Below, piece after piece: positions 1-64,000 of a stretch of 64,000 bases of DNA (positions within the stretch are counted from its first letter, which is position 1; the number at the start of each line of letters is the position of its first letter). The notes beneath the pieces are model-generated. The model was not told the origin of the DNA and did not search any database. It saw only the letters and a program-made list of their open reading frames with translations. The stretch covers positions 86,428,001 through 86,492,000 of the forward strand of contig NC_043002.1 in the NCBI RefSeq assembly GCF_006345805.1. The letters run 5' to 3'. This DNA is from Octopus sinensis. Its lineage: Eukaryota. The position numbers and the translations under genes were made by a program.

Positions 1-376
1 CCAGGGACTATAATTAACTGCAGAATGAAGACTTTCGGGCCATGTTTGCATTTTAGGAGATTTTGGGAACGGCAAGATGGTTGCACAGCCGGAAGTTGAG
101 AGCTAATGGGAGAGGGAGATAATGCCTTATTGTTTACCCTCAGAGTTGAATGATGGCAGTACAGCCGGAAGTTAATAGCCATTAGCAAAGGGAGGTAATC
201 CCCTTGTTTACATCTGCCTTTCTACTGAGACTGCTTGCCTCCATATTTTAAATAGGTCTTGGGGTCTGATATGTCATAATGTTAAACTCTTAACCCAGCC
301 CTCACCAGGAAAAATACAGACTGCTCTACTTTTTAAAGTGTGCTTCTTCTCCAGATTTATGTTTTTCTAAAAAACG

Positions 377-411
<35 letters not shown>

Positions 412-452
412 TATATATATATATATATATAACATATATATATATATATATA

Positions 453-2760
453 CTTTAGATGAGATGCAGTTTGGGTTCGTGCCAGGAAAAAGTACCACTG
501 ATGCTATATTCCTGGTAAGGCAGCTGCAGGAGAAATACCTAGCCAAAGATAAGCCCCTGTACCTAGCTTTCGTTGACATGGAGAAAGCTTTTGATAGGGT
601 CCCCCGATCCCTTATCTGGTGGTCAATGAGGAAACTAGGGATAGATGAATGGCTGGTGAGGACTGTGCAAGCCATGTACAGAGATGCCGTAAGTAAGGTT
701 AGGGTTGGCAACATGTACACAGAAGAATTCAAAGTAGAGGTTGGGGTCCACCAGGGTTCAGTACTCAGCCCCCTCCTATTTATCATAGTACTCCAGGCAA
801 TTACGGAGGAATTCAAGACAGGCTGTCCCTGGGAGCTCCTCTACGCTGACGACTTGCTCTATTGCTGAGTCACTATCAGAACTGGAGGAGAAGTTCCAGG
901 TGTGGAAGCGGTTTAGAATCAAGGGGCCTTAGAGTCAACCTAGCTAAAACCAAAGTACTAATAAGTAGAAAGGTAGACAATCCACAAATATCTTCAGGAA
1001 GATGGCCCTGCTCGATCTGTAGAAAAGGTGTAGGTAGAAACTCTATAAGATGTACCAGTGTAAGGCTATGGACACATAAGAGGTGCAGCAATGTCAAAGG
1101 TAGGCTAACTGGGAACATAGTTTTTGTATGTGGCAGATGCTCGGGAGCATTAACCTCCGAAAATCTGCAGAAAACAAATTCCGTCACTTTCCAGGGGGAA
1201 AAACTAGAAGTAGTTGATAGCTTCCGTTATCTAGGTGACCAAGTCAGTAGTGGGGGTGGGTGCGCTGAAAGTGTAACGCTAGAATAAGAATAGCCTGGGC
1301 AAAGTTTAGGGAGCTCTTACCTCTGCTGGTGACTAAAGGCCTCTCGCTCAGAGTAAAAGGCAGACTGTGATGATGCGTGTGTACGAACAGCCATGCTACA
1401 TGGCAGCGAAACATGGGCCTGTGATGCTGAGGACATGCGTAAGCTCGTGAGGAATGAAGCCAGTATGCTCCGATGGATGTGTAATGTCAGTGTACATACT
1501 CGACAGAGCGTTAGCACCTTGAGAGAAAGTTGTACCTAAGAAGCATCAGTTGTGTGTGCAAGAGAGACGATTGCGCTGGTATGGTCATGTGGCGAGAATG
1601 GATGAAGATAGGTGTGTGAGAAAGTGCCAATCCCTAGCAGTTGAGGGAACCCGTGGAAGAGTAGACCCAGGAAAACCTGGGACGAGGTGGTGAAGCACGA
1701 CCTTCGAACTTTAGGCCTCACTGAGGAAATGACCAGAGACCGAGACCTTTGGAAATATTCTGTACGTGAGAAGACCAGGCAGGACAAGTGAGCCCAGCCA
1801 CTTATGAATGCCTTTCCTCCCTTGGACACAAAGACCGGTTGAGGCAAGCGAAGTCGATATAGAACCTCATCCGACGACAGACACCCATCCCAACCCCCCA
1901 TGCTTGCGAAGACATGTTGGGGCAAGCGAAATCGAAATCGAAATCGAAACCAATGAACCAGCCAGGATCCCTGGCCTGGTGGTACGTAAAAAGCACTATC
2001 CGACTCGGGGCCGTGGCACGTAAAATACTCCAATGCGACGTACGACAGGCACCCATGCCAACCCCCTTTGCTTGTGAAGACATGTTGGGGCAAGCGAAAT
2101 CGAAATCGAATTGAACCAGCCAGGATCCCTGGTCTGGTGGTACGTAAAGCACTATCCGACTCGTGGCCGTGGCACGTAAAATACTCCAATGCGACCGTAC
2201 GACAGGCACCCTTGCCAACCCCCTTTGCTTGTGAAGACATGTTGGGGCAAGCGAAATCGAAATCGAAATGAATGAACCAGCCAGTATCCCTGGTCTGGTG
2301 GTACGTAAAGCACTATCCGACTCGTGGCCGTGGCACGTAAAATACTCCAATGCGACCGTACGACAGGCACCCTTGCCAACCCCTTTGCTTGTGAAGACAT
2401 GTTGGGGCAAGCGAAATCGAAATCGAATTGAACCGCCAGGATCCCTGGTCTGGTGGTACGTAAAAAGCACTATCCGACTCGTGGCCGATGCCAGCACCGC
2501 CTCGACTGGCTTCCGTGCCGGTGGCACATAAAATACACAATCTGACCGTGGCCGTTGCCAGCCCCGCCTGGCACCTGTGCAGGTGGCACGTAAAAAGCAC
2601 CCACTACACTCACGGAGTGGTGGCGTTAGGAAGGGCATCCAGCTGTAGAACATTGCCAAATTAGACTGGAGCCTGGTGCAGCCTTCTGGCTTCCCAGAAC
2701 CCCGGTCGAAACCGTCAACCCATGCTAGCATGGAGAACGGACGTTAAACGACGATGATGA
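453..2760 (+). mobile_element. RTE-clade LINE, 5'-truncated (RT to 3' tail), copy 1 of a tandem pair
   Basis: Translates to LDEMQFGFVPGKSTTDAIF..FVDMEKAFDRV..GVHQGSVLSPLLF..LLYADD..SFRYLG..RLRWYGHV..GRPRKTW, stop about 1789-1791. Long 3'UTR with tandem modules, (GAT)n tail, inserted in a (TA)n tract. Frameshifts are 1-bp indels. Confidence 0.93.
1870..2480 (+). repeat. Tandem ~158-168 bp modules in RTE 3'UTR (copy 1)
   Basis: GACATGTTGGGGCAAGCGAAATCGAAATCG recurs at 1911, 2079, 2236, 2396. Confidence 0.9.
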
Positions 2761-2796
2761 TATATACACATATATACATATATATATATATATATA

Positions 2797-5101
2797 CTTT
2801 AGATAGATGCAGTTTGGGTTCGTGCCAGGAAAAAGTACCACTGATGCTATATTCCGGTAAGGCAGCTGCAGGAGAAATACCTAGCCAAAGATAAGCCCCT
2901 GTACCTAGCTTTCGTTGACATGGAGAAAGCTTTTGATAGGGTCCCCCGATCCTTATCTGGTGGTCAATGAGGAAACTAGGGATAGATGAATGGCTGTGGG
3001 ACTGTGCAGCCATGTACAGAGATGCCGTAAGTAAGGTTAGGGTTGGCAACATGTACACAGAAGAATTCAAAGTAGAGGTTGGGGTCCACCAGGGTTCAGT
3101 ACTCAGCCCCCTCCTATTTATCATAGTACTCCAGGCAATTACGGAGGAATTCAAGACAGGCTGTCCCTGGGAGCTCCTCTACGCTGACGACCTTGCTCTT
3201 ATTGCTGAGTCCTATCAGAACTGGAGGAGAAGTTCCAGGTGTGGAAGGAGGGTTTAGAATCAAGGGGCCTTAGAGTCAACCTAGCTAAAACCAAAGTACT
3301 AATAAGTAGAAAGGTAGACAATCCACAAATATCTTCAGAAGATGGCCCTGCTCGATCTGTAGAAAAGGTGTAGGTAGAAACTCTATAAGATGTACCCAGT
3401 GTAAGCTATGGACACATAAGAGGTGCAGCAATGTCAAAGGTAGGCTAACTGGGAACATAGTTTTTGTATGTGGCAGATGCTCGGGAGCATTAACCTCCGA
3501 AAATCTGCAGAAAACAAATTCCGTCACTTTCCAGGGGGAAAAACTAGAAGTAGTTGATAGCTTCCGTTATCTAGGTGACCAAGTCAGTAGTGGGGGTGGG
3601 TGCGCTGAAAGTGTAACTGCTAGAATAAGAATAGCCTGGGCAAAGTTTAGGGAGCTCTTACCTCTGCTGGTGACTAAAGGCCTCTCGCTCAGAGTAAAAG
3701 GCAGACTGTATGATGCGTGTGTACGAACAGCCATGCTACATGGCAGCGAAACATGGGCTGTGACTGCTGAGGACATGCGTAAGCTCGTGAGGAATGAAGC
3801 CAGTATGCTCCGATGGATGTGTAATGTCAGTGTACATACTCGACAGAGCGTTAGCACCTTGAGAGAAATGTTGTACCTAAGAAGCATCAGTTGTGGTGTG
3901 CAAGAGAGACGATTGCGCTGGTATGGTCATGTGGCGAGAATGGATGAAGATAGGTGTGTGAGAAAGTGCCAATCCCTAGCAGTTGAGGGAACCCGTGGAA
4001 GAGGTAGACCCAGGAAAACCTGGGACGAGGTGGTGAAGCCGACCTTCGAACTTTAGGCCTCACTGAGGAAATGACCAGAGACCGAGACCTTGGAAATATT
4101 CTGTACGTGAGAAGACCAGGCAGGAAAGTGAGCCCAGCCCACTTATGAATGCCTTTCCTCCCTTGGACACAAAGACCGGTTGAGGCAAGCGAAGTCGATA
4201 TAGAACCTCATCCGACGACAGACACCATCCCAACCCCCCATGCTTGCGAAGACATGTTGGGGCAAGCGAAATCGAAATCGAAATCGAAACCGAATTGAAC
4301 CAGCCAGGATCCCTGGCCTGGTGGTACGTAAAAAGCACTATCCGACTCGGGGCCGTGGCACGTAAAATACTCCAATGCGACCGTACGACAGGCACCCATG
4401 CCAACCCCCTTTGCTTGTGAAGACATGTTGGGGCAAGCGAAATCGAAATCGAATTGAACCAGCCAGGATCCCTGGTCTGGTGTACGTAAAGCACTATCCG
4501 ACTCGTGGCCGTGGCACGTAAATATACTCCAATGCGACCGTACGACAGGCACCCTTGCCAACCCCCTTTGCTTGTGAAGACATGTTGGGGCAAGCGAAAT
4601 CGAAATCGAATTGAACCCACAGTATCCCTGGTCTGGTGGTACGTAAAGCACTATCCGACTCGTGGCCGTGGCACGTAAAATACTCCAATGCGACCGTACG
4701 ACAGGCACCCTTGCCAACCCCCTTTGCTTGTGAAGACATGTTGGGGCAAGCGAAATCGAAATCGAATTGAACCAGCCAGATCCCTGGTCTGGTGGTACGT
4801 AAAAAGCACTATCCGACTCGTGGCCGATGCCAGCACCGCCTCGACTGGCTTCCGTGCCGGTGGCACATAAAATACACCAATCTGACCGTGGCCGTTGCCA
4901 GCCCCGCCTGGCACCTGTGCAGGTGGCACGTAAAAAGCACCCACTACACTCACGGAGTGGTTGGCGTTAGGAAGGGCATCCAGCTGTAGAAACATTGCCA
5001 AATTAGACTGGAGCCTGGTGCAGCCTTCTGGCTTCCCATAACCCCGGTCGAACCGTCCAACCATGCTAGCATGGAGAACGGACGTTAAACGACGATTGAT
5101 G
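2797..5101 (+). mobile_element. RTE-clade LINE, 5'-truncated, copy 2 of the tandem pair
   Basis: Same truncation point (CTTTAGAT..ATGCAGTTTGGG), same RT motifs, stop about 4129-4131, same 3'UTR and tail; period about 2344 bp. Confidence 0.93.
4210..4820 (+). repeat. Tandem ~156-171 bp modules in RTE 3'UTR (copy 2)
   Basis: Same motif at 4251, 4422, 4579, 4735. Confidence 0.9.
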
Positions 5102-5155
5102 ATATATACACACATATACATATATACACACACACATGCACACACACACACACAT

Positions 5156-5213
<58 letters not shown>

Positions 5214-5693
5214 GCACATACATACATATATATATATGAAAATATAAAAGAGTACACAATGTACTTTTTACATGGCACATCACTAGTGCTTTTCATGTGG
5301 CATCTTGGTTTTAGGATCTCAATTCTATTGTGGTAGGCAGATCTTCCTGAGAACAGCAATGTGCCACATATCTCATCTATATACATAACCCTTAAACTTA
5401 ACCTAAGCCTAACTTAGTTCTAACACTAACCCTCACCCTAACCTATATATATATATATATAAATTATTCAGATGACTATAATTCTGCCACAACCACCAGA
5501 TATTATATAATTGTTTCTATGCAATATTGTTCTGTAAACTATACAGAATCATAGGAGCTCTCCAAAATTTTCAATTGTGTTTTCTTTGAAAACCAAGAAT
5601 TCCTAATGATAAGAACTATTAGATTCAACAGTCAAAATAGAAAATACCTATTAATGTTGTTGTTGTTGTTGTTATGGTTATTTTCTTTACCAG

Positions 5694-5796
5694 GATACAC
5701 TAGCCAAGGAAAGAGAGTCTGAAGATGTTATAAAGTCCACTGAGAAACTTGAAAAAATACTACTGCAACTTAAAAGAGAGGTTTTGAATGCAAAAG
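5694..5796 (+). CDS. Gene 1 (coiled-coil protein), third-last coding exon, 103 nt, phase 0->1
   Basis: ttttctttaccag|GAT...AAAG|gtaggt; DTLAKERESEDVIKSTEKLEKILLQLKREVLNAK; splices in frame to 13237. Confidence 0.85.
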
Positions 5797-6042
5797 GTAG
5801 GTAAAAATTTGTCAGTGTGTTGTCATTGTAAGTTACTACTACTATTATGATGACGACAACAACAACAACAACAACTACTACTACTACTACTACTACTACA
5901 GTTGTTGCCATTGCCAAAGGACTACTTGAGCCATCTAGTTGTTGGTCTCCTACAAGGTTTCCTTCAAAACAGAACAACATGCAATTCTGTCCAGAGGCCC
6001 CAGGAGATGTTGACATCCTTGATACGTGTGTGTGTGTGTGTG

Positions 6043-6081
<39 letters not shown>

Positions 6082-6364
6082 TGTGTGTTGTATTTGTCCC
6101 TCATTACTTCTTGACAAGTGGTGCTGGTTTGTTTACACCCCCATAACTTAGCAGCACAATAAAAGACACTGATAGAATAAGTACCAGGCTTAAAAATATA
6201 AGTAGTGGGCTTGATTAGCTTGACTAAACTTTTCAAGGCAGTGCTCCAGCATAGCTGGAATCCAATGATTGAAACATGTGGAAGAGAAAAGATAAAAGAT
6301 TACCATATAGGTGCAGTCGTTACTGTGTGGTAAGAAGATTGCTTCTCAACTACTTGGTTCTGAG

Positions 6365-6582
6365 TTCATGGTGCAAACGGGAGTCCAGATGGCCTCTGTG
6401 CAAGGACAATCCGAACACAGACAGGTGTTGCAAGGAGTGACCGGTGGAGTGGAAATGGCGTGAGACCAGGGTGTCATTGCCGAAGCAGATGTCTCAGAGG
6501 TGTTCCGCGAACCGGTCAACCAAGCGGCATCCTGTTTGTCCGATGTACAGGGAATGGCAGAGAGAGCAGGAGATGCAATAGA

Positions 6583-6585
<3 letters not shown>
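6365..6585 (-). mobile_element. Penelope-like element remnant (GIY-YIG endonuclease fragment)
   Basis: IYCISCSLCHSLYIGQTGCRLVDRFAEHL*..VSRHFHSTGHSL matches the PLE GIY-YIG pattern (YIGxTxRxLxxRxxEH). Confidence 0.8.
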
Positions 6586-6636
<51 letters not shown>

Positions 6637-6744
6637 GACAGACTCCTTTTAGTTTCCATCTACCAAATCTATTCACAATGCCTTGGTTAGCCTGAGGCTA
6701 CAGTAGAAGACATTTGCCCCAGGTGTAAAATGTTTACAAAATAC

Positions 6745-7050
6745 TAATATAAGTAGATTATAGATTTATTATTTAATTCAAAGCAAAAATACCAAAGGTC
6801 CTTCATGGGCCAGAAGCTCATAAGGCCAGTTTCCAGGATTCTGTGGTGTAAATATTACAACCCAGGATGAGATGTTAGTCCATCACAGGAATACTTATTT
6901 GCAAGCTGAGTGAACTGTAGCTACATGAAATGAAGTGTTTTGCTCAAAAACACAACTCATTGCCCAGTTCAGGAATCAAAACCATAATCTTATGATCATG
7001 AGTTCAACACCCTAAGAAACTATGCCACATGCCTCCTCATAAGTTAATTA
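6745..7050 (-). mobile_element. tRNA-derived SINE (family B) with flanks, locally duplicated at 10593-10900
   Basis: Reverse complement of the family seen at 63248-63500; shares flanks and diagnostic variants with the 10593-10900 copy. Confidence 0.75.
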
Positions 7051-7593
7051 CTGTATATATATATATGATTTGAGATTTTATATTGTATATCTATAAGCAT
7101 TTTGACTTTTAAATATGAAATATAGGAATACATCTTGGCTTTTTCATCAGAATTTTGATAAATATTTGTATTCAATCTTAACTATTCCCATTATATTGTT
7201 ATATCAGCTTAACATTCATGTCTGATTGAGCCAGTTGCCACAGTAACTACCACCACCAACACCACCACCACAACCTCTACCATAGCATATTTAGACTAAT
7301 AATTTCAGCTTCTCCAATGATTCTTTATAGTGCTGCCCACTCTATCTGTTTGAAGAAGTCTAATGACAGGCTGAAGACATAATTAATTTAAACAAAGCCA
7401 TAATATCCATAATTAAATTTGTGTTGATATATTTAATGTGGTCAGTTTGAAAAATTTAATTAGAAATGACTAAAGTTATTTTTTAAATTTTTGCCAATTA
7501 TTCTGGCTCTTTATGTGCTGAGTCCAAATCCTGTCTAGGTGAATTTTTGCCTTGTATCACCAAAGGGCCTATATATTAAGCCACCAGCCAAGA

Positions 7594-9602
7594 GTGCTAT
7601 GTCTTTTTGTCCAACATCACATTGTCAAACTTCTTTTTGTCCACATCTTTTGGTCCAATGTCTTTTTGTCCAATGATTTTTTTTGTCCAATCTTTTGTCC
7701 AATTTTAAATAAACTCTTTAGAAAAGGTGAAAATCTCTAATGATATTTCACAGAACTATAATGAGCCTCGCTGTAAGATTGTTATTATCATTCTTTTTCC
7801 TTCTCTGTTAACAGTTTTACTTTCTCATTTACTTTCACTCCCTTTAGTATGGTACTGTATGTAGAGAGTGCTGCAAATTTAGTGTACATATTTTTAATTT
7901 ACCCATCCCGAAATAACAAAGTTCATAGTATCGACCAAAAACAAAAGAAAAGTAGTTGATGAAAGTAATTACATCTACGATTTTCATTCAAGAAATACAA
8001 AACTAGGAAAAGATTACTGGAAATGTGAGAAAAGAAGGCTATGTTCAGTGTGAATTTACATGGTAACGGAAAACAATGAACCAAAAATTATTTATTTTTC
8101 TAGTGAGCACCTTCATCCATCTGGTGTAGATTTGTTAAATGCTAGAAAGCAGATGCAGAAATAAAGCATAGGGTGGTGGAAAACATAGCAGCAAGTTCAC
8201 GTAGCATGATAGCAGTTAAGTTTACACAGCTGACAGAAGAGAATTGCTCTCAACTTCCTCATTTGCCTGTACTTTCAAGGACTATTCAAAGGTGCCAACA
8301 AAAAATTCTGGATTTCCCACTAATCCAGGGGCTAGAACTGGTTTTGAAATACCTGAAGAATATTGTAATGCTGATAATGGTGAACAGTTTCTGAGATACG
8401 ATTCAGGTATCAAGGATCAACAGTGCATACAAGTATTTGCATCAGAAAGTGCTCTTCGGGATATAGCATCATATCGAGTTTGGACATTTGATGGAACATT
8501 CAAAATTATGCCAGAACAGTGGTTTCAACTGTTTAGCATTCATGTACAAGTTAAATGTAGCAGTTTCCCCCAGGTCTTTGCATTACTGCTGAATAAAACA
8601 AAGAAGACATGAATTATTTTTCGAGCAATTGAAAATTATGTAACCTATTGCATATCTGCTAGATCTCATGGCAGATTTCCAAGTTGCAGTTCATAAAACA
8701 TTTAATTCATCATTCCCTAATTCACCTGTTGTGGCATGTTTGTTTCATTTGAACCTGTCAGTATTTCGAAAAATTACAGATTTAGACATCAAAGAAAAAT
8801 ACAATAAGGATTCTGAATTCTGTCTTAAAATTCGACGTTTTTCAGCATTAGCCTTCCTACCCATTGAAGATGTAGAAGAGGCCTATGAAAAATTAATTGA
8901 CAATGAAGAAATACCTGCTGAATTTATCGCCTACTTCATCTTGACTTACATAGGCATTGTGAGAGGACGTGGTGCTAGATGAAGGAGAGAACCACCTACA
9001 TTCCCGATAGCTGTATGGAATGTTAATCAATGTATTCTTCAAGATCTTCTCAGAACAAATAATGCTGCAGAGGGATTTCATTCTGTGATAAGGCATTTGG
9101 TAGGCGGAGCACATTTGAATATTTGGAAATTAATCAAAATTCTGAAGAAAGAGGAAGGGTTCGTTCAGGGTAAGATGACTCAAATTCTTCGAGGAGATCC
9201 GTCAAATTCATGTACACGATATCGTAGAATAACTGACTGCCTCAAAAGATTTGTCATTGAATATGGGTCAACTAGAAAAATTGATTTTTTGAAGAGTGTG
9301 GCATATAATTTGCATCAATTTTAAGTAATCATAATAAATCATCAGTTATATCATATTACTTTTTTAAAATGACTTTTTTTTCAAATACATTTTTCCACAG
9401 TATTTTACTTGAATCCTATCAATAAGATTCTCAATGATTATTTGGTTTTGATATTTTCTAAACTTGTTTTCTAAAGAGTTTATTTAAAATTGGACAAAAT
9501 GTTGTTAGACAAAACATCATCAGACAAAAAGACGTCAGACCAAAAGGTGTGGACGAAGTAATGTTGGACAAAAAGTGACATCAGACGAAGAGTTGGGTCA
9601 TG
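7594..9602 (+). mobile_element. Mutator/MULE DNA transposon, decayed, inserted into a SINE
   Basis: 9-bp TSD CAGCCAAGA at 7585-7593 and 9603-9611; imperfect ~130-bp TIRs built of TTGTCC(A) subrepeats with a near-identical inner core TTTGTCCAATTTTAAATAAACTCTTT. Confidence 0.9.
7905..9324 (+). pseudogene. FLYWCH + MULE DDE transposase, disrupted
   Basis: YIY..DYWKC..C..HxH (FLYWCH-like), WTFDGTFK, MADF..ACLFHL, RTNNAAEGFHS; in-frame stops and frameshifts. Confidence 0.88.
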
Positions 9603-9644
9603 CAGCCAAGAACTGATAGTATTGATTAACTCCTATCACTTTAG

Positions 9645-9910
9645 TGGAGGCACATGGCCTAGTGGTTAGAGTAGTGGACTCGCGGTCGCCAAATCGCGGG
9701 TTCAAATCTCAGACCGGATGATGTGTGTGTTTATGAGCGAAACACCTAAGCTCCACGCAGCTCTGGCAGAAGGTAATGGCGAAACTTCTGCTGACTCTTT
9801 CGCCACAACTTTCTCTCACTCTTTCCTCCTGCATCTTGCAGCTCACCTGCAATGGACTAGGGAAACCAGCCCTTAAGAGCCAGGGATGGCTCGAGAAGGA
9901 ACAAACAACT
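9645..9910 (+). mobile_element. tRNA-derived SINE
   Basis: A-box-like TGGCCTAGTGG and B-box-like GGTTCAAATC head; tail GGCTCGAGAAGGAACAAAC shared with family B. Confidence 0.75.
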
Positions 9911-10159
9911 CCTATCACTTTACATTACTGGCCTTGTGTGTAAGTCAGATTGGATGAGAGTACTGTAGAGTGGGAAGTAGCTTTATGCTAGGTGTTGAGA
10001 GGTTAAAGTATGAGAGAAGAGACAGCCACAGATTGCTTGCTGTAGATGAGATGCTTGACCACTTCATATCACATTACATAAGGATGGTAAGGCATAATAT
10101 ATGGATATACACAATATATTTATACATACATGTATGTGTGTGTGTGTAGATATGTATGT

Positions 10160-10410
10160 GAGGAGGTTCAAGGCTTAGTAATTAGGGTATCATACTCATG
10201 ATCACAAGATTGTGGTTTCAATCCCTGGACTTAATGATGCATTGTATTCTTGAGCAAAACACTTCATTTCACATTGCTCCCATCCGCTCAATAGAAAAAA
10301 TGAATAATCCTGCTGATAGACTGGCTTCCCTTCCATGTGGGTAATATATAGATCACAGAATCCTGAAAACCAGCCTTATGAACCTATGGCTCGGGAAGGA
10401 CCTTTGATCC
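10160..10410 (+). mobile_element. SINE family B
   Basis: GGCTTAGT..GGTTTCAATCCC head, TCTTGAGCAAAACACTTCATTTCACATTGCTCC core, GGCTCGGGAAGG tail. Confidence 0.7.
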
Positions 10411-10592
10411 TTTTTGATACACCTTTATCTTTTACCTTTTACTTGTTTCAGTCACTAGACTGTGGCCATGCTGGGGCACTGACTTGAAGAATTTTTATAT
10501 AACATCAGCAACTGCAAGATCACAGTATGAAAAGCTGCTGCAAATTGATGATGAAGACTTATACACACACACAAACACACACATAAGTATAT

Positions 10593-10900
10593 TAATATAA
10601 GTAGATTATAGAGTTATTATTTAATTCAAAGCAAAATTACCAAAGGTCCTTCATGGGCCAGAAGCTCATAAGACCAGTTTCCAGGATTCCATGGCGTATA
10701 TATTACACCCCAGGATGGGATGCTAGTCTATCACAGGAATACTCATTCGCAAGCTGAGTGAACTGTAGCAACATGAAATGAAGTGTTTTGCTCAAGAACA
10801 CAACTCATTGCCCAGTCCAGGAATCAAATGCATAATCTTATGATCATGAGTTCATCACCCTAAGAAACTATGCCACATGCCTCTACATAAGCTGACAACT
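10593..10900 (-). mobile_element. SINE family B with flanks (duplicate of 6745-7050)
   Basis: Direct repeat including non-SINE flanks. Confidence 0.75.
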
Positions 10901-10912
10901 GCAGAAATATAT

Positions 10913-10944
<32 letters not shown>

Positions 10945-11053
10945 AAATAATAAAGGTGAAAAATTGAATATTAATTTGATTAATATCAATTTAAAACCAA
11001 TGGTCTCACATATTGAGAAATCTGAAGTTTCAGAGAAAAGTATATTACATACA

Positions 11054-11177
11054 TATAAGTGGGATGACCTGTAAGTGGACATCCATTATGCTAGAAGAAG
11101 ATCCGCTATGGCCTTACCACTAAGAAAAGAAGCGGATCTTCTAGCATAATGGATGTCCACTTACAGGTCATCCCTCT

Positions 11178-11181
<4 letters not shown>
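11054..11181. repeat. Inverted repeat, ~51-54 bp arms, 23-nt loop
   Basis: GGGATGACCTGTAAGTGGACATCCATTATGCTAGAAG..ATCCGCT and its reverse complement from 11131. Confidence 0.9.
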
Positions 11182-11210
<29 letters not shown>

Positions 11211-11220
11211 TATTATATAT

Positions 11221-11570
11221 ATATATAAAATTAGTAAAAAACCACCTTTTATCAATTCAAAATGAACAATTAAATTACACAATCTAGAAAATTACATATA
11301 ATAGAAAAGTTAAAATTAAAATAATAATAAAATGTAAAGAATAAGTAAATTGCAAAAATAATAATAATAAAAACGTATATAATATATAATATATATATTA
11401 TATACGTTTTTTTTTTTTTTCTTATTATTTTTGCAATTTAGTTATTCTTTACATTTTATTATTATTTTAATTTTAACTTTTCTATTATATGTAATTTTCT
11501 AGATGGTGTAATTTAATTGTTCATCTTGAATTGATAAAAGGTGGTTTTTTTCAAAATTTTTATATATATA
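11221..11570. repeat. AT-rich near-perfect palindrome, ~165-bp arms
   Basis: AAAACCACCTTTTATCAATTCAA...AAACGTATA mirrored about ~11390; the left-arm sequence recurs unpaired at ~25255-25410. Confidence 0.9.
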
Positions 11571-11776
11571 TTATATTGTGTGAAATTTGATTTAGTATTT
11601 CTAAATTGAATTTTTTTCCTTGTAAGTTTGGATTTTATTCCCTCAAATAATAATTATATATATATATATGTATGCATGCATGTATGTATGTATGTATATA
11701 TACACGTTTGTTTTTAGTCAGTGGTATCTGTTTACTGCCCAGTGAACTGAACTGAGCTATTTCAGATTTAAGTACT

Positions 11777-11997
11777 TTAACCCTTCTAGCATTTAAACCA
11801 CCCATATCCAGCCCAAATATTCTACCTGTTTTATGTCCAAGCTGTCAAGATCTAGCCTCTTACACCTACCCTACAATGTCATTGTAGACATAGATAATCA
11901 CATCATCAGAATCTCAAAGTTACAAGATAATGCATTATTCATTCAAAACCACATAATCAAATAAGTGTTAAATTTAACGGCATAATCTAAAGGCTAA
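11777..11997. mobile_element. TTAA-type (piggyBac-like) ~220-bp MITE
   Basis: Starts TTAACCCT..AGCATT; same family as 12735-12960 in the opposite orientation. Confidence 0.65.
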
Positions 11998-12734
11998 CAA
12001 GCCACACATGGGCACAAACAAAACCACTGAAACGATTATCTCTGGTTATCTCTATGCTGTCTAAAGATGTTAGTGTTGATGTTTAACCCAGGTCAACATT
12101 GGTCAAGAAACCCTATGATCATTAGCATTTTAGTGACCATTCTGCTTTTTTTTAGGCTATGTAGGACTACATTATCTAATGTGTCTCTTCCTTAAGATTG
12201 TAGAGTGTGATTTGAGGAAAGTTTGTTATTTCTAGTATTTTGATAAACCACGTAGAGACTCTCATGTTGGTTTGTTACTGAATATGTTAATTTACGAGAC
12301 AGCATGTGAAATTGACTTAGGATTACAACCAGACTTCGTTAAATGTTGTTACATCATCATATTGCTATAACAACAGTGAAGTAGAAGATGATGAGGGAGA
12401 AAACAAGCAATTATGATGGCTATGGATGAGAACATAAGGAAGAAATGATTATATTATTTATTCCTCTGATATCTATGAAACAGACTGCTGACATTTTTAT
12501 AGTAGTATTACTTAGTGCCGTTGAATACATCAACTAAATGAGTCAACATGGAGCCTCTGCATGGTCAATTGACATGGTAGAAATAACACCCAACTCTCCC
12601 TCATATCACACCTTTCCATCTTAGAATGGAAAGGACTCTTAAGTAGAGCATCTAAAAAAATTTAACAAGGAGGAATTTAAGTAAAGTGGGGTGAGTTCCT
12701 TCCAAAATTCAAAGGTGCTGAGAATTTGTTTTTT

Positions 12735-12960
12735 TTAACCCTTTAGTATTCAGATCACTCTGTCAAATTTAATGTTTATTTATTCAGATTGTTTTGAATT
12801 AATTATGCAGTATCTTGTATCTATGGGATTTTAATGAAATGATCCTTTATTTTTAGAATGATATTGTAAGATAGGTGTGAGAGGCCAGATCTGATAAGCT
12901 TGAACATAAAACATACAATATTTGGGCCAGATATGTCCAGTTCAAATGCTAATGGTTTAA
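12735..12960. mobile_element. TTAA-type ~220-bp MITE
   Basis: TTAACCCTTTAGTATT ... AATGCTAATGGTTTAA imperfect terminal inverted repeats. Confidence 0.75.
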
Positions 12961-13236
12961 GGGATGGAAATCCAGCAAATAGTCACTTTGGCTTTCCAGA
13001 CCCCCTTCCCCAGGGTGATGTACTAACTGTGTACCACTTCTCATAGGTCCTGCATACAAGATAATATTGTCCTTGACACAGATTAAAAGACATGATGGTC
13101 AAAGCTGGAATATCCCTGATCATAGATTGGTTTCATCAGAACCAACTTAGGGTTAAATGGTGATAACTAATCAACTGAAAGAAATGAGAAATATATCTAA
13201 TTGTTTGTAAAGAGTTGTGTTTATTTTATATTTCAG

Positions 13237-13280
13237 AGGAATTCTCAAAAGATCTCACAACTATGTCGGACATGCAAGAG
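13237..13280 (+). CDS. Gene 1, penultimate coding exon, 44 nt, phase 1->0
   Basis: ttttatatttcag|AG...GAG|gtaaga; (E)EFSKDLTTMSDMQE. Confidence 0.85.
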
Positions 13281-13489
13281 GTAAGAAATTATGTAGTGTG
13301 ACAAACCTGGAGTATTTTAACATAATCATTAAAGCACCATGAGAAATTAATATGATGGGAGGATAAAATATCTGTGTAGTTAAGAAGCTTGCTTAGCAAA
13401 TATGCAGGTCCAGATTTAATCTCACTACCTGCATATTTACAAAGCAAACTTCAGATACATTGAGAAGTATCTTATAGCATAACTACATC

Positions 13490-14060
13490 ATCATTATCAT
13501 CATCACCACCATCACTACCACCATCACCACCACCACCAACACCACCATCATCATCATCATCATCATTTAACATCCACTTTCCATGCTGGTATGGGTTAGA
13601 TGGTTTGACTGGAACTGGTGAACCAGATAGCTGCACCAGGTTCCAGTCTGATTTGGCATGGTTTCTACAGGTGGATGCCCTTCCTGATGCCAACCACTCC
13701 AAGAGTGTAATGAGTGTTTTTTATGCACCACCAGCATAGGTGCCATTTATATGACACTGGCAACAGCCGCAATTATGGTTTCACTTGGCTTGATGAGTCT
13801 TCTCAAGCACAGCATATCACCAAAGGTCTTGCTCACTTGTCATCACCTCCATGAGGCCCACAGTTGAAGATCATGCTGCACCACCTCATCCCTCACCTTC
13901 ATGAGCCCAACATTTGAAGATCACATTACCAGCAATGACCACAATTATGATTTTATGGGTGCCATTTACATGACACTGGCAATGGTCACAACTATGATTT
14001 CACTTGGCTTGATGAGTATTCTCAAGGACAACACAGCATATTGCCAAAAATCTTGGTCAT
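13490..14060 (-). mobile_element. RTE-type 3'UTR/tail remnant with internal duplication
   Basis: (CAT)n tail, ACATCCACTTTCCATGCTGG..GGATGCCCTTCC motif shared with the RTE tail; duplicated GGTGCCATTT..TGACACTGGCAA..TTTCACTTGGCTTGATGAGT block. Confidence 0.7.
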
Positions 14061-15229
14061 TAGACTAAAACTTTAGAAATGGAATTTGTTGGACAGAAAC
14101 TATTCAAATGGCTTGGCTTAATATTTTTTGTACTATTCTCTTATTCCTTCCCACTCACTATGTTACTCTGTTACAATCATTGCTATTGTCTTCAGCGCTC
14201 TCCATAATGTCCACTTCCGGTCGTAGCATATCTATAAAACTCTTTACTCACATGTTTTTCTCCCTGTTTTTCACACAATTCTTTCCAACACAGACGTTTC
14301 TTAGACACCCAGTTATGCATTGCTAAGATATTCTCTCATTTTTCTATCTTTTCACGCATTCATCTGCCATCGCTATTAATACTTTAATATGTATTATTTA
14401 CTACTCACTATTAACTAATACCTAATTATTTAAATTGACCCTTCAATATATAACTTTCTAATTTCTCTATTTTAGCCTTCATTTCACTTTAATTCTTCAT
14501 GTAATTTTCTAAATGAAATCTCTCCTCTCCTCCTGTGTTCTCAAGTTGGCTACATATTTTTTGTACCAACTCTCTAAATTAACCCTTGCTTATTTGTGGT
14601 GCACCTGCTCATTCTCACCCCAACCACTAGTACTGGATATCTCCTCCCTTCCCCCTCCCAGGACAAATGCAACTAGTTTAGCTGCCCACCTACTTAATTG
14701 GCTATCTTTTGTTTTCACTCAAACTACTTGGTAATTTCCATGGACATATCAAAGTGGAAAGAGAAAGCTAATGGGCTGTACATGCGTGCTGTTCCTCTGT
14801 GTGTTTGTGTGTGCATGTGTGTGTTTGTGTGTGCATGTGTGTGCTTGTTCTTGTGAGCGCACTTGTCTTGTGTGGGTGTGTGTGTGTATGGGCGTGCTTT
14901 TTCCTCTCTTCTTTCACCAGAAACCCCCCTCCCTCACTGGTAATATCTTCTATCATACCTGCAATTTTCTCTCCCTCTCTTTCCCCTGGAACAAATGCAA
15001 CTAGTTTAGCTGCCCACCTTCTTAATCTAACATTGACATGTTAATATTCATATTCTCCTTTATTTATCTTTATTAATTTACTTACTTATATCTGCAACAC
15101 CAGTAATGTTTAAATTTACATTTTTACAATGTCCATAATGCTTATACTCACAACGCCGCTAACACCTACTCCTACTCCCAGTAGGAGTAACAATCTGAAC
15201 ACGCTTGAATGTTTGAATGATGACAGGTC

Positions 15230-16260
15230 GAAAGTGAGAACAGGAGTAGCATGTCTATCAAACGAACACAGAAACCTTCTTTCCAGGCACTGAATAACAT
15301 CTCCCCTCCCCATGCCTCCTCCCACATTCCTTTCCCAGCTTTTAGAGTCAATGTTGGCACACTGAAATGTAGGTCTAGTGAGATTGTAGAGATGCTTGAA
15401 CAGAGATGTGTTGATGTATGCTGCATACAAAAGGTAAGGTGGAGAGGAGCTTCAGCCAGGGTCCTCACAGGCAAGGCACATAAATGGTGTAGGGGATGTA
15501 GGCATACTCCTTGTGGAGAAATGGGTGGATAAAGTCATAGAGGTAGTCAGGGTATGCGATAGAGTGCTTAAGCTCAGGCTAGTCCTGCAGGATAGTATAG
15601 CTACAATTATTTCTGCCTACGCTCCACAAGCAGGCCTACCAAATGACCAGAAGGACCACTTTTATGATACCCTTCTACAGGCTACCTCAAAGATGAGTGG
15701 CAATGACCTCATCTTTGTGGCTAAAGATTTTAATGGGCATGTCAGATGGCAATCCGGTTTCTTCCATGGTGTTCATGGGAGCCATGGAATGGTTCCCGAA
15801 ACAAAGAGGGAATTAGCTTACTGGAGTTCTGTGATGCGTGCAACCTATAAATCTGCAACACTAACTTCAGGAAGCCAGACAGCCACCTGATAACCTATCA
15901 ATCAGGGGACTCTGCTAGCCAGATTGATTTCATCCTCACCAGGCAGTGGGATGCAAGGTTGCTCTTGAATATAAAGACCCTCCCAGGTGAAGAATGTACC
16001 CACCAGCATAGACTAGTTATTAATGGCTTTAGACTCAAGGCCAGAAAGATGCCAAGAAGCAGACCAATCCAGAAAAGAAGGATTTGGAAGCTTAAGAACC
16101 CTTCACATGGTCAGATATTTAGGGACATCCTCATTGAGAAATTTGATGAGAGGGAGGAGGAGCTACAAACTTTGGACATAGAGGGTAACTGGAAATTCCT
16201 ATGGGACAGCTTACTGAGTGCCACAGTCCAAATCTGCAGCTAGTGCAAAGTCCCTTTCAG
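15230..16260 (+). mobile_element. RTE-clade LINE remnant, APE endonuclease region
   Basis: NVGTL..VDVCCIQ.VRW, ISAYAPQAG, DFNGHV, H(Q)HRL motifs; stops and frameshifts. Confidence 0.85.
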
Positions 16261-17092
16261 ACCTGTGCTTGAGGAGACCTATTGAGTCAAGTAAAATCTA
16301 AATCAAAATCAAATCTAAAACCAAATCACAATCAAATGGAAATTGTAGTTGTGGCCGATGCCAGTGCTGCCTGACTGGCTCCCGTGGTGGTGGCATGCAA
16401 TAAGCACCATGCATGTGTGGGTCATTGCCAGTGCCACCTGATTGGCTCCCTGTGCTGGTGGTATGTAAAAAGCACAATCTGAACATGGTCGATGGTTAGG
16501 GCAGTGGACTCGTGGTCGTAGAGTCACAGTTTCAATTCCCAGCCCAGGCATTGTGAGTGTTTACTGAGTGAAAACACCTAAAATCTCCACAAGGCTCTAA
16601 CAGGGGTGGGTGGGGGTGGCAAACCCTGCTGTACTCTTTCACCACAACTTTCTCTCACTCTTTCTTCCTGTTTCTGCTGTACCTGTATTTCAAAGGGCCA
16701 GCCTTGTCACCCACTGTGTCATGCTGAATCTCCCTGAGAACTATGTTAAGGGTACATGTGTCTGAGGAGTGCTCAGCCACTTGTATGTTAATTTCATGAG
16801 CAGGCTGTTCTGTTGATCAGATCAACTGGAACCCTCGTCATCGTATCCGAAGGAGTGCCATGATATATATATATTATATATGTGTGTGTGTTTGTGTGGG
16901 TGTGTCTATAGAGAGAAAGAGAGCCATTCACTCATAAGCTAGCATGTACTAGGCTTTTGTGAATTGTATTACTTTAGATGTGTTTCTACATAGTTACTAT
17001 AAACTACATACAGAGCTTCTCCAGTTCTCCCTTCTTGACACAGCAGAATATCTACAGTAGAATTTTGCTGGAAAAGGTGAGGACTGCAGCAG

Positions 17093-17176
17093 CACTGCCT
17101 GGAATCGAACTCAGAATCTTGGGGTTAGTAGGCTGCGCTCTTAACCCCAAGATTCCCAGTTTGATTCCAGGCAGTG
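17093..17176. repeat. 35-bp hairpin formed by head-to-head tRNA-like (B-box) segments
   Basis: CACTGCCTGGAATCGAACTCAGAATCTTGGGGTTA / TAACCCCAAGATTCCCAGTTTGATTCCAGGCAGTG, 3 mismatches, 14-nt loop. Confidence 0.88.
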
Positions 17177-17181
17177 ACCTG

Positions 17182-17229
17182 AATAATAATAATAATAATA
17201 ATAATGATAATATAATGATAATAATAATA

Positions 17230-17285
<56 letters not shown>

Positions 17286-17335
17286 TAATAATAATAATAA
17301 TGATAATAATAATAATAACAACGACAACAACAACA
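17182..17335. repeat. (AAT)n/(AAC)n microsatellite
   Basis: About 150 bp of AAT triplets. Confidence 0.95.
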
Positions 17336-17382
17336 TTTAAAAATACTTTAGGAATGAAAACCCAGGTTCAAGATTTCCCCAA

Positions 17383-17428
17383 GACATCTGATGAAGGCTG
17401 GAGGGTATATCAGCCGAAACGTTGTGTT
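17383..17428 (+). ncRNA. Minimal type I hammerhead ribozyme motif (Penelope-type)
   Basis: gacat-CTGATGA-a-ggctg(gagggtatat)cagcc-GAAAC-GTT-gtgtt: intact core, 5-bp stem II, palindromic AACGTT stem III, 5-bp stem I with two G-U pairs. Confidence 0.7.
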
Positions 17429-17676
17429 AACAACACACAAGATGAGGACAAATATCCGTCAAGTGTAAATAATGTACATAATTCCTCATCTCTAAAATAT
17501 AGAACTGAATTACATAACAATTATAGAAACATTATGCAATTTTGCACTTCACCTCGTCAGTGTTAAACACTGATGAGATGAAGTGCATGATTCCTGCAAC
17601 TATTTTATAATAAATATGGCATTTTGCTGAAACGTATGTCCTATAACACATTGAATACAATGCCTGTTTTCTGTAA

Positions 17677-17717
<41 letters not shown>

Positions 17718-18299
17718 CATCTTATGCATATCAACATTATATAGTTGTCTGAGATAGTTTATAAGTTAGAAAGAAAGAGATCACTCAATATAAGTTAAAA
17801 GCGAGAGTATATTATCTATACAGTATTATAAATTTAGCTCCATATACTGCCAAAAGTAACCAGATGGTTTTGCAATAATTAATCTTCCCTGCAAGGAAAG
17901 AATAATTAAATACACATCAGACATAACTGATTGGAAATGTATAGCTTTGGGTATTTTGTGTTGGAGATTCAAAAGAAAATATCTGATCAATAATTCAGAC
18001 TTTTGCTTGCAGCAAAAACTAGAACAAACAAAAATCATAAAAACAACAATAAAAAGTGAATAAAAGAAACAGAGCAACAGAAAAAGCTGGGTCTAGACCT
18101 ACAAGGCTTATATACCTTACATTTGCCTGTTAAGTCAAATTTACACCCTTGTGAGTGAGGTTAAAGTGGAAACTGTTTTCCATGTACTTAATGGGTAGGA
18201 TGAAAGGGTGAAAGGGGGAGAGAAGAGTTGCGGTGGGGTATAAAGCCAATTTGTAAAGAAGTGTTATATATATATATATATAACTATATAAAGTGCACC

Positions 18300-18360
<61 letters not shown>

Positions 18361-18363
<3 letters not shown>

Positions 18364-18755
18364 AGTGGCTGTGTGGTAAGTAGCTTGCTTACCAACCACA
18401 TGGCTCCGGGTTCAGTCCCACTGTGTGGCACCTTGGGCAAGTGTCTTCTACTATAGACTCAGGCTGATCAAAGCCTTGTCAGTGGATTTGGTAGATGGAA
18501 ACTGAAAGAAGCCCATCGCATATATATATATGTGTGTATGTATATGTTTGTGTGTCTGTGTTTGTCCTCTCCCAACATCGCTTGACAACAGATGCTGGTG
18601 TGTTTACATCCCTGTCACTTAGCAGTTCAGCAACAGAGACCGATAGAATAAGGACTAGGCTTACAAAGAATAAGGCCTGGGGTCGATTTGCTCGACTAAA
18701 GCCGGTGCTCCAGCATGGCTGCAGTCAAATGACTGAAACAAAACAAAAGTATGAA
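18361..18755 (+). mobile_element. tRNA-derived SINE family A (OR-like octopod SINE, tentative)
   Basis: GGAGTGGCTGTGTGGTAAG head, GGTTCAGTCCC B-box, CCTTGGGCAAGTGTCTTC core, central TA/TG tract, GACTGAAAC tail. Confidence 0.85.
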
Positions 18756-19316
18756 TGTGTGCATATGTTAGGTATGAGGTAACTAAATTTTTATGATAAA
18801 GAGAGTAAGCTTGTAAGAAAAAGAAAGAAAAGAATGGAGATAGGCTGGAAGGTAAGAAAATAAGATGAGGAGATAACTGTATTTGTGTTACTTAGCTACA
18901 TGCTACTGGCCACTCTGAGTTCTTTCACTTAGCTCATTTTTGTATAAATAATGCAAATTACCTAGGCCTTGAATGTGTTCTGTTCTTTTTGTATAAGTCT
19001 ATGTTCTTTGGCTGTTGGAGATAAGAGAGGACAATTATCAAACTGATGATGTCTAATGAGGCCAAAATACATGTCCACAACTGTCTAGTTATCTCCAGAC
19101 AATAAGAGTGTCCTTGTCCTTAAAGACATGTCAGCTTTGGAGAACAATTCTTGATTCTTGAGATTGTCTCCCCTTCTCAAGTGGAGCTGGTCTTAATTGC
19201 CATTTGGTTATTATGATACATTCCCTTGAGACAGTGATAAGTTTTAATAAATCAAGAGTGTATGTTGTATGGTATTTCATATACTTGTATTTGTCTATAT
19301 ATATATATATATATAT

Positions 19317-19507
19317 GGTGGCGAGCTGGCAGAAACGTTAGCATGCCGGGCGAAATGCGTAGCCGTATTTCGTCTACCGTTACGTTCTGAGTTCAAATTC
19401 TGCCGAGGTCGACTTTGCCTTTCATCCTTTCGTCGATGTAATCGATTTAATCCGTTTGTCTGTCCATGTTTGTCCCCTCTGTGTTTAGCCCCTTGTGGGT
19501 AGTAAAG

Positions 19508-19510
<3 letters not shown>
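19317..19510 (+). mobile_element. SINE family C (GGCGAGCTGGCAGAA head)
   Basis: GAGCTGGCAGAAACGTTAGC..TTCTGAGTTCAAATTCTGCCGAGGTCGACTTTGCCTTTCATCC; many copies in the window. Confidence 0.8.
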
Positions 19511-19551
<41 letters not shown>

Positions 19552-20634
19552 TATATATTTATATACACACACACATATACATATATATCATCATCGTGGC
19601 ATAGGTTCGACAATTTGTCACAGTACAAGAGTCAGTTTTTATTTGATGTTTCTGCCTTCTTGGAAAGTTTTGCGGAACATATCTCATGTTAAATATGGTT
19701 TCTTCAATTGGATGTCCTTCTTAACATCATCCACTTTATAGGATGTACTGAAAGCATTTTATTATGCCACCAGCATAGAGAGACCCAAGAATTTTCCTTA
19801 TTTTGTGTTCATTTGTCGTTCATTACTTTTACTTTCTGTTTTCCTCGCATTTCTGGCCTCAAAAGTGTGGACACAATATGGGTAACAAGGAGAATAGAGA
19901 TAAATCAGTCTGTCAGTCAGTAGGATTTGAGTGGGGTCGGTAAGAGCCCACTGTAGTTACCATTGTAGTTGCTATCGAAAAGTGCAGTACAGAATTGAAG
20001 AAGTAACTCTTTTGTAAAATATATTTCATAATTTGATAAAATATTATTTCATAGCTTAATTAAGAGATAATAAAATGAGCTTGTTATGAATAGAAAACAG
20101 TGATAAAAAGAAACATAATATAAGCTTCTTGTTCTAAAATGCAGCAGTGTGACGATACTGAAAGTAAGGTCATCAATGGTCAAATGGAGAGTTAAATAAA
20201 GTAATAAGGGAAAGATAATTGAATTCAGAATGGTTGTGAGTACAGCAATCAGATAATAATTGTTTATTCAATAACCATGAAGACTGAGATTATTTTGAAG
20301 GGAAGGGAAATAGTAATTTTGATAATTATGTCTGTCCTAAATATTGCACTGATGTCAGTGAAATGATTTCAACTAGAAATAAAAGTACTGTTTCTAAATA
20401 GTTGGTTGTAAAAGGAGCTAAACTTATAATACTATACAAATAATATATGTCTGCATTTATATGCATGTATACACATATAAATACACAACCATATATATGT
20501 AATATTGTATATGTATGTATGTATGTATGTATAGGGCATCCAACCATAGAAACCATGCCAGATCAGACCTGGTCAGACCATCCAACCCATGCCAGCATGA
20601 GAGAATTCTAAATGATAATTATTTCCAATTTTGG

Positions 20635-20830
20635 CACTAGGCCAGTAATTTCAGAAGGAAGGAGTTAGTTGATTGCATCAACCCTAGAACTTGACTGGTA
20701 CTTTATTTTATTGACCCTGAAAGGATCGAAGGCAAAGTCAACTTTGCAGTATTTGAACTCAGAACCTAAAGCCTGAAAAAAATGCCACTAAGAAATTTGT
20801 CCGATGCACTAACAATTCTGCAGCTCATTA
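20635..20830 (-). mobile_element. SINE family C
   Basis: Reverse complement of the family C core (GGATCGAAGGCAAAGTCAAC..TTTGAACTCAGAAC). Confidence 0.7.
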
Positions 20831-21972
20831 CCTAAATAATCTTTAATATCATTATGGAACCCTGGTTCTTGTAAATTTTAATGGTGTCTATTTTGCTGGT
20901 ACAATCAAGTCAGGCGTTTGGTTAAACAGTCCCTTCCTCAAACGGTCTCAGCAGCCCTAAAAGAAAAGAGTCACGACCACTGCTCTAATGCCTCTGACTA
21001 TGCCATAAAAAAAATGTTTTAAGATGAAATTCTCCAGGGGTTAATGTTGCCTTTCCACTCAGTTGAATCAATAAAATAAATTAGATACAGGGGTCAGTTT
21101 AATTCAGCATTCATAACTAAAAATTTTTCTTATGAATTTAAACAAATATTCACATAACTAAAAACTAATGATCTAAAATTGCTTTATATTTTTTTCTTAA
21201 AAACGGACGATTTTGTTTCAGATGTTTTTTTTTTTTGTATATTTTGCTGTTTCACACTAATGTTCACATGCTCCTAGGGGTAGAATGGCTGTTGTTATTG
21301 TTCTTGTTGTTAATGTGTAGTACCAGATTAACTCATATTGGGGAGACCTATGATCAAAGGCATTCCAGTCATGACTACCCTGTCATATATTGGAAGCAGT
21401 GTATCTTGGATGGCATTATCTAATGTGCCATTTTCTATGAGAGTACAGTGTACTTTGAGGGGAATTGAGTGGGTATTTCTTGAGAAGAGAGTTCATTAGT
21501 GAAGAAAGCTATATCCAAGTTGATAATTAATTGAATTCATTCAGGTATACATTTGATGCCCTTTTTTCTATAGTCATGTGGATTGGATGGGAACATAAAT
21601 CAGGGTTTTATGACACCAGTCTTTATCTGTCTTCAAGTAGAGGATATTGCTTTCATTTTAAAACTACAGAGTGACTGGTTAATATCAAGAAGGAACATCA
21701 TATCATTGTTTTACTCAGATGGTATTAAGCAAAGCCAAGAAATGTCAACATGCATACACAGACACATATATCATAGGCTTCCACGTAGTTTCCATCAAAC
21801 AAGTTCACTCACAAAGTATTTGTTAACTCTGTTACCACACAGGCCGAATCCAAACCTACATCATTGCAAAACAAACTTCTTTACTACACAGCTGTGGCTG
21901 CACTTATTGGTCCATTTTAACAATAATTTGGTTTCATGCCTGGAAAACCATAAGAGTTCATTAAGAATTAAT

Positions 21973-22198
21973 TTAGTCCTTCAGTGTTTAAGTTATTCTC
22001 TCAAATGTGATGCATATTTATTTACATAATTTTGAACTAATCATGCATCATCTTGTAGCTTTGAGACTTTCATGATATGACTGCTTATCTTTAGGACATT
22101 GTAAGATATTTCTGAGAGGTTTGATCTGGCTGGTTTGAACATAAAACAGTTTGAATATTTTAGGTTGAATATGGATGGTTTTAATGCTAAAGAGTTAA
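21973..22198. mobile_element. TTAA-type ~220-bp MITE
   Basis: Ends AATGCTAAAGAGTTAA; same family as 12735-12960; 100 bp upstream of the gene 1 terminal exon. Confidence 0.65.
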
Positions 22199-22298
22199 AC
22201 AAAAATTTCTTGTAAAAAGCATAATTTTAATAAAGAAACTTCAAATTATTTAAAAGTTCTTTGTAATATTATTATTATATTTTATCTTTAACTTGCAG

Positions 22299-22463
22299 AA
22301 AATACAGAAAAGAGACCAACTGACTGTTGACCAGATGGACGTTTCAAAAAACATCATTGATACAAACATCCAAATTGTAAACAATGTCAGTAAAAAAGTA
22401 CACAAACAACTGGAAACATTGGGAACATATTTGAAAGGCACTGAAATAAGGCGCCCAGACTAA
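22299..22463 (+). CDS. Gene 1, terminal coding exon, 165 nt including TAA
   Basis: ttttatctttaacttgcag|AAA; KIQKRDQLTVDQMDVSKNIIDTNIQIVNNVSKKVHKQLETLGTYLKGTEIRRPD*. Confidence 0.85.
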   Translation, partial: KIQKRDQLTVDQMDVSKNIIDTNIQIVNNVSKKVHKQLETLGTYLKGTEIRRPD

Positions 22464-22537
22464 GAGAATGGTTACACTTCAAACTGCACTGTGTATATGC
22501 ATGCATGCATGCATACATACATACATACATACATATT

Positions 22538-22739
22538 TGTTTTTGAAAATAGTGGGTTTTTTAACTGCAGCCCTCTTGTGAAATATGGCTTTGTGCAGCT
22601 CCCAGCAAACAGTTTTTGTGGAAAAGCTCTGCACGAATTTTGGGAGCTGTACTTTTGTGATCCTTTCTAACAATTCGCGTAAGAGTTCAACGGTCCCTAT
22701 CTGAAAGTTTGGGTTTTCTTTCAGAGTTTTGTTTCGATG
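22538..22739 (-). mobile_element. Inverted internal fragment of the adjacent Tc1 transposase gene
   Basis: Reverse complement of ~23188-23410 with an internal deletion; flanked on both sides by (CATA)n. Confidence 0.9.
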
Positions 22740-22855
22740 GGGAGATACATACATACATACATACATACATACACACATACACACACACACACATGCACGC
22801 ACACACACATACATACATACATACATACATACATACATACATACATTCATACATA

Positions 22856-24106
22856 CAGGGGTTGGAGAAAATAATGGAAACACCTGGCATCATAATTTTG
22901 AAATATATATAAAATCGTAAAAAGCTTGTTTATATTTATGTTTTTTTGATTTATTATTAGTGTTGCTTAATATGTTTTGCTAAAATTGCTGTTTCTTTTC
23001 AGATATCATCAGAAAGGGTAATTAAAATTAATTAAAATGACTGATCTATCAGACTTTCAGAGAGGTCAAATTGTTGGTATTCATATGGCAGGCACTAGCG
23101 TAACGGAAACAGCCGAAATGTTGTGTGTATTAAGAAGTACTGACTTGAAAGTAAAGACAGCCTTTGAGAAAGAGAGAAAAATCTCCGCATTGAAACAAAA
23201 CTCTGGAAGAAAACCAAAACTTTCAGATAGGGACCGTTGGACTCTTACGCGAATTGTTAGAAAGGATCACAAAAGTACAGCTCCCAAAATTTCTACAGAG
23301 CTTAATGACAACCTTAAGAACCCAGTTTCCACAAAAACTGTTTTCTGGGAGCTGCACAAAGCCATATTTCACAAGAGGGCTGCAATTAGAAACCCACTAT
23401 TTTCAAAAACAAATATTGCAAAGTGTTTAGAGTGGAGTAAAAACTTACAGAATTGGTCCCTAGAGCAGTGGAAGATTGTTATTTTCTCAGACTAGTCATT
23501 CTTTACCTTATTTCCAACCGCCAGCTGAGTATACATATGGAGACAGCCAAAAGAAACATTTGACCCAGACTGCCTTCTTCTAACTGTTAAACATGGAGGA
23601 GGATCTATGATGATGGGGGGGGGGGCTATATCTTGGAAATCCACCCGCCCAATGGTTTTCCTTCATGGCAGAATTAATAGACTATTTAAGCCTTTTATCT
23701 GATCAAATTCATCCTATGGTTGAGAAACTGTTTCTGGAGGGAAACACAATCTTTCAGGATGATAATGCACCAGTTCACACAGCTAAAGTTGTTACTGAAT
23801 GGCATGAGTAACATTCTAAAGAAGTTGAACATTTTATCTGGCCACCACAGTCCCCAGATCTCAATATTATCGAACATTTATGGTGCATTTTAGAAAAACA
23901 AGTAAGGAGTTGATATCCTCCACCATCATCACTACAAGAACTGGAGACTGTTTTAGCTGAAGAATGGACAAAAATTCCTTTGGAAACAATTCAAATTTTG
24001 TATGAGTCCATACCTCATAGAATTCAAGCCAAAGGCGGTTCTACCCCATATTAAAATTAATTTGTTTGAAATTTTAAGGTATTTCCATTATTTTGTCCAA
24101 CCCCTG
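22856..24106 (+). mobile_element. Tc1-type transposon, full length (1251 bp), DD36E spacing
   Basis: TA TSDs; 30-bp TIRs CAGGGGTTGG(A/C)..ATAATGGAAA(C/T)ACCT with 2 mismatches; transposase 23037-24054 with stops; VIFSD, FQDDNAP, SPDLNIIE. Confidence 0.93.
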
Positions 24107-24579
24107 TATGTTTATATACATATATGTGTGTGTGTGTATAGATATTGTTGTTCAATTCCAAGTTAGTCCTGTCTGAGCAGATTTATGATCTAAGGTAATC
24201 CAGCCACAATTATCCCAAGAATTATCTCATGAATAGTCTGTCTTGCTCAACATTATCTGACGTCCTTTTATTCTTAAGACAACAAAATGTAATTCGAGCA
24301 ATTTTGTCAGCTATTTCTAGCAGTTCTTGAAGTTACATACAGGGGCTCTCTTTATAGTTGTTCATAAGCGTTTGTGTGTGTATGTGGGTGGGTGCATGTG
24401 TGTGTGTCTGGTTGCACACATGCATGTGTGTATGTGTGAGTATCTATGTCATTATAGTTGTTTAATTCCAAGTTGGCCCTGACCAGTCTGACTATTGAGA
24501 GCAACTCAACAGTGATAGTTCCCAACTCTTTCAAGCATAGTATGTTCTGTACAACATCATTTCTTAAGATGTACTAACC

Positions 24580-24770
24580 AGGCGGTGAACTGGCAGAATT
24601 GTTAGCACACTGGATGGAATGCTTAGTAGTATTTCATCCATCGCTATGTTCTGAGTCCCTTTCACCCTTTTGGGGTCGATAAATTAAGTACCAGTTGAGT
24701 ACTGGGGTCAATGTAATCAACTATCCCCCTCCCACAAATTTCAGGCCTTGTGCATATAACAGAAAGGATT
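24580..24770 (+). mobile_element. SINE family C
   Basis: GGCGGTGAACTGGCAGAATTGTTAGC head; GGGGTCGATAAATTAAGTACCAGTTGAGTACTGGGGTC core. Confidence 0.75.
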
Positions 24771-25220
24771 ATTTCTTAAGATGGCAGGATGAAATTTGAG
24801 CAAGACTTGGCTTTTATTTATAGCGGGTTGAGTGGCCACTAAGGGCCAATATGTGAGTGTGTGTGTTTGTGTGTAGGTGTATATATATGTGTGTATGCAT
24901 CTATGAGTGTGCATATGTGTGTAAGGGTCTGTGTAGTGTTTTTGTTTTTATTCTCACTATTGTATTAATTATTTTATCTCTTTTATACGGTCAACAGTAA
25001 TAAAGGTTTTTCATCATATCTCCTGTAACAAAGTGAAGTAGTTTGTATATATTCGTAAAGTATTATATCAGTAGTCCATGCTGTAAGTTTTTGATGCCAT
25101 TGACTATACTAAAGAATAAAGAACTAGTACATAGTCTGTTCAATAAAATTTGAATAACAGTGTCATCATTTTATAGTTTTCCTTGCAACAAGAATCTCTC
25201 TTACCAGAGAGATGTGTGTA

Positions 25221-25253
<33 letters not shown>

Positions 25254-25254
25254 G

Positions 25255-26117
25255 ACATTAGAAAAAAAAACACCTTTTATCAATTCAAAATGAACAATTA
25301 AATTACACCATCTAGAAAATTACATATAATAGAAATATTAATATTAAAATAACAATAAAATGTCAAAGATTAAGTAAATTGCAAAAAAAAGAATAATAAT
25401 AACGTATATATATATATATATATATATAAGACCAAAGGGGTACAGGCGCCGCTATATATATATATATGTAAAAAAATACAAACTGGGACAAGAACGCAAA
25501 ACATTTAGAAGACGATACAAAAAACATGGACGGGACATTCGAAGCCTTCAATCTTCAGTCAAGAACCGGATCATCCTCACAATTTCGGCTGATTAATCTT
25601 GAGATTGCTCTGATCTGGCCAGCCCCAAAGGAAAATCTAAGCCAAGCGCATTAGATTCCTTGGAAGAAAACCTCGAATGTATACAAAACAAGGACAGAAA
25701 AACGGATGATGTTACACTAAGAATACAAAAATACATAAAAACATTAATGATAATAATAATAACAAAAACAGGACATCACAGACAGGCATCTTTCGACAGG
25801 ACGAGTAAACTTTGAGCTGGCGTGTTAGAAAAATGCCTTAGGGCAGAGAGAGAAAAAAATGTGTCTTGCCGCGACGACTGCTAAGCACGAAAGGCTGGCA
25901 ATCAGTCAGTCAGTCATGTGTGAGGAGAAGTGAGAGGAAAAGAGGGACAGAAAAAAGGAGATCAAGGAACAAAGGAGGAGGAGAAGAGAAAGAGACAGAT
26001 CAAAGTGGAGTGCAAAGTGTAAAAGGCAGAAATGTAGGAGAGAGACAGTGTTATAGAGTTGTACCAAGTTTAAAGAAATATGTACTTACATATAAGACCA
26101 AAGGGGTATGGGCGCTG

Positions 26118-26173
<56 letters not shown>

Positions 26174-26560
26174 AAAAAAATACAAACTGGGACAAGAACG
26201 CAAAACATTTAGAAGACAATACAAAAAACACGGATGGGACATTCGAAGCCTTCAATCTTCAGTCAAGAACCGGATCATCCTCGCAATTTCGGCTGATTAA
26301 TCTTGAGATTGCTCTGATCTGGCCAGCCCTAAAGGAAAATCTAAGCCAAGCACATTAGATTCCTTGGAAGAAAACCTCGAATGTATACAAAACAAGGACA
26401 GAAAAACGGACGATGTTACACGAATAAGAATACAATATACGTAAAAACAATTATGATAATAATAATAATAACAAAAACAGGACGTCACAGACAGGCGTCT
26501 TTCGACAGGACAAGTAAACTTTGAGCTGGCGTGTTAGAAAAATGCCTTAGGGCAGAGAGA
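25255..26560. mobile_element. Penelope-like terminal-repeat array (two ~420-460-bp direct repeats plus a purine-rich spacer)
   Basis: TATAAGACCAAAGGGGTA...AAAATGCCTTAGGGCAGAGAGA at ~25427-25850 and ~26091-26560; the preceding segment matches an arm of the 11221-11570 palindrome. The PLE assignment is inference. Confidence 0.6.
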
Positions 26561-26739
26561 TAGATAGATAGATAGATAATGATTGATAAATAGATATAGA
26601 TAGATAGATAGACTGATAGATAGATAAAGATATATATATATATAAGTGAAAAGTCGTATAGTTTTCTTGAAGCATTGTCTGTTAAATATGTCTTTTATTT
26701 GTTTTTTTCACTTTTTTTTAAACCAAAATAATACAGTGT

Positions 26740-26960
26740 ATTAAAAATACATGTCAATGGTTAGTACTTTTACTTGGTATTTCAATACTTCCAATATAGA
26801 ATTCATTACATCTGATAAACATGATTTTATACAGCATGTATGACTGCAGACATAATACTTGATCTGTCAAAAGCAGAAATACCGCACTCAAGATATCCAA
26901 ATAGCCACTGAAGCTACAGAAATAAACATTGGGAACTTGAGGATAAAAGAACATATTTCC
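26740..26960 (-). mobile_element. Penelope-like GIY-YIG remnant
   Basis: LYKIMFIRCNEFYIGS resembles the PLE pattern IYKITCxxCxxFYIG. Confidence 0.5.
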
Positions 26961-27386
26961 ATTAACAAGTACAACATGTTGACAAAAGATTCAAACTGCA
27001 TGCAATTGTTTGGTTATTATAGCATTGCAAAGCAAGCCTTCATACACACACAACAGAACAGAGATGTCAGCTAAAAATCCTTTGTCTCCAAAGATTTCCA
27101 GAAGAAGGTGTTCTAATCCTGAAATATTGAAATAACAGGAAAAAAATAAATACTAACTATCAACCTGTATTATTCATTTTTAATAACTTCCATTGTTTTG
27201 GCCTCACACTGAGAGTGAACTTGGTTGACAGAAACTGAAAGAAGCCTGTTGTGTGTGTATGTGTGGGGGGTGACTTTTTGTCTGTGGTTGTCCCCACCAC
27301 TGCTTGACAACTGTTGTTGGTGTGTTTACATACCTAAAGAGACCAATAGAATAAATACCAGGATTTACATGAAAAATATGAACCAT

Positions 27387-27781
27387 GGCGCAGGAGTGGC
27401 TGTGTGGTAAGTAGCTTGTTAACCAATCACATGGTTCCAGGTTCAGTCCCACTGCGTGGCATCTTGGGCAAGTGTCTTCTGCTATAGCCCTGGGCCGACC
27501 AATGCCTTGTGAGTGGATTTGGTAGACGGAAACTGAAAGAAGCCTGTTGTATATATATATATGTATGTGTTTGAGTGTCTGTGTTTGTCCCCCTAGCATT
27601 GCTTGACAACCGATGCTGGTGTGTTTATATCCCTGTCACTTAGCGGTTCGGCAAAAGAGACCGATAGAATAAGTACTGGGCTTACAAAGAATAAGTCCCA
27701 GGGTCGATTTGCTTGACTAAAGGTGGCGCTCCAGCATGGCCGCAGTCAAATGACTGAAACAAGTAAAAGAGTAAAAGAGTA
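27387..27781 (+). mobile_element. SINE family A, well preserved
   Basis: Complete GGCGCAGGAGTGGCTG head through (GTAAAAGA)n tail. Confidence 0.9.
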
Positions 27782-27787
27782 TGGTCA

Positions 27788-27978
27788 ATTCATTCAACTA
27801 AAAAAACTCTTCAAGACAGAGCCCCAGCATGGCCACAGTCTAATGACTGAAACAAGTAAAAGATAGAAGTGTGTAAATATATATATATATAATTATATAT
27901 ATATATATATATGTGTAGCAGAACTACATAATACATATCCAAAGTGAATTGGTAGATGGAAACTGAAAGAAGGCCTTC

Positions 27979-28017
<39 letters not shown>

Positions 28018-28161
28018 ACACACACACACATATATATATATATACATATATATGTGTGTGTGTGTATATATGAAGGCCTTCTTTCAGTTTCCATCTACCA
28101 AATCCACTTGCAAGGCTTTGGATATGTATTATGTAGCTCTGCTACATATATATATATATAG

Positions 28162-28220
<59 letters not shown>

Positions 28221-28318
28221 TATATATATTTACACACTTCTATCTTTTACTTGTTTCAGTCATTAGACTGTGGCCATGCTGGGGCTCTGTCTTGAAGAGT
28301 TTTTTTAGTTGAATGAAT
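27788..28318. repeat. Fold-back palindrome of SINE-mosaic arms around a CA/TA/TG spacer
   Basis: Arms 27788-27980 and 28070-28318 are reverse complements apart from TA-tract length and one small indel. Confidence 0.92.
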
Positions 28319-28340
28319 ATATATATGTATATATATATAC

Positions 28341-28390
<50 letters not shown>

Positions 28391-28658
28391 GTATATGTTT
28401 GTGTGTCTGTGTTTATCCCCACCAGCATTGCCTGATAACCGATGCTGGTGTGTTTACATCCCCATATCTAAGTGGTTCTGCAAAAGAGACTGATAGAATA
28501 AGAACTAGGCTTACAAAGAATAGGTTCTGAGGCCGATTTGCTCAACTACACGCAATGCTCCGGCATGGCCACAATCAAATGACTGAAACAAATAAAAGAA
28601 TATATATAAAACAGTTGTTTTTAGAATGTTAAAAAAGAAAAAAATCTCAATGAAGAAT

Positions 28659-28823
28659 TCAAGATTCCTTTATTTTTTCAATTTCTCCAAAACTGTCTTC
28701 AAATCTTTGCAACCAACCATAAATTTTTTCATAAATATAACTCATGGTTTTCCCACAAGAAGCCATTGTTTCTGATATGTTTTCCAAATGTTCTTCTGTG
28801 TTCAGTTCTCTATGCTGAGTTGA
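28659..28823 (-). CDS. Gene 2, terminal coding exon, 165 nt including TGA
   Basis: gctaattttag|TCA; STQHRELNTEEHLENISETMASCGKTMSYIYEKIYGWLQRFEDSFGEIEKIKES*. Confidence 0.83.
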   Translation of the reverse strand, partial: STQHRELNTEEHLENISETMASCGKTMSYIYEKIYGWLQRFEDSFGEIEKIKES

Positions 28824-29299
28824 CTAAAATTAGCGTTAAAAAACAAATACAATTAGGTAGCTTAACAGAATATTTGCCTATTCTTAGTGTTTTAGCAAAT
28901 ACAACTGGCTGAAAAACGAAGGTGGCTTCATTGAGGTTTGAACTCAGAACAAATACCACAAGACAAAAGTAAGAACAGCTACTACAAGATATTTTTGTCC
29001 AATGCTCTAACAACACGGCTAATCCACTGCCCTTAATTTCTAACACAACAGAAAGCCAGAAATTTGGAGAAAGGGATAGTCATTTAAATCAATACCTGCC
29101 TTCTAATATTTTATTGGTATTTTATTGATTGACTCCTGAGGGAATGAAAGACAAAATTGACCTTGGCAGAATTTGAACTTAGAAGTAAAATGTTGGAGAA
29201 AATACCACAACATATTTAGTTCAATGATCTAAAGATTCTGCCAGTCAGTCCACTACCTTTGAAAACCTATGTAATTACTATAATAATAAATAAATGCGT

Positions 29300-29542
29300 C
29301 CTTTTAAAGCCTAGCCAGGCTCATGGGCCCGGTTTCCCAGTTTCTATGGCGTGTGTGTTCCCCAGCTGGATGGGATGCCAGTCCATTGCAGCGTTACTCA
29401 TTTTTGCCAGCTGAGTGGACTGGAGCAATGTGAAATGAAGTGCTTTGCTCAAGAACACAATGTGTTGCCCAGTCCAGGAATTGAAACCACAATCTTACAA
29501 TCATGATTCTGACACCCTAACCACTAAGCCACATGCCTCCAC
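29300..29542 (-). mobile_element. SINE family B
   Basis: Reverse complement of the GAGGCATGTGGCTTAGTGG head and CTTGAGCAAAGCACTTCATTTCACATTGCTCCAGTCCACTCAGCTGG core. Confidence 0.82.
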
Positions 29543-29749
29543 ATGTAATTACTATAATTGGTATTAATTTTCAACAGCATTTCCTTCTCCAGTATAGATA
29601 CAACATGAATTTCCTGGTATCTTTGGTACTGAAACTATTCCAGATTACTGACTTTTCTGAACCAGAGCTGATCACACTCTGAATTAAATATGAAATTTAC
29701 TTAAATGATTAAATGAAATACAGGTACCTACTTGTACATTAGTATAAAT

Positions 29750-29855
29750 GTATTGCTCTGGCTACACATATACTAAGATTGGAACAATACAGAGAAGATT
29801 AGCATGACCCTGCACAAGGATGACATGCAAATTTGTGAAGAGTTCCATATTTCTT
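29750..29855 (+). pseudogene. U6: U6 snRNA retro-pseudogene, full length
   Basis: CACATATACTAAGATTGGAACAATACAGAGAAGATTAGCATGACCCTGCACAAGGATGACATGCAAATTTGTGAAGAGTTCCATATTT matches canonical U6 (ACAGAGA box, AGC triad); several substitutions are at CpG sites. Confidence 0.93.
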
Positions 29856-29980
29856 GCCATAAAAACCATGCCAAAACAGACTCAGAAGCATGGCACAGGC
29901 TCCTACCAGGCCAGCTCCAGTCAAACTGTCCAACCCATGGAAGGAGGACATTACATGACGATGATGATGATGATGATGAT
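29856..29980 (+). mobile_element. RTE-type 3' tail fused to U6
   Basis: CCATAAAAACCATGCCAAAACAGAC..GTCAAACTGTCCAACCCATG..(GAT)n resembles the tails at 2640-2760 and 55620-55750. Confidence 0.8.
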
Positions 29981-30279
29981 ACTCGTTTATATTAATATAG
30001 CACACTGCAAGATACCAAGTAAACTAGCATGGCTGTCACAGGAATTTGGAGTTCCTGCTTGTAAATTAGTGTAGATTATAAGAGGTTCCAGAGACCATCA
30101 GTATTTGGAAAGTTGGCATTGTACCTGTTTTACTCAATAGAGATATGTTCTTGATTTGGCTTTTGCTTTTGCTTTTGCTTTGTAAAGTATACTTTTCAAA
30201 ATATTATTTATATCCAAAATATAATTCTTCTCTTATATCAGTTTTATTTCCAAATATGGGAGAATTTCTAAAAACCTAC

Positions 30280-30323
30280 CTCCACCATGAATTCTGTCAT
30301 TTTCCGCATCATCTGCAACAGTT
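30280..30323 (-). CDS. Gene 2, penultimate coding exon, 44 nt, phase 1->0
   Basis: catttttattctag|AA...GAG|gtaggt; (E)LLQMMRKMTEFMVE. Confidence 0.85.
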
Positions 30324-30596
30324 CTAGAATAAAAATGAACCATAATGTTATATACTATATTAAAGTTATTGCCAACAGATATAGCCAGTGTATTAATTTA
30401 ATGGTGACAGTTCAGAGTTGTAGATGTTTGGCAAGTGACTTCATCTGAGACTGTCTGTTGAAATGAAAAATACTATATTGTAAGAAGAGTTATGAAAGTA
30501 ACTTAAAACACACACACACACACACACACACATGTACGTGCATGCAATGAGTGACCCTTGGTGGAGAGAAGCCGAAGGAGGTCACTTGTGTGTGTT

Positions 30597-30656
<60 letters not shown>

Positions 30657-30814
30657 GCAGGTACAGCTGTGAGGCTGAGAAAACACATGATTGGGTTTTA
30701 TGTATGATACTGTCAGCAAGTGTCTACTACAGTAACCCCTGGACAACCAGAGCTTTTTAGGTGGATTTGGAGAATAGAAACTGAAGGAAGCCTGTCGTGC
30801 AAGTGTATGTATAC

Positions 30815-31221
30815 AGTTTCAGTCATTTGACTACGACCATGCTGGAGCACCACTTTAAAGGGTTTTAGTCAAAGAAATCAACCTCAGAACTTATTCTTTG
30901 TAAGCCTAGTACTTATTCTATTAGTCTGTTTTGTTGAACCGCTAAGTTAAAGGGACATAAACACACCAGCATCAGCAATGGTGAGTGGAGAAACACAGAC
31001 ACACATAAACACAAACATATGTATATATATATATATTATATATATATATACATAAAAACAATTGGCTTCTTTCAGTTTCTGTCTACCAAATCCACTCACA
31101 AGGCTTTGGTCAGCCCAAGGCTATAGTAAAAGACACTTGCCCAAGATGTCATGCAGTGGGACTGTACCTGGAACCATGTGGTTGGGAAGCAAGCTTCTTA
31201 CCACACAGCCATGACTGTGCC
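30815..31221 (-). mobile_element. SINE family A
   Basis: Reverse complement of the head, core and tail. Confidence 0.8.
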
Positions 31222-31569
31222 TATATATAAATATGTATATCTATAATAATAAAATCAAAGTTCTGTCTGTCCATCTGGGACCCCTGTATTTCAGTCTACA
31301 TTTGTTCTACACAGACATATTATAACTGTTTGGAATCAGAATGATCCTGGGATTGAAAATCTACCCTTTGTTTGATTCTTGAACATTCAGCTTTGGGATA
31401 TAATTTAAAAGCAGTTGGGTTGCTATTTCTAGCAGGTAAAGCTTAGCTGATTAATGCCATTTTGGCTGACATTTGTCAAATGACATCAGAGATTATTCAT
31501 TATTACTAACTTTGTGGCTGTTAATGTGTGACTATATGTGTGTCGGTGTGAGCACATGAAAACCCCCTT

Positions 31570-31706
31570 AATACATACATACATAAATACATACATACAT
31601 ACATAAATACATACATACATACATACATACATACATACATACATACATACATACATACATACATACATACATACATACATACATACATACGTACATACAT
31701 ACATAT
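31570..31706. repeat. (TACA)n microsatellite
   Basis: About 135 bp tetranucleotide tract. Confidence 0.95.
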
Positions 31707-31900
31707 GTGTATAGACATGCACATAAGCAAAAAAAAAAGAATGCAGCTCTGATAACGGACAGAACTAACAACTATTGAAGAGGTTGCAAGAAGCAATGAA
31801 AATGTTGGGAAAAAATAATAATACATGAGTGGAAACTGAACCAGTGTGTGTGTTAATTAATAAGGTATTAAAACAGAACAACTCTCCCCTGACACAACTA

Positions 31901-31934
<34 letters not shown>

Positions 31935-32111
31935 CATATATATATATAGTATATAATATATAATTGTATATGTGTGTGCATGTGGGTGTGAATGTCTGGG
32001 TGTGAGTGTATGTACCCTTGTCTTGATGTCATGTGATGATTGTGGGTGAGTGTCACCATCCTGCAAGCTTGAAAAAGTGGATGTTGAATGACAATGAGGA
32101 GGAGGAGGAAA

Positions 32112-32199
<88 letters not shown>

Positions 32200-32254
32200 A
32201 AAGAAAGAGAGAGAGAGAGAGAAATATAAATACATATATATGTGTGTGAGTGCA

Positions 32255-32286
<32 letters not shown>

Positions 32287-32754
32287 CTGTTCCTTTTATC
32301 TTGTGATGGTAATTTTACAATACAACAAATTTTGTCTTACATCAACCAGCTAGCAGCTGACACTGTTCTATTGTATCTTGATAGAGGAAGGTATTTGATA
32401 AAAGAGTTAAAAGATAGGAGATTAAGGAAATTTCTGTTTTGAATATTTTTATCATTTTTATATATTCAAATGTGGCAACTGAAAATCTGAAAAACTGAAA
32501 ATTTTAGTAAAAAAAAAACCTTATCAAATCAGCTGAATTCTGCAATATTGGTAGATGCTTTTGATTGAAATTCCAGCTACTTGTGTCACAAATATAGCTT
32601 CCCCGTTATAAATAAACTATATGTTTATGCTTATATTTGTGTGTGTGTGTGTTTGTGCATATGTACATGCATGCATGAGTGTGCGCATGCGTGTGTTACA
32701 TGCTCCGTTATGTAAAATGTTATTAGATACATTTAGAACAACTGTTCCCAACAT

Positions 32755-32980
32755 CTGGACAAGGCAGCAAGCTGGCCTAATCGTTAACACATCAAACAAA
32801 ATGTTTTGCGGTATTTCACCCATCTTTCGCAATCTGAGTTCAAATTCTGCTAATATTGACTTCACATTTCATCCTTTCAGATTGATGAAGTAGATATCAT
32901 TTGAGTACTGGGGTCAATGTAATCGACTAACTTACTCCTCCCAAATTTCATGCCCTGAATCTGTAGTAGAAAGGATTCTT
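32755..32980 (+). mobile_element. SINE family C
   Basis: GGCAGCAAGCTGGC head; CTGAGTTCAAATTCTGC; GAGTACTGGGGTCAATGTAATCGAC. Confidence 0.7.
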
Positions 32981-33197
32981 GTCATCTGCCACTTGGGAGC
33001 TTTTAATGAAGTTTACTCCATCAGAAGTATTTCGTTCAGTTTTCTGTCTAAGAAAAATCCATGTGACATGGTTTCTTCCTTTCTTACCTTTTACCAGTTT
33101 CAGGCTGTCCAATATAAGGATCATAGGCACTGCCTTTTCTCCCATTGAAAAAAAAAAGGGAAAAATAATAATGATTGGTAAGATATTTTAAGCTTAC

Positions 33198-33300
33198 CTC
33201 TAAGTTCATTCACCTGGCTTTGTAGCTTTTTAGCCAGCTCCCCGTCATTGTCAAGTTTCTGCTGCCAGTATTTGCACATAATTTCTTTCTCTTCCAAAGC
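33198..33300 (-). CDS. Gene 2, third-last coding exon, 103 nt, phase 0->1
   Basis: ctaatcacag|GCT...AGAG|gtaagc; ALEEKEIMCKYWQQKLDNDGELAKKLQSQVNELR. Confidence 0.87.
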
Positions 33301-33399
33301 CTGTGATTAGATACAAATCAATCATCATCATCATCAATCTCAGTTTACATGCACCACTTTGTAACTTGGGGGTACAACCCTGACACATTTTCTTCACCG

Positions 33400-33630
33400 A
33401 CTTCTCTTTCGGCCATCTTTCAACTCTCTCTTTCCTCTCCTCTTCTTTCCCTCATCACCCTTTTCTCCTCTTCCTTCTCTTCTCTCTCTCCTTCTCTCCT
33501 CTCTCCCTCTATTCTCTCCTCTTCTCTTCTCTCTCTCCTTCTCTCCTCTCTCCCTCTATTCTCTCCTCTTTCTCTTCTCTCTCTTTTCTCTCTCTCCCCT
33601 CCTTTCTCTCTCCTCTCTCTTTTTCCTAGC
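33400..33630. repeat. CT-rich polypyrimidine low-complexity tract
   Basis: Near-pure C/T sequence. Confidence 0.9.
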
Positions 33631-35899
33631 AATGTATCTCCTCTACAGCAAGACACTTGTCTCTGTCCCTCTCTATCATATTCTCTATCAACCTATCATT
33701 ACCTGGTAAAAGTCACCCCACTAAATACTACTCTCCCTCCCTCTTACCCCTGGCTGAAAGGGCTCATCTTCCAAGTTACTTGGGATATGTCTGGAACTGG
33801 TACCACATAAAAAGCATCCAGTACATTCAGTAATGTGGCTGGTGTTAGGAAGGATATCCAACCATAGAAATTATGCTAAGGCAGCCAGGAGAGTTGGTGC
33901 AGTCTTCTCACTTGCCAGCTCCTGTCAAACCATCCAAACCCTGCCAGCATTAATTGTTGGGGATAATGATAGTGATGGCATTGGTGGTGATGGCAGTGGT
34001 AGTGGCAGCAGTAGTGATGGTGATGGTGATGATGATTCACTTTTCTATACTGGCATGGATCAATTTATATTTGGTATAACTGCCAAATAGCCTGAGGACA
34101 ATTTCGCATTTGTACTTATTAAATTTTTGTTGTGGATTTTATAGCTGATTGTCCTTTATGTTGCCACCCTCTTTATAAAGCATATTGGGTACATTTGCAC
34201 ATCCCACCAGCTTGAAGGAAGTTAACATGTCACCAACAAAACTAAAAAGCCCTCACTATCCTATTGTCTCTGTTCATTTGCCAACCACTTTACAGTGTGT
34301 ACTGGATATATTCTACCATGACACCATCACCAGGAAGGTTATGCTATCTCCCTGACAATACTAAACAATTCTCTCAACCCTCACTTCTTTCCATTCATTC
34401 AGTCATTCATTCATTCACCTCTTTCAAAGGATTGTCTCACACTTGGCAAGACTAAAGAGAGCCCACACTTTTATTTATTTTTTTGTCACATAACTGGGTG
34501 GGAAAAGGGCCCAAGCAAAAGAGTGAAAGAAAGGAAGAATCAGAGTGATGTGAGCAACAGGATGATAGATACTAGTGAAGGGGAATGACAGACTGCTACA
34601 TAACAATTGTTGGTAATAAGGTTGAATAGAAACAGCATAAGTGACATGACAGATATGGAGAGTGATGAGAGAGAAACAGAGTAATAAAAGTGGAAGGAGT
34701 ATGGAAAGTGAGAGAGATAGATGGATGTAAATGCCCTCTTTAATCCTCTCAGACCTGGGCCCCTGTGTCTCCTCCATCTGGGCTCCTGAGCAAAAAAATA
34801 AATAGTTGCTCAAGAGTAACAGTTGCAGACAAACTAATGAACAGAATCACAAAAAGATTCAGAATAACAATAATAGGTCTATCACACTATTTGTTCACCT
34901 GAATTGCTACTTTCCTCATCACTTTCACCAGTTTGATTGTCTGAGTCACTCTTATTGCTGGCACAAGTGTAAACGCTTTGTCCAAAGAATAAATATCATC
35001 AATAATTTCCTCAACTGCAAAGAGTCTTGGCTTTGCTTGTTTACAAGACAAAATGCTGGGTACATCACATGCTCATTTCATCACAAAATCAGTCCTTTTC
35101 TCAATTACAAACAAAAGCTATGGATGACACCTTTAACAATGAGTCCTAAACATGCTCGACTACAAAACTGCAATGCGATCAGTTGTCTAGTTTTAGCATT
35201 TTACCTTCTTTTTCTGCATATGTTGTTCATCACCGCTTTAGTGGAAATCCAGCAGAAATTACATCTATGCTATTCTTACTATAGCAGGAACACGGCTTGT
35301 CAGGGTTAAAGAGGAGGGAGTAACATAAAGGAAAGAGTGATGGATAGGAATGAAGATGGAAGATGGTAAGCAACTGGGAGCGATGGTCTCAATAATAAGT
35401 AACTAGTGGGACCCATGAATATTTCCCGGAATTAATGGTAAACTTATTGGGTTGTTTCTGAAAATTTTATCCATAAAACCTGAAAGTGTAGCCTGTGTTG
35501 TGTCTGTATGGAAAGATAGTCACTCATCTGCAGACCATCGAAAAGTGAAGGAAATTGAAATACGATGATTACTTAATACAATTTACATATATGCTTTATC
35601 TACTTTATGCACAATTTTATAGACTCAATACACAGCACTTCTCTCTCTCTCTCTCACTCTTCATCTTACCCTCTTTTTCTCTTTCCTTTCTCTTTCACTC
35701 TTTGCTTTACCTTTCAACTGATCATGTAGAAGTGTTACAGATGAGCTAAGTAATAGAGGGAAACAGTTTTTTAAAAATTACACATTTCACTCACCATCAC
35801 CTCCATCCCCATCTCTCTCTTCCATCTTTACTGCTAATTATGTCACTTAATCAACAACTCCAAGAAAGCTTTCCATTTAAGAATTTATTTCATGAGTAC

Positions 35900-36190
35900 A
35901 CTTACTGTTAACTACTGTGTTTTTTCTACATATGAAATCTGTTTTCTTTGTCAGCTTGCCACTGATCCCATTTTTCCATCTTGCACACCCATAGTTTACA
36001 ATCGGTCCATTTATTAGAATTTCTACTTACTCCTTTTCAGCTTATGGAGCATGGCCACTTTTCCAGTGGCACAAGAGATCTGTCTCCTTACCAGTTAACT
36101 AAAACTTTATCCTTTACTAGGTTTACTTTGAGGCATCTTGATTGTATGTTTGGAATTTTTTTTCTAAAATCTGTGATCAATTAAACTATG
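35900..36190 (-). mobile_element. Old RTE remnant (post-YADD region with the Cys-rich insert)
   Basis: LKVNLVKDKVLV..KWPCSIS*KGVSRNS..CKLWV..GISGKLTKKTDFIC parallels the RTE at 453-2760. Confidence 0.7.
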
Positions 36191-38329
36191 GGAACTAGAT
36201 CATTGACATACAAGAATACAATAATTACAATAATTTTATGTTTTCATTATTCAGTGTGGATGTACATATAGATAATCTGGTTGTACATAGTGTCTGAAGA
36301 AGAAAAACCTTTCACAATTCTTCTATAGCAAATCAAGGATCAGTTAGCTAAGTGGGATTCATTCCTCACCTGGTTAGTTGATGATGGTGATCAAATATTG
36401 CAGTTCTAGAGGGAGATAGTTATTCTCAATATGAAGAAAGGTAGAAATTCTGCTGTTTACCAAATGTAAATTTTGGGTGCATAAGAGATGCAATGGGATT
36501 ACAACCAGGCTGACTGAGAAGAGAAACTTTGTATGTAGCAAATGCACAAATGTAGTTAGCAATAAGTTCTTGCATTTAAAGGAGTTCCTAAGTATTTAAT
36601 AATTGCTGCTGCTACCAATATCACCACCAACAACAATAACAGCATGACCACTGCTACCACAACCATCTGCAGTTTCATGCTATCATTAATTGTAGACTAA
36701 TTTTCTATAGACTGTCAAGGGTAAATTTTAAGTTAGTAGAATAAGTTTGTGCCTCAAAGTTAAAATAAATGAATCTTCCTTCCAAATACTTGCCTCTCTA
36801 AGTTGAGAATTGATTAACATTATGGCACGAATTTTATTTAACTCGGAATATATATTCTCTTCAATACATTCTATCTTGTTAGCATTAACAATTAAAGCTT
36901 TAATATAAGCCTTACGGTTATTTTCAATTCTTGCATTCCATTGAGCCTGAACAAATAAGAAAATGTCAGAGCATTAACATCATCTCTTCTTAATCATAAT
37001 CTATGCAATGAAGGCAACACTTTAACTCTCAAACAAATAGAAAATGTAACAAAACTCAGTATTTCATGATTCTGAAATATATTATTCTTGTTAAAAGGGG
37101 CAACAGATGGCAGAATTGGCAAAGAGCCCAACAAAAAGCATTAATGTATTTGGTTACCTCCTTTTACATTCTGAGTTCATTCCCCAGGATGATATATTGA
37201 CTCTGTCATGATATGAACTTAGAAATATGTAGCATTTAAGTACCAGTGGCAGAGTTGGTTTGGATCAACTCTATTCCTGAAAGAAATATGGCTATATGCC
37301 AACATTATTGAAAGGTAATGAAATACCATTGATCATAGCATACAGGATTGAATACTGTTAAGTATTTAGTTCTGTTCCTTAACATTGAAGTTAGAAAGGG
37401 ACAGTGCAAGGACTGTGAAGAGGAAGAAGGAATGGTCCAATGCCTGAAAAAGAATCAACTTTGTATTGCCTTCAAAGTCAACAAAACACACAGGGTAACT
37501 CAATCAACAGTACTTATACAAGTACTTCTGCTCCTTCCTATCATCCACTATGTAATAAAAAAGAGAGTACACATAACAAGTTTCATACAGAATTTTTTCC
37601 ATTGAGAGAGTTAGAATCTAAAGAATACTTTGACATTTGAATGAAATTAAAAGCATTTTAATTTCAATTCTGACTTCAGTTGCAATATTTTTTTTCCATT
37701 TCTTAATTCAATGCCTATAAAAGAGTCAACTTTGCACTTTCTCAACAAAACACAGGGCAATTCAATCAACTGTACTCATTCCCTACAAATTAGTTGGCAA
37801 TGTGTCTAGTTAAGAATAATTTTTTTAGCAATGTCATGTTTCCAAAGGTTTAGTTTAAAGACCCACTTGTGTCACATTCCTGTTTAATCCCACAGCACAA
37901 CACTGGGAAAATGTCTTCTACCAAAGATTCAGGTCAATCAAAGCCTTGTGAATGGAATTCAATAGCTAAATTTGGTTAGTTATGCTTAAAATATGAAAGT
38001 TCATCAAGATACATTTTATGAAAAGAGAATCTGAGCCAATGAGGGAGCCTTTATGCTAACACTAAAAATAGTAGCCCAATTATATGAAGTTTAAACAGAA
38101 ATTATGTGAAGTCCATTGGACGAATTGTTCTTCAAGAGTAAACTTGATTCACTACCTAGTTTAACACCACTGCCTTGCTGTTGTTTGCTTTTAGAAGAGT
38201 TCACTCTTTTGGAAGAGTCAGGACAGGATTTCCAGTCTGAGGATAATTATCTTCCTTTTTTTTTCTACTAGAGCAAGGGACCCTTAAAAAGGTTCATGAA
38301 CCATTTAACTTTCTCCCCCTAACTATGCT

Positions 38330-40052
38330 ATTAACTTTGTGGTAACGGTTTTCTTTTTCATCAAGCAACTAGGTTGCACTGACGGTAATCATCTCAGCTG
38401 AGATCAGCAATTGGTGCACAACAATGGTTCGGTGAATATTTATATCAACTGCTTTAACCAGTTTACGGTAGTAATTCATTCAGTTGCCTGTGTGCAGTAA
38501 TGGTAATTGTGCTGATTGAGGTCGGCACTCAAGCTCTGAGATAATGTTTGGCATATATTTACGTCAACTGCTTTAGTGGAAGTACTATTCATTTACCTAA
38601 ACTATATCCTTATGCAGGATGCTCTTGTGGTATTATTCCTGAATAAGGTCACTCAATAGCACAAGTCAGATCAACTTCATGTATTTACAATCACGTGAAT
38701 TCAAAAATTGACTTTAGTGTGGTAGAGTTCAAAACAGAGCACCATACACAGTAGCATATCACATTGTGAACAATGGCATCAAGTTTTCTTATGTTTCTCT
38801 TTTGCTTTACATACTGTGCATCTCTTTGAAGCACTTGTCTTCTTGGAAGTGGGGGGAAACAGTCATAGAAAATGTCCACATCCCTTCACCATGCAGTGAG
38901 GAGAGAGTCCAGTTTGGGGACATCCACACATTCTGTACTTTGGCAGGTCTGATGCTTTGATCATTTCATGGAACAATAGATTCCTGAATGTCAATCCATC
39001 CCCCACACCACCAAGCATCTGCCAAAAATCACAACACACATATCAACTATAAGCAATAAACTTTTTTTTGTATCATTTCACAAATTTTCTCACCGATTTG
39101 TGTGTCATTGCCAGCTGATCTGAGTGATCAACCCTGCCCATCCCTTCATTGTATGGAAACATCGTGGCATCATTTTCGGAAAGAAAGATGTTAACATAGT
39201 TGAATCCCAATTCCAATATGATGCCAGGTTCAGTTTCTTCATGATGTCCATCAGTATCAACAGTGCAAGCAGGACTTTGATTTCATCCCGTGCGGTTGGA
39301 AACCAATCGCTGTCATGTCTGGGTCTGACATTCTGGGGATGGTTTTTAGCATAGTCATTCATTTCATCCACTATATATTGGAACATTTCATCAATCAAAA
39401 ACTTGTGGAAGATTTCCAATAGCTAACTTCCATGTTCAAGTTTTGCCTTTATGCCAGACGTACCAGTAAACCCATGCTGTCAGACAAAATTGTCTCAAAC
39501 TCGCCACACGACATTCTGTTGTCCAGGATCATTCACTGCCACTTGCCAGTACCTTTGATTCACCAGAATATCATCATTGTTATTGGAATCATCTGATTCT
39601 GAACTAGAAAAATACTCACTCTCTGAGTCATCGTCTGAACCAGATGAAACAACTGGTGAAGTGGTGGAGCTTGGTGTAGCTTGGCACAACAATCACAAAT
39701 TTGATGAAACAGAATGTGACAATGATGTTGGCAGAGCCAGAGTGGCAGGACCAGCCTATTGGGTTGTAGATATTTACATGAAACATTTAACTGGCCTATC
39801 AGTTGGATGGTGACAGGTACTAACTCAGGCAACAGGTTCTAAGTCAGGTGGCGTATAATTACGTCAACCAATTTAAAGCATGTACATTGTGAACATAAAT
39901 TTACGTCAACCATTTTAAAAGGGCTAAAACACACAGAATAAATAATGACTTTATAATTCCATTTGAGTCTTTCATCAGTTATGATTATTTTGACAAATAA
40001 ATTAAAAATAACTGTATTATCTGCAAGAACAGGTTGACATCTTTGCAATTAA
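38330..40052 (-). mobile_element. piggyBac (PGBD4-like) remnant with deleted catalytic core
   Basis: Acidic N-terminus (SDDDSESEY), FLIDEMFQYIVDEMNDYA..EIKVLLALLILM..SYW, and C-terminal RCTVC..CHCSQCDMLLC..CFELYH Cys-rich domain; TIRs not clearly seen, boundaries approximate. Confidence 0.75.
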
Positions 40053-40630
40053 AAGGCTTTGACTGTTTCAATCAATTCTAACTCTGGAACTAAAGCAGTA
40101 ATTCTTATGAATTCACTATTGCAAGAGGTCAGTATGGAAATCATAGACTGGGTATAAACCTTTTGTATTTGATTACTTGCACTTAAAATACAAAAGCTCA
40201 TTAGGGCACACTCTACATAAAAGAAATCATAGTTAATGAGTAAACCTGTACACTTGCTAAAAATGGCAGCCAATTTTTTCTCAAATCACACCCCATCATG
40301 ATAAAAGCAGAAGGACACATTAATCCTGTAGTCCTAGATATATACAATTCTTAAAAATAAATGGGATAGTCATGGCTGAAGTGCTTTTGACCATAGGCTT
40401 GCTCAATCAGGGCTCTCTGTTTGGGATAAATTACAACAACAACAGCAACCAAATTCATCTCAAGCGAGACACTGTCATCATATGAAAAGGAAAGGCACAT
40501 TGAATAACATAGTACTGTATACACTAAGAATAAAATGGTACAGTTATGACTGGAACAGTTTGATCATTTGATCATAGATCTACTTGATTAGAGCTGACCT
40601 GGGGTTAAACTAACAACAACCAAGTAAATT

Positions 40631-40858
40631 TTAACCTTTTAGTATTTAAACTGTCCATGTCCAGCCAAAATATTCTACCTGTTTTATGTTCAAGCCAGCT
40701 AGATCTGGTTGTCCACACACACCTTACAATGTCATTCTAAAAAGAAACAAGCACATCATTGAAATCCTGATCTATGAGAGAATGTGGGATTAATTCAAAA
40801 CAATGTGAATAAATAAGCAATACCTTTGACAGAGTAAGCTTGAATGCTAAATGGTTAA
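40631..40858. mobile_element. TTAA-type ~220-bp MITE
   Basis: TTAACCTTTTAGTATT...AATGCTAAATGGTTAA. Confidence 0.78.
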
Positions 40859-40915
40859 TGTAGATTCATTCATAAAATACACACAGCAAACAAAACCACA
40901 AATTCATACAGTCAT

Positions 40916-41098
40916 AGGTGCATGAGTGGCTGTGTGGTAAGTAGCTTGCTTACCAACCACATGGTTCCGGGTTCGGTCCCACTGCGTGGCACCTTGGGAA
41001 AGTGTTTTCTACTATAGCCTTGGGTCAACCAAAGCCTTGTGAGTGGATTTGGTAGACTGAAAATGAAACAGGCCCATCGTATATGTGTGTGTGTGTGT

Positions 41099-41139
<41 letters not shown>

Positions 41140-41357
41140 ATGTGTGTGTGTGTGTTTGTCCCCCCACCATCACTTGACAACCGATGTTGGTGTGTTTATG
41201 TCCCCGTAACTTAGCGGTTCAGCAAAAGAGACTGGTAGAATAAGTACTAGGCTTATAAAAGAAGAAGTCCTTGGGTCGATTTGTTTGACTTACAAAAGGT
41301 GCTGCTCCAGCATGGCCACAGTCTCAAATGACTGAAACAAGTAAAAGAATAAAAGAA
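40916..41357 (+). mobile_element. SINE family A
   Basis: Complete head, core, (TG)n and GTAAAAGAATAAAAGA tail. Confidence 0.88.
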
Positions 41358-41991
41358 AGTCACATGAACTCTCTCACACACAAATACTTCGATATAAATG
41401 GATGCAATTTCATGTGGACGCAGGCAAAGCCATGTGGCTGAAAAGTTTTCAACCACATATTTCTAGTGTCAGTCCGGTTGTGTGACACTGTGAGTTGTCT
41501 TCTACACAGTAGTGGAGGAAGAGGAGTCTGTCCCTGGTGATGCTTTTATTGGTGGGGGATATTCTTAGATCTGCTGTATCAGTCTGTATATGTGGGGGAT
41601 GGGCAGGGGGGCACAGACTCTAGTTATGCCATGGCTTCTACTGTAGTCTCAGGTTGATTAATGCCTTGCAAGTGGAATTTGGTAGAGGTACAACAAATCA
41701 ATAAGAAAACTTCTACATGGTTGCTTGACTTGCTAGAAATAACAGCCACAAATTCCTTCAAGTCACACCCGACCATCTTAGAAAAGAATACATTAATTAA
41801 AAAGGCCTAAGATTCCTTACTGTGAAAAATAAGTGCAAATGATCAGAGCTGGAATGTCTTTGATGAGATATGAGAGTGAAGAACAACAACAATAACCCTT
41901 TGATAAAATCAAATAAAAGTACACAGACACGTATACGATTTACTAACTCACACAACTATGAATAGAAGAAAATCTAAAATAAGGTAAATAC

Positions 41992-42071
41992 CAATTTCTT
42001 TTTTTTACTTTCAAGATTTCTTGCAGCAAATTTTACTTCATCTTCTATAATTGCTTCTTTCTGACTTATGT
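41992..42071 (-). CDS. Gene 2, exon f, 80 nt, phase 1->0
   Basis: gtttctcttgcag|AC...TTG|gtattt; ISQKEAIIEDEVKFAARNLESKKKKL. Confidence 0.83.
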
Positions 42072-42608
42072 CTGCAAGAGAAACAATAAACTTAACTTTG
42101 ACAGGCAGATGTGGAATTATCTAAACTAAGAAGGCTTTCACATGGTCTCTAGTTTTGATTCCTCTGCATGGCACCTTGGGAAAATGCTTTCTTCTATAGG
42201 CTTAGGTTAACCAGTACTTTATGATTGAAATTTTAATAGGCAGAAACTTTATTGAAACTCTTCATATATCATCATAATCATCATCATCATTTTAACCTCC
42301 ACTGTTTGACACCTACTGCTTAACACCCACTTTTCCATCCTGGCATGGATTGAATTGAATTTGTTGTTGAAATAGAAATTGTATTTCAACAAATTCCATC
42401 CAACCCATGCCAGCTTGGAAAAGTGGACATTAAAATGATGATAATGATGAAGATGACGACGATGACAATGACAATGATGATGATGATGATGATGACGAAG
42501 AGGAAGAGGACGAGGATGACAATGATGAGAAAGAAGACAATGAGGAGGAAGGTGGCTATGTGTGTAGGTATGTATGTAAGTATGTAGATAGGTAGGTACA
42601 TACATACA

Positions 42609-42642
<34 letters not shown>

Positions 42643-42702
42643 CATATATACATGCATACATACATGCATGCATACATACATACATACATACATACATACA
42701 TA

Positions 42703-43769
42703 CACAGACATGCAGGAAGTAAATAGACACCTTTAATTTTCAAAATTTCTGATCTAAGCGTCTTAATATGTTTTCAGCGGTGTAGAATTTACAACGTAAT
42801 TATTCTTTTTCATTCCAGGTGCCATTATATTAAACATTTGCGAAGAGTAACCATGCCACACACAAAAAATTCAGTAGAACTCAGATTTTCAAAGGGGTTG
42901 TATTTTTGGGCAATCTGAGGCTGGTCTTAGCCAGTGAAAAATTGCTGAAAATCTTCAAATTCCTCTTGCTACTGTTAATAGAATTATAGTGCAAATCAAA
43001 AGCCAAGAAAAAGAATCAACAGATTCTTGTCCCAGCTGATATGGGCCCCCGGAAAGGAAGCTTCACTGTTTGAAGAGAATTGTGGAAAATAATCCCCATT
43101 CAAAGGCTTTTGACATTGCAAAACAGCTAGAAGTTAGTCCAAGAACATGTGTAACATATCTGCATAAGCTTAGGTATTATGGGCAAGCAGAGAGAAGAAA
43201 ACCTCTCTTTCAACCAATTAATATCATGAAAAGAAAAAAATGGGCTAAGGAGATGTCAGAAAAATCCAGTTCATTTTGGGATAGCGTGATTTTCTCAGAT
43301 GAATCCAGATTTGTATTATTTTCAGACAGTGGACGTGTTTGGGTCTGGAGGCTTCCCAATCAAGAATCTGATTTGAAATGACTCCAACCAACTGTGAAAC
43401 ATGGTGGTATCTCTGTAATGGTATGGGGAGCTGTTAACAGCAATGGTCGTTCTGAGCTGATCGAATGTGTTGGAACCATAAACTCTGAAAAATATATCGA
43501 AGTACTTAAGCATGGACTACTTCCATTGTATTCACGTGATTGTTTCAATTGTTGTGTGAAAAGTGGGCAGAAATTCCACAAGAGACACTCACAAAGTTCA
43601 TTAGTTCAATGCCAAAAAGAGTTTCTGAATTAAAAACTGCAAAGGAAATGTCAACAAAATACTAAAGTATGTAGCCCTACCTATCGATTACATATCAAAT
43701 GTTTGCTTTGCGTGTTAAATAAAAGATTTTGAAAATTAAAGGTGTCTATTTACTTCCTGCATGTCTGTG
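42703..43769 (+). mobile_element. Tc1-type transposon, internally deleted
   Basis: Perfect 44-bp TIRs CACAGACATGCAGGAAGTAAATAGACACCTTTAATTTTCAAAAT; TA TSDs; HTH region, [20 protein letters not shown]; the second D/E region is missing. Confidence 0.92.
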
Positions 43770-43892
43770 TACATTCCCTATTCTCAACACTTTTTACAAG
43801 CTGTTTGCATTCCATCATTAAAAAAAAATTGTACAAATGTTTGTTATACAAACTAGACCACCTGTCCACACTCTTTCTCATTTCCTACTTAC

Positions 43893-44031
43893 ATGTGAAC
43901 ATTTTTGATGATGTGTTATATAATTTTTCTACTTTATAGTGTTTGACCTGGAGGCGTTTGAAACTGGGAATCCTTTTCAATACAACCTTCATTACATTTT
44001 CTTTGGTCTCTTCAATTTCATCAATACCAGC
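43893..44031 (-). CDS. Gene 2, exon e, 139 nt, phase 0->1
   Basis: aaatgcag|GCT...ACAT|gtaagt; AGIDEIEETKENVMKVVLKRIPSFKRLQVKHYKVEKLYNTSSKMFT(Y). Confidence 0.85.
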
Positions 44032-44086
44032 CTGCATTTAATATATAACAAAAAATGATATATATATTGTGTGTGTGTGTGTGTGT

Positions 44087-44124
<38 letters not shown>

Positions 44125-44929
44125 TGCATGCACATGTGTGCATGCACAGACACACACACAAATGTAACATTAACGGCATAAATTTAGGGATCAGAAAAGA
44201 ACAAATGACTCAATGACAGGATTTGAATCCTGTATTTTTCTGCTGTGAAGTGACCCTGATGTTGTTTATACAACAGAGAACCCGCCAATCCATCCTCTCA
44301 GATTAGGTTTATCCCTTATCCCCTTTGTTTATCAATAAATGCTGCTAATGCCTCTTAAGTGACAAAAATATATCACACAAAGGTGCTGTGAACTAAAAGT
44401 TGCAGAAATGTTTTACACCAGATTTTTATATTATTTATCTGTTAGAGCTTTCCTCTTACAAAAAAAACCCCAAAAAAACAATATCCCATAACGCTTTTAC
44501 TGTAAAGTAATAGTACCAACATTTGGGATATTGAACTGGACTGTAGAGGAAATCTGCTCTGGTAATATTTAAAACCATCGAAATCTTGACATCAAGGCAA
44601 AACTTTTTCGAGAAGAATGAAAAAGCCTTGTACATCTACCCAATCTGCTGAACAAACTTATCTCAGCAATAACCTGTTGGAGAACGGCTCTAGATCACTT
44701 AAAGTAATTACACATGAGTATGTTTCCAAGGAACTTGCAAGTGATACTAATATCAAAAGGAAATGTAGCTATATTAGACTTGCAGTTATTTCATCATGCC
44801 ACATTTCAAGAGTTATGCTTTTGCTATCCCACTTAATCCATTGTTCAGTTTAGCACCACGCACACATGTATGTGTATGATATTTAACAGTACAATGTACA
44901 ATGAACATGCACACACACACACACATATC

Positions 44930-45125
44930 TACATACATACGTACGTAGATACATACATACATACATGCATGCATGCGTGCATACATACATACATACATAC
45001 ATACATACATGCATGCATGCATGCATACATACATACATACATACATACATACATACATACATACATACATACATACATACATACATACATACATACATAC
45101 ATGGTAGCATGCATGTATGTATGTA
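44930..45125. repeat. (CATA)n/(CATG)n microsatellite
   Basis: Tetranucleotide tract. Confidence 0.95.
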
Positions 45126-45299
45126 TGAATAAACTTTTGAAGAAGGTCACCTTGTGCATGGAAACCTGAAGGGCTGGCCTCAGATACTCTATCATCAGAA
45201 CCTCAACAAGAACATCAAATGCTGAAGGTGTGAAACATGTAACCATGTGCTCTTTTCCAAGGTTGCCAACCCTCTGAAGTCTCATGAAAGATCAATTGT

Positions 45300-45590
45300 A
45301 TGCAATGTCCTACCTATAGACTGGATGATTCAACATGTAAAATGGGTGAAAAGAATGGCAAGTCAATTTCAGATCTGAAAAGACATATAGCAGTTCACAG
45401 GGATCATGTCTTGCAAAGTGATCTGATCAATCCAGCGGAAGTTACGGCTTTCATCTATCACTCATGCTTCAAACCAAGCAGATCTGCAGTGGGACTGAAT
45501 AGTCATCTGATAGGTCATGGACAGAATGTCAGAAATGTCATTGACAATGATGAAGATCAGAGAGTCGGCAATCACCTTTGAAGATAGAGC
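45300..45590 (+). mobile_element. Retroelement-like 3' remnant with two degenerate C2H2 fingers
   Basis: KSISDLKRHIAVH and F..HSCFKPSRSAVGLNSHLIGH; the origin assignment is inference. Confidence 0.45.
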
Positions 45591-45769
45591 AATCACCGCA
45601 TATGGATGAATGTTCTCTTCTATTTTTAATTATTTGAAATATTCCTCTAGAGAAGGAGTTGGTTTCCAACAAAGATACAAGCTAGCTATGTCATTGGAAT
45701 GTAGATAAAAGAACAATGTCACATGCTGAACTTGAGAAAAAGGCTTGCATATTATTTACTATTCTGCTT

Positions 45770-46900
45770 ACAGATTGTATTTGTAATCTGCATGTTAGCT
45801 AGTTGATTTCTTTTTCTGAAAAGCCAAGATGTTCCAGACTGCCCCTTAGGTATTTACTAACAAAACTAAGTGTACCAATTATCATCGGTATGAATATGAA
45901 TTCATAATCTGGATATAGAAGCTGATGGTTTTGAAGTAGTTGCACATAGTTATCCTTTTTCTCTTGGACTTTTGAAGAGATATTCACATCAGTAGAGCAA
46001 CTGACCTTTCTGATTATAAATACTTTTTCTTGTCTGCCCCAAACAATTATATCCAGATGTTTTTATGGGAATGTTCCACCAATACTCCTTGTGTTGATCC
46101 CTATGTATGTATTGAGTAGCTGGAGAATTCTATTCCAGGACAGTCTTTTTTTAAGACATAGTAAATTATTTTAATGACATCATATCACATGTGGAGGTAG
46201 TACCTTGATGATAAATTTGAGCAGCTACTGAACAAACATATGGAATCTTCCACAGAAATGAGAAAGATTTCACACATTTGATACTTCACACTTGTGGCAC
46301 AATCATTAATTTTACTTGCCTCTTTGAGTTCCAAGTGATTCACTATCTCTTTTGTTTATAGGTATTTTGTAGCAATCTTTTGCTGTTCACCATGTGACGT
46401 GATGCAGCATAGCAGTTGTGAGTTCGAGAAAGGCTATACTTCATGGCAGTATTAGGAAACCATGTCTTGATGCTGAGCATTTCACTTCAACATTTTCTTT
46501 GAGGTATACTTTCCAGCTGTATTGGGATTATATGGGAATTCATTAGGAAGGAAGTACTTTCTGAGGAGCTCACTGATATATAAAATGTTATTCTCTCAGC
46601 TTTTAATTTTGATGATGCTATTTAGCAAGTACTGACTGATAGATACTATACAACATCCAAAAGCTGTCCACACTGATAACAAGCCTCTATTTCCGTTGTC
46701 ACCGCTTACGCAGAGCCTGTAGATATTACTGTTTCTGATGAAATTTCCAGTTGATGACAGGATCCTGTAAGTTTTAATATCTATGGAATGAATTTTCTCT
46801 ACAGACCAATTAAGTATCTCAAATGTTGCTATGTGTAAATGGTTGTTTTTATTTTGCGTTATAATCAAACAGTTCTTGTACATTAAACTGAAGGATTACT
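45770..46900 (-). mobile_element. R4/Dong-type (RLE endonuclease) non-LTR remnant
   Basis: FEILNWS..IDIKTYRIL..RLCV..GNRGL (thumb region) and EKKDNY..L..LYPDYEFIFIPMIIGTL (RLE region). Confidence 0.7.
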
Positions 46901-47206
46901 CAATACATTTCGTAGAGCACATACTTATTATAATTTTACACAAGACGTGTGATGACTGATTTTGAAGTTTTGACCTTCAAGCCTTCATTGAACAAGATGA
47001 CTTTCTCCCTTGCAAAAAAAAAAATGAATTGCTAATGACCCAACTGTTTTTATATTTGATTTGTTTTTTGAAAACCCCCAGTTTGTTCTTTACCTATTAT
47101 GATGAGAGTATTCCAATATAATAAATTGTATCTAGATTTAACATCCTACAATATTTCCACATGGGAAGCCAATATTCTGTTGTTTAAATTAGGTTCATTT
47201 ACTTAC

Positions 47207-47338
47207 CTGTTCTTCTATAATATGTGCTGCTGATTCTGTAAGTCTCCTTTTAAAGTCTTCTTTAAACATCTTTATATCATTTCCTAATTTCTCAATAATT
47301 TCACTCATACCAAGGGCTTCCTTTTGAATTCGTTCAGC
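47207..47338 (-). CDS. Gene 2, exon d, 132 nt, phase 0->0
   Basis: catcttcag|GCT...CAG|gtaagt; AERIQKEALGMSEIIEKLGNDIKMFKEDFKRRLTESAAHIIEEQ. Confidence 0.88.
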
Positions 47339-47761
47339 CTGAAGATGTAATTAGAAATTTGGAAATTTAGATACATCACCCTGTCACTAATTGCCCCTTG
47401 TGAACTATGTTTTCTATATTCTTTATACTAACTCAAACCTAAAATGTGATTGATTGATTGATTGATTCTAGTTTCAGCTTATGAGCTGTGGCCATGCTGG
47501 GGCACCGCCATTTGAATCTTAGTATGTTCTTCAGTATTCGTATTAAGAATTAATTCTCTGACTTCGTTTTTTATTTAAATGTAATAATCTCTCTGAATGT
47601 AACAGTCACAAGATTGTTTGTATCCCTAACTAACTCTACTGATACATCTCAGCTTCAGTCTTCACATATCTTCTGGCAGCTGCCTTAAATCTCAAATTTA
47701 ACCACTTAATACCAGTTCCACACGTTTTTGTATTTCTAAGAATGATTCAAAAGATCTAAAT

Positions 47762-48165
47762 AGGCATAGGCATGGCTGTGTGGTAAGAAGTTTGCTTCCC
47801 AACCACATAATTCCAGGTTCAGTCCTACAGCTTGGCTCCTTGAGCAAGTGTCTTCAGACTGACCAAAGCCTTGTGAGTGCATTTGGTAGATAGAAACTAA
47901 AAGTGTGTGTGTGTGTGTGTGTTCATGTGCATGTGTGTGCATGCATGTGTTTGTCTTTGTATATATGTTTGTCCAATACCACCACTTGACAGCTGGAGTT
48001 GGTTTATGTCCTGTACCTTAGTGGTTCACCAAAATAGGCCAATAGAATAAGTACCAGGTTTTAAAATAAGTACTGGGGTCAATCCATTCAACTAAAAACC
48101 CTTCAAGGTGGTACCCCAGCATGCTCATAATCCAATGACTAAAACAAATAAAAGAAGGAAAAGAA
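47762..48165 (+). mobile_element. SINE family A, decayed
   Basis: GGCTGTGTGGTAAG head, AAAGCCTTGTGAGTG core, tail. Confidence 0.75.
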
Positions 48166-48224
48166 GATAATAGCTTGCAAGTGACCCCCACAAAAGCAGG
48201 CTGATAATACCCCCACATCACTAC

Positions 48225-48430
48225 CACTGGGATTCCCTAAACTATATCATGGAGAATCCAAGAAAATCCAGGCCCCTACATTAATGGGACCAATCGTTGT
48301 AAATTATGCATTGCAAAATGGGTGAGGATCCTAAAGGACTCCCTCAGCCCAAGGAACATCCTGAACTCCAGAACAGAGGCCTTTGGGCCATGCTTACATT
48401 TCAGGAAATTCCTGCTAACCTATTAGAACC
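48225..48430 (+). mobile_element. Penelope-like endonuclease C-terminal remnant
   Basis: PYINGTNRCKLC..LNSRTE..CLHFRKFLL matches the PLE C-terminal pattern (PY..RCxLC..LNxRxE..CRH). Confidence 0.65.
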
Positions 48431-48549
48431 CATGGGATAACAGGGCCACCAGTGATCGATAGCCAAAGAAATACAATCCCCTTTGTTGACATTGAGTAAT
48501 GGGGTACTTTCCTCTTCCATATTCTAGAGAGGCCATTCACTAGAGAGGC

Positions 48550-49960
48550 CCTTAGCCAACAGGTTTTGGGATCTTATGATATGCCATATAGCTAAGCCCT
48601 TTATGAATATACACTTGATAGTAAATTAGCTTCTTCTCTAATTTATTAGAACCAAAGAAGCAACTACCCAAAACTGCTCTCCTTGATATATCCTTCCACA
48701 TACCTAACAGAACTACACAACCAAAAACCACTGTATCAAATCTCACTAACAGTCCTTTTACAGCTGTGAGAAGTTCACCCACTAGAATATTAAAAAAAAA
48801 GCATTAGCAAAATATAAGTTGTCTTTATTCACAAAATACCTTGCAGGCTCATTGTTTCTCCCAAATTACCATCACACATTTTGGTCACTTATCAAAAAAT
48901 CTTCAAATCAACTTCTCTTAACTAAGATGGCTCTACAGATAGAGTCATGCTATAACATTTGCTATCTGTTTTGCCACCACTCTGCTCATTCACATTTAAA
49001 AATATATCTCAGATTCATTCTCTTTCATTCACTATATCATCAAAGCAAAATCTTCTTTTAACTCAATAAAATAACTAGCCCTGATTTTTTTTCCTCTTCT
49101 ATCAACCTTAAACAGCTTGCTTGCAAGATGGATGCTATCCTCATTTTGACTTCTAACTACTTCTCTCTCAACTTGTGCCAACTACAATTAAATGGAAACA
49201 GTATCTTAAATCTTATAAAAGAGTAACTTGCTAATTTCACTTCCAAAGAGTGATGGAACCAGACATAAGAACCACCTCTTGTGTCATATTGAATTTCTTT
49301 ATATATGCCACATCAATCACATTAACCACATCAATCATATCAACAAAAGCAATGATGTCAGCCTTATCAACAACATCAACACAAAATACATCAGCCACAT
49401 CAACAACATTCCCATCAATCACATCAGTCTGGGAGAGCCTGTAATGGTCCCAAAACTATAAAAATATATTATTTTCATTAGATTTTTATCACCAAAATGT
49501 TCAACATAATCAATTCAATTACAAAATATTGCCTACTGCAATTTGAATTATATTCCTCTCATAGTTGATTTCAATATGGCTTCTTAAAAATAAGTTTTGA
49601 ACACTTATTTTCCTGTATCACAGCAAGTCTTCAACTGCATAAAAGTCATAGTAAAAGCAAGACTGTCAAATCAATATTAGCAAAGGCTTTGATAAATTAT
49701 GCAACACAAATTTCTAGGTCAATTCACTTCCTATTGCTTATGGTCATGTTCCAGACAAATTACTTGAACCTAATTATGCTTTCTCTAATAGACAGCTCAT
49801 TCTTAAACCTATAAATACTATCATTTGTTGAAAATTATTAATTCTATCTTTTATCTGTTCCTTACATATAACCACCACCTAGTCCATTTGAGTAAAGGGT
49901 TAACATTTTACACTGCATCAACGTTTTGCAGCGTCTTTAGAAGAGATACTAGTTTTATTG
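48550..49960 (-). mobile_element. Highly decayed non-LTR RT remnant (L1/Tx1-like?)
   Basis: ICVA*FIKAFANID resembles the xDFxKAFD motif; otherwise heavily degenerate. Confidence 0.3.
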
Positions 49961-50359
49961 GGTGATGCCACCCATTTGAAAAATATGTCATAGGTGCCAG
50001 GCATAGCTGTGTGGTTAAAATGTTTGCTTCACAACCATGTGGTCTTGGGTTCAGTCTCACTGTGAGGCCTCCCTGGACATGTATCTTCTACTATAACTTC
50101 AGGCTAACCAAAAGCTTGTGAGTAGATTTAGCAGACAGAAACTGCAAGCTGATCATCGTACACATGTATGTATGTTTGTGTGTGTGTGCGTGTGCGTGTG
50201 CAGGTGTGTGCAAAAATGTGCATGTTTCCGTCAAAAAACAGAAATGCAGATGTAAAGGATTATCTACAATGTGTTCTTCAAAGTTTTACTACCCCCACAT
50301 TCCCAAGTAACGATGTAACCAAGTGTCCTGGTCAAAGTTAGCTTTAGCATACCTACATA

Positions 50360-51101
50360 TATGTGTCCCAATGACTTTCTTTTTTCATAACTTTAAGAAA
50401 AGTGGATATTTTTCAAATTAAATTTTCTACAGTTACACTTCAGATGATGTAGATTCCAATATGACATATTTTGTTGTGAAATAAATTTTTTCAAAAAAAT
50501 ATGTGATTGAAGATTATTTGCCAACATAACATGGCAGTCCAAGTTTAGGATGAATGTGGTTGTAATTTAGCCCCAGGAAACATCGTCTCCAGCTAGCTAT
50601 TTGACATGATCTGTGTCTTTATATTTTCAAAAAAGGGCCTCCTGGGGCTAAATTACAGCAACATTCATCCTAAACCAGGACTGCCATGTTATGTTGACAA
50701 ATAATCTTCACACTAGAGTACTGTTGCTGAATATCTCTCCTTGAGAAATTTACAAATAGTAATTTTCCAAAATATGTGATATGTGTCAATATGTATATGC
50801 CATCCTACCAATTCTTATTTCCAGAATAAATTCCAATATAATTGTAATCTGCACACTCTGAAAGGCATTTGTTAAAACTTTCATTTCATAGTACCCATTT
50901 TTATGAAAGTTATGAAGAAACAAAGCAGACCTGTGTGAATTTTCTGAATCTTTTCTCCCCATTCTCCCCAAAACATTTTTTCACAAGAAATTCAGATATA
51001 ATCAGAACTTACACTATCTGAAGAATATTTATAGAAAATTTCCTTAAAAAATATCCATTTTTCTGAAAGTTATGAGGAAACAAATTCAGTGGGGCACATC
51101 T
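50360..51101. mobile_element. MITE with ~70-bp imperfect TIRs, carrying a nested MITE
   Basis: TGTGTCCC..TTTCATAACTTT.AGAAAA.TGGATATTTT mirrored at ~51031-51101. Confidence 0.55.
50503..50713. mobile_element. MITE/hairpin with ~75-bp TIRs
   Basis: GAAGATTATTTG.CAACATAACATGGCAGTCC..TTTAGGATGAATGT..GTAATTTAGCCCCAGGA mirrored at 50640-50713. Confidence 0.85.
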
Positions 51102-51872
51102 GTGTATGTATACACATTACTTAGGTAATACTAAAGTAATGCTAAGATTACATTGCTATTATATATATATATCTGTATATCAGCTTGCTTCATTTCACTT
51201 TCATTTTGTATGTAACAGTATTTCATTATATAACAGCATGTTATATATAAACAAAGAATATACTTCTTTCTTTCGGTTTACATCAAAAGGGTGACAATAA
51301 TGTGAAAGAGACAGGATCAAATTTTCACTACAAATAAATATAAATAGAATAACTGTATTTACAATGATATTGTGTTTAGTAACAAATACTAACTGTATTA
51401 AAAATGCATCATAGTATGTGTATATATATATATGTATATATAACTCCAAGAAAGTTAAGGGTTGTGGGTCCAACCCACTAAGGGATAATATCTATCCAAT
51501 ATACTGTTGGTATAATACCCAATTATTAATACACAAGTGTTTTTAATTGCATTGCAATTAACTTACCTAGTGTATTAAATGGGTGAAGGTAAAGAGATAT
51601 TTTACCATTAATTTATATTGCAAATAAGAAAATGGAGAAGCACAATAGTTGGTTCATCAGCTTTAGGATATTAAAATGTTAACTTATTTATTTATCAAAA
51701 TAACAACCATAATAACATACATACATATAGTATATTATTCTATGCATATAAAACAAGGTCTTCAAACATTCTGGTTGAAAATCTGTAACAGAAAGAGGGA
51801 TCTTAACCTTAAAGCATCATGACTAAATGTAACAAAGAGAGAATACTGTACCAGCATTAACAGCAAAACATG

Positions 51873-52265
51873 TAATTGACTAAGAAATTTTCATCATACT
51901 TGTAGGCAAACTGCATAATGGGAAGGGACTTAATAGGTGGATATCGATTTTACAGGAAACCACTAATATATATTTTCAGAAGCACTATGGAAAATCAGAT
52001 TGACGTACCAAATTGGCTTGTTACAGCATGGACAAATCTTATAACCAAGAACGAAACCACTGAGTTGCCTGAAAACTATAGGCCTATTGCTTGTCTAAAC
52101 ATTATGTAAAAACTGTACAAAAGCTGCCTTAACCATTTCCTCCACAATCATTGTGAGTCCAACAATATATATTAGCGGTTTCCTGTAAAATCAATATCCA
52201 CCTATTAGGTCCCTTCCTATTATGCAGTTTGCCTACAATTATGATGAAAATTTCTTAGTCAATTA
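51873..52265. repeat. 102-bp inverted duplication (5 mismatches), 189-bp spacer
   Basis: 51873-51974 is the reverse complement of 52164-52265. Confidence 0.92.
51880..52165 (+). mobile_element. R4/Dong-type RT fragment
   Basis: VPNWLVTAWTNLITK..PENYRPIACLNIM*K. Confidence 0.75.
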
Positions 52266-52359
52266 AATTAAACCAAGGAAGTGTCAACAAACATTAACTT
52301 GAGATAACTATAGTTAGGGACTTGGTTATTTTTATGAGCATGTTTTTAAAAAATCTTAC

Positions 52360-52495
52360 TTTGAGTTTGTTTTCTCTATAATATTGCAATCTTTTTTCTG
52401 CTTCTGCTTGTAAAGATTTTCGAAAATAATCTTGATGTTCATGAATCAGCCTTATTTCCAATGTTAAATCCCTTTTCTTATTTTCAAGTGATTGT
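52360..52495 (-). CDS. Gene 2, exon c, 136 nt, phase 2->0
   Basis: ctcttatttcag|A...AAA|gtaaga; QSLENKKRDLTLEIRLIHEHQDYFRKSLQAEAEKRLQYYRENKLK. Confidence 0.88.
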
Positions 52496-53439
52496 CTGAA
52501 ATAAGAGTTTGTTCTAAACATTGTAAACATACAAGTCATAAGAATATTTTGTTTTCATTTTTTAGAATAATGTAGGTCTGCTCAATTAGAGATGACCTAT
52601 GGTTAAATTACATGTAAGGACATTTCTTAATGTGATTAAGAAGCTTGCATTACAACCATGTGATTTCAGGTTCACTTGACAAGGTGCACAGGTCAGAGAT
52701 CAGAGAGTCTCTCCAGATCGAGCCACTACTTCTACACATTGAGAAACCACAGTACTACAGACATATGGTTAGAATGTCATAGGAAAGAATTGCAAGACAA
52801 ACTCTTTAAGTTGAGCCAATCAACAGGAGACCTAGGGGTAAACCAAGAATTATATGGTTGGATGATATTCATAACATCATTTGGTCATATTTGGGAATTT
52901 AATCCAAAAAGTGTAATGGTGGTTGCTTCTGAGAGTACTCTATGGAGGGGATGCCTCACAATCCTCTCAGGAATAGTTTATGGAAAAGATGGAAAGAAAG
53001 AATTGATTTAATCTAGCAGAAGAGGTTGAACTCACAAGTCCTTAAGGACATGTGAAGGCCTTAAATGACTATTGAGTTCCATGAGGTTAATGTTTATCTT
53101 GAATAGTTACAAGCTGATGACTGCAGATAAAACATGGGCTGATAGGGAATTCTTGAGGATCAACATTCAGGAGAAGAAAAATTGGGTATGCAGGTGGTGG
53201 GAGGAATTGATATTAAAAAAGAGACTTAATAGAGATTATAAACAATTGCTAGCTTATCTTTTATTTTTCCCTTGTTTCAGTCACTGGACTGCAGCCATGC
53301 TTGGACATCACCTTGAAGGATTTAGTCAAACAAATCAACACCAGTACTTATTTTTATGGTCTGGTTCTTATTCTATAGGTTCTTTTGCTGAACCACAAAG
53401 TTAAAGGGATGTAAATTAAACAACACTGGTTGAAATTTT

Positions 53440-54278
53440 GCAGGAGCAACTGCCTTCAAAAACTCATATTGTCATTCAATGCTCAAAATGAGGAGTAGAT
53501 AGACAGCTGACAAAGGATGAAAGGTCATTCTTTATGTTACTTGCCCTGTTTTTCATTTGTTTCTCTCGTTGTTTGCATATCAATATATATATATATATGC
53601 ATGTATATATATTATTTATATTATTATTTGATTGAATGCCACCCATCCATTTCCAAGTAAGTTTATCTTAATATTTTTGATGCGACTCTACCCTATCATT
53701 TTCTCTCTCATCCTTTCTCGAATTCCTTTTTTTTCTCCCCTTCACCATTTTCTGTCTGTCTCCCTCTTTCTTCTTTGCTCTCTCTCTCTCTCTTGTTGCC
53801 CACATGTGACCATCATCCATCTTTCTTTTCTTCATGTGATCATCTTTCTTTTCCTTCAGGGCTGTTGTAGAGACTGCACATATCCTAACTGCCTCTCTCA
53901 TCTATCTTTTCTCTTATCAAAGAAAATATTTCTCTAGCATTCGCTCTTTTAACTTTGTCTGGTCTAACAACCCTCTATATTTGTTTTCATTCAGTTTCCT
54001 TGTATGTGTCCACTGTCCTATTTTTGTTACCAACTTTGACCCTCTTCAAATCCCAAATTTATTTTGGTATTTGTGGAAGCAATTGCCTTTGAAGATTCAT
54101 ATTGTTGTTCAATGCTCAAAATGAGGACAGCCGACAACAGATGAAGGGTCTTTCTTTATGTTACTTGTCCTGTTTTTTCATTTGTTACTCTTGTTGTTTG
54201 CATGTCAACTCATTTGTTTTCATTTTTCATGTTGTTTATAGTTTGTGACATCCTGTACCCATATATGTATATGTGTAT

Positions 54279-54315
<37 letters not shown>

Positions 54316-54480
54316 TGTGTGTTGTCAAGCAGTGGTTTGGGAACAAACAAAGACACACACACATACACATATAAAGTTGAAATTTACAGAAAAACAAATG
54401 ATGAAGACAGGTGTATAACAACAAGCAGGTGAGAAAGTCTTTTACGTTTCGAGCTTATGCTCTTCAACAGAAAGGAACAC
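53440..54480 (-). mobile_element. Penelope-like terminal-repeat array (two ~150-bp direct repeats plus a hammerhead motif)
   Basis: CAA.TGCCTT..A.TCATATTGT..TTCAATGCTCAAAATGAGGA..TTCTTTATGTTACTTG at ~53445 and ~54075; PLE assignment is inference from the hammerhead motif. Confidence 0.55.
54439..54474 (-). ncRNA. Minimal hammerhead motif with one core mutation
   Basis: cttt-CTGTTGA-a-gagc(ataa)gctc-GAAAC-GTA-aaag on the minus strand; CTGTTGA replaces CTGATGA. Confidence 0.55.
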
Positions 54481-55330
54481 GAGGAAATAAACAGAGAAAG
54501 AATAAAAAAAAAACTTGTGGATTTAGCGGTCAATCATGGTGACTCATATATATATATATATATATATCTATATATATATATGACAGGATTCTTTCAGTTT
54601 CCATCTACTATATCCACTCACAAGGCTTTGGTCAGCCCAAGGATATAGTAGAAGACACATGCCCAAGGTATCACACAGTGGGACTGAAACTGGAACCAGT
54701 ATTATACCTTGATACTGGGTGGACTAAGATCCCTGTTGACTGGCCACTGGTATTTATAGAGTGTTAAACACTTTCAGTATGCAAATTGGGGACTCCTTCA
54801 TAGAGTAACTGCTGCATTTGTTGAGTATATAAATAGTTTGGCTGCTTGTTTCTCTGGAGACCGTCAGAATGATGTAGATGCCTCTGGTGAGAACCCAATA
54901 GGGTTCGAAAACCGATTAAGGTTGTTCATCATTTTGTTTTTCAGTCTGCAGATAAATGGCTAAAAGTTACCCTGTTTGTAATTATACCATATGTTACACA
55001 CACACACATATATATATATACATACATGTGTGTGTGTGTGTGAGTATTTATATGTATATATATATATATGTATATGTATATATTTACATGTATATATATA
55101 TATATTTATGTATATATATTTATATATATATTTGTATGAGTGTGTATATATATTTATATATATATATGTGTGTGTGTATATATTTATATATAAACACACA
55201 CATATATATATATATGTATACCTTGTAGTGGGGTTGAACCCGAAAGCACATAGTTGCAAGCCAAGCTTCTTAACCACAGGTCATCCCTAACTGAGCTAAT
55301 CTACATTACCCAATGTATTTTTTTCCTACT

Positions 55331-55533
55331 TTAACCCTTTAACATTCAGGTTATTCTGCCAAATACAATGCTTAGTTATTCACATTGTCTCATAGCTTTG
55401 AAATTTCTCCAATGTGATTGATAATTTCAAAATGACATTGTAGAGCAGGTGTGAGAGGCTGACTGTGACCTCTTTGGACATAAAGTAGATAGAATATTTT
55501 GGCTAGATATGGACAATTTAAATGCTAAAGTGT
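55331..55533. mobile_element. TTAA-type MITE, decayed
   Basis: TTAACCCTTTAACATTC...AATGCTAAAG. Confidence 0.6.
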
Positions 55534-55604
55534 GAAGACAATAGGTAGGGATTTAGTTGCTATTTTTAGCAAATCAAGCAGTTGCATTAAAACTCCTTCA
55601 TTAT

Positions 55605-57600
55605 CATCATCATCATCATCAACATCATCATTTAATATCTATTTTCCATTCAATATCTGCTTGAATTGGATGGTTTGACAGAAGCTGGCCAGCCAGAGCA
55701 CTGTCCAGGCTCCAATAGTCTGTTTTGGCATGGTCTCTATGCCTGGATGCCCTTCTTAATTCCGACCACTTTAAAGAGTGTGATGGATGCTTTCTTTGTG
55801 CTACTAGCATGGGTGCATTCTACATGCCACTGATGCAAGTGCAATTTACGTGGAACCAGCATCTGCAAGACAAAGACCTCTTAGCTGGGAGAGGGAGTTG
55901 GGGCATGTCCATAAAGGACATGCCTGTATGTATGTATGGCTACGATTTTACAAAGCTTGACATGTCTTCTCAAATACAGCAAATCACCAGAACTCCCAGT
56001 CCCTTGTCATTTCTTCAGTGAGGCCCAGCATCTCAAGATTCTTCCTTGCCTCTTTATCCCATGTGTTCCTGAGGCTACCGCTTCAACAGGTTCCCTTCAT
56101 AATTAGAGATTGGTACTTTTTAAGTAGCTGTCCTCATCCATATGAATCACAAGACCATACTAGTGCAGTATTCTCTCTTGCACACTCTATCTGATGCCTC
56201 ATGTACTCAGCTTTCCTCTTAAATCATTTACATTCTTTCATATGTACACACTGACATTACCCATCCAGCAAACCATGCTGGCTTCATTTCTTTCAAGCCT
56301 TTGCAAATCCAATGTAGTCACAGCTTTTGTTTCACTACTATGTAGCATAGCTGTTCATACACAGGCATCATACAATCTGCCTTTCACTCTGAGGGAGAGG
56401 CCCTTAGTTACCAGCAAAGGTAGTAGCTCTCTGAACTTTGCCCAGCTTGTTCTTATTCTAGCAACTATGCTTTCAGAACTTCTTCTTTCACAGCTAACCA
56501 AGTTAGCTGTGGAAGTTAGGATAATAGAAGCTATCTACAACTTCTAAGATTTCCCCAAGCATCTGAGGAAGTTTATTCCCTGTGCATTCTTAATGTTAAC
56601 TGTACCTGCACATTTGCCACACAAAGACTATTTTCTTTGTTAACCTTCCTGTGATATCACTACAGCTTGCACTGTATCAAGTCTCAACCAACACTTTTTC
56701 TGCATATTGAAGTTTGAACCAACACTTTTTCTGCATATTGAGCAGGGCCATCTCCTTGAAGGGACTTGTGATTTATCTGTTTTCCTCCTTACTAGGACTT
56801 TGATCTTTGCTAAATTAACTCTAAGTCTTCCACACCTGAAATTTCTTCTCTAGGTCAGGTAATGATTCAGCTATAAGAACAAGGTCATCAGCATAGAGGA
56901 GCTCCCAGGGGTAGCCGGTCTTGAATTTGTCTGTTAAAGCTTTAAAAAACTATGATAAACAAGAGCAGGCTGAGAACTGACCCTTAGTGAACTCCTACCT
57001 GTACACTGAATTCATTGCTATTCTCATTGCTAAACCTCACCTTACGGGCAGTATCCCTGTACACGGCTTGTACAGCTCTCACTAATTACTCATCTATCCC
57101 TAGCTTCTGCATTGACCACCAGATAAGGGAGTGGGGAAACCTTGTCAAAGGCTTTCTCTGTGTCAACAAAAGCCAAATACAGAGGTTTATTTTGGGCCAA
57201 GTACTTCTTTTGCAGTTGCCTCACCAGGAATATAGCACCAGTCATGCTTCTCTCAAACACAAAACCAAACTGCATCTCATCTACATTAATTCTCTTCCTA
57301 ATTAGTTGAGTTATAATCCTTTCAGTAACTTCCATTATCTGGTCCTGCAATTTGATACCTCTTTAAATATTTCTGTCTAAGGATTCATCTTGAATTTTGT
57401 AGCAGTTGACTATGATACTGTTACACCAGTCATTGGATATGACTCCTTCGTGGACAACCTGACTAGGACATATCCCACTTCACCAGATATTTTAAGCATC
57501 TCAGTAATGATTCCTGATGGTCCAAGGGCTTCCACTGTCTTTATATCCTTAATTACTTTATCTACCAAACTACTGTAGATTCAGATCACTGGTCCCTCAA
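55605..57600 (-). mobile_element. RTE-clade LINE remnant (RT to tail)
   Basis: RINVDEMQFGFV..AIFLVRQLQKKYLA..FVDTEKAFDKV; antisense ORF 56194-56547 parallels 3567-3887; (GAT)n tail at ~55605-55630. Confidence 0.87.
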
Positions 57601-58014
57601 TTGGGTTTGCATTAGACAGACTCTCCTACCATGCATTCTCTACATTTAGCAGCCTTCCATAATAGCATTTCCAAGCCTCTTTCTTTGCAGAATCACTACT
57701 AACAGCATGTGAACCATCATCCATACTGACACACTTCTCTTCTACGACATCATGATTTTCTATATTAAAGTATTAAAAGCAAGGTAGTAGCAGAATTAGT
57801 GCAGCACCAGACAGAATATTATCCAGTTTTGTGTTTCCTCCATTTATGTTCTGAGTTCAAATTTCTTAGGGGTTAACTACTTTTCATTTTTAAATAAATA
57901 CCAATCACAAGCATGTATTGATACAGCTGTAACTGTGCATCCCATCCTCCCCTCAAAATTTGTTACTTAATGTCCACATCTGGAACTATATTTTCTTACA
58001 ACTAAATGACTTAC

Positions 58015-58086
58015 ATATTCTCTTGTAGTATTGTTAGTCTTTCACCGTATTCTGTAATAAAAGCCTCCAATTCTTGTACTCTCTCT
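58015..58086 (-). CDS. Gene 2, exon b, 72 nt, phase 2->2
   Basis: ttttaatcttcag|A...AATAT|gtaagt; ERVQELEAFITEYGERLTILQEN(I). Confidence 0.85.
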
Positions 58087-58574
58087 CTGAAGATTAAAAC
58101 AAACAAAAAGTAAGCTGTAATTAACTTGGAATTTAATTGTATATGAGGTAATATCAACTTTAACAAAAAAATGTAAGTAGATCTTGTGTCCAGAACAAGT
58201 TCAAAATATAATTTTTGATTCTATGACATAACAGAACAAACACCACAGAATACATTCTCTTTTAATTCAATGCCAGAAATAAGGTCACCACAACATGTCC
58301 TTCCAGAATATAAAGCCATTTTCTTTACTGCCTTCTTTAAAGTTTAATTTCTATCACTACAGATCAATAATATTATTTCTCATGATATCTATTCTCCACA
58401 ACTTTTTATCTATTCTCTACACCTTTATCAGAAAGATAATTTCAAAAGTACATATAACCTATTTCAGTTATTTTCATTTGGATTTATAATTAACTGTAAT
58501 TGAGATTTAGTCTTATGATAATTCATGTCATAAAATAAGCATAGATACCAGCATCAGCAAGCAGTGGTGTCATC

Positions 58575-59265
58575 ATTGCCGGGTATCTTGGTAGATTCTT
58601 CCTTTTTGCCTTCGGCCCAATGCGTCCATCCTGCCAACAAAGCACGAGGAGTTCTGTTTTTGATTCGACGGTCATTCGGAATGCTCACAGCAGCCATATT
58701 CCTACCGCTCTATGTCACGCTGGTGAGACCTATATTGGAGTATGGGATTTAAGCCTCTTCTCCTTATCTCCTCAAAGACATACATCATCTCAAAAAAGTC
58801 CAGAAGCTGGCTACCTGCATGGTTCTTGGTCTCAAGCATTTGTCTTATGAAGAAAGGCTGAAGACGCTCGACCTTTATTCTCTCGAAAAATGCCACTGCA
58901 GTGGTGATCTCATTCTCGCTCACAACATCATAAGCGGAAAGTGTGACCTCTTGAAAGAGCTATTCTTCACTCCTGCTCCAGAGTGTGGGCTGTGGGGTCA
59001 CTCCGAAAAGCTCTATCTATGACGATTTCATCTCAATCGAAGGAGAGGGGTTTTCTCCGTCCGAGTTGCGGATCAATGGAATAAGCTGCCGAACGAGATA
59101 GTGAAGGTGCCAACGACCGCTCAGTTCAAAGTCTCTCTTGACCAGAAATGGCCTGAACTCTTTGTATGACCACCCTCCCTGTACATAACTCCCTGTCCCC
59201 CTACATGGCTTTGCTTTTGCTTTTTGAGCCAATAAAAATTGAATTGAATTGAATTGAAATTGAAT
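58575..59265 (+). mobile_element. CR1/L2-group LINE 3' end
   Basis: LYVTLVRPILEYG..VQKLAT..SYEERLKTLDLYSLE..RGDL-like..LWGH..FSVRV..WNKLP; AATAAA then a (GAATT)n tail. Confidence 0.88.
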
Positions 59266-59529
59266 TGCTATCTTTCTTTTCATTAGTAGCTGCATTTCAC
59301 ACTTTTCCATGCTAGTATGGGTTGACAGTTCTTCAAAAACAGTATTCTATCAAGATGTCCTTCTTGCTACCAATCCTTTTAATTGTGTCGTAAGATACAC
59401 ATGGATGCAGTGTGTCCATTTTAAAACATGTGTCATAAAATATAGTAAGATAGTTATGAAGTTTGAGATACAGTCATAACTATAGCAATGGAAACAAAAT
59501 ATCACCTGTAATATCTTTTCGTAAAGTAA

Positions 59530-59745
59530 GACAGTGAGCTGACAGAATTGTTACCACCCCAGACAAAATGCTTTGTGGTATTTCTTCCAACTTTACATTC
59601 TGAGTTTAAATGCTGTCAGGGTCAACTTTGCCTTTCATCCTTTCGGGGTCGATAAAATAAGTATCAGTTTTGCACTAGGGTCGATGTAATTGACTTACTC
59701 CTCTCTGAAATAACTGGCCTTGTACCAAAATTTGAAACCAATATC
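59530..59745 (+). mobile_element. SINE family C
   Basis: GAGCTGACAGAATTGTTA head; CTTTGCCTTTCATCCTTTCGGGGTCGATAAAATAAG. Confidence 0.75.
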
Positions 59746-60019
59746 TTTTCTTAAAGTTGAACAAAGATTTGTTTTTGTTTTTGTTTTCCATGGTTTAATC
59801 AGGAGAAAGACAATAGCCATGACCTTATTGCAGGTTGTTGAGACAAGTGAGAGGAAAGAGAGGTTCTTATCATATTATCAGACTTGAGATCATATTATCA
59901 AACCTGAACCTTGCAAAACAAATATCTTAACCACAAAATCATTTCTGTACAAGAATTACCTAAAATTTATTTCAGAGGAATTTTATCAAAATGGTTAAAT
60001 ATATTGGTTTGAAATTTTG

Positions 60020-60215
60020 GCAGCAAGTTTGGAGGAAGGGTTAAGTCAATTACCAGCAAGTCCAGGGGAGGGTTTAAGTCAATTACCTTGACCCTAGGAC
60101 TTAACTGGTACTTATTTTATCGGCTCTGAAAGGATGAAAGGCAAAGTCAACCTCAGCAGAATCTGGACTCAGGACATAAAGATTGTGTGCTAAAGATTCA
60201 GTCAGCTCGCCACCA
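60020..60215 (-). mobile_element. SINE family C
   Basis: Reverse complement core GAAAGGATGAAAGGCAAAGTCAACCTCAGCAGAATCTGGACTCAG. Confidence 0.72.
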
Positions 60216-60380
60216 TAAAATTGTTAAATATATTAATAGTGAAAATTTATTGAGTAAGATCACTGTTCCCATTATTTCAATGTAATTTCTATAAATAAAT
60301 GTGGAACCTAAAGAATATATTTCTGCTTTATTTTCTCGTAATTTTTACATAAAATTTAAGAAATATCAAATGCTACTTAC

Positions 60381-60491
60381 TTACAATCATCTTTTAAAAT
60401 GCGCAATCTTTTTTCCAATTCATTAAGTAAAGCCTGAAGCTCAATTTTCTTTTCTCTTGCACTCTCCAACTGAGCTTTAATATCTGCCAGT
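60381..60491 (-). CDS. Gene 2 (coiled-coil protein), exon a, 111 nt, phase 2->2
   Basis: catttctgtggcag|A...TGTAA|gtaagt; LADIKAQLESAREKKIELQALLNELEKRLRILKDDC(K). Confidence 0.85.
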
Positions 60492-61805
60492 CTGCCACAG
60501 AAATGGGTGTTAATTTAAAACAATAGGATACAATCTTAAGCAATTAGTGAGCTTTTTCCTTTTTATTTCTTAATTGAAAATAAATGTGATTATACTGGTT
60601 GTGATAAAAATTATAATTCATGTTAAGTTTATAGTGGTTACTGTGTTAGTAATAGCAATAGTGACAATTAGAATAGTAGTGGCCATCATTATTGTTATAA
60701 TGATAATAGTGAGGAGGTAATGAACATAGTATGGTAAGGATTATAAGGTTGAAATATTTTGGATAAGACTTTAAACTACATCTGGTAGTGGGGTGCTGGT
60801 TCAGGAGTTTCAGAGTTTTGAGGAATGTGGAACCACCTCTTGGGCACTATTGTTCCTAGGTTTACTCTGACCTGGAGTAATAACACTAGTCAGGATCCCA
60901 ACTATGGTTAAATAGCATGTATCTATCCAAGCAGGGTATGCTAAAATCATGGGATGCTGCTGGTGGAAGTGACTGTTTTCGCAAACGAACTTATTGAATC
61001 AATGGGAAAATATCACTAGATGCTGAACAAATGAATGGAGAACAAACAAATGGCCAGGATTAACCAGTTCAGTTAGTGAACTACAACTACCATCTATACT
61101 TATGGTGTGTGCAGATGAGATATTTCAGCTAGGAAAAGAACAATGTGATTAAAACCCAAGCTAGACATTCATACCTCATCACTCAATTGGAACATCTGGT
61201 GTGGAAGTGTTGCATTGATTTACGCAAGTTGTCTGATCAGATGATTAAATGATGATAAGATTGGAGATCAGCACAATGATAGCTAAATAAGTTTTCTTTT
61301 ATTTTTTTAATCTAAAATGAGGTTAGGATAAAAACAAATTTCAAAATATGTTTGAATTATCAATAATGTTCAATATAATCAAGGCTTGGAATTAACAGAG
61401 TTGCTTGTGCATTGGATAGAATGCCTCTTCATGTTTGTTGTGAGTTTATCTGAGCAGAGTGCAAATGCTGTTAACGTCAAATTTGCTTCTATTCCTTTTG
61501 AGATCAGTGAAAAAAATACTAATTTGGGATGATGGACTACTGGAACTATAAGAAAATTAGATGCTTTACAGTATTTGTTCCAGTTCCTTGCATTTTGAGT
61601 TCAAATCCTGTCTCAACCTACATGGGTGGTAAACTTTAACACCACCATGAGGTAGTGAGTTTGATACTCGGACTGGGCTGCGTGTTGCATTCTTGAACAA
61701 AACATTTTATTTCACATTGTTCGAGCTTGCTCAGCTGTAGAAATGAGTTATGACATGACTGATGCCAAGCTGTATCAGCATTTGCCTTTGCTGTTATTAC
61801 TGGCC

Positions 61806-62365
61806 ATCATCATCATCATCATCATCATGGTTTAACGTCCGTTCTCCATGCTAGCATGGGTTGGACGGTTCGACCGGGGATCTGGGAAGCCAGAAGGCTG
61901 CACCAGGCTCCGGTCTTATCTGGCAATGTTTCTACAGCTGGATGCCCTTCCTAACGCCAACCACTCCGTGAGTGTAGTGGGTGCTTTTTACGTGCCACCT
62001 GCACTGGTGCCAGGCGAGGCTGGCATCGGCCACGGTCAGATTGGTGCATTTTACGTGCCACCTGCACGGAAGCCAGTCGAGGTGGCACTGGCTTCGGCCA
62101 CGATTCGGATGGTGCCTTTTACGTACCACCGGCACGGAAGCCAGTCGAGGCGGCGCTGGCATCGGCCACGATTCGGATAGTGCTTTTTACGTATCTCCAG
62201 TCCAGGGGTCCTGGAATCTGCCGGGTGCCAGTCATAGGATTGGTTCAATTTCGATGCCGATTTCACTTGCCCCAACAGGTTTTCGCAAGCAAAGTGGGGT
62301 TGGCATAGGTGCCTGTCGTCGGATGAGGTTCGATATCAACTTCGCTTGCCTCAACAGGTCTTTCA
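61806..62365 (-). mobile_element. Young RTE 3'UTR/tail (same family as 453-5101)
   Basis: Near-identical reverse complement of the ~2400-2760 tail, CpG-rich, (CAT)n tail, with its own ~60-bp internal duplication. Confidence 0.9.
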
Positions 62366-62369
62366 ACAA

Positions 62370-63205
62370 GTGTGAAATTGGTTTTCAAAGTTTCATTCAG
62401 GACTCTCATCAGACTTTGACCAAGATGCTTTAACAGAATTAGTGGGATTCAATCCTTGTAAAAGTACTCAGAAATTAGCAGTTGACCTCAACACATCCCA
62501 ATCCACTATCTGCTGCCACTTGGAAAAGCTAGGAAAAGTCAGCAAGCTGGGTGTTTGTGTTCCCCATACTCTTAATGAGAAGACTAGGGATGATCACATG
62601 TCCATAGTGACAAGTCTTCTTTCAAGGCAGAGAAATTACCTGTTTCTCGATAATAACATTAGAGGTAATGAAAAATGTTTTTTTTATGACAATGTTCAAT
62701 GCAAAAGGCAGTGGATTGACAAGGATAAATCTCCAAAACCTATTTCAAAGGCTGAGCTCTGTGGAAGAAAGGTTATGTTGTGTGTATGACAGGATCACCA
62801 CAGCATTATTCAGTTTGATTTTTCAAACCACAATCAAACACAAAATGACAACTTATACTCTCAACAGCTCAAATGTGTGCATGAAAATCTTTTAAGAAAA
62901 TGCCCTGCACTTGTCAATAGGAAAAATGTTGTGCTTCTCCATGATAATGCAAGACCACATTCAGCAACAATCACGCAGGATAAAATATTAAATTTGTGCT
63001 GGTCTGTTCTACCCCATCCACCATATTCACCGGACCTTTCACCAACTAATTCCCATCTTTTTTGCTCTCTACAAAATGGTCTGATGGGGGAAAAAAAATG
63101 TTCTCAAGAAGATGAAGTATGTGGAAAGTTTTTTCCTGTCAAAAAGCTACCTAATAAATGGCAAGAGGTTAATCAAAATAATGGCAATTATACTGATAAT
63201 TGAAA
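62370..63205 (+). mobile_element. mariner (DD34D-type) transposase remnant
   Basis: CVPHTL (WVPHEL-like), LLHDNARPH, HPPYSPDLSPTN; 34 residues between the D and the mutated third D (now N). Confidence 0.87.
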
Positions 63206-63247
63206 ATAATTCTTTGTAAAATTTTTTTCATGACTAAAGGTATTTAG

Positions 63248-63500
63248 TAGAGGTACGTGGCTTAGTGGTTAGGGTGTTGAACTCATGATCATAAGGTTGT
63301 GGTTTCGATTCCTGGACCGGGAGATGCATTGTGTTCTTGAGCAAAACACTTCATTTTCACATTGCTCCAGTCCACTCAGCTGGCAAAAATTAGTAATCCT
63401 GCGACGGACCGGTGTCCCATCCAGGTGGGGAATTTCTACACTACTGAAACCGGGAAACCAGCCCTTATGAGCCTGGCATGGCTCGAGAAGGAACATTTAT
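63248..63500 (+). mobile_element. SINE family B, well preserved
   Basis: GAGGTACGTGGCTTAGTGG A-box, GGTTTCGATTCC B-box, core, GGCTCGAGAAGG tail. Confidence 0.88.
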
Positions 63501-63519
63501 TTAAAGGTATTTAACAAAA

Positions 63520-64000
63520 TCAGAAATTATTTTTGACGCAACCCAATGCATTATATCCCATCTAGAAGGATATGCGTTCTTTATCCAGGAACAGGAGATA
63601 GCTATTAAATACTTGATAAACAAGAGAGATAGGAATGCCACCAAACCTCTACATTGTGGTAGAAAATATCAGTTCTGTCATATCAGTGTGGAAGATGTAA
63701 GCCACATCATTAGCAGTTGCCCCAAAATGTCTATAAAATACTATCTGCCCCTGAGGCATGATACAATCACAAAGTCTGTTTAGAACACTATCCACAGGAA
63801 GGATTACTCTGACATATACATCAAAGACATGTCAGAACCACACCTTTAAAAACAAGGAATATTGTGAACCACCCCAATAAAAGCAGCAATTCAGTGCAAG
63901 CTTAACAGGCCTGATATTATTCTGTGGGCCAGGGAACAAAAGTCATGCACTGTTGTAGAGGTCAGCTACTCAGTGGAAGTGAATGTACCATCAAGGATCA
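63520..64000 (+). mobile_element. R4/Dong-type remnant (zinc-knuckle to RLE region), runs off the window end
   Basis: IQEQEIA..EDVSHIISSCPKM..Y..RHD..; NRPDIILW..CTVVEVS. Confidence 0.75.

What the first reader, a model, noticed from the sequence alone, without database searches (positions are those of the whole stretch)
5694..60491. Hidden tail-to-tail pair of coiled-coil genes with identical terminal exon architecture
Seen: canonical AG/GT exons chain in frame on both strands. The last three coding exons of gene 1 (+; 5694-5796, 13237-13280, 22299-22463) and gene 2 (-; 33300-33198, 30323-30280, 28823-28659) have exactly the same lengths and phases: 103 nt 0->1, 44 nt 1->0, 165 nt to stop (54 aa each). 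Amino-acid identity is low but in register: K5 E6 L26 V30; E1 M13 E15; Q-x-R, T, K-[VI]-[HY]-x-x-L. The stop codons lie about 6.2 kb apart. Inference: an ancient inverted duplication whose copies diverged nearly beyond sequence recognition while intron positions stayed fixed. Gene 2 supplies about 326 aa of continuous helical/coiled-coil sequence over 9 exons. None of this appears as a coherent ORF in the track. The family is not recognised with confidence; CCDC175/CCDC178-type proteins are an unverified guess to test.
Basis: partly seen in the sequence, partly recalled or inferred. Interest (0 to 1): 0.8.

Follow-up and report, generated by a model that had tools for sequence, protein, structure and literature searches.

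The report
Tail-to-tail CCDC175 gene duplicates in octopus
The window (Octopus sinensis) holds the 3' ends of two convergent, already annotated genes that are diverged duplicates of CCDC175, an uncharacterised coiled-coil gene whose 633-residue core and exon lengths match in octopus, limpet, annelid and a vertebrate.

Summary
Gene 1 (+) and gene 2 (-) both end in exons of 103, 44 and 165 nt with the same phases, and their stop codons lie 6,196 bp apart. The window is Octopus sinensis chromosome CM016864.1. Both genes are existing RefSeq models with misleading names: XP_036360017.1 (764 aa, "uveal autoantigen...-like") and XP_036360018.1 (405 aa, "myosin-11-like", N-terminally truncated).

In O. 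bimaculoides the two orthologues (764 and 765 aa) each have 23 coding exons, and 21 of them are identical in length. A gapless 687-residue alignment gives 21.7% identity, against 8% in shifted registers. The inverted duplication is therefore confirmed and covers the whole gene.

The family is CCDC175:
- An amphioxus member carries that name.
- A vertebrate member lies next to JKAMP and L3HYPDH, as in human.

The exon run ...111, 72, 136, 132, 139, 80, 153, 103, 44 is also found in limpet and vertebrate. Twenty of 24 members have exactly 633 core residues with no indels. The shared architecture is thus a family trait, not a mark of this pair alone.

Gene 2 is the fast copy (dN/dS about 1) but has no stops or indels. 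The duplication predates the Argonauta/Octopus split. Function is unknown; a length-critical heptad coiled-coil rod is inferred.

The parts
5694..5796 (+). Gene 1 (XP_036360017.1, CCDC175 orthologue), coding exon 21 of 23, 103 nt, phase 0->1
   Evidence: AG/GT flanks. The translation equals residues 662-695 of P0002. The exon number comes from the O. bimaculoides orthologue map.
13237..13280 (+). Gene 1, coding exon 22, 44 nt, phase 1->0
22299..22463 (+). Gene 1, terminal coding exon 23, 165 nt including stop TAA
   Evidence: The annotated gene range ends at window 22463 (L001 61082 maps to window 22463). The stop begins at nt 163, where other phyla have a donor site.
22464..28658 (.). Convergent intergenic region with both 3' UTRs, 6,195 bp; contains a Tc1/Tc3-type transposase relic
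   Evidence: Poly(A)-signal hexamers lie 558 and 568 nt after the gene 1 stop and 1,475 nt after the gene 2 stop. HTH_Tnp_Tc3_2 matches at 23022-23495.
28659..28823 (-). Gene 2 (XP_036360018.1, fast-evolving CCDC175 paralogue), terminal coding exon 23, 165 nt including stop TGA
   Evidence: It is 51/54 aa identical to O. bimaculoides and 48% identical to the Argonauta neighbour gene.
30280..30323 (-). Gene 2, exon 22, 44 nt
33198..33300 (-). Gene 2, exon 21, 103 nt
36794..36946 (-).
   Evidence: Isoform X4 has 714 aa = 765 - 51.
41992..42071 (-). Gene 2, exon 19, 80 nt
43893..44031 (-). Gene 2, exon 18, 139 nt; encodes the family-invariant proline motif (R-I-P-S-F)
   Evidence: P559 is an invariant column.
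47207..47338 (-). Gene 2, exon 17, 132 nt
52360..52495 (-). Gene 2, exon 16, 136 nt
58015..58086 (-). Gene 2, exon 15, 72 nt
60381..60491 (-). Gene 2, exon 14, 111 nt (not 107); the more upstream exons lie beyond the window end
   Evidence: Exons 13, 12 and 10 were found in L001 at window-equivalent positions above 64000.

Best explanation
The window carries the 3' parts of two convergent protein-coding genes of Octopus sinensis. They are paralogues produced by an inverted, tail-to-tail duplication of the single ancestral CCDC175 gene in the octopod lineage.

Shown:
- Gene 1 is the conservative copy. It has 764 aa, is 92% identical between two Octopus species, has dN/dS of 0.26 in its last three exons, and scores higher against limpet, annelid and amphioxus proteins than against gene 2.
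- Gene 2 is the fast copy. It has about 765 aa in O. bimaculoides. The O. sinensis RefSeq model of 405 aa is N-terminally truncated.
- Gene 2 sits on a stem branch of 3.4-5 substitutions per site, and its dN/dS is about 1 between the two species. It has nevertheless kept an open frame, all splice sites, every exon length, and the three residues invariant across the family.
- Both proteins are almost entirely alpha-helical with a 3.5-residue hydrophobic repeat, so they are long heptad coiled coils.
- The family keeps a core of exactly 633 residues without indels, and largely the same exon lengths, from octopus to limpet, annelid, tunicate, amphioxus and vertebrates.

Inferred:
- Selection acts on length and heptad register rather than on side chains. 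This fits a rod that must span a fixed distance, or pack in register as a dimer or in a periodic assembly. A 633-700-residue coiled coil would be about 94-104 nm long.
- After the duplication, gene 2 either became a specialised, for example tissue-specific, variant of that rod, or became an in-register heterodimer partner of gene 1.

The biochemical function of CCDC175 is not known in any organism.
For: Identity of the locus and genes:
-.

Paralogy:
- BLASTP gives E = 2e-9 in a collinear match that ends at the boundary of the 103-nt exon.
- The Smith-Waterman score has z = 7.4-8.2 against heptad-preserving and block shuffles, and the reversed sequence scores 150 against 221 observed.
- The exon lengths of the O. 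bimaculoides orthologues are identical in 21 of 23 exons.
- The gapless 687-aa alignment gives 21.7% identity, against 8.2% mean and 12.5% maximum for shifted registers; 13 of 21 exons are individually at least 2.5 SD above shuffles.

Family:
- 56 HMMER hits in a library of 1.84 billion proteins. Many cover about 700 residues with equal spans in query and target.
- Named members come from Patella, Owenia, Liolophura, Branchiostoma (one named 'CCDC175-like'), Phallusia and Macrostomum.
- A vertebrate member, P0054, lies beside genes with the JAMP and Pro_racemase Pfam domains. The human and mouse gene order is GPR135-L3HYPDH-JKAMP-CCDC175-RTN1 (10.1101/212696).
- Exon lengths are shared with Patella (exons 3-22 identical), Owenia (same total, three introns lost, one moved) and the vertebrate (nine consecutive exons, 111...44, identical).
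- 20 of 24 members have 633 core residues with 0 insertions and 0 deletions.

Structure:
- AlphaFold2 predicts helix for residues 37-756, interrupted only by short non-helical breaks at about 57-63, 103-106, 252-259, 326-333, 427 and 584-587.
- The best hydrophobic period is 3.5 residues, z = 32.

Gene 2 is functional but fast:
- omega = 1.02 over 398 codons, against 0.26 for gene 1.
- Under neutral simulation, P(no stop) = 0.0004.
- At the indel rate of the flanking introns, about 37 indels would be expected in the coding sequence; none is seen.
- Gene 2 keeps N178, I189 and P559 and 33 of 89 conserved columns.

Dating of the duplication:
- Octopod gene 1 and gene 2 form a clade with 99% SH-aLRT support.
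- Both copies, and the Argonauta gene 1 protein and its neighbour gene, end at the same residue. The stop begins at the position of the donor site seen in limpet and annelid.
- The same tail-to-tail arrangement is present in O. bimaculoides and in Argonauta hians.
- There is no adjacent paralogue in Patella, Owenia, amphioxus or the vertebrate.
Against: Missing data:
- No expression or splice-junction data were examined. The gene models are computational RefSeq predictions.
- Gene 1's upstream exons could not be read in O. sinensis itself. The gene spans 134.8 kb, which was too long to fetch, and the own-genome tools were shut. The full architecture therefore rests on the O. bimaculoides orthologue, which has the same protein length and 92% identity.
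- No human or mouse CCDC175 sequence was compared directly.

Alternative readings the data allow:
- dN/dS of about 1 is also what relaxed constraint would give.
- Both octopod lineages are long branches, so their grouping could be inflated by long-branch attraction.
- The AU test does not resolve the order of the duplication and the Argonauta split (p = 0.32). That order rests on the Argonauta synteny.

Limits of the mechanism:
- The ruler or heterodimer mechanism is inference only. There is no Pfam model, no solved structure and no functional literature.
- The AlphaFold2 model has low confidence (pLDDT 62, pTM 0.20) and shows several helix breaks. The rod may therefore be folded back rather than 100 nm long.
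Confidence: 0.85

Rival explanations
1. Coincidence: two unrelated coiled-coil genes happen to share terminal exon sizes, and the weak similarity only reflects coiled-coil composition.
For: BLASTP on the 103-aa tails alone finds no in-register match. Coiled coils are known to give spurious similarity. The profile search against PDB returns only generic myosin, keratin and SMC hits.
Against: 21 of 23 exon lengths are identical. In-register identity is 21.7%, against at most 12.5% in 140 shifted registers, including multiples of 7. The score lies 7-8 SD above heptad-preserving shuffles. Both proteins retrieve the same family, and each is the other's best non-orthologous hit.
Confidence: 0.01
2. 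Gene 2 is a decaying or non-functional duplicate (a pseudogene, or a transcribed relic), and its intact frame is a leftover.
For: dN/dS is 1.02 between O. sinensis and O. bimaculoides. The O. sinensis RefSeq model is truncated to 405 aa. Gene 2 keeps only 33 of 89 conserved family columns, against 53 for gene 1. Exon 20 has a weak GC donor, and many exon-skipping isoforms are predicted.
Against: There is no stop codon, although about 8 would be expected under neutrality (P = 0.0004). There is no indel in 1,194 nt, against about 37 expected at the flanking-intron rate. All splice sites are intact in two species. The last exon is 94% identical between species and recognisable in Argonauta. Exons 10 and 12 are intact upstream of the false start codon. 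The invariant residues N178, I189 and P559 are kept. The copy has survived since before the Argonauta/Octopus split.
Confidence: 0.07
3. The duplication is much older, pre-cephalopod or pre-molluscan. Gene 2 would be an ancient paralogue lost elsewhere, and its grouping with octopod gene 1 would be long-branch attraction.
For: Gene 1 scores higher against limpet, annelid and amphioxus proteins (148-178 bits) than against gene 2 (93 bits). Both octopod branches are long and were flagged by the tree tool.
Against: Gene 2's best hit outside its own orthologues is gene 1. The octopod clade has 99% SH-aLRT support in two taxon samples. Both copies share a derived end: the C-terminal tail exon is lost and the stop begins at the former donor site. 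The two copies are physically adjacent in three octopods. The four other phyla examined have no adjacent paralogue.
Confidence: 0.07

Closest known systems
CCDC175 (coiled-coil domain-containing protein 175; human C14orf38) and its invertebrate orthologues
   Same: There is significant full-length similarity to members that include an amphioxus protein named CCDC175-like. A vertebrate member lies in the JKAMP/L3HYPDH neighbourhood. The 633-residue core is the same. Nine consecutive exon lengths (111, 72, 136, 132, 139, 80, 153, 103, 44) are shared with the vertebrate gene, and twenty with the limpet gene.
   Different: The octopods examined have two convergent copies, whereas the other loci examined have no adjacent second copy. 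Both octopus copies lack the low-complexity C-terminal tail exon seen in limpet and annelid. RefSeq names them after unrelated coiled-coil proteins. One copy evolves at dN/dS of about 1.
Synaptonemal-complex coiled-coil proteins with 'unconventional conservation' (Kursel, Cope and Rog 2021, eLife, PMC8598163)
   Same: The evolutionary signature is the same: fast sequence divergence with conserved length and coiled-coil layout, and indels selected against (for the paper; for this family).
   Different: There is no sequence relationship and no evidence of a meiotic role. Conservation here is stricter (exactly 633 residues) and reaches across Bilateria, not only within genera.
CCDC39/CCDC40 axonemal 96-nm ruler (from general knowledge, Oda et al. 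2014)
   Same: It is a long heptad coiled coil whose length is the functional parameter, and it works as a pair of related chains. A 633-700-residue rod would measure roughly 94-104 nm.
   Different: There is no detectable sequence similarity, and the PDB profile search gave only generic coiled-coil hits. Localisation of CCDC175 to cilia or flagella is not established. The resemblance is an analogy, not a membership claim.

Membership tests
CCDC175 family | Significant end-to-end sequence similarity to proteins recognised as CCDC175 | tested here: met
   P0002 matches the Branchiostoma cluster P0021 at E = 1.7e-35 over 700 residues, and that cluster contains XP_066280104.1 'CCDC175-like'. It matches the vertebrate P0054 at E = 1.2e-7 in a library of 1.84 billion proteins.
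CCDC175 family | A vertebrate member occupies the CCDC175 locus (next to JKAMP and L3HYPDH) | tested here: met
   In L007, P0054 is followed by a gene with the JAMP domain (PF05571) and then one with Pro_racemase (PF05544). The human and mouse order is GPR135-L3HYPDH-JKAMP-CCDC175-RTN1 (10.1101/212696).
CCDC175 family | Exon-intron architecture shared with the vertebrate gene | tested here: met
   Vertebrate: 70, 80, 112, 136, 229, 123, 110, 82, 137, 111, 72, 136, 132, 139, 80, 153, 103, 44, 154, 62, 30. Octopus: 151, 80, 112, 136, 78, 55, 99, 56, 64, 110, 82, 73, 64, 111, 72, 136, 132, 139, 80, 153, 103, 44, 165.
CCDC175 family | Direct reciprocal best match to human or mouse CCDC175 | not tested
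CCDC175 family | A curated domain model (Pfam) | not testable with these tools
   No Pfam model matches any of 10 members, which include limpet, annelid, amphioxus, tunicate and vertebrate proteins.
   None of the names retrieved mentioned CCDC178. No CCDC178 sequence was compared.
Inverted (tail-to-tail) tandem gene duplication | Two adjacent paralogues on opposite strands with converging 3' ends, conserved in related species | tested here: met
   The stops are 6,196 bp apart in O. sinensis and about 7 kb apart in O. bimaculoides. In Argonauta hians the two annotated genes end about 1.5 kb apart. For paralogy.
Canonical heptad coiled coil | 3.5-residue hydrophobic periodicity over a long predicted helix | tested here: met
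   The best period is 3.5 residues, both in the family profile (z = 32) and in each octopus paralogue. AlphaFold2 predicts residues 37-756 as helix apart from short breaks. The oligomeric state was not tested.

The most novel reading that the evidence does not exclude
CCDC175 is a molecular ruler or register-locked rod. Its 633-residue heptad core has been held to the exact residue, and largely to the exact exon, since the bilaterian ancestor, even though sequence identity has fallen to about 20%. In octopods the duplicated, near-neutrally evolving copy would pair in register with the conservative copy as a heterodimer, or would replace it in one tissue such as testis. Only its length, heptad pattern and a few anchor residues would then remain under selection.
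Probability: 0.3. Interest if true: 0.7.

Novelty: new member of a known kind. Interest (0 to 1): 0.5.

Why it matters
For genome annotation:
- The result gives two misnamed octopus gene models their true identity as CCDC175 paralogues.
- It shows that the O. sinensis gene 2 model lacks about 360 N-terminal residues.

For biology:
- The pair is a clean natural experiment. Two copies of one coiled-coil gene have evolved side by side at very different rates, and not a single residue of length has changed.
- Together with the 633-residue core seen in protostome and deuterostome members, this points to selection on length and heptad register for a protein that has no known function in any animal, including humans.
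- That makes a concrete hypothesis testable: CCDC175 may act as a length-critical rod.

Tried and rejected
- **Own-genome tools.** Gene 1's upstream exons in O. sinensis could therefore not be read. The look-up of encoding contigs also returned no DNA, because the gene spans 134.8 kb. I used the O. bimaculoides orthologue instead.
- **Domain and structure searches.** Pfam scans of both peptides, both full proteins and 8 relatives gave nothing above threshold. PDB sequence searches with single proteins gave nothing. The family profile gave only generic coiled-coil hits in the variable middle region, which I rejected as homology.
- **BLASTP of the two 103-aa tails.** The only hit was out of register. 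Homology becomes detectable only with the full proteins.
- **MAFFT of four sequences.** It placed spurious gaps in the middle of the proteins. The exon map and the 24-sequence alignment show that the true alignment is gapless.
- **Per-exon dN/dS of gene 2.** This had too little power to show positive selection. Exons 17 and 21 have omega = 1.06 (Fisher p = 1).
- **AU test** of the order of the duplication and the Argonauta split: inconclusive (p = 0.32). Synteny settled the question instead.
- **Literature.** No paper mentions the octopus accession numbers. No functional study of CCDC175 was found. One broad search was uninformative.
- **Fold search** was not run, because the all-helix, low-confidence model would give meaningless matches.

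Full report
**1. Checking the observation**

All have AG acceptors and GT donors, lengths of 103, 44 and 165 nt, and the same phases. Each gene ends after 54 codons in its last exon. The stop codons are 6,196 bp apart.

The gene 2 chain needed two corrections:
- The most upstream exon in the window is 111 nt (60491-60381). A 107-nt version breaks the frame.
- A 153-nt exon at 36946-36794 was missed because it has a GC donor.

With these changes, the ten gene 2 exons in the window give 377 residues. These equal the C-terminus of a database protein letter for letter.

**2. What the sequences are**

A protein search with the spliced gene 2 peptide returned XP_036360018.1, 'myosin-11-like' of Octopus sinensis, 405 aa. 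Its locus places the window on chromosome CM016864.1 of assembly GCA_006345805.1, where record position = 86,428,000 + window position.

The convergent neighbour listed there ends exactly at window 22463 and encodes 764 aa. A search padded to that length returned XP_036360017.1, 'uveal autoantigen with coiled-coil domains and ankyrin repeats-like'.

So neither gene is hidden. Both are RefSeq models with consecutive accession numbers, named after unrelated coiled-coil proteins.

Gene 1 spans 134.8 kb, so only its last three exons lie in the window. Gene 2 starts beyond the window end.

**3. Are they paralogues?**

The 103-aa tails alone give no BLASTP match in register. The full proteins do:
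- They give one collinear match, P0001 68-302 against P0002 427-661 (E = 2e-9). It stops exactly at the boundary of the 103-nt exon in both proteins.
- The local alignment score of 221 lies 7.4-8.2 SD above shuffles that keep composition, heptad class, or 7- and 14-residue blocks. The reversed sequence scores 150.

I could not read gene 1's upstream exons in O. sinensis. I therefore fetched the O. bimaculoides orthologues with their DNA:
- gene 1: XP_052824491.1, 764 aa, locus L002
- gene 2: XP_014776530.1, 765 aa, locus L003

Exact splice mapping gave 23 coding exons for each:
- gene 1: 151, 80, 112, 136, 78, 55, 99, 56, 64, 110, 82, 73, 64, 111, 72, 136, 132, 139, 80, 153, 103, 44, 165
- gene 2: 139, 95, then the same 21 lengths

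A gapless alignment of exons 3-23 (687 residues) has 21.7% identity and 46% positives. In 140 shifted registers the mean identity is 8.2% and the maximum 12.5%. The duplication therefore covers the entire gene, and no indel has occurred in 687 residues.

The O. sinensis gene 2 model is N-terminally truncated. Exon 12 continues in frame upstream of its supposed ATG, and exon 10 lies 6 kb further up.

**4. The family**

Pfam and PDB sequence searches were empty. A profile search of PDB gave only generic coiled-coil hits.

An exhaustive HMMER search with gene 1 found 56 relatives. Many are 740-850 aa long and align over about 700 residues with equal spans in query and target. Named members come from:
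- Argonauta, Patella and the chiton Liolophura
- the annelid Owenia
- Branchiostoma, where one member is called 'CCDC175-like'
- the tunicate Phallusia
- the flatworm Macrostomum

One hit, P0054, lies on a vertebrate-type locus. It is followed by a JAMP-domain gene and a proline-racemase-type gene. In human and mouse the order is GPR135-L3HYPDH-JKAMP-CCDC175-RTN1 (10.1101/212696). CCDC178 was not tested.

**5. A frozen architecture**

| Species | Coding exon lengths (nt) |
|---|---|
| Patella | 61, 86, 112, 136, 78, 55, 99, 56, 64, 110, 82, 73, 64, 111, 72, 136, 132, 139, 80, 153, 103, 44, 163, 359 |
| Owenia | 61, 86, 112, 136, 78, 154, 56, 174, 82, 73, 64, 111, 208, 132, 139, 80, 184, 116, 163, 497 |
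| Vertebrate (P0054) | 70, 80, 112, 136, 229, 123, 110, 82, 137, 111, 72, 136, 132, 139, 80, 153, 103, 44, 154, 62, 30 |
| Amphioxus | four exons only (270, 153, 911, 1027) |

- In Patella, exons 3-22 are identical in length to both octopus genes.
- In Owenia the lengths sum to the same total, with three introns lost and one moved.
- In octopus (both copies), limpet, annelid and the vertebrate, the stretch from exon 3 to the 44-nt exon sums to 1,899 nt, which is 633 codons.
- In a 24-member alignment, 20 members have exactly 633 residues in this stretch, with no insertion or deletion. The four exceptions are a deletion in a shorter model and three insertions; the two longest-studied insertions, a proline-rich 78-residue stretch and a 10-residue stretch, look like annotation errors.

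It shows membership. It is not in itself evidence for a local duplication.

**6. When and how the pair arose**

- Trees place gene 2 with octopod gene 1 (99% SH-aLRT support in two taxon samples). Gene 2 sits on a stem of 3.4-5 substitutions per site.
- Both octopus copies end at the same residue, and so do the Argonauta gene 1 protein and its neighbour gene. The first base of the stop codon is nt 163 of the last exon. That is exactly where limpet and annelid have a phase-1 donor site followed by a tail exon (T|AA and T|GA in octopus, against G|gt). This is a shared derived loss of the tail. It is most simply explained if it happened before the duplication.
- The tail-to-tail arrangement is present in O. 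bimaculoides.
- It is also present in Argonauta hians. There, a convergent neighbour 1.5 kb downstream of gene 1 has a 165-nt last exon that is 48% identical to gene 2's (E = 1e-10), plus a match to exon 20.
- The duplication therefore predates the Argonauta/Octopus split. The AU test alone could not show this (p = 0.32).
- Patella, Owenia, amphioxus and the vertebrate have no adjacent paralogue.

**7. Evolutionary regime**

Between O. sinensis and O. bimaculoides:
- Gene 1's last three exons have dN/dS = 0.26.
- Gene 2's exons 13-23 have dN/dS = 1.02, with dS = 0.14.

Yet gene 2 shows no decay:
- It has no stop codon, where neutral simulation expects about 8 (P = 0.0004).
- It has no indel, where the rate in 250-nt intron flanks predicts about 37 events.
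- All its splice sites are intact.
- It keeps the three residues invariant across the family, N178, I189 and P559.

Only the last two exons look clearly constrained in sequence (omega 0.24-0.33). Selection therefore preserves frame, length and pattern rather than side chains.

**8. Likely mechanism**

AlphaFold2, run on a single sequence, predicts helix for residues 37-756 of gene 1, interrupted by short non-helical breaks at about 57-63, 103-106, 252-259, 326-333, 427 and 584-587. Confidence is low (pLDDT 62).

The hydrophobic profile of the family alignment has its strongest period at exactly 3.5 residues (z = 32), and so does each octopus paralogue. These are long heptad coiled coils.

A fixed 633-residue core at about 20% identity is the 'unconventional conservation' described for synaptonemal-complex proteins (PMC8598163). 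Here it is in a stricter form.

I infer that CCDC175 works as a rod whose length and register matter. A 633-700-residue coiled coil would be about 94-104 nm long if continuous. Octopus gene 2 would then be either a specialised variant of gene 1 or its in-register partner.

This step is inference. No paper found gives CCDC175 a function, and no expression data were available here.

**9. Verdict**

- The pair itself is an ordinary, already annotated, lineage-specific duplication of a named but uncharacterised family.
- The unusual part is the family-wide invariance of core length and exon architecture, and the contrast in evolutionary rate between the two copies.

Noticed in passing
window 371-4056 (+), with related pieces at 56412-56949 (-): Two tandem, partly degraded copies of a non-LTR retrotransposon sit at 371-4056. 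They carry a reverse transcriptase with the YADD motif (RVT_1, E = 1.5e-19) followed by a cysteine-rich PHD-like segment. This explains the GC-rich first 4 kb of the window (GC 0.47). Another reverse-transcriptase relic lies in a gene 2 intron at 56412-56949 (-).
   Followed up: partly
window 1536-2743 (-), 4060-5292 (-), 61836-62433 (+): Long open frames run through roughly 150-nt tandem repeat units that encode 'HPCQPPLLVKTCWGKRNRNRIEP'-like peptides. They lie next to the retrotransposon copies, and the same repeat recurs near the other end of the window. It is probably the repetitive tail of a mobile element.
   Followed up: no
window 23022-23495 (+), 43040-43381 (+), 62376-63203 (+): DNA-transposon relics are present. 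Tc1/Tc3-type transposase HTH domains lie in the intergenic region between the two stops and in a gene 2 intron. A mariner-type Transposase_1 relic lies near the window end.
   Followed up: partly
window 8220-9324 (+): Three consecutive open frames of 112-130 aa lie in the gene 1 intron and include a 'FLRYDSG' segment. They have no Pfam match and may be a degraded transposase.
   Followed up: partly
L001 9941-10018 (beyond the window end, window-equivalent about 73.5 kb): The start codon of the O. sinensis gene 2 RefSeq model is an internal Met inside exon 12. O. bimaculoides has Ile at that position. The open frame continues upstream and exon 10 is present, so the 405-aa model is truncated.
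   Followed up: yes
O. bimaculoides proteins P0003, P0008-P0014: Both genes have many predicted isoforms that skip whole exons. Gene 1 isoform X3 lacks the 132-nt exon 17. Gene 2 isoforms lack the 72-nt exon, the 153-nt exon or the 44-nt exon, and loss of the 44-nt exon shifts the frame and gives a different C-terminus.
   Followed up: partly
L001 against L003, gene 2 exons and their 250-nt intron flanks: Gene 2 coding sequence differs more between the two Octopus species (13.0% of nucleotides) than the aligned flanking intron sequence does (8.2%). Gap placement in the intron alignments may understate the intron figure, so this hint of positive selection is unresolved.
   Followed up: partly
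L005 (Branchiostoma lanceolatum) 10001-13316: The amphioxus CCDC175 gene has only four coding exons (270, 153, 911, 1027 nt), although it keeps the 633-residue core. This is massive intron loss in a gene whose introns are otherwise conserved.
   Followed up: no
window, many sites (e.g. 22479-22889, 31521-32336, 42249-42773, 44813-45291): (TGTA/CATA)n-type and related microsatellite arrays read as long 'MYVCMYVC' open frames on both strands. They account for many of the long spurious ORFs in the window.
   Followed up: no

What the first reader, a model, noticed from the sequence alone, without database searches (positions are those of the whole stretch)
29733..30000. U6 snRNA-RTE chimeric retrocopy joined exactly at the U6 oligo-U end
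Seen: a full-length U6 (29750-29855) runs directly into about 125 nt of the RTE-family 3' tail in the same orientation, ending in (GAT)n. The flanks ACTTGTACATTAGTATA (left) and ACTCGTTTATATTAATATA (right) look like a decayed TSD. Established: U6/L1 chimeric pseudogenes occur in mammals, where the U6 3' end is joined to LINE RNA (RtcB-type ligation or template switching) and retrotransposed. Inference: the same process operates here with an RTE-clade partner in a mollusc, which I do not know to be described. It lies antisense in the last intron of gene 2.
Basis: partly seen in the sequence, partly recalled or inferred. Interest (0 to 1): 0.72.

Follow-up and report, generated by a model that had tools for sequence, protein, structure and literature searches.

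The report
U6–LINE chimeric retrocopy in octopus
A dead, full-length copy of the U6 spliceosomal RNA is fused head-to-tail to the last 125 bases of an octopus LINE retrotransposon inside an intron of Octopus sinensis. It looks like a LINE enzyme copying two RNAs in one insertion event, a process already described in vertebrates, so this extends the known host range and is not a new mechanism.

Summary
Rfam finds one full-length U6 (29748-29854, 91 bits). A profile built only from other copies places the 3' module of an abundant LINE family at 29856-29968, starting one base after the U6 oligo-T. It runs into (GAT)7 ending at 29980. An 18-20 nt imperfect direct repeat flanks the whole 233-nt unit, anchored at both ends (P about 0.004-0.015). 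No comparable repeat flanks the U6 or the tail alone. Chance abutment in this orientation is about 7e-4. The U6 is a pseudogene: all five CpGs in positions 20-107 are mutated and one base is deleted. It lies antisense in the last intron of a myosin-11-like gene.

The best reading is a single retrotransposition event. The reverse transcriptase primed on the LINE microsatellite tail, copied about 105 nt, then continued on U6 RNA, by template switch or on a pre-ligated RNA.

U6 chimeras with L2 and RTE elements are already published for platypus and Anolis (Doucet 2015). No mollusc case turned up in the papers searched. RTE membership rests on architecture only, not phylogeny. Genome-wide recurrence and the orthologous empty site could not be tested. 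A low-copy snRNA-headed SINE (SINE/U is annotated in O. vulgaris) is not excluded.

The parts
29730..29747 (+). Left copy of the putative target-site duplication (ACTTGTACATTAGTATAA). It ends at the base before U6 nucleotide 1.
   Evidence: Anchored alignment to the right copy scores 7 (9 with 1-nt slop), P 0.004-0.015.
29748..29855 (+). Full-length U6 snRNA retrocopy (pseudogene) including its oligo-T end TTTCTT (29850-29855).
   Evidence: RF00026, 91.1 bits, model 1-105 of 105; all 5 CpGs in positions 20-107 are mutated, there is a 1-nt deletion in GGCCCC, and ACAGAGA and AGC are intact.
29856..29959 (+). 5'-truncated 3' module of an abundant LINE family (about the last 105 nt of a roughly 170-nt conserved module). 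It is closest to the 'B' subfamily consensus.
   Evidence: profile without this copy, 68.6 bits, E 1.6e-20, match starts at 29856..
29960..29980 (+). (GAT)7 microsatellite that ends the LINE family. It is the presumed priming site for reverse transcription.
   Evidence: The other copies end in TTAAA(T/C)GATGATGAT... of variable length.
29981..30000 (+). Right copy of the putative target-site duplication (ACTCGTTTATATTAATATAG). It starts at the base after the microsatellite.
28662..30324 (-). Host context: the last two coding exons (30324-30280 and 28823-28662) of the myosin-11-like gene and the intron between them, which holds the element in antisense.
55625..57350 (-). Reference copy of the partner LINE: an RVT_1-coding ORF, the C-terminal coding end, a 3' UTR, the same 3' module, and (GAT)n.
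2967..5095 (+). Second reference copy of the partner LINE ('A' subfamily): an RT ORF, a C-terminal ORF, a tandem-repeat 3' UTR, and the 3' module.

Best explanation
This is a chimeric retrocopy made in one target-primed reverse transcription event.

Proposed steps:
1. The endonuclease/reverse transcriptase of an octopus APE-type LINE (RTE-like) nicked this intron.
2. It primed on the (GAU)n end of a LINE RNA, or of a SINE RNA with the same 3' module, and copied about 105 nt of that module.
3. It then continued onto U6 snRNA and copied it to its 5' end. This happened either because the enzyme switched template to the U6 3' end, or because U6 had already been ligated through its 3' end to a LINE RNA fragment (RtcB-type ligation).
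4. Staggered nicks about 18 nt apart gave the flanking duplication.

The copy has no upstream U6 promoter in the right place. It has since decayed as neutral intronic DNA.

Shown here: the anatomy, the exact abutment, the flanking repeat and the pseudogene state. Inferred: the order of copying, the enzyme, and the choice between template switch and ligation.
For: - The U6 is full length.
- A family profile built without this copy starts its match at 29856, immediately after the U6 oligo-T.
- U6 and tail are in the same orientation, and the unit ends in the family's own (GAT)n.
- The same 3' module is physically continuous with RVT_1-coding ORFs at 55.6-57.4 kb (-) and 0.4-5.1 kb (+), so it is a LINE 3' end.
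- The direct repeat is anchored at both outer ends of the unit: score 7-9, P 0.004-0.015. The best repeats around the tail alone (3) or the U6 alone (4) are at background even with 3-nt slop.
- Chance abutment is unlikely. There are 16 other modules in 83.5 kb, about 1e-4 5' ends per base per strand, so about 7e-4 for a same-strand start within 3 nt of the U6 end.
- No poly(A) and no other sequence lies between U6 and tail.
- The 5' stem of the U6 keeps 4 of 5 pairs through changes on both sides relative to vertebrate U6. This fits a copy of a lineage-specific functional U6 RNA.
- Published precedent: U6 chimeras with stringent LINEs (L2, RTE) and their SINEs occur only as such fusions (PMC4476161).
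Against: - There is only one locus.
- The flanking repeat is imperfect (14 of 17 aligned bases plus a 2-nt gap) in AT-rich DNA, and its P value is only about 0.01.
- No orthologous empty site and no second chimera could be examined.
- The junction is ambiguous by a few bases. TTTCTT may be U6 oligo-U with one change, or may partly derive from the LINE's TCCAGCC.
- The upstream T-stretch signature reported for RTE-type insertions (PMC6007223) is not seen at this site.
- The tail is only 52-71% identical to other copies, so the two halves cannot be dated against each other.
Confidence: 0.75

Rival explanations
1. This is a copy of a low-copy, snRNA-headed SINE family (U6 head plus LINE tail) that arose once as a chimera and then propagated. 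This locus would then be a daughter copy and not an independent chimera.
For: The 2026 O. vulgaris repeat annotation lists one 'SINE/U' family (369 kb of genome, 19 recent insertions) and one 'U-L1' family. snRNA-headed SINEs exist in crocodilians and probably began as template-switch chimeras (PMC4494074). A TSD-flanked head+tail unit looks the same in either case.
Against: No second U6 or U6 fragment occurs in 83.5 kb that holds 16 other tail modules. Metazoan U6 uses an external upstream Pol III promoter, so a retrocopy carries no promoter (established knowledge; noted in PMC4494074). The recent SINE/U insertions in O. vulgaris average about 730 bp, not 233 bp. Which snRNA heads that family is not stated.
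Confidence: 0.12
2. There were two sequential events. A solitary U6 copy existed here first, and a 5'-truncated LINE tail later inserted exactly at its 3' end (or the reverse order).
For: Short 5'-truncated tail-only insertions of this family exist, for example 20533-20616. RTE-type endonucleases are reported to favour sites near T stretches (PMC6007223), and U6 ends in a T run.
Against: No direct repeat flanks the tail alone or the U6 alone (scores 3 and 4 against 7-9 for the whole unit). The reported RTE signature places the nick about 10 nt downstream of a T stretch, not at it. Stringent LINEs are not known to make solitary U6 retrocopies (PMC4476161). No poly(A) or other 3' end follows the U6. 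Chance abutment is about 7e-4.
Confidence: 0.08
3. This is a degenerate U6 gene locus (a DNA-level duplicate), or an assembly or chance juxtaposition with no retrotransposition of U6.
For: The region is AT-rich, so TATA-like strings are common. TATAAA lies just upstream of the U6 start.
Against: The TATAAA is at -8 to -2, not near -30. The flanks are unique sequence with no similarity elsewhere in the window. The copy starts at U6 nucleotide 1 and ends at the oligo-T, as expected for an RNA-derived copy. All CpGs are decayed and one base is deleted. The window is identical to a chromosome-level long-read assembly.
Confidence: 0.03

Closest known systems
U6-RTE (RTEX-2_Acar), U6-L2 and U6-SINE chimeras of Anolis carolinensis and platypus (Doucet et al. 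2015, PMC4476161)
   Same: U6 is joined to the 5'-truncated 3' end of a stringent, microsatellite-tailed LINE or its SINE, flanked by a TSD. No poly(A)-tailed or solitary U6 copies occur.
   Different: The host is a mollusc. U6 is full length here, whereas most platypus U6-L2 copies are 5'-truncated. The putative TSD is long (about 18 nt) against 1-9 nt for L2. Only one copy was seen.
U6/L1 chimeric pseudogenes of mammals (Buzdin 2002; Garcia-Perez 2007; Moldovan et al. 2019, PMC6789731)
   Same: A full-length U6 ending in its oligo-U is fused directly to a 5'-truncated LINE 3' end, in the same orientation, with TSDs. The same two candidate mechanisms apply (template switch, RtcB ligation).
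   Different: The partner is not L1. There is no poly(A), and the 3' end is a (GAT)n repeat. The enzyme is presumably of the stringent type that recognises its own 3' module.
SINEU, snRNA-headed SINEs of crocodilians (Kojima 2015, PMC4494074)
   Same: An snRNA-derived 5' part is joined to a retrotransposon-type 3' part. The origin is probably a template switch.
   Different: SINEU heads are U1/U2 and the families are multi-copy with master copies. Here the head is U6 and only one copy is known.
Template-switch chimeras of Magnaporthe (MINE; Gogvadze et al. 2007, PMC2104539)
   Same: A LINE 3' end is fused to an abundant non-coding cellular RNA in one retrocopy. This shows the process outside vertebrates.
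   Different: The host is a fungus, the partner RNA is a different small RNA (WEIRD), and the LINE is different.

Membership tests
U6 spliceosomal RNA (Rfam RF00026) | Covariance-model score above the curated gathering score over the full model | tested here: met
   91.1 bits against 44, model 1-105 of 105.
U6 spliceosomal RNA (functional gene) | Intact conserved core and an upstream type-3 Pol III promoter (TATA near -30, PSE near -55 to -65) | tested here: not met
   All 5 CpGs in positions 20-107 are mutated and 1 nt is deleted in the GGCCCC stretch. No TATA lies near -30. The mollusc PSE consensus is unknown, so that part is untested.
U6/LINE chimeric retrocopy | U6 on the 5' side, ending at its oligo-U, directly abutting a 5'-truncated LINE/SINE 3' end in the same orientation | tested here: met
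   U6 occupies 29748-29855. The independent family profile starts at 29856. Both are on the + strand.
U6/LINE chimeric retrocopy | The unit ends in the 3' terminus typical of the partner LINE | tested here: met
   (GAT)7 at 29960-29980. Other copies end in the same repeat.
U6/LINE chimeric retrocopy | A target-site duplication flanks the whole unit and not its parts | tested here: met
   Whole unit scores 7-9 (P 0.004-0.015). Tail alone scores 3 and U6 alone scores 4. Support is moderate because the repeat is decayed.
U6/LINE chimeric retrocopy | Recurrence: independent loci with different LINE truncation points | not testable with these tools
   No octopus genome collection can be searched by DNA. 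Metagenome scans hold no octopus DNA. The protein-word search could not see short ORFs.
RTE clade of non-LTR retrotransposons | A single ORF with an N-terminal APE endonuclease and RT, no ORF1, element about 3.2-3.5 kb | tested here: inconclusive
   Window copies are 5'-truncated and show RVT_1 only. The closest full-length relatives, P0054 and P0075 (62-70% identity in the RT core), have APE + RVT_1 (+PHD) in one ORF of 1031-1042 aa. Contig L003 is 3562 nt with 299-nt and 134-nt UTRs and no room for an ORF1. That contig is from another organism.
RTE clade of non-LTR retrotransposons | 3' end made of short (often trinucleotide) tandem repeats | tested here: met
   (GAT)n is present at the end of all well-preserved copies. 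Microsatellite 3' ends are noted as typical of RTE in PMC9115989.
RTE clade of non-LTR retrotransposons | Phylogenetic placement of the RT domain within the RTE clade | not tested
   No named reference RT set was available. Cluster names were uninformative. PDB holds only L1 and R2 relatives.
snRNA-headed SINE (SINEU-like) | Many copies sharing one head-tail junction and diagnostic substitutions | not testable with these tools
   No other copy occurs in 83.5 kb. Genome-wide data are unavailable. A SINE/U family is annotated in O. vulgaris.

The most novel reading that the evidence does not exclude
Octopus genomes may carry a recurrent class of U6-headed retrocopies with RTE-type tails, possibly what is labelled 'SINE/U' in O. 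vulgaris. If these are many independent chimeras, capture of the U6 3' end by LINE machinery (template switch or RtcB ligation) is a conserved bilaterian property. If they share one junction, this would be a U6-derived SINE, that is, a SINE whose head comes from a gene with a purely external Pol III promoter. That would raise the question of how it is transcribed.
Probability: 0.12. Interest if true: 0.65.

Novelty: new member of a known kind. Interest (0 to 1): 0.35.

Why it matters
U6/LINE chimeras are used as markers of LINE activity and as evidence for template switching or RNA ligation during retrotransposition. They have been documented in mammals, platypus and a lizard, with analogous chimeras in a fungus. 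A clean example in a cephalopod suggests that the same side reaction occurs with a microsatellite-tailed, RTE-like LINE in a lophotrochozoan. Such fusions are also the presumed starting material for new SINEs, in a genome where SINEs and RTE elements are the dominant repeats. On its own, one decayed intronic copy has no functional consequence. It is an incremental taxonomic extension.

Tried and rejected
1. Protein-word search with the 84-aa ORF spanning U6, tail and right flank, to find orthologous or paralogous copies: no candidate found.
2. A designed 584-aa query (all open U6 frames plus all frames of both tail consensuses), to pull U6+tail ORFs from Logan/ENA assemblies. All hits were 321 aa or longer, about 0.55 of the query length. 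Short ORFs therefore seem to have been filtered out. The search returned only U6 or tail fragments inside long gene models (for example O. bimaculoides P0010 and P0024). It says nothing about recurrence.
3. Metagenome scans: a U6-end plus tail pattern gave 0 hits. The tail core alone also gave 0 hits, so the collection holds no octopus DNA and the negative result means nothing.
4. Orthologous locus: only the O. sinensis gene itself (L001, identical to the window) and a 1.3-kb Logan contig of a distant exon (L002) were retrievable.
5. Sampling more cephalopod DNA through relatives of the RT: L003 and L004 are from other organisms, with no tail and no U6.
6. Clade assignment by source names and by PDB relatives: uninformative.
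7. Consensus folding of the tail module: only a weak 6-pair stem, so it was not used.
8. Bacterial-type promoter/terminator and tRNA scans: irrelevant or empty.
9. Rfam in E-value mode: apart from U6, all hits are microsatellite-driven miRNA false positives.
10. Dating the two halves against each other was rejected. The tail family is too heterogeneous, at 49-94% pairwise identity.

Full report
**What is there.** The window is Octopus sinensis. Positions 18659-64000 are 100% identical to GCA_006345805.1 chromosome CM016864.1. A scan of all 64 kb against Rfam gives exactly one match above a gathering score. It is U6 (RF00026) at 29748-29854 on the + strand, 91.1 bits against a cut-off of 44, covering model positions 1-105 of 105. 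In E-value mode nothing else credible appears, and the other hits are microsatellite-driven miRNA false positives. A further 19.5 kb of the same chromosome holds no U6.

- All five CpGs in positions 20-107 are mutated, four to TpG/CpA and one by a C-to-A change.
- One G of GGCCCC is deleted.
- The ACAGAGA and AGC elements are intact.
- The 5' stem-loop keeps four of five pairs, although two pairs differ on both sides from the vertebrate sequence. I read this as a lineage-specific U6 sequence and not decay (inference).
- TATAAA lies at -8 to -2 and nothing TATA-like lies near -30. This does not look like a promoter-bearing gene copy.

**The tail.** The 125 nt after the U6 oligo-T (TTTCTT, 29850-29855) belong to an abundant repeat.
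- BLAST of the tail against the window finds other copies.
- nhmmer finds 16 further copies of a roughly 170-nt conserved module in 83.5 kb.
- My first profile included this copy, so I rebuilt it from the 15 others only. It still hits 29856-29968 at 68.6 bits, E 1.6e-20, and the best of 500 shuffles scores 1.9 bits. The match begins at 29856, the base after the oligo-T.
- The module ends in TTAAA(T/C)GATGATGAT... in the family. Here it ends in (GAT)7 at 29960-29980.
- This copy is old. It is 52-71% identical to the others, which are themselves 49-94% alike. It is closer to the 'B' than to the 'A' subfamily consensus.

**What the tail belongs to.** Three copies of the module are physically continuous with reverse-transcriptase ORFs (Pfam RVT_1). 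They are 383-2754 (+), 2967-5095 (+) and 55625-57350 (-). The module is therefore the 3' end of a non-LTR retrotransposon.

A full HMMER search with the RT core (window 455-868) finds full-length relatives at 62-70% identity. P0054 (1042 aa) and P0075 (1031 aa) each carry an N-terminal APE endonuclease, RVT_1 and a PHD-like finger in one ORF. The PHD-like finger is also present in the window copy. The contig carrying P0054 is 3562 nt, with a 299-nt 5' UTR and a 134-nt 3' UTR, and has no room for an ORF1. The C-terminal ORF of the window copy aligns to the P0054 C-terminus (42% identity, E 2e-30).

An APE endonuclease excludes the restriction-like-endonuclease clades (Dong-R4, R2, CRE, Hero). 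A single ORF in a 3.5-kb unit with a trinucleotide-repeat tail is the RTE pattern. RTE is also the largest LINE group in the sister species O. vulgaris, at 106 Mb in 176 families, and microsatellite 3' ends are noted for octopus RTE elements. I did not place the RT in a phylogeny. Source names and PDB relatives were uninformative. 'RTE-like' is therefore well motivated but not proven. Because only the last 105 nt are present, a SINE sharing this module could equally have been the template. This happens with Mon-1 and AnolisSINE2 in vertebrates.

**One event or two.** The sequence ACTTGTACATTAGTATAA ends at 29747, the base before U6 nucleotide 1. The sequence ACTCGTTTATATTAATATAG starts at 29981, the base after the microsatellite.

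I scored repeats under a model that requires them to be anchored at both boundaries.

| Unit tested | Score | P value |
|---|---|---|
| Whole unit, no slop | 7 | 0.010-0.015 against random positions with the same spacing; 0.014 against shuffles of the flanks |
| Whole unit, 1-nt slop | 9 | 0.004-0.009 |
| Tail alone, 3-nt slop | 3 | at background |
| U6 alone, 3-nt slop | 4 | at background |

With 16 other modules in 83.5 kb, the chance that a module 5' end falls within 3 nt of the U6 3' end on the same strand is about 7e-4. No poly(A) or spacer separates the two parts. The flanks are unique sequence, so no paralogous empty site is available.

**Most likely mechanism.** I propose target-primed reverse transcription by the LINE enzyme, in these steps:
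1. Priming on the (GAU)n end.
2. Copying of about 105 nt of the 3' module.
3. Continuation on U6 RNA to its 5' end.
4. Second-strand nicking about 18 nt away.

Whether the enzyme jumped from LINE RNA to the U6 3' end, or copied a U6-LINE RNA already ligated by RtcB (PMC6789731), cannot be told from the DNA. The junction is ambiguous by a few bases, because TTTCTT|GCCATA aligns to the family's TCCA|GCCATA. I put 0.75 on a single chimeric event.

**Rivals.**
- **A propagating U6-headed SINE family (0.12).** The O. vulgaris annotation of 2026 lists one SINE/U family (369 kb; recent insertions average about 730 bp) and one U-L1 family, without saying which snRNA is involved. snRNA-headed SINEs are known in crocodilians. 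Against this, there is no second copy among 16 tails nearby, and U6 has no internal promoter.
- **Sequential insertions (0.08).** Short tail-only insertions exist, and RTE endonucleases are reported to like T stretches. However, no TSD brackets either half. The reported signature puts the nick about 10 nt downstream of the T stretch, not at it.
- **Degenerate gene duplicate or artefact (0.03).**

**Comparison with what is known.** U6/L1 chimeras are classical in mammals. Doucet et al. 2015 (PMC4476161) already showed that the phenomenon is not L1-specific.
- Platypus has 40 U6-L2/Mon-1 chimeras.
- Anolis has three chimeras each with L1, L2 and RTE (RTEX-2_Acar), plus six with AnolisSINE2.
- The authors concluded that stringent LINEs form only chimeras.

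Template-switch chimeras also exist in Magnaporthe (PMC2104539). Full-text searches for U6 chimeras in cephalopods or molluscs found nothing, so the host phylum appears to be new. Verdict: a new member of a known kind.

**Limits.** No searchable collection here contains octopus DNA. My attempt to find U6+tail ORFs in assembled reads was defeated by what looks like a length filter in the word-based protein search. Only the O. sinensis locus itself could be fetched for the host gene. The conclusion therefore rests on one locus.

Noticed in passing
window 29287-29539 (antisense); similar copies near 63247-63503 and 10205-10375; L001 20042-20295: A tRNA-like SINE head in reverse orientation lies about 200 bp upstream of the U6 chimera (GGAGGC.TGGCTTAGTGGTTAGGG... 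on the minus strand). It is a separate insertion. ARAGORN does not call it as a tRNA.
   Followed up: partly
window 1536-2760 and 4060-4930 (+); 61850-62430 (-): The 'A' subfamily LINE copies carry a long 3' UTR built of tandem repeats. These give long spurious ORFs on both strands. This is unlike the very short 3' UTRs usually quoted for RTE elements.
   Followed up: no
window 862-1287 (+); P0075 residues 771-815: A PHD-like zinc finger sits between the RT domain and the C-terminal region of this LINE family and its full-length relatives.
   Followed up: partly
proteins P0010 and P0024 (Octopus bimaculoides gene models): The antisense translation of the tail module (…FSMLAWVGRFD…TRLQSNLAEFLQLDALPNANHS…) is embedded in predicted liprin-alpha and kinase proteins. 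The module is either exonised or mis-annotated in gene models.
   Followed up: no
window 23037-23495, 43040-43633, 62376-63203 (+); 39076-39419 (-); 8220-9324 (+): Several DNA-transposon remnants fill the introns and flanks of the host gene. They include Tc1/mariner-like ORFs, a piggyBac-like ORF and another transposase-like ORF.
   Followed up: no
protein P0003 (ENA contig, 2.6 kb): A 334-aa ORF reads through three tandem U6 copies about 110 aa apart. This is probably a tandem U6 gene array in some other eukaryote.
   Followed up: no
window-wide, e.g. 27955-28095, 42557-42701, 44933-45130, 54980-55220: Dense (TG/TA/ATAC)n microsatellites produce dozens of sub-threshold Rfam 'miRNA' matches (mir-297, mir-3149, mir-466). 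All are below gathering scores and are artefacts of simple sequence.
   Followed up: yes
tool behaviour: The word-based protein search returned only targets of at least about 0.55 of the query length. Long concatenated queries therefore cannot recover short ORFs. Proteins from the representative search were nonetheless accepted by the contig look-up.
   Followed up: partly
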